The notes beneath the pieces were generated by a model. It did no database searches. It was not told where the DNA came from and saw only the letters and a program-made list of their open reading frames with translations. A stretch of 64,000 nt of DNA from Myxococcota bacterium (GTDB lineage Bacteria; Myxococcota_A; UBA796; UBA2385), in the NCBI GenBank assembly GCA_044344255.1, contig JBIJDH010000015.1, positions 96,001 through 160,000 of the forward strand, given 5' to 3'. Of the stretch, positions 1 to 64,000 are shown piece by piece. Positions within the stretch are counted from its first letter, which is position 1; each line of letters begins with the position of its first letter. The position numbers and the translations under genes were made by a program.

Positions 1-684
1 GTTGCCGCGCGGCCCGACACCGCGGAGGCCGTGGCCCTGGCTCGCTCGGAGGGGGTGGAGCGGGTGATCCTCCACGTCGGCGTTGAAGACCTCGACGGCC
101 TCGAGATCGCCCGCTTCGCGGACAAGGTGGACGTGCTCGTCGTCCCGGTGCAGCCGGGCGCGGGCGCCCTCGTGGCGGCCGGCCGCGCGATGGCGGAGGC
201 GCGGGAGGCGGGCCTGCGGGTGGCCGCCAACACGACGCTGAGCGCCAACACCCTGAGCCAGCTCCCGGCCGCGGCGCGGGTGCTCGCCGCGGCGCGCCCC
301 GCCGAGATCACCTTCACCTACCCCTTCCCGATCAACGGGGGAGACCTCGCGCTGGTGCCCACTCCGGCCCGCACGATGGTCGCCCTCCGCGAGGCCCTCC
401 GCCTGCTCGACCAGGCGGGCCTCCCCGCCGGGATCAAGGGCCTCCCCGCCTGCCTCCTCGGCCCGGAGCAGCACCGCCTCCGCCGCACGGCGAACCGCTG
501 GTACGTCGACGCCGACCACCAGCTCCAGGGGGCGCTGCTCTTCTTCCCCGACGTGGTCGCCTTCCACAAGGAGGAGCTCTGCCGCTTCTGCGCCGCCGAC
601 GACCGCTGCGACGGCTTCTTCGCGAGCTACCTCCGGCGGCCGGGCTCGCCGCAGCTCGAGCCCATCGAGGAGCCGCAGGGATAG
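1..684 (+). CDS. Radical-SAM-like protein, C-terminal part (5' end outside window)
   Basis: Frame open from base 1. GLPAC motif and C-terminal CRFC-x4-CDG cysteine cluster resemble the auxiliary Fe-S region of radical SAM proteins; the CxxxCxxC motif is not in the window. Confidence 0.5.
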   Translation, partial: VAARPDTAEAVALARSEGVERVILHVGVEDLDGLEIARFADKVDVLVVPVQPGAGALVAAGRAMAEAREAGLRVAANTTLSANTLSQLPAAARVLAAARPAEITFTYPFPINGGDLALVPTPARTMVALREALRLLDQAGLPAGIKGLPACLLGPEQHRLRRTANRWYVDADHQLQGALLFFPDVVAFHKEELCRFCAADDRCDGFFASYLRRPGSPQLEPIEEPQG

Positions 685-685
685 G
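640..685 (+). repeat. Direct repeat copy A1 (3' end of the radical-SAM-like gene); partner at 5763-5808
   Basis: ccgggctcgccgcagctcgagcccatcgaggagccgcagggatagg, 42/46 identical to 5763-5808. Confidence 0.9.
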
Positions 686-815
686 GTGCTGCATCAAAGG
701 GGCCGCTGGGAGTTCCGGCTCGGAGCGCGGAGGAGGCCGATCGCGGCGTCGTCCGGACGGCTCGTCGGCCGAGGATCCGGCTCGCTCCCGCTCGGTGGTC
801 CGCGGTGATAACGGG

Positions 816-2261
816 ATGGCTCGGCGTTCGGGAGCTCCGGAGGCCCAGCCGAGGTCCAGCGTGAAGGCCTTCCGACTCCAGAACTTTCGCGGCTTCGAGG
901 ACACCGGCTGGATCGAGCTCCTGCCCCTGACGTTGCTCGTCGGGCCGAACAGCACCGGGAAGAGCAGCCTCCTCCGCTTCCTGCCGCTGGTGCAGCAGAG
1001 CGTGCTGTACCCCACGGTGGGGCCCTTCTTGTGGAGCCGGGAGGGGGGCCTCGACTTTGGGACGCTCGCGACGGTGCGAAGGCGAACCACAAGTGAGCCC
1101 ATGACCGTGCATATGAAACTCGATGACTCTCCGGTCGCGCCCTTGGAGCTGTCAGTTCGAATTCCCTCCGAGGCTCCTCACAACGCTCCCGATCTGGTGG
1201 CCATTCGAGATAGGCTCTTCAACGTCGAGCTTGCTCTTGATAGTTCGGGAAAGGTCACTTCCTCGTCGAAGCTGATTGGGAAAAGTAGGCCTCTATCGTC
1301 GCTGAGTTTTGCCGAAGGCCCTGTGCCGAGCGAGTCCCTCGGAGAAGCCGGTCGGCAGATACGCTTTGGGAGAGCTTCTGTATTTATTGAGGCCATTCCA
1401 GTCACCGTCAAGTCGCTTTACGATGAGGAGGGAGAACTCCTACACTCACTGATCTGGAAATCGGCGGATGCTGCACGAGGCGTCCTGAGCGACAACAATC
1501 TTTACGCGCCAACGGACGATGAGTGGGCCATTCTCCAGGCACTCTGGTGGGCCAGAGGACTTGACCATCGACTGGGAGTGGCGCAGCGCTCTCTGCGAGA
1601 GTGGGGCAGCCGTGTCGCCTACCTCGGTCCCGCCCGCGAGAGCCCCCGGCGCTACTACCGACAGTGGGAAGACCCAGCCCGCCGCCTCGACCCGAGCGGA
1701 CGCAACCTGCCGCTCGTGTTCCTGGCCCTGCCCGAGGCCGATCGCGCCGCCTTCAACGAGCTCCTCGCCGAGCGCCTCGGCTTTCGGATGGAGGTGGAGG
1801 GCACTGGCGCGAACGTGGAGCTCGTGCTGGTCGACGGCGACGGCACTCGTTCCAACCTCATTGACCTCGGCTTCGGCTTCTCCCAGGTCCTCCCCATCTA
1901 CCTGCAGGCCTTCCTCGGTCGCCGCGCGGATCGAGAGGCTGGGCGGGATGTCTCGGTCTTCGCGGTGGAGCAGCCGGAGCTGCACCTTCACCCCCGCCAC
2001 CAGGCCCAGCTCGCCGACCTCTTCGGCTTCGTCACGGCGCCTGTCGAGGGCGGACCTCCGCCCTTCCCCTGCTTCGTGGAGACCCACAGCGAGGCGCTGA
2101 TCGACCGAATGGGCGAGCTCATCTCGGAGGGGAAGGTGCGTCGGGAGGATGTACAGGTGTTGCTCTTCGAGAAGAAGGGAGCTGACTGCACCGTCCGCCG
2201 CACCAATTACGACGCCGAGGGGGTGCTCACCGACTGGCCCCCGGGCTTCCTGGCCCGCTGA
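816..2261 (+). CDS. ABC/AAA_21-type ATPase with DUF3696-like C-terminus (defence-associated)
   Basis: N-terminal LQNFRGF, Walker A GPNSTGKS, signature GFGFSQVLP, Walker B AVEQPELHLHP, H-loop ETHSE, C-terminal DWPPGF. Start could be 795, 816 or 861. Confidence 0.85.
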   Translation: MARRSGAPEAQPRSSVKAFRLQNFRGFEDTGWIELLPLTLLVGPNSTGKSSLLRFLPLVQQSVLYPTVGPFLWSREGGLDFGTLATVRRRTTSEPMTVHMKLDDSPVAPLELSVRIPSEAPHNAPDLVAIRDRLFNVELALDSSGKVTSSSKLIGKSRPLSSLSFAEGPVPSESLGEAGRQIRFGRASVFIEAIPVTVKSLYDEEGELLHSLIWKSADAARGVLSDNNLYAPTDDEWAILQALWWARGLDHRLGVAQRSLREWGSRVAYLGPARESPRRYYRQWEDPARRLDPSGRNLPLVFLALPEADRAAFNELLAERLGFRMEVEGTGANVELVLVDGDGTRSNLIDLGFGFSQVLPIYLQAFLGRRADREAGRDVSVFAVEQPELHLHPRHQAQLADLFGFVTAPVEGGPPPFPCFVETHSEALIDRMGELISEGKVRREDVQVLLFEKKGADCTVRRTNYDAEGVLTDWPPGFLAR

Positions 2262-2264
2262 GCC

Positions 2265-3245
2265 ATGCTCTACTGGCTTCATGAGGAGCTCGAGGAGGGC
2301 ATCCGCGCTCAGGAGCGGCACACGGTCGAGGCCCTCGGCGTGCTCCTCCGCCGGGCCGCGGAGGGCAAGCACCTCCTGCTCTGCGGTCGGCGGGTGCTCA
2401 CCGCGCTGGGGGACTGGGGAAAGCAGGCTCAGCTCGACTTCCGCTCCCGCGGGGCTCTGGAGGAGCTCGGGAAGCGGCTCAAGGACGCGCCCCCCCTCCT
2501 GAATGCAGCGACCGTGCGCGTCGATGTCGGGCCGGCCCGTTGGCCGCGTGGCTGGGCGGACCACGCGAAGTCGGTCTATCAGCTCCCCGTCACCGCCCTC
2601 GACGATATGGACGCCGCCGCCGCGACCACGCTGCTCACCGAGGGGCAGGCGGACGCGAATTTGTTCGAGCAGGCGGCGAGAGCGCTCTTCGCACACAAGG
2701 ATTACTCTTGCCCCCGCTACATTCAGCTCTGCATCCGTCCAGGCCTCGGGGGAGGAGGGCAAATCGGAGACGAGCTGGTGAGAATCTCCCGTCATGGCGC
2801 CCCTGTCCTCTGTGTCGTGGACGCTGACGTCTCCGCACCGGGTGAAGCACCCCGAGAGGGCCAGACAGCCTGGAAGGCGCTCGCCGCCTGTGTCAAGCTG
2901 AGGTCCCCTGCACATGTGGAGGTACTTGCGGCGCGAGAAGTTGAGAACCTGCGACCCTTGCCCCTTCTGCTTGCTGCATTCAGTCCGGTGGACCGAATGC
3001 TGGGCGCTCAATGGGAGGGGAGACAGCAGGAAGGCGCGTTTTTTCCGGATAAGCGGGGACGGTACGAGGAGCTCAAGGGCTCCCTGCCGACGGGGACCAC
3101 AGCCCGATGCGCCGGGCATCTCGCCGACCTCAACAGCCGTGACGCTGCGGGCTTGCTCTTCGCGGGTGGCGATGACACCTGGGCCTCCCTCGCCCGGCTG
3201 GTGCTGGACTGGGGCATCGGGGTCCGCCCAGTGCGATTGTCCTGA
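2265..3245 (+). CDS. Hypothetical ATPase partner with TOPRIM-like nuclease motifs
   Basis: Starts 3 nt after the ATPase stop. Motifs LLTEGQAD, CVVDAD (DxD) and REVENL match the TOPRIM/OLD-type acidic pattern. Confidence 0.55.
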   Translation: MLYWLHEELEEGIRAQERHTVEALGVLLRRAAEGKHLLLCGRRVLTALGDWGKQAQLDFRSRGALEELGKRLKDAPPLLNAATVRVDVGPARWPRGWADHAKSVYQLPVTALDDMDAAAATTLLTEGQADANLFEQAARALFAHKDYSCPRYIQLCIRPGLGGGGQIGDELVRISRHGAPVLCVVDADVSAPGEAPREGQTAWKALAACVKLRSPAHVEVLAAREVENLRPLPLLLAAFSPVDRMLGAQWEGRQQEGAFFPDKRGRYEELKGSLPTGTTARCAGHLADLNSRDAAGLLFAGGDDTWASLARLVLDWGIGVRPVRLS

Positions 3246-3345
3246 ACCTGAGGGCCTCCCGGGCCCTTGGCCCCTGGATCTGCTTCCGCCCCGGCAGCTC
3301 GCGCCCTCTTGGTGGTAACCTGCCGCCTTGAACCCGGACCTCCCC

Positions 3346-5688
3346 ATGCCCAGCCCGATGCCCCGACTCCAATTGCTGTGGGTGCTGTGCATCGCGGGGC
3401 TCCTCTCCGTAGGCTGCAAGGGCAAGGGCACCACGGAGGGCTCCTGCACGGCGGAGGAGCTCGACATGCTGCAGGAGACCTGCCTCTCTCACGGCGGGGA
3501 CTTCGAGGGGGCGTCGAGCTCGTCGAGCTTGGAGGAGTGTGGCACTGCGGTGGGGTGGACGGAGATCAGCGGCAGCTGCCGCCTGGATGGCGAGGGCTCT
3601 TGCTCGGTCGTGTGCAGCTTCCCGTCGGAGGCCGACAGCGGCGACAACGACGGAGACGGCTTCTCGCCAGAGGAGGGGGACTGCGACGATGAAGACCCCG
3701 AGATCAACCCTGCCGCGATCGAGGTCTGCAATGGGGTGGATGACAACTGCAACAACTTCACCGACGACGCCGATCCCAGCCTTGATCTGAGCACGACGAC
3801 CGCCTGGTACCCCGACAACGACGGAGATGCCTTCGGTCAGGTCGAGCCGGCGGCCTATCGCTGCGCAGGTCTTCAAGACGAGGCGTCGCTCTCGGGAGAC
3901 TGCGACGACGGAAACCCCGCCATCAACCCCGGGGCCGACGAGTATTGCGACGGACTCGACACAAACTGCAACGACATCGCCGATGATGAGGCCGTCGACG
4001 CGCCTCCCTGGTTCCCCGACGCCGATGGTGACGGGTACGGGGACCCCTCGCTCATGGTCGCCGAGTGCCATCGCCCGCCGGGGACCTACCTCGACAATGG
4101 TGAGGACTGCGACGACTCCGATGCCTCCATCTCCCCCGCAGCAGTCGAGCGCTGCAATGGCTGGGATGACGACTGCGACGGGGACATCGACGAGATTGGT
4201 GCGTCGGATGGCAGCGTCGTCTACGCAGACCTCGACGGCGATGGCCATGGGGACCCGGGTGCTGCCACCCTCGCCTGCGGGCCCACCGACGGCTACGAGG
4301 CCCTCGGCGATGACTGCGACGACGCGGATGCAGACGTACATCCCGAGCAGACCGAGCGGGCTGCGGATGGCCTCGACAACGACTGCAACGGCGAGATCGA
4401 CACGATCGATATGGGTGATGCCGGGGCGAAGGTGATTGGGGATGCCACCACCAGCAGCGACTATTACTTGGGATACTCCTGGTCCTCCTCCGTTGACGTC
4501 GACGGCGATGGCGACGATGATTTGGCCCTCGGCTCCTATTATGGAAGTTATGGGCGAATCGATCTGGTGGATGGATCCATTTCCGGAAGCGTCAGCGTGG
4601 CGACCGCCACAGCCAGTCTCATTGGCTCGGCGGCTGGAGTAGGTGTCGGCTCCAAGGCCTTCTCTGATGGCGCAGATGCAGACGGAGATGGTTTCGAGGA
4701 CGTTGCAGTCGGGTCCACTTTGTTTGACCATTCCGAGATTTACCTTCAGTTCGGACCTTTTTCAGGTGTGGAATCACTGTCCGAGGATTATGCTGCGCTG
4801 TTGTTTGAAGAGTTCGGTCTATCGGCCAGTCTGGCCGATGTCGATGGCGATACGCTGGCCGACGTGGTGGTTGGAGCCTGGGCTGACTGTCTCCCTGGGG
4901 GCACCCGGCCGGGAGGGGTTTTCGTCTTCGCCTCTCCTCCCTCGCAAAATTCGTCGCTGGCTGACGCGGAGTGGCAGTGGTGTGGCCCACACGACAACGG
5001 AGTCGCAGGAAATGCGGTAGAACCGCTCGACTACAACGGGGATGGTATCTCTGACCTTGTGATAGGTGCATACGAGGACGGCTTCGCGGGGAGCCACGCC
5101 GGAGCGGTCTATCTGGTGCCCGGGGGCGTGCCTCAGGGGAACTACTCTCTCGCTGACGCCGACGACGTCTACTACAGCGAAGCGGCGACAGGCGGCGGCG
5201 CCAATGCCAATCTCGGCCGCTCCGTGGCCAACGGTGGTGACACCAACGGCGATGGACTCGACGATGCAGTCGTTGGCTCCCCCGGTGACTCGGAAGGTGG
5301 TGGAAGCGCTGGCGCTGCCTGGATCCTCGATGGGAGCGTGAGTGGGCCTTCGCTGGCGGGTCTGCCTAAATGGATCGGAGTCATAGCCGACCAGGCGGGC
5401 ATCGTGGTGTCGGGTGTCGGTAATATTGACGGCGCCACGGGGTCGGAGATGCTGGTCGGAAACGCGGATGGCAAGACCTGGCTGGTCGCCAATCCGGGCT
5501 CGAGCACCAGTCTGTTGGAGGACGCTGCGCTCTTCGTCTCCGGCGGAACAGGAGGGGGCGCCTTTGGAGTGGGAGACCTTGACTCCGATGGACTTGGCGA
5601 CTTCCTGGTCACGGACTACTCCGACTCGGAAGGCGGCGCGCAGGCCGGTGCGGTCTTCCTGTTCTTCGGTGCGGACATCGCACCCTGA
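3346..5688 (+). CDS. Secreted lipoprotein with MopE-like putative metal-binding repeats and FG-GAP (integrin-alpha-like) repeats
   Basis: Lipobox-like LLSVGC; repeated DxDGDG..DCDD..PxAxExCNGxDDxCxG units; C-terminal D(V/L)DGDGxxDxxVGA and GAVYL repeats. Start uncertain (3328-3358). Confidence 0.8.
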   Translation: MPSPMPRLQLLWVLCIAGLLSVGCKGKGTTEGSCTAEELDMLQETCLSHGGDFEGASSSSSLEECGTAVGWTEISGSCRLDGEGSCSVVCSFPSEADSGDNDGDGFSPEEGDCDDEDPEINPAAIEVCNGVDDNCNNFTDDADPSLDLSTTTAWYPDNDGDAFGQVEPAAYRCAGLQDEASLSGDCDDGNPAINPGADEYCDGLDTNCNDIADDEAVDAPPWFPDADGDGYGDPSLMVAECHRPPGTYLDNGEDCDDSDASISPAAVERCNGWDDDCDGDIDEIGASDGSVVYADLDGDGHGDPGAATLACGPTDGYEALGDDCDDADADVHPEQTERAADGLDNDCNGEIDTIDMGDAGAKVIGDATTSSDYYLGYSWSSSVDVDGDGDDDLALGSYYGSYGRIDLVDGSISGSVSVATATASLIGSAAGVGVGSKAFSDGADADGDGFEDVAVGSTLFDHSEIYLQFGPFSGVESLSEDYAALLFEEFGLSASLADVDGDTLADVVVGAWADCLPGGTRPGGVFVFASPPSQNSSLADAEWQWCGPHDNGVAGNAVEPLDYNGDGISDLVIGAYEDGFAGSHAGAVYLVPGGVPQGNYSLADADDVYYSEAATGGGANANLGRSVANGGDTNGDGLDDAVVGSPGDSEGGGSAGAAWILDGSVSGPSLAGLPKWIGVIADQAGIVVSGVGNIDGATGSEMLVGNADGKTWLVANPGSSTSLLEDAALFVSGGTGGGAFGVGDLDSDGLGDFLVTDYSDSEGGAQAGAVFLFFGADIAP

Positions 5689-5762
5689 GCGGGTCTCCAA
5701 GACCTGGAGGCAGAGCGAGTCGCTCCATTCCCTGTGAGGTGCCCTGAGCGGCGAGGCCATCT

Positions 5763-5808
5763 CCGGGCTCCCCCCAGCTCGAGCCCATCGACGAGCCGCA
5801 GGGGTAGG
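5763..5808 (+). repeat. Direct repeat copy A2: orphan 3' end of the radical-SAM-like gene
   Basis: Encodes PGSPQLEPIDEPQG* versus PGSPQLEPIEEPQG* at 640-684; all 4 mismatches are at third codon positions. Confidence 0.9.
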
Positions 5809-5823
5809 CCGCCCGGTGGACCG

Positions 5824-6381
5824 TCAGCCGTGCCGGTACATGACGTCCGTGCGGAGCACATACTTCCTGCCCCGGGTGACCGCTGCACCCTCGTGCGGCA
5901 CCGCGTGCTTGAACAGGAGCACCTTTCCGGTCTCTGGCTTCACCTGGATGTTCGGGACGAAGTTTGTCTCTCCGCCCTCGAAGTCTTCGTTCAGGTAGAT
6001 CATGCAGGTCAACAGGCTCCGCTCCAGCGCGGAGCGGACGAAGGCGCCGTCGGAGTGGAAGGCGAAGCGCTCTCCCGGATCGTATCGATACCAGCGAAAG
6101 CGCTCGTTGAGCCCGACGGGGGTGAAGGCCCCGCCCTGAGGAGGGGTGACCGATTCGAGTCGGCCCCACAGGGCCGCGGCGAGGGCGGGGTTGTCCTCCA
6201 TCAGCCGCGTGTTGTTCCGGATGTCGGTCCGCATCACGGGCCCTCGCGCGGTGGTCACCGGGGCGGCGGTGAAGCCCCGGGACTCGGCGGACGCGATCGC
6301 GGTGGCGCAGTCGGCCGGAGAGAGGAAGGACGGGACCTCCCAGATGAGGCCGGCTTCGACCGTGTGGAGTTTTGGGGCCAT
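5824..6381 (-). CDS. 2OG-Fe(II) oxygenase (prolyl-4-hydroxylase-like)
   Basis: HxD (HSD), YLN, GGET, distal H (PHEG), KYVLRTD. Confidence 0.85.
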   Translation of the reverse strand: MAPKLHTVEAGLIWEVPSFLSPADCATAIASAESRGFTAAPVTTARGPVMRTDIRNNTRLMEDNPALAAALWGRLESVTPPQGGAFTPVGLNERFRWYRYDPGERFAFHSDGAFVRSALERSLLTCMIYLNEDFEGGETNFVPNIQVKPETGKVLLFKHAVPHEGAAVTRGRKYVLRTDVMYRHG

Positions 6382-6469
6382 CGCCGTGGGTCACTCCTCG
6401 ATCGGAGTCTGCCACAGGCGTGGCCGCGCGGGGGCGAGCGCCGCTCGGCGGCCTCGCCCCACCGCACCC

Positions 6470-7084
6470 TCAGGCCACGAGGTCGCCGTGGACGTGGGGC
6501 ATCACCATCGGCGTCGTCGGGTGCATGTCGGCGAGGCCGAGCACGTTGCGGGCGAGGGCGATCATCTCCGGGCTGCCATGGGCGAGCACGAGGTACTGGC
6601 CGGCGTTCACGGCGAGCTCGTACTGCACGACGCTGTCCTTCGGCAGGCCGATGCCGGTGAGGGCCGCGGTGAGCGCCCCGGTGGCGCCGCCGACCGCCGC
6701 GCCCTCGAGGGCGCCGAGGATCCAGCCGGCGAGGGGGCCCATCACGACGAGGGGGCCGATGGCGGGGATGAAGAAGAAGGCGCTGCCGAAGAGCACGCCC
6801 CAGAGCGATCCCCAGAACACACCCTGGCGGCCCCAGTAGCGGATGCGGTCGCCGGAGGTGTAGAAGCCGACGGCCTGCTCCTCGGTGTGGAAGTCCTTGC
6901 CGACGATCGACAGCTTCTTCATGTCGATGCCGGCCTTCTGGAGGGCGCGGATCGCGAGCTCGGCGGCCTCGTGGGTGGCGTAGGTGGCGACGACCGACTG
7001 GTCGCCGGTCACTCCCGCGCCGACGGAGAGGGGGACGGGCAGGGCGCCGAGGGGGAGGGGCGTGTGGGTGAGGGTCGGGTTCAT
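6470..7084 (-). CDS. General-stress/DUF1269-like membrane protein
   Basis: Gly/Ala-rich hydrophobic hairpin (IPAIGPLVVMGPLAG...GALTAALTGIGLP) and KLSIVGKD motif. Confidence 0.7.
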   Translation of the reverse strand: MNPTLTHTPLPLGALPVPLSVGAGVTGDQSVVATYATHEAAELAIRALQKAGIDMKKLSIVGKDFHTEEQAVGFYTSGDRIRYWGRQGVFWGSLWGVLFGSAFFFIPAIGPLVVMGPLAGWILGALEGAAVGGATGALTAALTGIGLPKDSVVQYELAVNAGQYLVLAHGSPEMIALARNVLGLADMHPTTPMVMPHVHGDLVA

Positions 7085-7312
7085 GAGTGCTCCAGTCGTG
7101 GGTCTGTCCCCGAACGGTGCAACAACCGCGCCGCTCGGCCGGGGGCCACCTCGGCGGGCAAGCATCGGCGAGAACGGCGCTTTCTTCCTACTCCAGCGAG
7201 TGAGCGTCGCCCCCGATTCACGGGAGTGGGCCCTGCGGAGCGACCATCACCTTGACGGTGGCCCCCCCTCACCCTGGGGGCGGCGCTGGGTCCGCCTCGA
7301 GGGTCGGCGCGT

Positions 7313-8263
7313 TCAGCCGCGCCAGCAGACGCAGCGCGCGCAGACCGGGTGGCGGTCGACGTCGAGGTGGCGTCGCTCGGGGCGGCTCTCGCGCATCGCC
7401 GTGCGCAGGCCCTCGCGGGTGTGGGCCGCGGTGGGCAAGAAGAAGCAGTGGCGCCAGGCGCCGGTGGGATCGACCACGCCGGAGGTCCAGGGGGCGAGGC
7501 ATCGGGGGGCCTCGACCTGACCTTCGCTGAGGCGGAGGCTTCGGTCGAGGGCGTAGGCGGACATCTTGATGAAGGGGTCCCGGGCCGCGGTGGAGAGGAA
7601 GGCGGAGAGCCGCGGGAGCTGCTCGGGGCGAGGGGCCTGGCCGAGGGGCCCCTCCTCCAAGGCGTGACCTGCGCGGTCACCGAAGGCGGCGCTGCTGGTG
7701 TCGGCCGCGAGGACGCTCATGGCGTCACAGCCCGAGGCCTCGGTCATCTCGCGGATCTGATCGAGCTCGTCGATGTTCTCGGCCCAGAGGGTGACGCGCG
7801 CGTGGAGCGGGCGCCCGCGCAGCGCCTCCGCCCCCTCCCGCAGGGCGCGGAGGCCCTTGAGCCCGCGGAGGCGGAAGTAGGTCTCCTCGGTGGCGGCGTC
7901 CCAAGAGACGAACACCCGCGCGGCCGCGTCTCGCACCAGGGCGGCGTGCTTACGGAGGGCGAGGCCGTTGGTCATCAGCGCGACCGGCAGGTGGCGGGCG
8001 AGGGCGGGCAGCAGGGTGGTGATGTCGGGGTGGCTGAGCGGCTCTCCGCCCGTGAGCACGAGCTCATGGAAGCCCAGGTCGGCCGCCTCCCGCGCGAGCT
8101 CCACCCAGCGAGCGGAGGGGAGCTCACCGGCCTCAGGCTCTCGAAAGGCGCAGCCGGCGCAGCGGCTGTTGCAGCGGTGGGTGATGTCGAAGACCACCAC
8201 CTCGGGGCGCATCAGGCCGGTGCCGCGGAGGAGGTGGGCGCTGAGGTCGCGGGCGAGGCGCAT
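7313..8263 (-). CDS. Radical SAM/SPASM-domain protein
   Basis: CNSRCAGC, LTGGEP, MTNG, C-terminal CLAPW...HC and CARCVC. Confidence 0.85.
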   Translation of the reverse strand: MRLARDLSAHLLRGTGLMRPEVVVFDITHRCNSRCAGCAFREPEAGELPSARWVELAREAADLGFHELVLTGGEPLSHPDITTLLPALARHLPVALMTNGLALRKHAALVRDAAARVFVSWDAATEETYFRLRGLKGLRALREGAEALRGRPLHARVTLWAENIDELDQIREMTEASGCDAMSVLAADTSSAAFGDRAGHALEEGPLGQAPRPEQLPRLSAFLSTAARDPFIKMSAYALDRSLRLSEGQVEAPRCLAPWTSGVVDPTGAWRHCFFLPTAAHTREGLRTAMRESRPERRHLDVDRHPVCARCVCWRG

Positions 8264-8343
8264 CCCAGCGCCTATCTCGGGCGGGAGCTTCGAGGCCCTC
8301 GGGCTCCGCGGCGCCCAGGCGGGGGCGCGCGCGCGGCGGCGCC

Positions 8344-9840
8344 TTGACGAGCGAGGGGCGCCGCGGAAAGGAGCGCCCACGCGGGCGCGCGCCGCCGCCA
8401 CGCCCTCCTCACCGCCGAGACGCAGGAGCCGCCCTGTCCACCGCCCACCCCGCCCCCCTGCTCTCCCGTCAGGTCAGCCTCTGCACGGTGGTCGCCAACA
8501 GCGACGACTGCGTGCCTCGCTTTCTCCGGTGGGCCCTACCTCGCTTTGAGGAGATCATCCTGCTGCGCTCCCGCTCCGAGGACGGGACGGACGCCCTCTT
8601 GGAGGAGGCCGCCCGCAAGCACCCCCTCCAGATCCGCCTCGCCTTCCGGGAGATCGACGACATCGCGCGGCAGAAGCAGGCCGCGGTCGAGCTCGCCACC
8701 AAGCCCTGGCGCTTCGTGGTCGACGCCGACGAGGTGGTCGAGGACACGAATTGGGACGCGGTGGTGGCCCACCTCGACCGGGAGGGCATCGACCTCCTCC
8801 AGCTCCCCCGATACAACCTGCAGCGCGACGACGCGCATTATACGACCGCTATTTATCCGGACGTGCAGGCCCGCGTCTTCAACCGTCGGGTCTCTTTCTC
8901 GCTGGAGCCCAAGTACCAGACGCACCACCGGATGATCGGCGCCCGACGGGGGATGACCGCGAGTGACATCCATATCATCCACCATGGCCACATCCGGCCC
9001 ATCGGTCAGCTCGCCTGGAAGAGCCAGTGGCGACGCCGCTTCGCGGAGACCGACTACATCGAGGGGCGGCAGCTCCTCTCCCACGAAAATTGGTTCGCCG
9101 AGCGAAACCCGGCCCTCGAGGCCTCGCTCGCACCTTTGCCCGCGAAGGCCCTGGCCCTGCTGCGCGCGATCGAGCCGCAGCGGCTCTCCCTCGATCTGGG
9201 GCGCTGGCCCGCGCTCTGGCTGAGCCGCGGGCTCCAGATCGAGCCGCCGGGCGCGGACGGCATGATGTCCGTCAATGGGGTGCGGGGCTTCCTCACGCCC
9301 GGTGACGTGGTCTTCCTGTTCAACCTCGCGGGGCAGCTGCCCCGGGGTGGGGTCTATCTGGAGGTGGGCTCCTGGCAGGGCCTGTCCTCGATCCTCTTCG
9401 CCTATGGCCTCCTCGCCCACATGAACATCCGGGCGCGGGTCATCGCCGTCGACACCTGGCGGGGCTCGGTCGAGCACCAGGGCATGGGCATCCTCGTCGA
9501 GGACGGCCTCTACCGGACCTTCCAGGACAACGTCGCCGGCAGCGGGGTGGGCGCCTTCATCGAGCCGCGGCGGGGGGAGAGCCCGGCGGTGGCCGCGGCC
9601 TATGACGGTCCGCCGATCGACATCGCCTTCATCGACGGAGACCACACCTTCGAGGGGTGTCGGGCCGACATCGAAGCCTGGCGGCCCCACCTCGCGCGGG
9701 GCGGTCGGATGCTCGGCCACGACGCCTGGCCCGGCGGGGGCGTAGAGCGGGCGTTGGAGCAGCATTGCCTACAGTCGGGGGCGACGTGGCGGCGCTACCC
9801 GCACACGCACCACATCTGGGAGCTGCGCTGGCCGTCTTGA
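8344..9840 (+). CDS. Family-2 glycosyltransferase fused to a class I SAM methyltransferase (Methyltransf_24-like)
   Basis: SEDGT and VDADE (DxD) in the N-half; LEVGSWQG, IDGDH and GHD in the C-half. True start uncertain. Confidence 0.75.
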   Translation: MTSEGRRGKERPRGRAPPPRPPHRRDAGAALSTAHPAPLLSRQVSLCTVVANSDDCVPRFLRWALPRFEEIILLRSRSEDGTDALLEEAARKHPLQIRLAFREIDDIARQKQAAVELATKPWRFVVDADEVVEDTNWDAVVAHLDREGIDLLQLPRYNLQRDDAHYTTAIYPDVQARVFNRRVSFSLEPKYQTHHRMIGARRGMTASDIHIIHHGHIRPIGQLAWKSQWRRRFAETDYIEGRQLLSHENWFAERNPALEASLAPLPAKALALLRAIEPQRLSLDLGRWPALWLSRGLQIEPPGADGMMSVNGVRGFLTPGDVVFLFNLAGQLPRGGVYLEVGSWQGLSSILFAYGLLAHMNIRARVIAVDTWRGSVEHQGMGILVEDGLYRTFQDNVAGSGVGAFIEPRRGESPAVAAAYDGPPIDIAFIDGDHTFEGCRADIEAWRPHLARGGRMLGHDAWPGGGVERALEQHCLQSGATWRRYPHTHHIWELRWPS

Positions 9841-9858
9841 GGGGGCGGCGCTCGGCCT

Positions 9859-10293
9859 TCAGTCGTCCCAGTCGCCGCCGCTGCCGCCGCTGCTGCTGTC
9901 GGGCTCGAGCTTCTCGCCGACCACGATGAGCCCGGCCGCGCCCACGAGGGTGGCGCCGGCCACCCGCCAGCGGCCCCGCTGCTCGACGATCTGGAGTGTG
10001 GCGACGCCGTCCTCCTTCTCGCCGTCGACGTCGTACTCGATCTCCCAGTAGGCGAGCCCGGCGGCGGTGGACCAGGCGAAGGCGCCAAGGCACTGCTGCT
10101 CCGCGCCCCGCACACCGCCAAAGCTGCGGCGGGCGGCGGAGTCTTGCTTGAGCCAGGTGACCCCGGCGGCCAAGGCGCGCTCGCGGCCGGGGTTCAGGAG
10201 GTCGATGAGCCAGTCCCAGGCGTCACAGCAGCCGCAGCAGCAGATCGAGGCGGCGATCGGGAAGATCGTGAGGGCGGCGAGCGGGCGGGGCAT
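9859..10293 (-). CDS. Hypothetical small exported/membrane protein
   Basis: 144-aa ORF with typical codon usage; hydrophobic N-terminus followed by CCCGCC. Confidence 0.5.
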   Translation of the reverse strand: MPRPLAALTIFPIAASICCCGCCDAWDWLIDLLNPGRERALAAGVTWLKQDSAARRSFGGVRGAEQQCLGAFAWSTAAGLAYWEIEYDVDGEKEDGVATLQIVEQRGRWRVAGATLVGAAGLIVVGEKLEPDSSSGGSGGDWDD

Positions 10294-10389
10294 CCCGGGA
10301 GGCTATCACTTCGGCCCCGACGGCCGCGCCCGGTTCGGCCGGCGGGTTAGGGCGGCGCGGCTTGGGCCCCCTCCAGCTGCAGGTCCGCG

Positions 10390-11241
10390 ATGGCGATTCA
10401 TTACTTTCCTGGTCATATGTCCACCGCGTTGGATGAGATCCGGCGCATCCTGCCGAAGGTCGATCTCGTCATCCAGGTGCTGGACGCCCGCATCCCCTTC
10501 ACCAGCGACAACCCCGTGGTGGCGGGCCTCCGCGGAGAGCGCCCCTGCGTGCAGATCGTCAACAAGAGCGATCTGGCCGAGCCGGGGGTCACCCGTGACT
10601 GGCTCTCCGCCTTCGACAACACGCCCGGCATCCGCGCCATCGAGCACAACAGCAAGCTGCAAGGCCTGCTCCCGGCGGTGGTGGGGGCGGCCAGCAGCCT
10701 CGTCAAGCGGCGGGGCACGGGCCCGATGACGGCGCTGATCCTCGGGATCCCGAACGTCGGCAAGTCTACGGTCATCAACCGGATGGCGGGCAAGAACATC
10801 ACCCTCACCGGCGACAAGCCGGCGGTCACCCAGATGCAGCAGCGTGTGCAGGTGGGCCCGGATCTCCTCCTGATCGACACGCCGGGGATGTTGTGGGGCC
10901 GCCTCGAGCCCGTCGAGGTCGCCTACAAGCTCGTGCTCACCGGGGCCATCGGAGAGCGGGCGGTCGACCACCTCGAGGTGGGGCTCTTCGCCGCCCGCTG
11001 GCTCCGCGAGCGCCGCCCGAAGGCCATCACCGGCTTCTATGGCATCGCCGAGCTCCCCGCCGATGAGCTGCTGCTCATCGAGGCGATCGGGCGTCGCCGC
11101 GGCTTCCTGGTGAAGGGGGGAGCCGTGGACATGGAGCGTGCCAGCGACCGGCTGCTGCACGACCTGCGCGACGGGGCCTTCGGGCGGTACAGCCTGGAGC
11201 GACCGGGGGAGCAGGTCCGCGCCGCACCGCCGGCCTCGTAG
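10390..11241 (+). CDS. rbgA: Ribosome biogenesis GTPase RbgA/YlqF
   Basis: YFPGHM N-terminus; circularly permuted G motifs NKSD, GIPNVGKS, DTPG; DARIP. Confidence 0.93.
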   Translation: MAIHYFPGHMSTALDEIRRILPKVDLVIQVLDARIPFTSDNPVVAGLRGERPCVQIVNKSDLAEPGVTRDWLSAFDNTPGIRAIEHNSKLQGLLPAVVGAASSLVKRRGTGPMTALILGIPNVGKSTVINRMAGKNITLTGDKPAVTQMQQRVQVGPDLLLIDTPGMLWGRLEPVEVAYKLVLTGAIGERAVDHLEVGLFAARWLRERRPKAITGFYGIAELPADELLLIEAIGRRRGFLVKGGAVDMERASDRLLHDLRDGAFGRYSLERPGEQVRAAPPAS

Positions 11242-11244
11242 GGG

Positions 11245-11703
11245 CTACTCTTCGCCCGACTCTTCAGACCCCGTCTCTTCTGGATCGGTCTTGTCAGACT
11301 TCGGAGGGGCCTCGGCCTGAGCGGCCTTGAGCGCGCGCCGCGCCCGCCCGTTCGGAGCCTTCTCCTTGGCCTTCTTCTCCTTGGGTGGCAGGGTGGAGGT
11401 CCAAGAGAGGGCCTCGGCGGCCAACGTTTGGAGGGTGGCGGGCGGGGTTTCGCTCCCGACCTGGATGTAGTCGCGCCAGGGCCGGTCGACCATCGGCGTG
11501 AAGACGCGCATCCCCGGCTGCCCGGCCAAAGCGGCGACCCGCATCGGGCCCACCCGGGCGACGAGGCTGTCTTCGAAGACGCCGAAGAACATCTGCCGGT
11601 TCACGAAAGCGCAGGGCATCCCGAACATCTTCTTGCGCTCGATGTGCGGGTTGCCGCCGAGCGCGGCCTCATAAGCGGCGACGACGGCGGTGTTGAGGTC
11701 CAT
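11245..11703 (-). CDS. TfoX/Sxy N-terminal-domain protein
   Basis: KKMFG...FVNRQMF...LVARVG and TLPPK motifs. Confidence 0.75.
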   Translation of the reverse strand: MDLNTAVVAAYEAALGGNPHIERKKMFGMPCAFVNRQMFFGVFEDSLVARVGPMRVAALAGQPGMRVFTPMVDRPWRDYIQVGSETPPATLQTLAAEALSWTSTLPPKEKKAKEKAPNGRARRALKAAQAEAPPKSDKTDPEETGSEESGEE

Positions 11704-11765
11704 GAGTGCTCCGGGGTCGGGCGCCTTATCCGACCGCGACCGGCGCCGTGCGCGCCGATCCCCGC

Positions 11766-12818
11766 TCAGGAGGGGAGGGCGAGCTCCCGCCAGCGCACCA
11801 TCCCCCCGGAGAGGTTGGCGACCTCGAGCAGGCCGGCCTTCTCGAGGATGGTCGTGGCCAACCCGGAGCGTCGCCCGGTCTGGCAGACGACGATGACCGG
11901 CTTGGCGACGGGCACCTCCGCCAGGCGGGAGCGGAGGGCGTCCAGGGGGATGTGCAGGGCGTCGCGGAGGGCGCCGAGCTCCCCGCAGAGCTCGTCTTCG
12001 GCCCGTACGTCGAGGATCTGAACCTGGGCGCGGTGGCGCGCGACCCACTCGGGGTTGATCTCGGGTGTACCGGCGTAGCTGCGGAGCACGGGGCCCCAAA
12101 GCGGCGGGGGCGGTCCGTCTCCGCCCTCCGGCCGGCCGCCCCGTAAGTTGGCTGGGACGGCGACGGCGATCTGCTTCGGGTGCGGCAAGGCCAGGTTGGT
12201 CATGTAGCCGACGAAGTCTTCTTCCCGGGCCCCTCCGCCGATTCGCGGGTTGAACAGTCGCTCCTCGCGGATCGTGCTCGACGTTCGGCCCTCGTAGTCG
12301 TGGCCCGGGTAGACGACACAGTCATCAGGGAGCGTGAAGAGCTGCTCTTGGATCGAGCGGAACAGGCGCCGGGCGTCCCCCGCTTGGAAGTCTGTGCGGC
12401 CCGCGCCGCGCACCAGCAGGGCGTCCCCTGTGAAGACCATCCGATGTTCAGCGGACGCGAAGGAGAGGCAGCCGTCGGTGTGTCCGGGGGTGGCCCGCAC
12501 CTCGAGGGCGGAGGCGCCGAAGGTGACCCGGTCACCGTGGGCGAGGGGAATGTCGATATTATCAGCGTTATATCTATAGGATAGCGCGGACTTTGAGCCA
12601 AGCGCAGCCCGCATCCGCCACGCCCCGGTGACGTGGTCTGCGTGGCAGTGGGTGTCGAGGGTGGCGATCAGGTGTAGGCCCAGCTCCCGGATCAGCGCCG
12701 CGTCCCGGTGGTGCTGCTCAAAGACGGAGTCGATGAGTACGGCCTCCTTGGACTGTTCATCACCGAGGAGGTATGTGTAGGTGTTGGAGGCCGAGTCGAA
12801 GAGCTGTCGAACGATCAT
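11766..12818 (-). CDS. Persulfide dioxygenase (ETHE1-like MBL fold) fused to rhodanese
   Basis: THCHADH, TPGHT, GRTDFQ, YPGHDY; C-terminal rhodanese CQTGRRS and LSGGM. Confidence 0.9.
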   Translation of the reverse strand: MIVRQLFDSASNTYTYLLGDEQSKEAVLIDSVFEQHHRDAALIRELGLHLIATLDTHCHADHVTGAWRMRAALGSKSALSYRYNADNIDIPLAHGDRVTFGASALEVRATPGHTDGCLSFASAEHRMVFTGDALLVRGAGRTDFQAGDARRLFRSIQEQLFTLPDDCVVYPGHDYEGRTSSTIREERLFNPRIGGGAREEDFVGYMTNLALPHPKQIAVAVPANLRGGRPEGGDGPPPPLWGPVLRSYAGTPEINPEWVARHRAQVQILDVRAEDELCGELGALRDALHIPLDALRSRLAEVPVAKPVIVVCQTGRRSGLATTILEKAGLLEVANLSGGMVRWRELALPS

Positions 12819-13064
12819 GGTCGCTCCTGCTTCGGGGGTGATCGGGGGGGGGGCGGAGAAGGTCACGCGCAGCGCCTCATCCTCCTATTGATGGCATCCG
12901 CGGCTGGCCCTTCGGCCCAGCGGGCCGCTCCACCGAAAGTGACAGAAATTTGGAGATTGTAGGTGAAAGTAGCCGAAGTGATGCCCTGGCATTGTGGATC
13001 GAGCGTCGCCGTGCTCCCCCGGAGGCTGGTCAGGGCTCTACGCTGATCGTAGGATGGTCCCACC

Positions 13065-14312
13065 ATGCAGTCCGAACGTCCAGGTCAGCTCTCCGGTGAC
13101 CGCTACCAGCTTGTCCGAACTCTCGGAATCGGCGGGATGGCGACGGTTTGGCTCGCGTGGGACCGCCGGTTCGACGTCCCTCGCGCGGTGAAGCTGCTAA
13201 ACCCCGCGCTCGTCGCGATCCCCGCTGCCCGCCAGCGCTTCGTGCGCGAGGCCCAGATCATGGCGCGGCTGCAGCACCCCCACGTGGTGGTGGTGCATGA
13301 CTACGGCGAGACAGCCGAGCAGGCCTGGATCGTCATGGAGCTGTTGGCGGGAGGGAGCCTCGAGGCGTGGGTGATCCGCAACGGCCCGCTCGAGCCCAGG
13401 CGCCTCTGCGAGGTGAGCCTCGGCCTGCTGGGCGCGCTCGCGGTCGCCCACGACGACAACGTCGTGCACCGTGACATCAAGCCGGCGAACCTGCTGATCG
13501 GCAGAGGCGGCGTGGTCAAGCTCGGAGACTTCGGCATCGCACGGCTGCTGCAGGGTGGCCAACCGCTCACCCGGCAGGGGGTCGGGATGGGCACCGAGAG
13601 CTTCATGGCGCCCGAGCAGGTGACCGACGCCAGCCATGTGGAGTTTCAGGCGGATATCTTTGGGTTCGGTGCCACGCTGTTCGCGCTCGCCACGGCTCGG
13701 GCCCCGGTCGGCGTCTACGGAGAGGAGCATCGCCAGCGCCTCGCCTTGATGCTGGCTCCCGGGATCCGGGAGGTCTTCCTGAAGGCGACGGCCTTCTCGG
13801 TTCGAGACCGCTACGCCACCGCCGCCGAGATGGCCTACGCGCTCTCCTTGGTCCTGGAGGGCCTGCCTCCCGATCGGACCCACCAGCCGGCGCTCGATGA
13901 CGTCTGTGTCTCGATGATGCGGCCCCCCAGCTTGGCGGCCGAGGTCCGCTCCCCGGCCGTCTCCCCCACGCTCCTCCCGCTCCCCTCGCCGGACTCCCGC
14001 ACGCACGACTCCCTGCTCATGGACGGCTTCGGCGAGGCGTCGGCCCGCGGCGTGGAGCCCCCCATCCGCCCGCCGCCGCGGTGGCCCTCGGGCGCGCCGA
14101 ACGGGCTCCACCCGCCCGTCAAGGGGCGGGCGCCGCACGGGGCGGCGTTGAACGCTGAGCTCGACGACGACTTCGAGAACAGCCTGACCGAGACCTTCCT
14201 TGCTGCCGACCGGCGGGCCGTCACCTACCGCAAGGTGGTCCTCGGCGTTTCGTTGATCGGCCTGATCCTTGCCGCTGCGGTCATCTTGCACACGTTCGCC
14301 GGTTCCCCCTGA
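13065..14312 (+). CDS. Ser/Thr protein kinase with C-terminal TM helix
   Basis: GIGGMATV, AVK, HRDIKPAN, DFG, APE; hydrophobic C-terminus. Confidence 0.92.
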   Translation: MQSERPGQLSGDRYQLVRTLGIGGMATVWLAWDRRFDVPRAVKLLNPALVAIPAARQRFVREAQIMARLQHPHVVVVHDYGETAEQAWIVMELLAGGSLEAWVIRNGPLEPRRLCEVSLGLLGALAVAHDDNVVHRDIKPANLLIGRGGVVKLGDFGIARLLQGGQPLTRQGVGMGTESFMAPEQVTDASHVEFQADIFGFGATLFALATARAPVGVYGEEHRQRLALMLAPGIREVFLKATAFSVRDRYATAAEMAYALSLVLEGLPPDRTHQPALDDVCVSMMRPPSLAAEVRSPAVSPTLLPLPSPDSRTHDSLLMDGFGEASARGVEPPIRPPPRWPSGAPNGLHPPVKGRAPHGAALNAELDDDFENSLTETFLAADRRAVTYRKVVLGVSLIGLILAAAVILHTFAGSP

Positions 14313-14323
14313 GCTCAGCTGGA

Positions 14324-15358
14324 ATGATGATGTCGACCCCTGTTGAACGTGTGTTGTTGGACTTCGCGGACGAGGGCGTCGCGGTCCGCGCCCTCTCGTC
14401 CACCTTTGGCGTCGAGCTCACCGGTCTACGGCTCGAGGAGCCTGCATCCGCCGCCCTGGTGGAGCGCCTCGTGACCCTGCTCGGAACGCGCCTGGTCGTG
14501 CTGATCCGCGGCGTCGAGATGTCGGAGGCCCGCCAGGACGCGCTCACCCGCGCCTTGGGTGCGCTCCGCGATCAAGGCCTGCACGCCTGGGCCCCGCCGG
14601 CAGACCCTGACGCAGCGGTGGGTCGCGATGGGGTGCTCGGTCCGCTCCACCTGCTCAACAAGGGCAACCTGCTGCTCTTCGTCAACGGGCCGGAGCTGTG
14701 CACGGGTGACCCCACCGCCGCCTACACCGAGGAGGAGGCTGAGCTGCGCGGAGGCACCTCCTGCTGGCACACGGGCGACACCGAGAAGGAGAACGTCGAG
14801 GTCATCAACATCCTGCACCCGGTGATCGTGCCGGAGCGCGGGGGCCAGACCCTCTTCCTCGACACGACGGCCGCCTTCGCCGACCTCGATCCCACCACCC
14901 AGGCGGCTCTCGAGGGCCTTCGGGTGCAGCACTTCACCCACTTCCCGCCCTCGACGCCCGAGTTTCGGATGCCAGACCCCACCTGGCCCGTGAACCAGCC
15001 GCTCGTCAAGCAGCACCCGCTCACTGGGGCGCGCTACCTGTACTTGAACTTCAATGACATGGACCGGGTGATCGGCCTCAGTCGGGCCGAGAGCGGCGCG
15101 CTGATCCGGCGCCTCTACGACCACGCCGTTCAGTCGCGCTACGTCTACGCCCACACCTGGACGGAGGGTGACCTCATCCTCTGGAACTGTAACGGCACCT
15201 TGCACAAGCGCGGCGTGCTCGATCCGAGCTGCAAACGAGCGCTCCGTCGCACCCAGACCGCGGTGCCGGCCTTGCAGAGCGTGCGCGAGTGGGATCACAC
15301 CCGGCAGGTGGAGAGCCACGACGGCGAGTCGTGGCACCCGTACCCCTTCCAGCGTTGA
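14324..15358 (+). CDS. TauD/TfdA-family Fe(II)/2OG dioxygenase
   Basis: WHTGD, GGQTLF, HPLTG, HTW..GDLILWN..TLH.R. Confidence 0.85.
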   Translation: MMMSTPVERVLLDFADEGVAVRALSSTFGVELTGLRLEEPASAALVERLVTLLGTRLVVLIRGVEMSEARQDALTRALGALRDQGLHAWAPPADPDAAVGRDGVLGPLHLLNKGNLLLFVNGPELCTGDPTAAYTEEEAELRGGTSCWHTGDTEKENVEVINILHPVIVPERGGQTLFLDTTAAFADLDPTTQAALEGLRVQHFTHFPPSTPEFRMPDPTWPVNQPLVKQHPLTGARYLYLNFNDMDRVIGLSRAESGALIRRLYDHAVQSRYVYAHTWTEGDLILWNCNGTLHKRGVLDPSCKRALRRTQTAVPALQSVREWDHTRQVESHDGESWHPYPFQR

Positions 15359-15362
15359 CCGA

Positions 15363-15557
15363 TCAGGTGGCTGGGGAGGTCGTCGCGGCGGTAGTGCCCG
15401 CGGGCGGAGCGACCGGCCGGAAGGCGTAGAGGCCCAGGAAGACGGGGATCGGCGTGAAGAAGAAGGCCACCACAAAGGTGAGGAAGAAGCCGAGACGGGT
15501 GTCTTTGGCGAGCAGGGCGGATACGATGCAGAGCAGGAGGTAAGACAGGAAGGACAT
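15363..15557 (-). CDS. Small membrane protein
   Basis: 64-aa ORF with two hydrophobic segments; ggag RBS upstream; co-oriented with the DUF697 gene. Confidence 0.55.
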   Translation of the reverse strand: MSFLSYLLLCIVSALLAKDTRLGFFLTFVVAFFFTPIPVFLGLYAFRPVAPPAGTTAATTSPAT

Positions 15558-15623
15558 GTACAGTCTCCAATGTTCAGGGGTGGGGACGTAGGATCGCGGT
15601 GAGCTCAGGGAACAGCTCGTCGT

Positions 15624-16202
15624 TCAGGGCACAGCGGGCGCGGCCGGAGTCGGAGTCGAGGCGGGAGACGATGCCGGAGCGACCTCCGGCTTGAGCGAGT
15701 CTCGCACTTCGGACGCGCTCCGGACGACCTTGCTGTACTCTTCCTTGAAGAAGTGCTTGAGGCGCGCGGCGTCGAGGTCAAGGATCGTGCCGCCGCGCTC
15801 GAAGTGCTCGATGAAGACGTGGCCCACAGAGTGGGTGACCGCCGATGCGGCGATGGGCAGCGTCGTCCAGGCGGCCAGCGGGCCGGCGACCGGGATGAAC
15901 TTGAAGGCGCTGGCGACGAAGGCCGTGGCGACCGCCCCGCCGCCGAGGGTGCCGAGGAGGCTGAGGATCACCGAGCGGGCCGCGTGCTCGCTGAAGGGGA
16001 CCTTGTAGACGGCGCTGATCTCGGCCACCATCTTGAGCTGGACCCCGGTGATGGCGATGAGGTCAAACAGCGGGAGGGGGAGCACCCCCGCTGCGGCGGA
16101 CCACGCGAGGTTGGATCGGACGATGTCGGAGGCGCGGTCGCGCTTGGAGCGGGGGGCTGCGGCGTCGGCGGCGACGGCGGGCGTGGGCGCGGGTTCGGAC
16201 AT
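15624..16202 (-). CDS. DUF697/YcjF-family protein
   Basis: PLPLFDLIAITGVQLKM, KFIPVAG and FIEHFE.GG motifs. Confidence 0.8.
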   Translation of the reverse strand: MSEPAPTPAVAADAAAPRSKRDRASDIVRSNLAWSAAAGVLPLPLFDLIAITGVQLKMVAEISAVYKVPFSEHAARSVILSLLGTLGGGAVATAFVASAFKFIPVAGPLAAWTTLPIAASAVTHSVGHVFIEHFERGGTILDLDAARLKHFFKEEYSKVVRSASEVRDSLKPEVAPASSPASTPTPAAPAVP

Positions 16203-16331
16203 GAGCGGACCTCCGGGGCGGGGTGTAGAGGCTCAGATCGACACCGATCGCGAAAGCGAGCATCTACAGACGCAGCGAAGCTACCACAGGTCACCGGCCC
16301 CCTCAAGGTCCATCCTGGGCCCTCGCCGGTG

Positions 16332-17240
16332 TCACCGAGCTCCCAATGGGGCGATGGGAGGCGGCTCGGCGTGCGCCCGGAGCGCGTCCACGATGATGCG
16401 GCACACATCGCTCCACGTTGGCTGCAGCGTCATCCGGAAGTGCTCGGTCTCGACGCCGACTCGGCGCACGTCATCGTGCAGGAGCCCGTTCCAGCCCGAG
16501 ATCGGAGACGGATCCTTCATCCAGATCCGAGGGAGGCGGAGCGGGTTCTCCTCGCTGACGAAGCCCTGGGTGTTGTGGATGAACAGAGTGGGGATGTGTG
16601 AAGCCTGCGGGGTCGGATGGTATCGGCCCATCATCTGCGCGTGGTGGGCCATCCCGTCCAAGCTCTGGCGGAGGTGCCGGGAGAGCAGCTCGGGTGCGTG
16701 AGGGATGTCCGAGCGGGCCTTGAGTTGACGGACTGCGGCCTCGATCTGGCCGTCCACCGAGAGCTCCATCAGCTCGCCGGGGCCGAGGGGCTCGCGCAGA
16801 CCGAAGGGGAGCCCGATCAGGTTGGTGGCGAGCTGCACGAGGGTGCCGTTGCTGGCCCAGCGGGGGAGCGCGCGGATGGGCGGGCTGGACGGCGCGTAGG
16901 CGTCGAGGAGCAGGAGCTCGGCCGGCGCGAGGCCGCGGCGGGCCGCCTGTTGGGCCATCTCGAAGGCGATGATCCCGCCGAAGGAGTAGCCGAGGAGCAG
17001 CCAGGGTCGATCCTCCGCGACCGGGAGGGCGGCGTCGAGGTAGGCGGCCGCCATCTCCTCGACCCGTGAGTAGGGCGGCCCGGGGTGCGTGAAGCCCGGC
17101 GCGGCGAAGCCGAAGACGGCGTGCCGAGGGGCGAGGGCCGCGGCCAGCGGCGGCAGCCACGTGAGCTCGCCCGCCATGCTGTGGACCGCGAAGAGGGGCG
17201 GGCCCCGGCCCTCCCGACGGATGGGGACGAGGTGGCTCAC
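16332..17240 (-). CDS. Stand-alone thioesterase (alpha/beta hydrolase)
   Basis: GYSFGG nucleophile elbow, LLLLD, C-terminal EHF; GTG start overlaps the upstream stop (GTGA). Confidence 0.85.
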   Translation of the reverse strand: MSHLVPIRREGRGPPLFAVHSMAGELTWLPPLAAALAPRHAVFGFAAPGFTHPGPPYSRVEEMAAAYLDAALPVAEDRPWLLLGYSFGGIIAFEMAQQAARRGLAPAELLLLDAYAPSSPPIRALPRWASNGTLVQLATNLIGLPFGLREPLGPGELMELSVDGQIEAAVRQLKARSDIPHAPELLSRHLRQSLDGMAHHAQMMGRYHPTPQASHIPTLFIHNTQGFVSEENPLRLPRIWMKDPSPISGWNGLLHDDVRRVGVETEHFRMTLQPTWSDVCRIIVDALRAHAEPPPIAPLGAR

Positions 17241-19477
17241 GCGTCCGCTTCCCAGAGCCCGCCGAAGCGGCGGCTGAGGTGCTCGGCGGCCCCCTCGATC
17301 AGCCAGACGGCGAGCGTGTCGGCGTGGCGAGCGCGCCAAGGCTGGAGCGGACCGCCTAGGACCACCTGGTTGAAGGCGCCGAGCGCCGGCCCGCAGTGGA
17401 TCTGAAAGTCCACCTGGTGCGCCGCCTCCCCCGCGAGGGCCCACTCGGTGCTGTATCGGAAGTACCGCTTGAAGATGAGGGCCATCCGGTGCTTCGGCAC
17501 CCGCTCGGCTCGGGCGAGGGCCTCGACGGACAAGCCTCGTCGCACCTCCTCGTAGACCGCCTCGAAGGAGCGGTGGAGGTAGCGGTCTTGGATCTGGCGG
17601 CGGGTACCGGCGTCGATCTCCTCGATGGCGCCGTGCTGCTGGTAGAGAGACAGCAGCTTCTTGGCCCGGGCGGGGAAGAAGGTGCCCTTTCGGAGCACCT
17701 GGATCTTCGCCCCCATCTCGAAGAGGGCCCCCGAGGGGGCGTGATCGGTGTCTTGGACGTCCATCCCCTCGAGCATGTCCTTGACCAGCGCGCTCGTGCC
17801 GGCCTCGACCGTGCACTGGTTGATCGAGCCCGTGAGGATGAAGTCGGCGCCGAGCACGAAGGCGGCGGCGGCGCCCTCGGGGGTGCCGATCCCGCCGGCC
17901 GCCCCGACGAAGACGGGCGGGGCCGCCGGGCGAGCCGCGGCGAGGCGGTCGCGGAGCTGGAGCACCGAGGGGATGAGGGAGAGCGGCATACCCTGGTCGG
18001 TGTGGCCGCCGGAGTCGGACTCGACGCAGAGGGCGTCGGCCATCGGGATCCGGGCGAGGAGCGCGGCGGCCTCGGCGGTGATGAGGCCGGCCTGGCGGAG
18101 CTTCCCGACGATCCGCTCTGGAGCCGGGCTCAGGAAGTGTACGGCGACGTCCGGGCGGGAGACCTTGGCCAGGACGCGGTGCTCGGCCACCACCGCGCCG
18201 CCCGGCCCCTCGCGCAGGCCTGCCGCCCGATAGCGCACGAGGGCGGGGGTCACCTCCATGAAGGCGGAGGCCTCGATCGTGCGCACCCCCTCGCGCAGGA
18301 GCAGGTCGCAGAGCGCGTCTTCGGCCTCGGGGCGCTCCGCGTGGGCGATGAAGTTGACGCCGTAGGGCGCCCCCTCGGGGAGCTGGGACTGGATCGTGCG
18401 GACGGCCGCCTCCACCTCGGAGAGGGGGAGCCCGCCGGCGCCGAAGAAGGCGAGGAGGCCCGCCCGCGCCATCCGCACGACGAGGGCTGTCGAGGCGATC
18501 CCCCGGTACATGCCCCCGGCCAGCACGGGGAGGCGGAGGCCGAAGCGCTCGCAGAAGGCCCGTGATCCGAGGTGCTCGGCGCGGATGCCACGGCGAGGCC
18601 GTGGGGGCGGCGCGAGGGGGCCGGCCTCTCGCTCGGTGGCTACCACCATCGCCTTGAGGATCGGCCGCTTCCCGGAGCCCACCTCGATGAAGTCGGCGGC
18701 GCGCAGGCCCTGGGAGAGCAGGTAGCGGACGCTCTCGCTCCACCGCACCGGGGCGGAGATCTGCTCCACCATCCGTCGGGCGAGGTCGGCGTCCTGGTGG
18801 GGGCGGGCGGTGACGTTGCAGATCACCGGGATCTGGAGGGCAGACCAGCGCACCGTCGCGGCGAGCTCGCCGAAGGCGGCCTGGGCCTGCGCCATCCGCG
18901 GGGAGTGGAAGGCGGCGCTGACCGTCAGGTGGACGAAGCCGGTCGCGCCTGCGGCCCGGAAGGCCCCCTCGGCGGCGACCACCGCCGCGCGCTCGCCGGA
19001 GATCACGATCTGGCGCGGCGCGTTGTAATTGGCGGCGTACACCGGCCCGATCTCTGGGCCCCGGAGCACGGCCTCCACTGCGGCCGCGTCGAGCCCGATC
19101 ACCGCCGCCATCCCGCCGCCGTCGGCCTCCCCCATCCGGGCGCCCCGGGCGGCGACGAGGCGGAGCCCGGTCTCGAGGTCGATCGCTCCGGCGGCGAGCA
19201 GCGCGTTGTACTCGCCGACGCTGTGGCCCATCAAGAAGTCGGGCGCAGGCTCCTGCTCGCGCCACCGCAGGTAAGCGAGCGCGTTGCAGAGGAAGATCGC
19301 GGGCTGGGTGTGGCGAGTCTCTGTGAGGGTGGACAGGGGCCCCTGTTCACAGAGCGCGCGGATCGGGTAGCCGAGGACCCGGCTCGCGAGCTCCACCTCG
19401 GCGGGGAAGGCGTCGAAGAGCTCGGCGCCCATGCCGACATGCTGGGAGCCCTGCCCGGGGAAGATGACTGCGCGCAT
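17237..19477 (-). CDS. Trans-acting malonyl acyltransferase fused to a PfaD-type enoylreductase (PksE-like)
   Basis: FPGQGSQ, GHSVG, AFHS (malonyl); C-terminal GGMYRGIAS, DSGGHTD, GAAGGIGTP. Confidence 0.93.
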   Translation of the reverse strand: MRAVIFPGQGSQHVGMGAELFDAFPAEVELASRVLGYPIRALCEQGPLSTLTETRHTQPAIFLCNALAYLRWREQEPAPDFLMGHSVGEYNALLAAGAIDLETGLRLVAARGARMGEADGGGMAAVIGLDAAAVEAVLRGPEIGPVYAANYNAPRQIVISGERAAVVAAEGAFRAAGATGFVHLTVSAAFHSPRMAQAQAAFGELAATVRWSALQIPVICNVTARPHQDADLARRMVEQISAPVRWSESVRYLLSQGLRAADFIEVGSGKRPILKAMVVATEREAGPLAPPPRPRRGIRAEHLGSRAFCERFGLRLPVLAGGMYRGIASTALVVRMARAGLLAFFGAGGLPLSEVEAAVRTIQSQLPEGAPYGVNFIAHAERPEAEDALCDLLLREGVRTIEASAFMEVTPALVRYRAAGLREGPGGAVVAEHRVLAKVSRPDVAVHFLSPAPERIVGKLRQAGLITAEAAALLARIPMADALCVESDSGGHTDQGMPLSLIPSVLQLRDRLAAARPAAPPVFVGAAGGIGTPEGAAAAFVLGADFILTGSINQCTVEAGTSALVKDMLEGMDVQDTDHAPSGALFEMGAKIQVLRKGTFFPARAKKLLSLYQQHGAIEEIDAGTRRQIQDRYLHRSFEAVYEEVRRGLSVEALARAERVPKHRMALIFKRYFRYSTEWALAGEAAHQVDFQIHCGPALGAFNQVVLGGPLQPWRARHADTLAVWLIEGAAEHLSRRFGGLWEADA

Positions 19478-19507
19478 GGCCGAAGCCCCTCGTCCTGGTG
19501 GGTCTGC

Positions 19508-21181
19508 CTAATTGCCCATGGGGTCGGGCACGAGCTCGCCGCCGGCCTTCTCCCAGGCGACGGAGCCGAGATCGAGGCGGATGACCCGATCGGCCACATG
19601 CCAGTACCGATCATCGTGGGTCACCGCGAGGACGGTGCCGCCGCGGGCCTTGATCATCGGCAGGATGGAGAAGTAGAAGAACTCTCGGAATTCCTGGTCT
19701 TGCTCGGCCGGCCACTCGTCGAAGACGGTGATCGGGCGGTCTTCGAGCAGGGTGGTGATGAGCGCGAGCCGCTTCTTCTGACCGGTCGACAGCTTGATGT
19801 CGGAGAAACGACCGTCTACGTAGCGCACCTTGTGGGAGAGGCGCATGGTCTCGATGAGCTCGGTGACCCGCGCGGGATCGACCCCCCGCAGGCCGTAGAG
19901 GCGGTCAAAGAGGTGGAAGTCGGTGAAGATGGCGCTGTACAGCTCGCGCAGGCCAGCGAGCGCCGCGCCCTCCACCGGGGCGCCGTCGATGCAGATGCGG
20001 CCTGCCTCGTGCGGGTAGAGGCCGGTCATCATGCGCAGCGAGGTTGACTTGCCGGCGCCGTTGCCGCCGACGAGGAAGAGGATCTCGCCCCGGCGCAGGT
20101 TCACGTGGAGGGGGCCGGCGGTGAAGGTGACCCGGCCCGTGGTGTCGCGGTAGCTCGTCTGGAGGCCCTCGAAGCGGATCTCCTGAAAGCCCTGGAACTG
20201 GGCGGACAGCGCTCGGGCCTCCGCGGGCGCGACCCCGCCGGCGGCCTCCAAGCGAGCGAGGGCGGCCTCGAGGCCGCTCACCCCGACGTTGGCGCGGAGG
20301 ATCAGGGGGACGGCGCCCACAAACTTGAACAGGGGCCCCATCGCGAGCAGGAGCGCTGGAGTGAGCGCGAGGATGATGTGATTGTGACCGGTGACGAAGG
20401 TGGGGAACAGGAAGACCACCACCCCGAGCATGTAGTAGGTGAGGAAGCTGGTCATCATCACGATGGCCACCCAGCGCTCGCCGAAGCGGGAGGTCCAGCG
20501 CTCCGCCTCCGCCGAGGCGCCCTGGAAGGCCTCGAACACACCGTCGCTGCGGGCCGCGCTCAGGCGGAGCTCCACCGCGCCCTCAACGATGTCGCCGATA
20601 CGATCGAGCATCCGCGCCTGCCGCTCGTTCACCTCCCAGAGGGTGGCCATGAGCCGCTCCCCGTTGCGGAGATAGATCACGATCCCCACGGCGGTGACCG
20701 CGACGAAGAGGGCCGCGGCGGCGGGAGAGAGGACGGTGATGTAGGCGAGGGAGGCCCCGAGCACCGCCGCTTGCGCCACACAGTCGACGAGCACCGGGAA
20801 GACCATCGAGAGGTGGTTCGTCTCCTGCGAGATCAGGGTGTAGAGCTCGCCGCGATCGAGGTCCTCGATGGTCTTGAGCTCGGAGCGGCGGATGCGCTCG
20901 ACGATCTCCAAGCGCACCTCCCGAAGCTGGGACTCGATCACCGTGTTGGCCCGCAGCAGGGCGGCGCGGTTGCAGGTCAAGAAGACGCCGAAGGCCGCGA
21001 GGAAGCCGATGGCGGCGCTCCAGTCGGGGTGAGCGCCGTCGGCCACGGCCTCGGCCACGGCGTTGACCACGATGAGCAGCGCGGTCGTGGCGAGGCCGGA
21101 GGCGGCGCTCAACAGCCCCATGATCTGGAGGTCCCGCGCCGGGATCCGCCGGATGAAGCGCAGCAGGGGCTGGGGGTTCAT
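19508..21181 (-). CDS. Cyclic-peptide export ABC transporter (SyrD/YojI/PvdE family)
   Basis: TM domain + GGNGAGKS, LSTGQKKRLAL, FDEW..QD, THDD. Confidence 0.9.
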   Translation of the reverse strand: MNPQPLLRFIRRIPARDLQIMGLLSAASGLATTALLIVVNAVAEAVADGAHPDWSAAIGFLAAFGVFLTCNRAALLRANTVIESQLREVRLEIVERIRRSELKTIEDLDRGELYTLISQETNHLSMVFPVLVDCVAQAAVLGASLAYITVLSPAAAALFVAVTAVGIVIYLRNGERLMATLWEVNERQARMLDRIGDIVEGAVELRLSAARSDGVFEAFQGASAEAERWTSRFGERWVAIVMMTSFLTYYMLGVVVFLFPTFVTGHNHIILALTPALLLAMGPLFKFVGAVPLILRANVGVSGLEAALARLEAAGGVAPAEARALSAQFQGFQEIRFEGLQTSYRDTTGRVTFTAGPLHVNLRRGEILFLVGGNGAGKSTSLRMMTGLYPHEAGRICIDGAPVEGAALAGLRELYSAIFTDFHLFDRLYGLRGVDPARVTELIETMRLSHKVRYVDGRFSDIKLSTGQKKRLALITTLLEDRPITVFDEWPAEQDQEFREFFYFSILPMIKARGGTVLAVTHDDRYWHVADRVIRLDLGSVAWEKAGGELVPDPMGN

Positions 21182-22833
21182 CGGGGGGCCTCCGGCGCGG
21201 GCGGCGGCGGCGCCGCGGCGACGATAGTGCCGAGGTCGAGGCGGATCACCCGATCACAACAGTGGAAGTACCGATCGTCGTGAGTGACCACCACCACGGT
21301 CTTGCCGCGGGCCTTGAGCTCTGGCAGGAGCTCGGTGTAGAAGACCTCCCGGAAGCGCCGCTCCTGGTCGGCGGCCCACTCGTCGAAGATGAGGATCTCC
21401 CTATCCTCGAGCAGGTTTACCACCATCGCCAGCCGCTTCCGTTGTCCCGTAGACAGGCGTTGGGTGGAGAAACGTCCGTCCAGGTACTCCACCTTCTCGT
21501 CGAGCTCCATGCGCCGGAGGAGGCCGCGGACGCGCTCTGGATCGACGCCCTCGAGGCCGTAGAGGCGGTCGAACAGGCGGAAGTCCGTGAAGATCGCCGA
21601 GAACAGCTCCCGGTACGCAGGGCGGCTCTCCTGGCTCACGCTGCGGCCGTCCACCCGGATGTCGCCCGCCTCGGGGCGGTACAGACCACAGAGGAGCTTC
21701 AAGGCGGTCGACTTTCCACAGCCATTGCCGCCCAGCATGAAGACGAGCTCGCCGCGGTGGAGGCTGAGGTCCCAGGGGCCGCTGGTGAAGGCGGCCTGGC
21801 CCTGGGCGTCGCGGTAGCGGAAGAGGATGCCCTCGCAGCGGATCGACTGAAAGCCGGTGAACGACAGGATCGGCGGTGAGCCGTCGGCCTCGGGCCGGAG
21901 GGGCGGGTCGAGGAGGTCGGCGAGGCGCATGACCTGATCGAGGCCGATGCGGGCCTTCGTGAAGATGGGGGCCACCGCGGTGATGGTGCCCACGGGGGCC
22001 ACGCAGAAGAAGGCGGCCGCGGTGAGCTTGTAGATGATGTCGGTGTAAGAGTCGAAGAAGAGCGGGAGGATGAAGGTGACGGCGCCCAGCAGGAGGTAGA
22101 GGAAGGCGCTCGAGAACATCAGCAGCAGCACCCAGGTCTCGCCGATCCCTACGACGAGCTCGCGGAGGCGGGTCACCACGCGATCGAAGTGCGCTTGCAG
22201 GCCGTCGCTGCGATCGGCGTTCAGGCGGAGCTCCTGGAAGCCCTCCAGGAAGTGGATGAGGGTCTCGAGCGTCTCGCCTTCGGTCTGGGTCACCGTGGTC
22301 ATCTGCTCGATCAGCGCCCGCCGCTTGGCCCAGAAGGCGAGCAGGGCCAGCGCGGTGACCCCGCCCACCACGACAAAGGAGACAAACGAGAGCGTCGCGA
22401 CGTAGGCGAGGCAGAAGCAGAGCAGGAAGGCGGCCTGGGCGGCGGTGACCAGCAGGGGGAAGCTCTGGGAGAGGTGGTTCGTCTCCTGGGCGACCTTGGT
22501 GTACACCTCGCCGCGGCCGAGGCCCTCGAGGGTGCGGAGCTCGGCGCGGCGGATCTTGTCGGCGAGCTGGAGCCTCAGCTCGCCGAGCCGGGCCTCGAGG
22601 AAGTCGTTGGCGCGGAGCAGGGCCGTCCGCTGGGCGACGTAGTAGGCGCCCAGCGCGATGAGGAAGAGGAGGACGGAGTCGGCCTCGGCCTCCAGGCCCT
22701 TCGCCGAGCTCGCCGCCACCGCGTTGATGAGGCCGATGAGCGCCGCGTTGGCGAGGCCGGCCAGGCCCGCGATGAGGACGATCGACCGGAGCTCGCGGAG
22801 ATTATTGGGGACGAGGAGGCGGAGGAGCTGCAC
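21178..22833 (-). CDS. Cyclic-peptide export ABC transporter (SyrD/YojI/PvdE family), second paralogue
   Basis: GGNGCGKS, LSTGQRKRLA, FDEWAADQ, THDD. Confidence 0.9.
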   Translation of the reverse strand: MQLLRLLVPNNLRELRSIVLIAGLAGLANAALIGLINAVAASSAKGLEAEADSVLLFLIALGAYYVAQRTALLRANDFLEARLGELRLQLADKIRRAELRTLEGLGRGEVYTKVAQETNHLSQSFPLLVTAAQAAFLLCFCLAYVATLSFVSFVVVGGVTALALLAFWAKRRALIEQMTTVTQTEGETLETLIHFLEGFQELRLNADRSDGLQAHFDRVVTRLRELVVGIGETWVLLLMFSSAFLYLLLGAVTFILPLFFDSYTDIIYKLTAAAFFCVAPVGTITAVAPIFTKARIGLDQVMRLADLLDPPLRPEADGSPPILSFTGFQSIRCEGILFRYRDAQGQAAFTSGPWDLSLHRGELVFMLGGNGCGKSTALKLLCGLYRPEAGDIRVDGRSVSQESRPAYRELFSAIFTDFRLFDRLYGLEGVDPERVRGLLRRMELDEKVEYLDGRFSTQRLSTGQRKRLAMVVNLLEDREILIFDEWAADQERRFREVFYTELLPELKARGKTVVVVTHDDRYFHCCDRVIRLDLGTIVAAAPPPPAPEAPR

Positions 22834-23845
22834 CGTTCCCTCGGGAGGTCGGGGGGGGCGTGGGCGCCGCGGTGGGGGCGGCGCTCGACGAGGGCTCGAC
22901 CGGGGGGACGGGGCTCGTCGGCGAGCTCTGCGGCGCGGCCGGCAGCGGTGGCGGCAGGGTTGCGGGCAGCGTTGCCGGTAAGGGGCTGTTGGGCTCCGTG
23001 TTGAGGATGATCGGGAGCTGGCCCGCGTCGGTCCCCATCAAGACGATCTTGGTGTTCTGCGACTTGGCGAGCTCGATGGTGGCGGCGATGCCTCGCCACT
23101 TGAGGGGGTCGATGCCGGAGATCTCGTGAAAGCGGGAAAGGCCGCCGGCCTCGATGATCTTGCGGTTCGCCTCGGCCTGCTCGGCTTGGACTCGAAACTC
23201 GTACGACTGGAAGGTCTGCTGTTCGATCAGCTTCTGGACGATCGCCTGCTCCATCAGCGGCGGGAGCGTGAGCTCCATGATCTGCACGGACAGGAGCTCG
23301 ACGGGGGCCTCCGAGAGGCGGTTGATCACGTCTCCGGAGATCTGCGCGAGGAGGCCCGCTTCGTCCTGGGCGTAGATCTCGTCTGCGCGGTAGTTCCCGA
23401 TCACCTCGCGGAGCGAGGACACCACCTCGGGGATGATCAGCCGCTCCGCGTAGTCGGGGCCGACGGTGCGGTGGAGCTCCGGCAGGCGGGCCGCCTGGGG
23501 GCGGTAGCGGATGTACCAGTGCACATCGAGGTTGAGCCCGTCGGTGGTGAGCAGGACGGTCTCGTCGCGGATGGCGTGCTCGCGCACGTCGTAGATGGTG
23601 ATGGTGTCCCAGGGGAGCTTGAGGAAGGTGCCCTCTGAGATCTCCCAGTCCACGGTGCCGCCGAAGAAGCGGCTCCAGTACACGCCTTGCTGCCCCGGGA
23701 AGATGGGGATGAAGATCGACTTCCAGAAGAAGATCACGATGAAGCTGATGATGAGGCCGATCAGCGTGATCTCGCTGCGATGCAGATCGACCCACCGCTG
23801 GAGGGCGCTCCGCGTCGGCGGCGGGGTGGACGGGGAGGGTGGCAT
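22802..23845 (-). CDS. SPFH/prohibitin (band 7) family membrane protein
   Basis: N-terminal TM, PWD..IYDVR, LREVIGNY, coiled-coil EAxRKIIEA. Confidence 0.85.
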   Translation of the reverse strand: MPPSPSTPPPTRSALQRWVDLHRSEITLIGLIISFIVIFFWKSIFIPIFPGQQGVYWSRFFGGTVDWEISEGTFLKLPWDTITIYDVREHAIRDETVLLTTDGLNLDVHWYIRYRPQAARLPELHRTVGPDYAERLIIPEVVSSLREVIGNYRADEIYAQDEAGLLAQISGDVINRLSEAPVELLSVQIMELTLPPLMEQAIVQKLIEQQTFQSYEFRVQAEQAEANRKIIEAGGLSRFHEISGIDPLKWRGIAATIELAKSQNTKIVLMGTDAGQLPIILNTEPNSPLPATLPATLPPPLPAAPQSSPTSPVPPVEPSSSAAPTAAPTPPPTSRGNGAAPPPPRPQ

Positions 23846-24056
23846 TCCGGATGTGCCCTGCGAGGAGGGCGCATCCTGTCACCAAGCGCCGATCATGTCA
23901 CCCCCTCCCCGGCCCCTGGCGGGCGCATTTGCGCCAGGGCGGCCTCCGTGCGATGGTGCGGCCACTGTGCGGTCCGGTCGCGCCGCGCCGAATCGAGCAG
24001 GTGGACCGGATGGGGCCTCCGACGCCTGCTCGGTCCCGTCCAGATGGAGATTGAAG

Positions 24057-24338
<282 letters not shown>

Positions 24339-24366
24339 GCCGGCGCGAGCGGAGGAGTCGGAGCCG

Positions 24367-26343
24367 ATGTGCGGGATCGCTGGCCTCTTCACCCACGGCG
24401 CGGACCCCGGCGCGACGCCGTCTGTCCTTCGGGCCATGCTCGGCCGCATCGCCCACCGCGGCCCCGACGCCGCCGGGCTCTATGTCGACGACCGCTTCGG
24501 GATGGGCACCGCGCGGCTCAGCATCATCGACGTCGCCGCGGGCGCCCAGCCGATGGCAGACGCCGCCGAGCGCGCATGGATCGCCTACAACGGTGAGCTC
24601 TACAACTACGTCGAGCTCCGCGCCGAGCTCGAGGCCCTGGGGTGCAGCTTCCGCACCCGCTCCGACACCGAGGTCGTGCTCCAGGCCTGGCTGCGCTGGG
24701 GAGCGGCGGGGCTCCCGCGCCTGAACGGTGGCTTCGTCTTTGCGATCTACGAGCCCGCCAGCGAGCGGCTCGTCGTCGTGCGCGATCGGTTCGGCAAGCG
24801 CCCGCTCTTCTACGCCGAGGGGCCGCACGGCCTCCTCTTCGCCTCCGAGATGAAGGCCTTCTTGGCGGTGCCGGGCTTTCGTTTCGAGCGGGATCCGGCG
24901 CAGGTCGCCGCCATCCTCGGGCAGTGGACGCCCTTGCCCGACCAGTCTGGCTTTCAGGGCCTCCACAGCCTGCCGATGGGCGAGTGGCTGGAGGTCGCGG
25001 GCGGCCGTGTCCAGACCCGGCCTTACGAGGCCCTCCGCTTCGACACCGAGCCCCCGCCCGCGACCGAAGCGGCGGCTCGCCAGGCCATCCGCGCCGCCCT
25101 CGAGCAGAGCGTGGCCCTGCGCCTGCGGAGTGACGTCGAGGTCGGGGTCTATCTGAGCGGGGGCCTGGACTCTGCGGTCATCGCCGCGCTGGCCAGTCGC
25201 CTGTCCGGGCACCCGCTGCGCACCTTCTCGGTGGAGTTTGAAGACCGCCACTTCGACGAGTCGGCCGAGCAGCGGCTCGTGGCGGGCTCCCTCGGCACCC
25301 GGCATGAGGCGCTGCGCGTCCGCGACGCCGACATCACCGACGCCTTTCCGGACGCGGTCTATCACGCCGAGGTGCCGGCCTTCCGCAGCGCCTTCGTCCC
25401 GATGTACCTGCTCTCGCGTCGGGTGCGGGAGGCCGGGATCAAGGTGGTGCTCACCGGCGAGGGCGCCGACGAGGCCTTCCTCGGCTACGACATCTTCCGA
25501 GAGACCCGCCTCCGCGCGGAGTGGCCGGGCCTGAGCCCGGAGGAGCGCAGCCAGCGGAGCGCCGCCCTCCATACCTACCTGCCGCACTTCGAGGCGGGCG
25601 GGGCGGCGGCCGCGGGGCTCTATCAGCAATTCTCTGTCGAGCGGATGCCCGGGCTCTTCTCGCACGAGCTCCGCTTCCAGAACGGCCGCTTCTGCGCCCG
25701 GCTCTTGAAGGACAAGCTGGACCCCTTCGCGGCGCTCCAGCGGGCGGTGGCCGCCGCCCCGGGCTACGCCGAGCTGCCGCCTGTCCAAAAGGCGCAGTGG
25801 CTCGAGTTCCGAACCCTGCTCGCCGGCTATCTGCTCTCTACCCAGGGGGAGCGGATGAGCCTCGCCCACAGCGTGGAGAACCGCTGCCCCTTCCTCGATC
25901 CAGGTGTAGTGGGCATCGCCGCCGCCACCAATTGGCGCTTCGACGACGGCGCGGTGGAGAAGCGGCTGCTGCGAGAGGCCTTTCGCGGTGATCTCCCCGC
26001 CAGCATCATCGACCGCAAGAAGCACCCCTACCGTGCTCCCGACAGCGCCGCCTTCGTCCGCGCCGCGCCGGCCTACCTCGAGGCCCTGTGCTCGGAGGCC
26101 GAGCTCAAGAAGCTCGACTACCTCAACCCCACCTTCGCCCTCGCGCTGGTCCACAAGATCCGGACCTCGCCGCCGGAGCGGATCAGCACCAAGGAGAACC
26201 AGGCCTTCATCTTCCTGCTCTCGCTCGTGCTGCTCGACGCCGTCTATGTCCGGGGCGAGGGGCTCCCCGCGCTTCACCCGGCGGCGGGGGCCGCCCCGAG
26301 CCCGTTCATCGACCGCCGCAGCCGCTCCCCCGCTTCATCGTAG
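24367..26343 (+). CDS. Asparagine-synthetase-like glutamine amidotransferase (AsnB family), probably PKS starter amidation
   Basis: MCGIAG Ntn start, HRGPD, NGELYN, RDRFGKRPL, LSGGLDS, GEGADE; operonic with the ACP. Confidence 0.92.
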   Translation: MCGIAGLFTHGADPGATPSVLRAMLGRIAHRGPDAAGLYVDDRFGMGTARLSIIDVAAGAQPMADAAERAWIAYNGELYNYVELRAELEALGCSFRTRSDTEVVLQAWLRWGAAGLPRLNGGFVFAIYEPASERLVVVRDRFGKRPLFYAEGPHGLLFASEMKAFLAVPGFRFERDPAQVAAILGQWTPLPDQSGFQGLHSLPMGEWLEVAGGRVQTRPYEALRFDTEPPPATEAAARQAIRAALEQSVALRLRSDVEVGVYLSGGLDSAVIAALASRLSGHPLRTFSVEFEDRHFDESAEQRLVAGSLGTRHEALRVRDADITDAFPDAVYHAEVPAFRSAFVPMYLLSRRVREAGIKVVLTGEGADEAFLGYDIFRETRLRAEWPGLSPEERSQRSAALHTYLPHFEAGGAAAAGLYQQFSVERMPGLFSHELRFQNGRFCARLLKDKLDPFAALQRAVAAAPGYAELPPVQKAQWLEFRTLLAGYLLSTQGERMSLAHSVENRCPFLDPGVVGIAAATNWRFDDGAVEKRLLREAFRGDLPASIIDRKKHPYRAPDSAAFVRAAPAYLEALCSEAELKKLDYLNPTFALALVHKIRTSPPERISTKENQAFIFLLSLVLLDAVYVRGEGLPALHPAAGAAPSPFIDRRSRSPASS

Positions 26344-27380
26344 AGGAAGGGCAGGCTGCAGAGGCGGCGGCCGCGGGTGACGGGATCGACGGCGTGCAGG
26401 AGGGCGCAGGAGAAGACGAGCGCCGCCCCCTGGGGGGCGCGGTATCGAGCGGGGCCGTGCTCGGGGAAGCTCACGTCGCCGCCGTCGTAGTCGTCGGGCC
26501 CGACGCTGATCGAGCAGGCGAAGCGGCGGTGGGCCGTGCGCTGGCTCTGGTTGTCGCGGTGGGCGCCGAACCAGCCCTGGTCTTCCGCCTCGTAGGCGGC
26601 GAGCAGGTAGCGCTCCACCTCCGTGGCCTCAAATTGGAAGGCGAGGGCGACGGCGGGGATGACCCGCTGGACGACCGCGGCGTGCACGGCGGCGCGGAGC
26701 AGGGGCTCGGTGATGAGCAGGTCGCGGCGCCGCTTCCGGGCGCCGTCCACCACCATCCGCGCGCCGCCGTCGGCGAGGTTCTCCATCACGCCGGTGGGCT
26801 CGGGGCGCCCGGCCTCCCAGTAGCGGATGAGGTCTGCGCAGAGCGCCGGCTCGAGCACCCTCGGCAGCAGGAGGACCGGCGCCAGGCCGACGGGCGCGCA
26901 GAACGCGGGGGGCGCCGCGAGGCGACGGAGCACCGCGGCCACCTCGGCGGCGTGGGTGGCGGGGTGGGTGATCGGCAGGCGGGCGACCGCTCGCAGCGCG
27001 GCGTCGAAGACCCAGGTGACCGCGACGAGGCGGGTGGGGGCGCCCGCCACGGCGACGAAGAGCCCGAGCGCCTCGCCGAGCCGCCGGTCGAGGTCGAGGA
27101 TGAGCTGGCGCCCGGGCCGATCGGGCGGGGCGCGGCCTGGGGCGGCGTCGGCGGGATCCTGGCTCACCAGAAAGAGCCGCGCGGCCTGCCCGTCGAAGAG
27201 CTCGGCCTCCGCTTCGAAGCCGCGCAGCAGCGCCCCCACCGCGGGGTGTCCGACGGAGCCCGGACAGCTGAAGGCGACCGGCCGCCCCGCGGCGCCCGAC
27301 AGGGCGAAGGGCTGGCCCCCCGCGGCCTGGACGATCAGCCAGGGCAGCGGATCGCCAGGAGCCCGCACGGCAGCGTCCAT
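26274..27380 (-). CDS. 2OG-Fe(II) oxygenase with degenerate redoxin-like N-domain
   Basis: HRDN, GGDVSFPE, FSCALLHAV, GRR..LPFLY. Confidence 0.8.
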   Translation of the reverse strand: MDAAVRAPGDPLPWLIVQAAGGQPFALSGAAGRPVAFSCPGSVGHPAVGALLRGFEAEAELFDGQAARLFLVSQDPADAAPGRAPPDRPGRQLILDLDRRLGEALGLFVAVAGAPTRLVAVTWVFDAALRAVARLPITHPATHAAEVAAVLRRLAAPPAFCAPVGLAPVLLLPRVLEPALCADLIRYWEAGRPEPTGVMENLADGGARMVVDGARKRRRDLLITEPLLRAAVHAAVVQRVIPAVALAFQFEATEVERYLLAAYEAEDQGWFGAHRDNQSQRTAHRRFACSISVGPDDYDGGDVSFPEHGPARYRAPQGAALVFSCALLHAVDPVTRGRRLCSLPFLYDEAGERLRRSMNGLGAAPAAG

Positions 27381-27508
27381 CCTTGACATCGGCGCACCTC
27401 CGGCGGACCACCCTATCCTCGGCCGGGCTCCGCACCCCTCGGCCGGTGACGGGCTACCTTGAGACCCGCTTCGATCGCAGCGATCGCCCGCGCGGCCCCG
27501 AGGTGACC

Positions 27509-30035
27509 ATGCCCCTGCCCCCCCCTTGGTGGAGCCGCCCCACGGCGGAGCTGGTCGCCGGGCTCTCCACGCCGAGGGGCCTCGATCCCGCCGAGGCCGC
27601 CGCCCGGCTCCGGCGAGACGGCCCCAACCGCGTCGTCGATCGCGCCGAGCGGAGCGCCTGGCGGGCCCTCTTCGCCCAGCTCGGCAACCCGCTCGTGCTG
27701 CTGCTGATCGTCGCCGCGCTGATCTCGCTCGCGGTGGGCGAGTGGGTGGACGCCGCGATCGTGCTCACCATCGTCTTCGTGAGCGCCGGGGTGGAGTGGT
27801 GGCAGGAGCGGCGGGCCGGAGAGGCCCTCGGCCGCCTCCGCGCGCGGGTCACCGTGCTCACCACGGTCGAGCGCGGCGGGGCGGCGCTCCAGGTGCCCGC
27901 CGAGGCGGTCGTGCGGGGTGACGTCGTGCGCCTGTCGGCCGGGAGCCTGATCCCCGCCGACGGCGTGGTGCTCGAGGCCCGCGACTTCTTCGTCAATCAG
28001 GCCAGCCTCACCGGAGAGACCTTCCCCGTCGAGAAGACCGCCGCGCCCTCACCGGCTGACGCCGCCCTCTCCGCCCGCACGAACGCGGTCTACCTCGGCA
28101 CGAACGTGCGCAGCGGCTCGGCGCGGATGCTCGTCGTCGAGACCGGCCGCGCCACGGTCTTCGGCGACATCGCGGCCCGCCTCGCCACCCCGACCGAGGA
28201 GACCGACTTCGAGCGGGGCCTCCGCGACTTCGGGCGCCTGCTCACCCAGGCGATGGCGGTCCTCGTCCTGCTCGTCTTCGCGGTCCACCTCTGGCTCGGC
28301 CGGCCCCTCGTCGACGGGCTCCTCTTCGCGATCGCGCTGGCGGTGGGCATCGCGCCCGAGCTCCTCCCCGCCGTGCTGCTCGTCAACCTCTCGCGCGGGG
28401 CGGAGCGGATGGCCGCGGCCGGGGTCATCGTGCGGCGCCTCGCCGCCATCGAAGACATCGGCAGCATGGACGTGCTGTGCACCGACAAGACGGGCACCCT
28501 CACCGTCGGCACCGTGCACCTGCAGGACGCGCTCGACCCCGAGGGCGCGGCCTCCCCCGAGGTCCTCCGCCTCGCCATCGTCAACGCCCGCTTGCAGACC
28601 GGCCTCGAGAACCCCCTCGACCTCGCCCTCTCCGCGCAGGATCCCGACGGGCCCCTCCCCGAGAAGATCGGCGAGATCCCCTACGACTTCCTCCGTAAGC
28701 GGCTCACCGTGGTGGTGCGGCGCGAAGACGGCGCGGCCGAGCTCATCACCAAGGGGGCCCTCGAGTCGGTCCTGTCCGTCTGCGCCTTCATCGACAGCCC
28801 GACCGGCTTTGTCCGCCTCGACGAGGCCGGCCGCGCCGCGCTCCACGCGCGCCTCGTCGACTGGAGCGCCGAGGGGTCGCGGGTGCTCGGGGTCGCCCGC
28901 GGCACCGTGAAGGACCGCGGGCGATACAGCCGCGCCGACGAGGCCGACCTCATCTTCATGGGCTTCCTCCGCTTCGAAGACCCGCTCAAGGAGGGGGGTG
29001 CGCGAGGCCATCGGCGCCCTCGCCGCGCTGGGGGTCGGCCTGAAGGTCATCACCGGAGACAACCGATACGCCGCCGAGCACCTCCGAAAGGCCCTGTCCC
29101 TGCCCGAGGCCCCGGTGCTCACCGGTCACGACCTCCTCCAGATGTCCGACGAGGCCCTCGGCCACCACGTCGAGGCCACGCAGGTCTTCGCCGAGGTCGA
29201 TCCCAATCAGAAGGAGCGCATCATCCGCGCCCTCCAGCGGCGCAGCCACGTCGTGGGCTACCTCGGCGACGGCATCAACGACGCGCCGGCCCTGCACGCC
29301 GCCGACGTGGGCCTCTCGGTAGAGGGGGCGGTCGACGTGGCCAAGGAGGCCGCCGACTTCGTCCTCCTGTCGCCTGACCTCGACGTGCTGCGCGCGGGTG
29401 TGATCCAAGGGCGGACCACCTTCGCCAACACGATGAAATACGTGATGACCACCGAGTCTGCCAATCTCGGAAATATGCTCTCGATGGCGGCGGCGTCCTG
29501 GTTCTTGCCCTTCCTGCCCTTGCTCGCCAAGCAGATCCTCCTCAACAATTTCCTGTCCGACTTTCCGGCGATGGCGATGGCCTCGGACACCGTAGACGAG
29601 GAGCTCATTCGCCGCCCCCAGCGTTGGGATGTGGCCGGCATTCGTCGTTTCATGATCTTCTTCGGGCTCATCTCCTCGGTCTTTGACGGCCTCACCTTCT
29701 TCGTGCTGCTCCACGTCGCCCGCGCGAGCGAGGTGGGCTTCCGCACCGCCTGGTTCGTCGAGTCACTCCTCTCGGAGCTGGCGGTGGCCCTCGTCATCCG
29801 CACCCGCCGCCGCGCCTGGCAGAGCCGCCCCGGCAAGGCCCTCTGGTGGAGCTCGGTCGTCGTCGCCGCCGTGGCCATCGCGCTCCCCTACCTGCCCGGC
29901 GCCGACCGCCTCGGCTTCGCCCCGATGCCCCCGGCCCTGCTCGCGACCGTCCTCGGGGTCACGGCCGCCTACGTGGTCACCGTCGAGGTGGGCAAGGTGG
30001 TGTTCTACCGTTGGCTGTTCGTGGACCGGCCCTGA
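27509..30035 (+). pseudogene. mgtA: Mg2+-importing P-type ATPase, split by a +1 frameshift in a G6 run (28993-28998); may be a sequencing error
   Basis: LTGE, PE, DKTGTLT in ORF1; TGDN, GDGINDAPAL, ANLGNMLS, QILLNN in ORF2; removing one G joins them. Confidence 0.8.
29997..30035 (+). repeat. Direct repeat copy B1 (3' end of mgtA); partner at 36647-36685
   Basis: gtggtgttctaccgttggctgttcgtggaccggccctga, 33/39 identical to 36647-36685. Confidence 0.88.
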
Positions 30036-30065
30036 CGCCCAGAGACCCGGACGGATAGCGCTGGT

Positions 30066-32675
30066 ATGATGAACGCCTTCCTTCACAAGTCCGTCCACAG
30101 TCAGCCCGCCGAGCAGATCGCCGACCTGATGGAGTGCCTCTCGGCGATCCCCGCGAAGGGGCCCATCCGATTGCCGCAGGTCAAGGCGTTGCAGGGCGGC
30201 TTGAGAGGCGTCCTTCGCCTCCGGGACGGTCACTATCGCGCCTTCTTCCATGTTGAGGATGTGGAGGGCGAGGGTGTAGACGGCGAAGGTGTAGAGTCCA
30301 CGCGTCGCACCGTCTGGATCCACGCGCTCGTGCCGCGAAGGGATGCCTATCGCCAGGCGGGGCCGCAGCAGCGAGTTGAACGTTGGCTGAAGACCAACCC
30401 TCGGAGCGTAGACGGGTACGTTCGTCGTGCGGTGCCCGTGTTGGGTCCGACCGTCCTCGGTTCACCCGTTGTCCTCCCTTATGTCCTCCCTTGGCTCAGT
30501 GAGCGGCAGGGTGACCTGTTGGAAGCGATCAGCGCAGGCGCAGGCGCTGGCGCCGAGAGGCGGAGCTTCTTGCACCTCGCGGTCGGGCCGCCGGGGAGCG
30601 GCAAGACTGTCGTCGCTATCGAAGCCGCGCGGGAGGCCTGGCTCCGCGACGCCGATGTGCTGTTCCTCGTCCCCTCCAGCCGCTTGGTGCGGCAGGTCCG
30701 GGATGCGCTGGTGGACGGCGAGCGCCTCGCGCCAGAGCCATTCGGCGCAGGCGCTCCATCGAGCGCACCCCAGGTCTGGGTTGAGCGTGTTCAGGACTTC
30801 TTTCGTTCCTTCGGGCGGGCCCGTGAGCCCGACGGTTGGGTCGCAAATTGGCTGCGGCGCGCCTACCAGCTCCCGGCCCTCCAGCGCTGGAGGGCTGAAC
30901 ATCCGACCGCGTCGGGCCCCCGCTTCGTCGAGCTCGTGGACGCGGTCCTGTTCGATGAGCAGGCGACAGGCACCAAAGAGAAGGACGCCCTGTCCAATCA
31001 GGATGACAAACTTCGAAGGGCGCTGGAGGCGCTCGAGGGGCCCGCGCTGCGGGCTGCGCTCGGAGGTTGCCGACCCCCCGACCGCGCGCTTCGGTGGGAG
31101 CGGGCCCGCGCCACCTTGGACCCGCTTCGGCACCTTCATCGGGGGCGAGAGCTCTTGATCCTCGTCGACGAAGCTCAGGACCTTGCCCCCGGTGAGTGGC
31201 AGACGCTGGTGAAGGCGGCGTGGCACCGAAGCGCGCGGGGCGGCCCTCGAACCACCCTCGCCCTGTTCGGGGATGAGAACCAGCGGATCACACCCTCTGC
31301 TTTTTCCTGGTCTGACGTTCAGGACTTCACGAGCGGGCTGGCTCCAGAGCTCGGCCGTGGCGGGGGGCATCGAAGGGTGAGCCTCCCCGGTTCGCACCGA
31401 ACCCCGGCCAACATCGCCCGTGCGGCGGCCTCCCTCATGGACGGCTCCCTCGTCGGGGGTCGCCACCGCCGAGCGGAGACCGCGGATCCCGAGCGCCTTC
31501 AGCCTGGCGGATTGGTGCTTGTCCACGTGTGTGACGCCCCCGAGGCGCTCCTGCACGAGGCGGCGAGCACCGCCTTCCGAGGTCGAGACCGCGACGACCG
31601 CGTCGTCGTCCTCCCGGTGTCGGAGGGCCCGCTCGGGCCGCACCTCGACGCGCTCGCGGTCGAGGAGGCGAAGGGCTTGGAGTGGCCGGCGGTGGTGTTG
31701 CTCGGGCTCTTCGGGGACGGGGTAGACTTCGATGCCCGTGCTCGGGCCTATACGCGCCTCACCCGCGCATGGTGCCAGGTGCTCATCCTCCTCCGGCCAG
31801 AAGAGTGGGAACGTGTCGGCGGTGTCTGGACGGAGGCGGGTGTTCCCCACCGAACGGTAGGCGCTGAGCACCTCCCCGCGGTGCTCGTGGGCTTCATCGA
31901 CACCAGCGGCCACGCGCAGCGGACGTCGGAGCGGGTCTCTCGAATCGAGAGCCTCATCGAACAAGCGGAGAGCGGGGGCGAGCCATTCCCCTTGGAGGTC
32001 CTCGGAGAGACCTACGCGGTGTCTCTGCTCCGATGGGGAGCCGGCGAAGCGCTCCTGAGCGTCGCTGCGACCGCGCTGGAGCTCATGCCGCGTTGGGAAA
32101 GTGACCTCCTCGCGGCCACCCGGGCTGACGACGCAGAGCGGGCCGCAGCCGCCTGGCTCCTGCTCGGCGACGCTGGGGCGGCGCTTGTCCACCTGGAGAC
32201 TCACGCTGACCGGTCTTCGCTCCTCGGGCCGCTGGTGGAGCTGGTTCGTCGGGGGTCGGCCTTCCACCGAGCCAGCGCCGACCTTCGGCGCGCCTCCGGT
32301 TTCGGCCGACCGCTCACCAGCTTGATTCGGGAGGCGCTCCTCCGACGGTGTCTGGAGCGCCTCCGATCCGCCGGCCAGATAGATCCCCCGGACACTGTCC
32401 ACCCCGCCCAGACCCGATGGGAGCACTCCGTCCAGGACACGATCCACGTCACCCACACCGAGGTCGAAACAATGATGAACGAGATCGCAGGGGTGTTTGG
32501 CGGACAATGGGACTCCTCTCAGTCCGGGCTGCTCCAATCCCTTCACAACGAAGCCCTTTCGGCGCGGGTGAAGGGGCTGTCCACTCGCTGGGACCGCCTC
32601 GTGTCTCCAATCGGTGGAGCGCTTGATGATACAACGCAGGATGGCGACGTGATCCAAGAAGGACGTGATCCATGA
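30066..32675 (+). CDS. RelE/ParE-like toxin domain fused to a superfamily-1 (UvrD-like) helicase/ATPase
   Basis: N-terminal LRLRDGHYRAFF..VWIHALVPRRDAYR; GPPGSGKT, VDEAQD, GDENQ, SHR, AKGLEW, YTRLTRA. Confidence 0.75.
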   Translation: MMNAFLHKSVHSQPAEQIADLMECLSAIPAKGPIRLPQVKALQGGLRGVLRLRDGHYRAFFHVEDVEGEGVDGEGVESTRRTVWIHALVPRRDAYRQAGPQQRVERWLKTNPRSVDGYVRRAVPVLGPTVLGSPVVLPYVLPWLSERQGDLLEAISAGAGAGAERRSFLHLAVGPPGSGKTVVAIEAAREAWLRDADVLFLVPSSRLVRQVRDALVDGERLAPEPFGAGAPSSAPQVWVERVQDFFRSFGRAREPDGWVANWLRRAYQLPALQRWRAEHPTASGPRFVELVDAVLFDEQATGTKEKDALSNQDDKLRRALEALEGPALRAALGGCRPPDRALRWERARATLDPLRHLHRGRELLILVDEAQDLAPGEWQTLVKAAWHRSARGGPRTTLALFGDENQRITPSAFSWSDVQDFTSGLAPELGRGGGHRRVSLPGSHRTPANIARAAASLMDGSLVGGRHRRAETADPERLQPGGLVLVHVCDAPEALLHEAASTAFRGRDRDDRVVVLPVSEGPLGPHLDALAVEEAKGLEWPAVVLLGLFGDGVDFDARARAYTRLTRAWCQVLILLRPEEWERVGGVWTEAGVPHRTVGAEHLPAVLVGFIDTSGHAQRTSERVSRIESLIEQAESGGEPFPLEVLGETYAVSLLRWGAGEALLSVAATALELMPRWESDLLAATRADDAERAAAAWLLLGDAGAALVHLETHADRSSLLGPLVELVRRGSAFHRASADLRRASGFGRPLTSLIREALLRRCLERLRSAGQIDPPDTVHPAQTRWEHSVQDTIHVTHTEVETMMNEIAGVFGGQWDSSQSGLLQSLHNEALSARVKGLSTRWDRLVSPIGGALDDTTQDGDVIQEGRDP

Positions 32676-33868
32676 GGTCTGACCCCAACCCCAACATGTC
32701 CGTAGAGCCCACTCCGCACATCTCCCCGGCGGTTGAGACCTCTCCAGCGGTGGAGATCTCCCCAGCGGTTGAGGCCGTGATCGGAACGGAGGCGCAGCTC
32801 TTGGAGATGTTGCACCACGATCTCGAACGCGCCCTGGACGCGAAGATCGACGCGGCGCGTAAGGAGCTCTCGAAGCGTGTCGCGGATCGGGACGCCGAAC
32901 TGGCGGACACCCTCCGCGACTGGGAGGCGCGGGAGTCCGCCGCCGAGAAGAAGCTCGCCGCCCTACAGGCCGAGCGTGACAGGGCCAACGAGCGGGCCGT
33001 GCGCCTGGAGGCCGATCGTCTCGCCCTCCAGGCGGAGCTTACCGCCTCCACGCAGCGCCGAGAGGGGGTGGAGGAAGCATTGGAGTGCGAGCGGCTCGCC
33101 CGCGCCGAAACCGAGGCCGCCCTGGAATTTGAGCGCGCTCGGCCGCCGGCCCCCAACCCGACCCCCGCTGAGCCCGCACTTCCGATACCCCAGGGGTCGT
33201 TCGGCGCTCAGCTCCTAGGATGGTCCCTGAGCGAGCTCGACGGGGAGCCCATCCTCGGCTGGGGGCGACCGGACCCCTCACCGGACTATTCAACGATCGC
33301 CTATGCCACAGGTGGGTGGTCTTTCTATCACGAAGGGTTGGGGCCGGCGGAGGGCGTCTCCGCTCGTCGGTTCCGGCTGGAGCTGACCCTCCCGGAGGCC
33401 GACCGGTGGGTGGCGTGGATCAGCGAAGCCCCAGACGTCCTCGCCTGGCTGCCGCACGTCGAGGACCCCGATCCGACCTGCATCGCGAGCGTGCCGTGGG
33501 GAGCGCTCTATGGGGATCGGGCATCCGCCGAGGCGGCCGGCCTGCGTCTGGGGGTGAAGTCCTTCAACTTCTCAGCGCCCATCCCAATCGCGCAGGCGAT
33601 CTGCGAACCGCCGCCGCTGCATGAGTGGTTGGCCGCCGATCAGTCGTTGGTGCGGTGGCTTGAGTGGATGGGCTTCCAGGTAGCCGATCTTCGCCCCGCG
33701 AACAGCCTCTGGATCCTGGATGGCGCGTCGGGGGAGCGTGGCGCCTGGACGCCTCGGATGGAGGCGCTCTATCGACTCCTCCGCCGGGCGGATTTCCCGG
33801 TTCAGCGCACCGCGCCGGATGGGCCGGGTCACAAGCTTTACGGGCAGGCTGCCTACATCAGGGCATGA
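32672..33868 (+). CDS. Hypothetical protein with N-terminal coiled coil
   Basis: ATGA overlap with the helicase gene; long E/A/R-rich heptad region; 18-bp x3 repeat at 32720-32773. Confidence 0.65.
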   Translation: MRSDPNPNMSVEPTPHISPAVETSPAVEISPAVEAVIGTEAQLLEMLHHDLERALDAKIDAARKELSKRVADRDAELADTLRDWEARESAAEKKLAALQAERDRANERAVRLEADRLALQAELTASTQRREGVEEALECERLARAETEAALEFERARPPAPNPTPAEPALPIPQGSFGAQLLGWSLSELDGEPILGWGRPDPSPDYSTIAYATGGWSFYHEGLGPAEGVSARRFRLELTLPEADRWVAWISEAPDVLAWLPHVEDPDPTCIASVPWGALYGDRASAEAAGLRLGVKSFNFSAPIPIAQAICEPPPLHEWLAADQSLVRWLEWMGFQVADLRPANSLWILDGASGERGAWTPRMEALYRLLRRADFPVQRTAPDGPGHKLYGQAAYIRA

Positions 33869-33991
33869 ATTGACTTCCGCGTCCTCTCCGGGCGCCGACG
33901 AGGACTTGTCTGGTCAGGCCTCACAACGCTCCCCCTTCATGCGCTACCATGCCGCTCCCGGTGAACCCCGCCCGCCGGCCCGAGCGCCCGC

Positions 33992-34252
33992 ATGATCCCC
34001 AGCCCCGGTGAAGTCGTCCACTGCCGATCGCGGCGCTACCTCGTCGAGGATGTCGTACCCCGCGCCACGCTCGGCGAGGACACCCTCGTCCGCCTCGCCT
34101 GCATCGACGACGACGCCCAGGGGCAACCGCTCGAGGTGCTGTGGGAGCGGGAGATCGACGCCCGCAGCCTGAGCGCCACCCCCTGGGGGTCCGTCGTCGC
34201 CAAGGGCTTCGACGATCCTCGGTGGTTCTCGGGCCCCCAGAAGGAGGATTGA
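33992..34252 (+). pseudogene. drmD: N-terminal fragment of a DISARM DrmD-like SNF2 helicase
   Basis: PGEVV..RSRRYLVEDV..LVRLACIDDDAQGQPLEVLWERE..GFDDP matches the DrmD N-terminus as recalled; stops at 86 aa with no helicase motifs. Confidence 0.65.
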
Positions 34253-34538
34253 TGGGGTTCGGCCGCAGGGCACAGGCGAGGGACAGCGCCCTGCTAACGC
34301 CGGCAGTCCCCCTCCGTCGCCGATGCGGCGACACCTCCCCCAGCGGATGGGGGAGGCTGTTTTCTTCGATGTTCACTCCTCTGAATGCTGGTCCTGCCGA
34401 CATCATCCTCCCCCATCTTATGGGAGAGGTGGCGCTCGTCGCGCCGGAGGCGGACGCGGAAGAGCGCCGGCACGAGGCTGCGATACGCCGGCTTGGGCGC
34501 TCCGGTCTGCACCAGCCGCACCGGAAAGGAGCACCGTG

Positions 34539-36263
34539 ATGCCCCTCCCCCTCTCCATCACCGACCTCCTGCACGGCAAGACCGTGGAGTGGGAGCGCCT
34601 TGAGCTCAAGGCCGGCTGGAACCCGCTGGACGTGCTTCACACCCTCTGCGCCTTCGCCAATGACTTCCACAACTTCGGGGGCGGCTACATCCTCATCGGG
34701 GTCGCCGAGCAGGATGGCCGCCCCGTGCTGCCGCCGGTGGGCCTCTCGCTGGAGGGCCTCGACAGCATTCAGAAGGAGCTCCTGAACCTCGGTCACAGCG
34801 CGATGAAGCCCTCCTATCACCCGATCGCCGCCCCTTACGAGATCGATGGGCGGCAGATCCTCGTGCTCTGGGCCCCTGGCGGACAGACCCGCCCTTATCG
34901 GGCACGAATGACGCTCGGGAAGGACGACCGCGACTACGGCTGGTTCATCCGTAAGGGATCATCCACCGTTGTCGCCCGCGGCGCCGATGAGACCGAGCTC
35001 ATGTCTCTCGCGGCGACGGTGCCCTTTGATGATCGGGTCAACCAGCGGGCCACGGTGGAGGATCTCTCCCGCCCGCTGATCATCGAATTTCTCACCGAGG
35101 TCGGGAGCGAGCTCGCCCTGCCGGCGGCGACACTCCCCCTCGCGGAGCTCGGCCGCCAGATGCATGTCGTGGGCGGCTCCCCGGAGGCCCCTTTCCCGCT
35201 GAACGTCGGCCTGCTCTTCTTCAATCCGGCACCGCACCGCTTCTTCCCCGGCACGCAGATCGATGTCGTGTGGTTCCCCGAGGGGCCCGGCGCCGACCGC
35301 TTCACCGAGAAGGAGTTTCGCGGGCCCATTCACCGCATCCTCCGCGACGCCCTCGACCACATCGACCGCCTTTACATCACCGTCACGGTCATCAAGCATC
35401 GCGACCGCCCCCAGGCCGACCGCGTCTTTAATTTCCCCCTCGACGCCATCGAGGAGGCCCTTGTCAACGCCATCTACCATCGGTCCTATGAGGAGCGGGA
35501 GCCCGTCGAGGTGCGTATCGGCCGGGAGGAGCTCTCCGTCGTGAGCTACCCCGGGCCCGATCGCTCGGTGAAGCTGGAGGCCCTGCGCGCGGGGCGGGCG
35601 ATGTCGAGGCGCTACCGGAACCGGCGCATCGGCGAGCTCTTGAAGGAGCTGGACCTCACCGAGGGGCGCGGCACCGGCATCTCCAAGATCGTTCGAGCGA
35701 TGAAGGTAAATGGGTCGCCGCCGCCGGTCTTCGAGTTTGACGAGGACCACAGCTACTTCGCCGTGGTCCTGCCGATTCATGTGGCCGCCAGCCCACGGGG
35801 GGGAACCGAACAAGTCACCGGGGAAGTCACCCTACAAGTCACCCCACAAGTCGACCCGGCGACCCCGGACGTCACCCCACAAGTCGACCCGGCGACCCCG
35901 GAAGTCACCCTACAAGTCACCCCGGAGGTCGACCCGGCGACCCCGGAAGTCGTCTCGACAGATAATAAACATGTCGTTAAACCTGAAGAACGCGACGCCC
36001 TACAAGTCACCCTACAAGTCACCCTACAAGTTGAGTCCGAGCTGCTACTGCTGCTCTCGTCGGTCTCAGACGAGCCCTCCACGAGGCAGATCCTGACGCG
36101 CCTCGGGCTGGTGGACCGGGCAAACCTCCGGGACTTGTACCTGCTCCCTGCCCTCGCCGAGGGCCTCGTCGAGATGACCCGCCCCGACAAGCCGCGCAGC
36201 AGCAAGCAGCGATACCGCCTCACCGAGAAGGGCCGAGTCTGGCTCGCCCGTTCGAAACCCTGA
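34539..36263 (+). CDS. Schlafen/AlbA_2 + HATPase_c_4 (RecG-C-like) ATP-binding protein with C-terminal HTH
   Basis: aaggag RBS; ELK, CAFAN..GGYILIGV, EALVNAIYHRSY, RNRRIGE.LKEL, EGRGTG, PDKPRSSKQRYRLT. Confidence 0.85.
   Translation: MPLPLSITDLLHGKTVEWERLELKAGWNPLDVLHTLCAFANDFHNFGGGYILIGVAEQDGRPVLPPVGLSLEGLDSIQKELLNLGHSAMKPSYHPIAAPYEIDGRQILVLWAPGGQTRPYRARMTLGKDDRDYGWFIRKGSSTVVARGADETELMSLAATVPFDDRVNQRATVEDLSRPLIIEFLTEVGSELALPAATLPLAELGRQMHVVGGSPEAPFPLNVGLLFFNPAPHRFFPGTQIDVVWFPEGPGADRFTEKEFRGPIHRILRDALDHIDRLYITVTVIKHRDRPQADRVFNFPLDAIEEALVNAIYHRSYEEREPVEVRIGREELSVVSYPGPDRSVKLEALRAGRAMSRRYRNRRIGELLKELDLTEGRGTGISKIVRAMKVNGSPPPVFEFDEDHSYFAVVLPIHVAASPRGGTEQVTGEVTLQVTPQVDPATPDVTPQVDPATPEVTLQVTPEVDPATPEVVSTDNKHVVKPEERDALQVTLQVTLQVESELLLLLSSVSDEPSTRQILTRLGLVDRANLRDLYLLPALAEGLVEMTRPDKPRSSKQRYRLTEKGRVWLARSKP
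35811..36030 (+). repeat. In-frame tandem repeats (12-bp caagtcaccc(c/t)a and longer units) encoding QVTP/QVTL/VDPATPE
   Basis: Seen directly. Confidence 0.9.
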
Positions 36264-36646
36264 GTGTCGACACAGCGAGCCCCGAGCGCCCCAGGGAACC
36301 GAACGATGTGCGCGACCGCCTGCGACGTGCGCTCCGTCTGGACCTCGTGGGTGCAGAGGTCCGCTGGGGGACAACGACACCCTCATCCCAAACCCTACGC
36401 AGGTCTCGGGCGAGACGCTGACGGCGAAGCAGCGAGGGGGAGCGGGATACGGAAGTCGAAGCGGATCCAGCTCTCCTTGCCGGTCCACCGGGCTCAAGAA
36501 GACCTATCTGTCCCCGGCCACCCGGGCGTCCGCCTCGTCGTGACCGCTCGCGTGGTGGTGGGCACTGCCGTGAAGGCGGGCTCGGTGTCTGACTTTGTCG
36601 TGACCGAGCGGCCGCCCGCTGGCGATCCGGTGCACGAGCGGTCTGA
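36264..36646 (+). pseudogene. Decayed N-terminal fragment of a DISARM DrmA-like helicase
   Basis: VRDRLRRALRLDLVG (36308-36352) and, in another frame, VPGHPGVRLVVTAR..SVSDFVVTERPP resemble the DrmA N-terminus; cut off at repeat B2. Confidence 0.45.
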
Positions 36647-36685
36647 GTGGTGTACTACCGCTGGCTGTTCGTGCACCGGCCGTAG
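36647..36685 (+). repeat. Direct repeat copy B2: orphan 3' end of mgtA
   Basis: Encodes VVYYRWLFVHRP* versus VVFYRWLFVDRP* at 29997-30035. Confidence 0.88.
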
Positions 36686-36847
36686 CCATTGCCGCAGCGA
36701 TCGCCGTCGCCAGCGGGCGCGGGTCGTCGACCCAGCGGGGCGAGGCTCCCGTTGCGGTCGCTTTCACGGTGTGGGCTCGGAGGGCCGGCCGGCCTATCCA
36801 GGGAGTGCCCGCCTGCGGCTCGACGCGGGGGGCGAATAGAGGCCTCC

Positions 36848-37311
36848 GTGACCCCCGCCGATTCGATAGCCACCCTGCCTTCCCAGTCGCCGCGCCCCGA
36901 CGCCTCGGAGGGCGACGAGGCGCTCCGCCGCGCCCACCTGACCCGCGAGGGCTCGGTTCGTGTCTTCGGATCGCTCCTCCTGGTCGTGGGCGGCCTGTCG
37001 ATCGTCCAAGGCGTCCTGTTGATCGCGCTCGGGAGCCTCGCGCGGACCGCCGAGGCAGACCTCACCGCAGAGCTGCCCCGGCTGCTCCAGGGCGGTGCGC
37101 TCCCTCGGAGACACCCTCGGTGCTCATGGGCCTCTGCGGCCTTTATCTGCTCGGCTCGAAGCAGGGGGAGATGGTCTTTACCGAGCGATACGCCGAGGCG
37201 CGCCGCAGCACCCCGCAAATCGTCTATCGCCCCTCAAGGGTGGCCTGGGGCCTCGTGCTCTTGGCGCTCTCCGGTGTCAGCCTCGTGGTCTGGCTCGGGC
37301 TGGGCCGCTGA
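36848..37311 (+). pseudogene. Membrane protein, frameshifted or internally deleted
   Basis: Hydrophobic N-part in one frame (LRRAHL..EGSVR..GSLLLVVGG) and C-part in another (LYLLGSKQG..VF..Y..TPQIVYR + TM); switch near 37100. Confidence 0.45.
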
Positions 37312-37335
37312 TCGGTCGGGCGCGGGCGCTCCGGG

Positions 37336-38178
37336 TCAGGGCTCCCAGGGGAAGCGCCCCTCGGTCACGTAGCGGCGGATGTCCTGCCGGACCTTCGGGT
37401 CGCTGAACATCGCTCGGTTTGCGGCGAGGGCGGCCTCGCGGTCGGCCTCCGGCGAGCCGTGGAGGCCGGCGCGGAAGGACTTGTAGCGGCGGAGGCCGGC
37501 GCGGCTCAAGCGGCGGAGGCTGACGAGCTGCCGGCGGAGGGCGAGCTCGACGTTGTCCTCGACGGCGTCGAGGAGAGACCACTGCAGCGCCTCGGCGGCG
37601 GAGATGGGCCGGGTGCTGAGCGTGAGGCGGTGGGCACGCTGCGCCCCGACCCGCCGGGAGAGGAAGGGATAGACACAGGCCGGCAGGAGGCCGAAGAGGA
37701 GCTCGGACAGGCTGAGCTCGGCGCTGGGGTCGGCGAGGGCGAGGTCCGCGGCGGCGACGAAGCCCACACCGCCTGCGTTCACGCGGCCCTGCACGACGCA
37801 CAGATAGACGAAGGGCCCCGTCGAGAGGCGGAGCCAGAGGTCATAGAGGGGGGCGGGATCGGCGATGGACGGCCCGCCGCTGTGGTGGCCCCCGGCGCTG
37901 TCGGTGTCGGTGTCGGTGTCTGGATCGGTGAGGCCCGCCTCGACCATCGCCTCGAGGTCACCGCCCGTGCAGAAGGCGGTGGGCTGGCCGCGCAGCACGA
38001 GCACGGTGATCGGCGTCTCCCGGCCTTCGTCCTCGCAGAGGGAGACCACCTCGCTTAGCTCGCGGATGAGCGCGCCGTTGATCGTGTTGCCCGCCGCCGG
38101 GCGGTTCATCGTCACCGTGCAGATGCTGCCGGAGAGGCTGACCAGGAGCGTCTCATAGACGCGGGGGACGGGGTCCAT
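37336..38178 (-). CDS. Enoyl-CoA hydratase, beta-branching ECH1 (PksH-like)
   Basis: FCTGGD, AGGVGFVAAAD, SELLFGLLPA, C-terminal G.FPWE. Confidence 0.9.
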   Translation of the reverse strand: MDPVPRVYETLLVSLSGSICTVTMNRPAAGNTINGALIRELSEVVSLCEDEGRETPITVLVLRGQPTAFCTGGDLEAMVEAGLTDPDTDTDTDSAGGHHSGGPSIADPAPLYDLWLRLSTGPFVYLCVVQGRVNAGGVGFVAAADLALADPSAELSLSELLFGLLPACVYPFLSRRVGAQRAHRLTLSTRPISAAEALQWSLLDAVEDNVELALRRQLVSLRRLSRAGLRRYKSFRAGLHGSPEADREAALAANRAMFSDPKVRQDIRRYVTEGRFPWEP

Positions 38179-39412
38179 CGGCGGCCTCCACGACGAGGGC
38201 GAGGTTGACTCCTCCGAAGCCCATCGAGAGCTTGAGGGCCCTCCGCGGCGGGCTCGCCGGGGCCGCGCCCTGGGCCCAGCGGAGCTCGGGGCGGGTGGGG
38301 TGGTCGAGGTTGCGGGTGCCGTGTAAGCGCCCGGCCTCGAGCTGGAGGAGGAGGGCGGCGAGCTCGACCGCCCCCGCCGCCGAGAGGCCGTGGCCGATGA
38401 TCGACTTCGGGGCGTTGAGCTCGGCCCCCTCGAGGCCCGCGGCCCGCAGCGTCGCGAGCTCGGTGTCATCGCCGAGGGGGGAGCCCGTGCCGTGGGTGCT
38501 GATGGCGTCGATGTCCTCGGGGCGGAGGCCCGCGGCCGCGAGCGCGCCCCGCACCGCGCGGAGCTCGCCTTCGACGGAGGGGCTGGGGCCGCGGCTGGCG
38601 TCGGCGGTCTGGGCCCAGCCGAGGAGGCGCCCGTAGTCCGGGCCGCCCGGGCGTGGGAGGGGGGTGTCTCCCCGGCTGAGCACGATCGCGGCCGACATCT
38701 CGCCGTAGACGAAACCCCCGCGGTCGCGGTCGAAGGGGCGGGCGGCCTGGCCGGGCCGCTCCCAGGCCCCTTGGCTGGCCATCGCGCCCATCGCGCTGAA
38801 GGCTTGGAGCTCGTGGCGCGAGAGGTCTTGCAGGGCGCCGATGGCGATGCAGACGTCGACCTGCCCGGCTTGAAGGGCCTGCGCGGCCAGGGCCACCGCG
38901 AGGGCGCCGCTGGCCGAGGCGCCGCCCACCGTGTAGGCGAAGCCGCGGACACCGAAGGCGGCGCTGCAGAGGCCACAGAGGTCGGTGTCGAGGAAGCTGA
39001 GGCCGTATTGGGGGCGGAGGAAGGACAGGCTCTCCTGCGCGCCCTCCCGCATCTCGGCGAGGTGGCGGGTCTGGGTGTTGCTGCCGCCGATGATGAGGCC
39101 GATGCGCTCGGGATCGACGGCGTCGAGGCCGGCTTCGGTCCAGGCCTCGTCGAGCACGGTGACGGCGAGCTGCCCGCTGAGGCTGGTGGTGCGCAGGATC
39201 CGCGAGGGCAGGCGGTGCGGGAGGGCGGGCGGCGGCGGGAGCTCGACCCCGATGAAGGGCGGCGCGCCCGCGGCGGCCTCCCGCCCGGGGCGGCGGAGGA
39301 GGCCAAAGACGTCTCGCCCCTGCTCGAGGCCCTCGCGCAGCGCCGCCTTGCCGTAGCCGAGGCCGGTGGCCACGCCGAGGCCGATCACCCGGGGGGCGGT
39401 AAAGCGGGCCAC
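38153..39412 (-). CDS. Decarboxylating stand-alone ketosynthase (PksF-like, Cys->Ser)
   Basis: VGGASASG active site (Ser), HGTGS, KSIIGH, SMGFGG. Confidence 0.9.
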   Translation of the reverse strand: MARFTAPRVIGLGVATGLGYGKAALREGLEQGRDVFGLLRRPGREAAAGAPPFIGVELPPPPALPHRLPSRILRTTSLSGQLAVTVLDEAWTEAGLDAVDPERIGLIIGGSNTQTRHLAEMREGAQESLSFLRPQYGLSFLDTDLCGLCSAAFGVRGFAYTVGGASASGALAVALAAQALQAGQVDVCIAIGALQDLSRHELQAFSAMGAMASQGAWERPGQAARPFDRDRGGFVYGEMSAAIVLSRGDTPLPRPGGPDYGRLLGWAQTADASRGPSPSVEGELRAVRGALAAAGLRPEDIDAISTHGTGSPLGDDTELATLRAAGLEGAELNAPKSIIGHGLSAAGAVELAALLLQLEAGRLHGTRNLDHPTRPELRWAQGAAPASPPRRALKLSMGFGGVNLALVVEAADGPRPPRL

Positions 39413-39419
39413 CGGCGCC

Positions 39420-39701
39420 TCAGGCGCCCCGTTGGAGCGTGCTGGCGAGGACCATACTGGCGCTGACCTTGATCGCGATGAGGTCTGCGAGCTCACCGAG
39501 GTTCTGTGGACCGTACATCTGGACGATGGGGATGTTGAGCCCGACGGCCTCGAGGGTCATGACCACGATCTCGGTGCGCTCCAGCGACCCGACGCCGAGC
39601 TCCTTCAGCTGGTCTGCGCGTTGAAAGGGGTGCCCGTCGAGCTCTGGCACGACCTCGCGCACGTTCGAGAGGATAATCTGAAAGACCGCGTCCGAATTCA
39701 T
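39420..39701 (-). CDS. Beta-branching donor ACP (AcpK-like)
   Basis: LKELGVGSLERTEI; lies between HMGS and KS. Confidence 0.85.
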   Translation of the reverse strand: MNSDAVFQIILSNVREVVPELDGHPFQRADQLKELGVGSLERTEIVVMTLEAVGLNIPIVQMYGPQNLGELADLIAIKVSASMVLASTLQRGA

Positions 39702-39713
39702 GGGGCTCGTCGG

Positions 39714-39757
39714 GGGACTGGAGGGACTGGAGGGACTGGAGGGACTGGAGGGACTGG
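39714..39757 (+). repeat. 9-bp tandem repeat (GGGACTGGA) x~5 between HMGS and ACP
   Basis: Seen directly. Confidence 0.9.
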
Positions 39758-39784
39758 GCGGACCCAGCGGTGCACGGCGGGTGT

Positions 39785-41038
39785 TCACGCCCACTCGTAT
39801 TTGCGGTGGTATCCGTCCATTCGACGGAGGGCCAGCCGGCCCCCGCCTTGGTAGCGCGCCCAGGCGTTGGGGAGGATGTCGTGGTTGGGGGTCGCGTCCC
39901 GCGTGCCGAAGCGCACCACCTCTTCGCCCTTGAGCAGCAGCTCGTACTCTTCGATCGACAAGCGATAGCGGGCGTCGAGGCCGGCGCTGAGGTTCATCGC
40001 CCGCAGGCGGGCCTGTCCGTCGGGGGTGATGACGCCGCTGAAGAACTCCGAGCAGCAGCCCGAGCCATAGGAGAAGAGGCCCACCCGCTCGGGTCGGGTG
40101 AGCGGCGCCCCATCGAGGATGCCGGCCAGCGCGACCATCATCGAGGCCCCGGCGGTGTTTCCGACGCGGGCCCCGAAGCGGAGGCTCGGCTCCATGCGGC
40201 GCACGAAGTCAGCCTCGATCTCGTCCGCGCCGGACCGATAGAGCCGCCGCAGGAGGTGCCGATGGGCCCCCTTCACCATGCCGCCAAAGGGGGTGTGAAA
40301 GGCGAGGTAGCGGAAGCTCTGTCGAAAATCGGCCGCCTCTACGCGGCGGGCGTAGTCAGCCCAGGCCTTCACGCAGCAGTCGAGGTAGGCCATCAGGGAC
40401 AGATCGGAGTCCCCGGCTTCATTGTCGGGGCCCGGCCGACAGGTGTCCATCACCTCGAAGGCGTGCACTCCATAGGCCCCCGGATCGATCCGAAGGATCT
40501 TCGGGTCGGCGCTGACGAGCATGGCGAGGGCGCCCGAGCCCGAGCTCGGCTCCGAGTAGGCCCACTCCTGGATCTCCCGCTGGTCCGCGAGCGCGAAGCG
40601 GGCGATGTCGGTGGCGATCACCAGGGCCCGCGCGCCGGGGGCGGTGCCGGACAGGATGAAGTTCACCGCCATCTGCAGGCCCACCGCGCCCGAGTAGCAG
40701 GCCTGCTTCACCTCGAACAAACGGCAGTTGGGGGCCAGCTTGAGCTGGTCGTGGACATAGGTGCTGATCGACTTGCCGAAGTCGATGCCCGACTCCGTGC
40801 AGGTGATGAGCATCTGGATCGAGGCCCGCGCCTCGGGGTCGAGCGCGTCGATGAGGGGCTTCGCCGCGTTGACCGCGAAGGTGACGGGGTCCTCGTAGGG
40901 GAGGGCGACCGTCTTCTCCACCATCAGCAGCTTGTCGAAGCGGTCGGGGTCGAGCCGCCGGTGGCGGGCGAGCTCGCGCACGTCGATACAGGCGGCCCCG
41001 CCGTAGAGGTTCATCGCCTCGACGCCTGCGTCGGTCAT
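39785..41038 (-). CDS. HMG-CoA-synthase-like beta-branching enzyme (PksG-like)
   Basis: TESGIDFGKS, EVKQACYSG, FHTPFGGMVKGAHR, SYGSGCCSEFFSG. Confidence 0.95.
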   Translation of the reverse strand: MTDAGVEAMNLYGGAACIDVRELARHRRLDPDRFDKLLMVEKTVALPYEDPVTFAVNAAKPLIDALDPEARASIQMLITCTESGIDFGKSISTYVHDQLKLAPNCRLFEVKQACYSGAVGLQMAVNFILSGTAPGARALVIATDIARFALADQREIQEWAYSEPSSGSGALAMLVSADPKILRIDPGAYGVHAFEVMDTCRPGPDNEAGDSDLSLMAYLDCCVKAWADYARRVEAADFRQSFRYLAFHTPFGGMVKGAHRHLLRRLYRSGADEIEADFVRRMEPSLRFGARVGNTAGASMMVALAGILDGAPLTRPERVGLFSYGSGCCSEFFSGVITPDGQARLRAMNLSAGLDARYRLSIEEYELLLKGEEVVRFGTRDATPNHDILPNAWARYQGGGRLALRRMDGYHRKYEWA

Positions 41039-42300
41039 CGGGCACCCCCGGGGGCGCCGGCCGCGGAGACCCGGATCGGGAGCGACGCGAGGCCGCGGGC
41101 GTTCATCCGGTCGAGGCGCCAGGCGTGGGGGCCGGCGAGCTCCAGCTGGGCATACCGGTCGAGCAGGCGGTCGAAGGCGATCTGGGTCTCCAGGCGGGCC
41201 ATCGGGGCGCCGACGCAGACGTGGCCGCCGCCGCCGAACGTGAAGTGGGGGTTCTGGGCGCGGCCGACGTCGAAGGTGTCGGGGGCGTCGAAGGCGCCCG
41301 GGTCGCGGTTGATGGCGCCGATGAGGCCGATGACGGCGCTGCCTGCGGGGATGAGGGCCTCCCCGATCTCGACGTCCTCGATCGAGACGCGCAGGATCAT
41401 GTTGCCGCCCGGCTCGTAGCGCATCATCTCCTCGATGGCCGGCCGGATGAGGGCGCGGTCGGCGCGCAGGCGGCGGAGCTGGTCGGGGTGCTGCAGCAGG
41501 CAGAGGAGGCCGTTGCCGAGCAAGGTCACGGTGGTCTCGTGGCCGGCGATCAGCATCGAGACAAGGTTGGTGAGGGTCTCGGGCTCGTCGAGCACCCCCG
41601 TGTCCCAGGCCTCGAGGACGAGGCTGATCATGCCCTCCCCGCGGGCGGGGCGGGCGCGGGCGAGGTGGCCGCGGAGGTAGTCCTTGAACTCGAGCAGGGC
41701 GTCGTAGGCCTCCTGCTTCTGGGGGGCCGACATCATCACGTCGCCGACCTTGATGATCGCGGCGCTCCATGCGGCCATCTGCTCGTCCATCGACGGGGGC
41801 ATCTCGAAGAGGTTGCACAGCACCCGCAGCGGCATCGGCGAGGCGTAGGCCGCCATGAAGTCGAGCTCGCCCTCGGCGGGCATCATGTCGAGCAGCCGGT
41901 CGCTCTCCGCCCGGAACATCTCCGCCATCGCGCCGACGGCCCCCGCCGTGAAGGCCCGGGCGTAGACGGCGCGCATCCGCCGGTGATCGGGTGGGTTCGA
42001 ATTGATCATCTGCGGCTGGAAGTCGGTGAAGAGGCGGTAGGCCAGCGGATCGGCGGCCGCGCGGGCAGGGCTCGACCAACCATCCTTCCACAGCCGCGTG
42101 TCGCGACCGAGCTTGGGGGAGCGCACCACCTCGGCGAACTCCGCGTGACCGAGGATGAACCAGACCCCGGTGGCGGGGTCCTGCTGGACGGCGCCCTGGC
42201 CGCGGAGGGCGGCGAGGGTGGGGTAGGGGTCGAGGATGTAGGCGGGATCGGCGAAGGTGGACCACCACTCGAAGGCGGCCGGGGCGAGGAGGGGGTGCAT
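41035..42300 (-). CDS. Cytochrome P450
   Basis: AGHETT, EMMR (ExxR), FGGGGHVCVG heme motif. Confidence 0.95.
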   Translation of the reverse strand: MHPLLAPAAFEWWSTFADPAYILDPYPTLAALRGQGAVQQDPATGVWFILGHAEFAEVVRSPKLGRDTRLWKDGWSSPARAAADPLAYRLFTDFQPQMINSNPPDHRRMRAVYARAFTAGAVGAMAEMFRAESDRLLDMMPAEGELDFMAAYASPMPLRVLCNLFEMPPSMDEQMAAWSAAIIKVGDVMMSAPQKQEAYDALLEFKDYLRGHLARARPARGEGMISLVLEAWDTGVLDEPETLTNLVSMLIAGHETTVTLLGNGLLCLLQHPDQLRRLRADRALIRPAIEEMMRYEPGGNMILRVSIEDVEIGEALIPAGSAVIGLIGAINRDPGAFDAPDTFDVGRAQNPHFTFGGGGHVCVGAPMARLETQIAFDRLLDRYAQLELAGPHAWRLDRMNARGLASLPIRVSAAGAPGGAR

Positions 42301-62996
<20,696 letters not shown>

Positions 62997-63000
<4 letters not shown>

Positions 63001-64000
63001 CCGGTCCGCTCCAACATGTCGCGGTAGCGCCGCATCGCCGACAGCAGCTTCCAGAGGTCGGCCTCGAAGCGGTGACGGTGGGAGTCTACGAAGTAGCCCT
63101 GGCCGATGTCGGGCCGGTCGACCTGCTTGGCGGTGAGGAAGTCGGCGAGGCCGCGCCCGCGGCGGGCGAGGGCCCGGGCGTAGCTGCGCACGAAGCTCCC
63201 CTGGGTGGTGAGGCCGTCGCCGAGGCCGCCGGCCGCGTTGATGAAGCCCATGAACAGCAGGTTGTCGTGGTTGCGCGGCGTGGAGTGCAGGAAGAGGTCG
63301 GGGAGGCCGGCGTCCCACTCGAGCAGGTCGCGGTCGAGGAAGGAGAGGTCTCGGTCGTAGCCGGTGGCGTAGAGCAGGGTGTCGATCTCCGCCGCGGTGC
63401 CGTCCAAGAAGCGGACCGTCCGGCCCTCGAAGGAGGCGACGTCGCCCTTGGGGGTGATGGCGCCGTGGCCGATGTAGTAGAGGATCTGGGAGTTCATCAC
63501 CGGGTGGGCGGCGTCGAGGGGGTAGGTCGGGGCCGGCAGGCCGTAGTCCACCCCATCGAAGCCCGCGAGCTTGTAGACCTCCTCGATGTAAGCGAGGGTC
63601 TCCTCCTTGGTGGCGAACTTGTTTCCGAGCTCCATCAGCCACTGGGGGGTGGGCTTGCCGTCGATGAATTTCGGCTGGTAGTAGTAGCCGCGCCGCGTGC
63701 TGTGGAGGACCGAGCGGGCGTGGTGCACCGCCTCAGCGGCGAGGTCGCAGCCCGAGTTTCCGCCCCCGACCACGAGCACCCGCCGGTCTGCGAGCTGGCT
63801 CCGGTGTTTGTACTCGCTCGAGTGGAGGGTCTCGCCGGTGAACTCGCCGGGGTAGGCGGGGTCGGGGTACCGCGGCCGGCGCTGGAGCCCGCTGCAGACC
63901 ACGGCGAGGTCGAAGCGCCCGCCGTCGCGGCCGCCCTCCAGCTCTACCCGCCAGCCCCCCGCCTCTGGGCGGAGGCTCCGCACCGCCGCCCCGAGGCGGG
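62997..64000 (-). CDS. Flavin-containing monooxygenase (FMO/Baeyer-Villiger type; 5' end outside window)
   Basis: FTGETLHSSEYK (FxGxxxHxxxY), GGGNSGCD, ATGY. Confidence 0.9.

Follow-up and report, generated by a model that had tools for sequence, protein, structure and literature searches.

How does a block of DNA come to lie directly behind the stop codon of a gene, end with a second copy of that gene's tail and yet encode no integrase? The question is raised by a window of 64,000 nucleotides (positions 96,001 to 160,000 of contig JBIJDH010000015.1) from the genome of an uncultured lake bacterium of the Myxococcota, a metagenome assembly (GCA_044344255.1) of 83 contigs and 8.18 Mb that is 95% complete. 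Two such blocks were seen in the window, and a preliminary description made from the sequence alone read them as a recurring, integrase-free route for acquiring defense cassettes at gene 3' ends.

Two cargo blocks in the window

The features of both blocks are collected in Table 1, where the second, gene-less copy of each tail is called the orphan tail. The best other ungapped matches to the two repeats in the whole 8.18-Mb genome, on both strands, reach only 31/46 and 27/39 nt, so neither pair is due to chance. All four differences within repeat 1 fall at third codon positions, and its longest unbroken identity is 17 nt; taken alone, its 3 to 1 substitution ratio is not significant (P 0.17). 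An apparent third copy of repeat 1 was rejected as a chance 21-mer. The GC content is 0.654 in block 1 and 0.680 in block 2, compared to 0.707 for the DNA between them, and the window contains no tRNA gene.

Table 1 Features of the two cargo blocks and their target genes, in window coordinates
Feature	Position	Strand	Description
Target gene 1, 3' part	1..684	+	299 aa; starts 215 nt before the window; no Pfam family
Gene-side copy, repeat 1	640..685	+	final 14 codons of target gene 1 plus TAG
AAA_15/AAA_21 ATPase	795..2261	+	Pfam; PADLOC PDC-M55A, E 2.4e-41; candidate defense gene
Partner of the ATPase	2265..3245	+	326 aa; weak PADLOC PDC-M55B-like match, E 0.0075; no Pfam
MopE/FG-GAP repeat surface protein	3328..5688	+	786 aa; large paralog family; not a known defense gene
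Orphan tail 1	5763..5808	+	42/46 nt identical to gene-side copy
2OG-Fe(II) oxygenase	5824..6381	-	convergent; stop 15 nt past orphan tail 1
Target gene 2, MgtA-type P-type ATPase	27383..30035	+	two frames: 27383-29377 and 28998-30035
Gene-side copy, repeat 2	29997..30035	+	final 12 codons of target gene 2 plus TGA
Superfamily-1 helicase-like ATPase	30066..32675	+	869 aa; Pfam ResIII/AAA_19/UvrD_C_2
398-aa protein	32672..33868	+	no known family
DISARM DrmD-like helicase, N-terminal fragment	33992..34252	+	86 aa; NCBIfam NF038317 positions 2-78 of 1021, E 7e-18
AlbA_2/HATPase_c_4/Fic-like_C protein	34539..36263	+	574 aa; ORF open from 34323
Orphan tail 2	36647..36685	+	33/39 nt identical to gene-side copy; stop TAG, TGA in the gene

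Target gene 1 is conserved in its family (homologs in 19/21 family genomes), whereas target gene 2 found no match above 35% identity in 18 family genomes and is frameshifted, with the break at a G run near 28993-28998. The first ATPase of block 1 most likely starts near 864. Its top homolog beyond its own cluster is 68% identical across half the length, and its relatives in named genomes are distant (29-49%), all of them without the partner gene. In block 2, the helicase-like protein matched HelR at E 1e-6, far under the cut-off, and gave weak PADLOC matches (best E 1.4e-4).

Much of the preliminary description held on this closer examination: both tail pairs and their match counts are correct and stand above the best chance matches genome-wide, the two targets are unrelated, and no integrase or transposase was found among the ORFs of either block. 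The proposed defense cargo was supported only in part. Block 1 carries the PDC-M55A-like ATPase, but nearly half of it is the MopE/FG-GAP protein; block 2 offers the DrmD fragment, itself short, and a helicase with weak matches.

It had also been considered that strain mixing during assembly created the duplicated tails, as the genome is a metagenome assembly in many contigs. However, a single contig of run X1, possibly the source of the assembly, crosses the entire block 1, a contig of run X15 crosses the orphan junction and one of run X20 that on the gene side, all three at 0 differences. Together with the short identity stretch of repeat 1 (at most 17 nt) and with orphans that are eroded and nested, these contigs of independent runs, which cover block 1, make an assembly artifact a practically negligible explanation.

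Orphan gene tails across the genome

Islands of this kind recur throughout the genome, with 3' polarity, right ends anchored at the stop codon, variable left ends, eroded orphans and neither a recombinase nor a shared motif. A scan of the 5615 called genes identified 23 matches at 22 loci where an orphan tail lies downstream of 1.7-31 kb of lower-GC cargo, and 2 matches with the tail upstream. Control scans of the same genes returned 9 matches for gene heads upstream, 5 for heads downstream, 3 and 0 for mid-gene segments, and 1 and 0 at a distance of 30-60 kb. An independent self-BLAST gave 22 tail-down, 0 tail-up, 8 head-up and 3 head-down matches. Tail-down loci thus number 22 against 0-2 tail-up and 8-9 head-up (P 0.03 for the latter), although the head counts may be underestimated because gene start calls are imprecise. 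A convergent neighbor was present at 11/22 loci, compared to 33% (P 0.08), which accounts for the polarity only partly. Two weak matches with gaps below 500 nt (C24:106590 and C38:3867) and two local segment duplications (C36:71298 and C83:251429) were left out. C6:16949 was retained although it lies inside a paralog cluster; cargo scans covered 21 loci, with C6:16949 outside the Pfam comparison. Codon-substitution and junction-motif comparisons covered 20 loci; counts of third positions, IS ends, erosion and right ends covered all 22. The recurrence that had been suspected from two cases is therefore established, and the possibility that the window held the only two in the genome is removed.

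The right ends of the repeats lie within 16 nt of the stop at 16/22 loci, where 6.9 were expected and none of 20000 simulations was as extreme. Coding tails measure 30-252 nt as single blocks and up to 527 nt when internal deletions, present in 5/22 orphans, are counted. Three tails are nested at C74:79283, and some repeats are nearly identical (C54, 148/150, spanning two convergent gene ends; C18, 258/268; C70, 61/62). This more than tenfold spread, partly produced by erosion, does not agree with the earlier suggestion that a uniform tail of about 40-45 nt indicates one mechanism; tails of that length may be what remains after erosion through point changes, internal deletions and IS insertions.

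The targets, among them glycosyltransferases, radical SAM enzymes, kinases, MgtA and proteins of the ABC and TonB kinds, are unrelated and often accessory. Cargo GC is below 0.70 at 20/22 loci, compared to 26% of 5-kb windows. Only about 5/21 scanned loci carry defense-like cargo and equally many carry MopE/FG-GAP surface proteins, so that a route specific to defense genes, as first described, is not supported. No integrase, relaxase or phage family was found among 95 cargo ORFs, no reverse transcriptase among the scanned cargo ORFs and no recombinase inside any island; transposase pieces were present in three cargos (C59, C15 and C74:79283).

No same-genus genome was found, and the best JGI metagenome relative was 74% identical. 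Homologous loci in relatives were without the cargo ATPase pair, the 2OG neighbor and the tail repeats. In tiles of 20 kb, tail-down loci numbered 16 in 370 tiles of the genome itself; five family genomes, sampled by 57 unselected tiles (1.14 Mb), gave 0 where 2.5 were expected (P 0.085). Twenty tiles chosen around AAA_21 genes showed one tail-down match (G033, 343/377 nt, three cargo ORFs without a recombinase match) and one paralog-like tail-up match. Positions 1-10000 of the window were present in 20/22 listed runs. The repeat motif had 0 matches in viral contigs, where no relative of the helicase was found either.

Allelic nature of some tails and competing explanations

To what extent the two copies are alleles was visible in protein clusters. 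At 5/16 loci with other cluster members, intact or longer proteins of near-identical strains carry residues of the orphan. For target gene 1, orphan tail 1 encodes D at E295 of the gene, and D is also present in the intact protein P0005 (E295D) and in the outgroup G003. At C74:79283, 4/4 other proteins end in VLGD as in the orphan, and P0012/13 additionally have E437 and G439. The remaining cases are P0038 (A215T) for the WecG gene at C18, P0184 (E425A) at C54 and P0181 (D142L) at C51. The C18, C51 and C74 proteins share part of the orphan changes but not all, as expected from an allele that decayed afterward. The other 11/16 loci showed no orphan residue in other cluster members, including target gene 2, whose cluster holds the same sequence only. 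Two orphan ORFs found at C18 in other strains (P0037 and P0039) equal our intact gene at the protein level. Comparison with relatives had been proposed as a check, and it yielded these shared residues but neither an empty site nor a donor. Excision or misassembly could have given rise to hybrid proteins such as P0013.

Substitution patterns were compared with the expectation from duplication and decay. C<->G changes fall 40 times at third, 10 times at first and 2 times at second positions (P 0.008 against the 2:1 ceiling), and synonymous changes outnumber others at C74:231224 (11 to 2, P 0.004) and C20 (11 to 3, P 0.002). GC3 is 786/842 in orphans and 796/842 in gene copies. The third-position excess and GC3 indicate coding constraint on both copies. 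The pooled pN/pS of 0.46 (95% range 0.34-0.62) overlaps the 0.55-0.6 expected from duplication and decay, and testing third positions for GC-to-AT change (29 to 19) did not reject that model either (P 0.05-0.11). The orphan residues in intact proteins of near-identical strains thus show that at these loci the copies represent two alleles, some orphans being the other allele of the gene rather than a decayed duplication of the target.

These loci are probably best explained as scars of a C-terminal displacement that resembles homology-facilitated illegitimate recombination (HFIR), of a kind known from rhs/T6SS loci: one side would have recombined by homology within a conserved gene, the opposite side would have been joined illegitimately, and erosion would have followed. 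Two related chromosomes would share a gene A and differ in the DNA behind its stop. On one side, a RecA-type exchange would take place within sequence common to both; on the opposite side, an illegitimate join would fall within the final 30-500 nt of A. The product would read intact A of one allele, cargo, orphan tail of the other allele and next resident gene. Homology stops where the gene orders diverge, so repeats would end at the stop; the illegitimate join is free to fall anywhere, so repeat starts would vary. Point changes, internal deletions and IS insertions would later erode the orphan, and selection would retain events that leave every gene whole. Homology-anchored illegitimate recombination displacing the gene tail was among the routes first suggested, and it fits the alleles, the stop-anchored ends and the third-position excess best. 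Microhomology at the illegitimate join could be assessed at 3/22 joins only: at C54 a cargo paralog matches the target at about 15/19 nt, and the other two joins are IS-like ends without microhomology. DNA may have entered by transformation; the genome encodes two RecA, ComEC and DprA, although such genes do not prove competence. As for direction, it is somewhat favored that a donor supplied the A-tail with cargo and displaced the resident tail, and only a little less plausible that a cargo-free donor anchored in the downstream flank brought the orphan in and trimmed resident cargo. Comparison of flank alleles did not tell the two apart. Classical HFIR, a known process compared below, tends to delete rather than duplicate recipient DNA, a bias that fits the second direction better.

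An unlikely alternative is that repeats already present recombine to yield circles carrying a gene tail and cargo, which then enter the chromosomes of other strains through a single homologous crossover, as in the rhs model of Jackson et al. (2009). It yields exactly the order gene, cargo, orphan with a variable fragment length (PMC2935791, available portions), repeats of 60-500 nt are RecA substrates, and the WecG orphan junction occurs in several strains with differing orphans and with intact alleles mixed among the orphan states. However, circles account for spread and not for how cargo and tail were first joined, repeats of 39-46 nt that are 85-91% identical make poor substrates, and neither a circle join nor an empty site appeared among the listed 15 of 102 joints in contigs of four runs (three too thin, at a depth of about 3-6, and contigs lose rare forms). 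Slightly less likely still is a one-step, long and variable target-site duplication by a transposase or break repair, with orphan decay and selection for cases that cover the stop. Elements of the IS1634/IS1549 type produce long variable repeats, the young cases C54 and C70 are nearly identical, the pooled pN/pS is compatible, and IS-like ends adjoin a junction at 3/22 loci. Against it stand the clustering of right ends at the stop, the orphan residues in intact alleles and the third-position excess; inverted termini are absent, and DUF4277 (IS1634), IS110 and Ku were not found in the 95% complete genome. Junctions abutting repeats number 3/44 (a fourth is a tandem paralog) compared to 5/198 controls, with 0 at the four window junctions. 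On the basis of these junction repeats and the motif controls, REP-like or IS-carried tails were also rejected as a general cause.

The other route first suggested, a recombinase acting in trans, or else a guided system, dedicated to gene 3' ends with relaxed specificity, would suit the strong tail-down polarity, which convergent neighbors explain only in part, and recombinase matches in the genome number 3 of the tyrosine and 8 of the serine type. These genes, however, lie at least 60 kb from the nearest island or on other contigs, and the lack of a motif noted between the two window sites extends to 20 loci: none exceeded random sets at four junction classes, and inverted ends scored 5-9.5, where the null 95th percentile was 9.5. 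With unrelated targets, a tenfold length range and head counts that may be low, we regard such a system as very unlikely. Integrative elements are known to restore the 3' ends of their target genes, and decay inside cargos (the DrmD fragment of block 2, IS remnants) could suggest relics of attL/attR or CIME-like islands that lost their integrase. Such relics are highly improbable, as about 22 different integrases would be needed for 22 unrelated targets, all lost even where repeats are 98-99% identical; the 95 cargo ORFs offered no trace of them, and no viral relatives were found. A diversity-generating retroelement was rejected, since all 12 substitution types occur between copies, not adenine changes alone, and the scanned cargo ORFs lack a reverse transcriptase.

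Relation to known systems

The attL/attR repeats of integrative elements at protein-gene 3' ends keep the target whole, and the present repeats resemble these and IS1634/IS1549 duplications in being direct and in sparing the gene. An integrase, a fixed site, a shared core, inverted termini and an IS1634-family transposase were all looked for here and not found, and repeat lengths are not fixed (30-527 nt).

A close process is HFIR, described as a rare event in laboratory transformation of S. pneumoniae and A. baylyi as well as P. stutzeri (available portions of PMC2884548, PMC5361080 and PMC6382021). The proposed events would share with it a homologous anchor on one side and a non-homologous join on the other, the host likewise has RecA, ComEC and DprA, and no element-encoded recombinase was found, transposase pieces in three cargos aside; an anchor between two alleles is suggested here by the residues at 5/16 loci, the third-position excess and the stop-anchored ends. 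The present case differs in that 22 scars are the basis for proposing it and that what they display is a duplication; RecA dependence and microhomology are putative. At rhs and T6SS effector-immunity loci, C-terminal displacement leaves orphan 3' fragments (PMC2935791 and PMC5361080, in part), and the order of intact gene, acquired DNA and variable-length orphan, including nested orphans, is the same. There, however, a non-homologous toxin tip in one gene family is the selected cargo, whereas here near-synonymous allele tails belong to unrelated ordinary genes, not to polymorphic toxins with an exchangeable tip and immunity gene, and the cargo consists of separate genes.

Listings of the mainly open-access literature showed no survey of orphan tails behind ordinary genes on the scale of a whole genome. 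What is new is the census with its controls, together with the evidence from alleles; surprise is moderate because the mechanism class is known. At stake is the origin of integrase-free islands. In the laboratory HFIR is rare, and at toxin loci it has only been proposed. It is doubtful that displacement of gene tails forms a general route of gene gain with built-in 3' bias and is the main founder of integrase-free islands and hotspots in such bacteria, the bias arising, for example, from joins favored near transcription ends, strand-exchange polarity or an unknown host factor. If true, the 22 or more events in this genome, with some 130 kb, would be its products and not chance accidents that selection let through. 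Orphan tails behind cargo can be counted from a single genome and, with the present controls, could be tallied across genomes against competence genes, and the allele test via protein clusters offers a way to separate displacement from target duplication.

At integrase-less hotspots of horizontal gene transfer, which are commoner in transformable species, turnover takes place through recombination within the core genes that flank them, and an integrase is encoded in fewer than half of hotspots; in the available portions of that account, turnover was explained and origin was not (PMC5635113). The islands described here resemble them as low-GC accessory blocks without mobility genes adjoining conserved genes. 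Double homologous recombination leaves no duplicated tail, whereas an orphan is the mark of a one-sided event, in which a hotspot was possibly born or trimmed.

Repeated gene tails in the window and across the genome

Both repeat pairs in the window were present as the preliminary description reported, with 42/46 and 33/39 identical nucleotides, and the next best genome matches reached 31/46 and 27/39. The cargo between the gene-side tail and the orphan tail, its diverged second copy, comprises a PDC-M55-like ATPase pair and a MopE/FG-GAP protein in block 1, and a helicase-like gene, a gene of unknown family, a DrmD fragment and an AlbA_2 protein in block 2. Neither block contains a recombinase. 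An assembly artefact was examined for block 1, where contigs from other runs spanned both junctions with no differences. The assembly has 83 contigs, 8.18 Mb and a GC content of about 71%; the window corresponds to C17:96001-160000. Window DNA is present in lake and freshwater metagenomes, and among the named homologues of target gene 1 are some labelled Myxococcota and Deltaproteobacteria.

Genes were called with our own hexamer model, in which start positions are imprecise, and copies of the tail, head and middle of 5615 genes were sought within 30 kb. After removal of paralogues, this whole-genome search returned 23 downstream tail copies at 22 loci, compared with control counts of 2 for tail upstream, 9 for head upstream, 5 for head downstream, 3 and 0 for gene middles, and 1 and 0 for tails at 30-60 kb. 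An independent self-BLAST gave 22 tail-down, 0 tail-up, 8 head-up and 3 head-down pairs, together with 19 intergenic and 23 and 15 mid-gene pairs. The working set of 22 loci combined 20 from self-BLAST and 2 from the gene census, with four weak or segmental cases removed. The gene-tail phenomenon is real, recurrent and integrase-free, and is neither fixed in length nor specific to defence.

Orphan gene heads also lie upstream of genes at 8-9 loci, and these mirror cases and the 19 intergenic pairs often surround low-GC DNA; both classes probably arise by the same process. That orphan tails outnumber orphan heads (P 0.03) may be due to selection, to inaccurately called gene starts or to the mechanism itself; selection is suggested by the convergent orientation of 11/22 downstream neighbors against 33% genome-wide (P 0.08). 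In family genomes, 1.49 Mb yielded one case where 3.2 were expected (P 0.17), with none in 57 unselected tiles.

Coordinates of the repeats and neighboring features (positions lacking a contig label are in the window)
Feature	Position	Remarks
Repeat 1	640-685/5763-5808	target gene 1
Repeat 2	29997-30035/36647-36685	target gene 2
Target gene 2, MgtA-type P-type ATPase	27383-30035	two frames, break at six-G run near 28993-28998; all five cluster members cover the same short C-terminal region, in full or in pieces
37-nt inverted repeat	34328-34435	between DrmD fragment and AlbA_2 gene
AlbA_2 gene	35817-36053	coordinates are those of short tandem repeats inside the gene
Ketosynthase, HMG-CoA synthase-like and enoyl-CoA hydratase genes	37336-42844
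7113-aa ORF	42301-63642 (-)	upstream of the preceding genes
Large polyketide cluster with beta-branching cassette	37336-42844 and 42301-63642	probable, judged from genes beside the 7113-aa ORF
Three-tail locus (L029)	C74:79283-86369	functional gene's tail, displaced VLGD-type tail, and 29-nt gene-type copy past a 23-nt spacer; VLGD ending in 4/4 other strains; ISAs1 end abuts gene-side copy
Convergent-gene locus (L025)	C54:90062-94974	148/150-nt repeat spans overlapping ends of two convergent genes
Orphan heads (examples)	C43:10091-16433; C38:5521-7147; C56:19611-26798
Multicopy element end (example)	C74:234203-234262	finishes sharply in CTATCCCC; at least 20 places in the genome, often at contig ends
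Tail repeat of HTTM-domain gene, G033 (family member, other genus; contig C99)	L096:16153-19589	343/377 nt; 2.7 kb cargo between copies
Regularly spaced 36-43 nt repeats	L082:20076-21410; L083:17064-18785; L094:8268-15334	resemble CRISPR-type or tandem arrays

Anatomy of the repeats, cargo and junctions

The repeats end within 16 nt of the stop codon at 16 of 22 loci (offsets tabulated by hand), compared with 6.9 expected and with no value as high in 20,000 simulations. Each repeat begins sharply, at a point that differs between loci; coding tails span 30-252 nt as single blocks, and five orphans carry internal deletions from an original span of 230-530 nt. The similar tail length of ~40-45 nt noted earlier therefore gives way to a broad, eroding distribution with the window pairs at its short end. 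The repeat on C54, the youngest case, leaves both convergent genes whole because it covers both gene ends.

Cargo measures 1.7-30.6 kb per locus, about 132 kb in sum, with GC below 0.70 at 20/22 loci. Defence-like cargo is present in the window blocks and at loci with McrBC (C41), Septu-like PtuA/PtuB (C74:111087) and CcdAB (C77), a minority overall; looser candidates (WYL, caspase, AAA_16) occur at four more, and MopE or FG-GAP proteins at 5/21 loci. The targets are unrelated to one another throughout the census. IS-like ends adjoin three of the 22 loci (IS21-like, C15; ISAs1, C74:79283; multicopy end, C74:231224), corresponding to 3/44 junctions against 5/198 controls and to 0/4 window junctions.

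Origin of the orphan tails and possible mechanism

The orphans could represent alleles from other strains or decayed duplicates of the resident tail. The pooled pN/pS of 0.46 (79 synonymous, 103 non-synonymous; range 0.34-0.62) does not separate these models. Changes between C and G fell 40, 10 and 2 times at third, first and second codon positions (P 0.008 against the 2:1 ceiling of duplication plus decay), two loci were strongly synonymous (11:2 and 11:3), and orphan GC3 was kept at 93%. Among 20 target proteins queried against 90% protein clusters, 18 were found and 16 loci had other members. Intact proteins of other members carried orphan residues at five of these (window gene 1, C74:79283, C18, C54 and C51) and none did so at 11/16; several of these 11 clusters, including that of window gene 2, hold only this genome's own sequence. 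For window gene 1, a protein from another strain (P0005) ends with D295 as the orphan does, and the outgroup G003 also has D. At C18, the orphan ORFs of other strains differ from the intact gene by anything from no change to four, indicating that decay is also real. The partner gene in block 1 shows no strain variant and occurs on a similar number of contigs to the gene-1 allele (7 and 8), and variants exist for both flanks, an indirect hint that other strains may lack block 1.

Two routes had been offered for these insertions. A trans-acting recombinase with relaxed specificity lost ground, as junction sequences were no more similar than random (in line with the absence of a shared motif noted earlier), no inverted ends were found at the junctions, and the genome's recombinase hits (3 tyrosine, 8 serine) all lie at least 60 kb from the islands or on other contigs. 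Homology-anchored illegitimate recombination is the simplest account, its steps being inferred: two chromosomes that have the target gene in common and differ behind it would recombine homologously at one end and be joined illegitimately at the other. The genome encodes two RecA, ComEC and DprA, and no Ku was detected in the assembly, which is 95% complete. Microhomology occurs at one join (C54, via a cargo paralogue). Neither a donor nor an empty site nor a circle came to light; this includes the 15 of 102 joints listed for contigs of sequencing runs, and contigs drop rare forms.

Comparison with known systems

Integrase-driven islands were rejected on the lack of a shared junction sequence and of any integrase or resolvase among 95 cargo ORFs of the 19 non-window loci, and IS1634-type duplication on the lack of inverted ends; DGRs were likewise rejected. 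In the accessible portions of the literature searched, mostly outside subscription journals, we found no genome-wide account of orphan tails at ordinary genes. The process would work in the manner of homology-facilitated illegitimate recombination (PMC2884548, PMC5361080, PMC6382021) and of C-terminal displacement at rhs/T6SS loci (PMC2935791, PMC5361080), and the gene-tail loci belong with integrase-less hotspots (PMC5635113).
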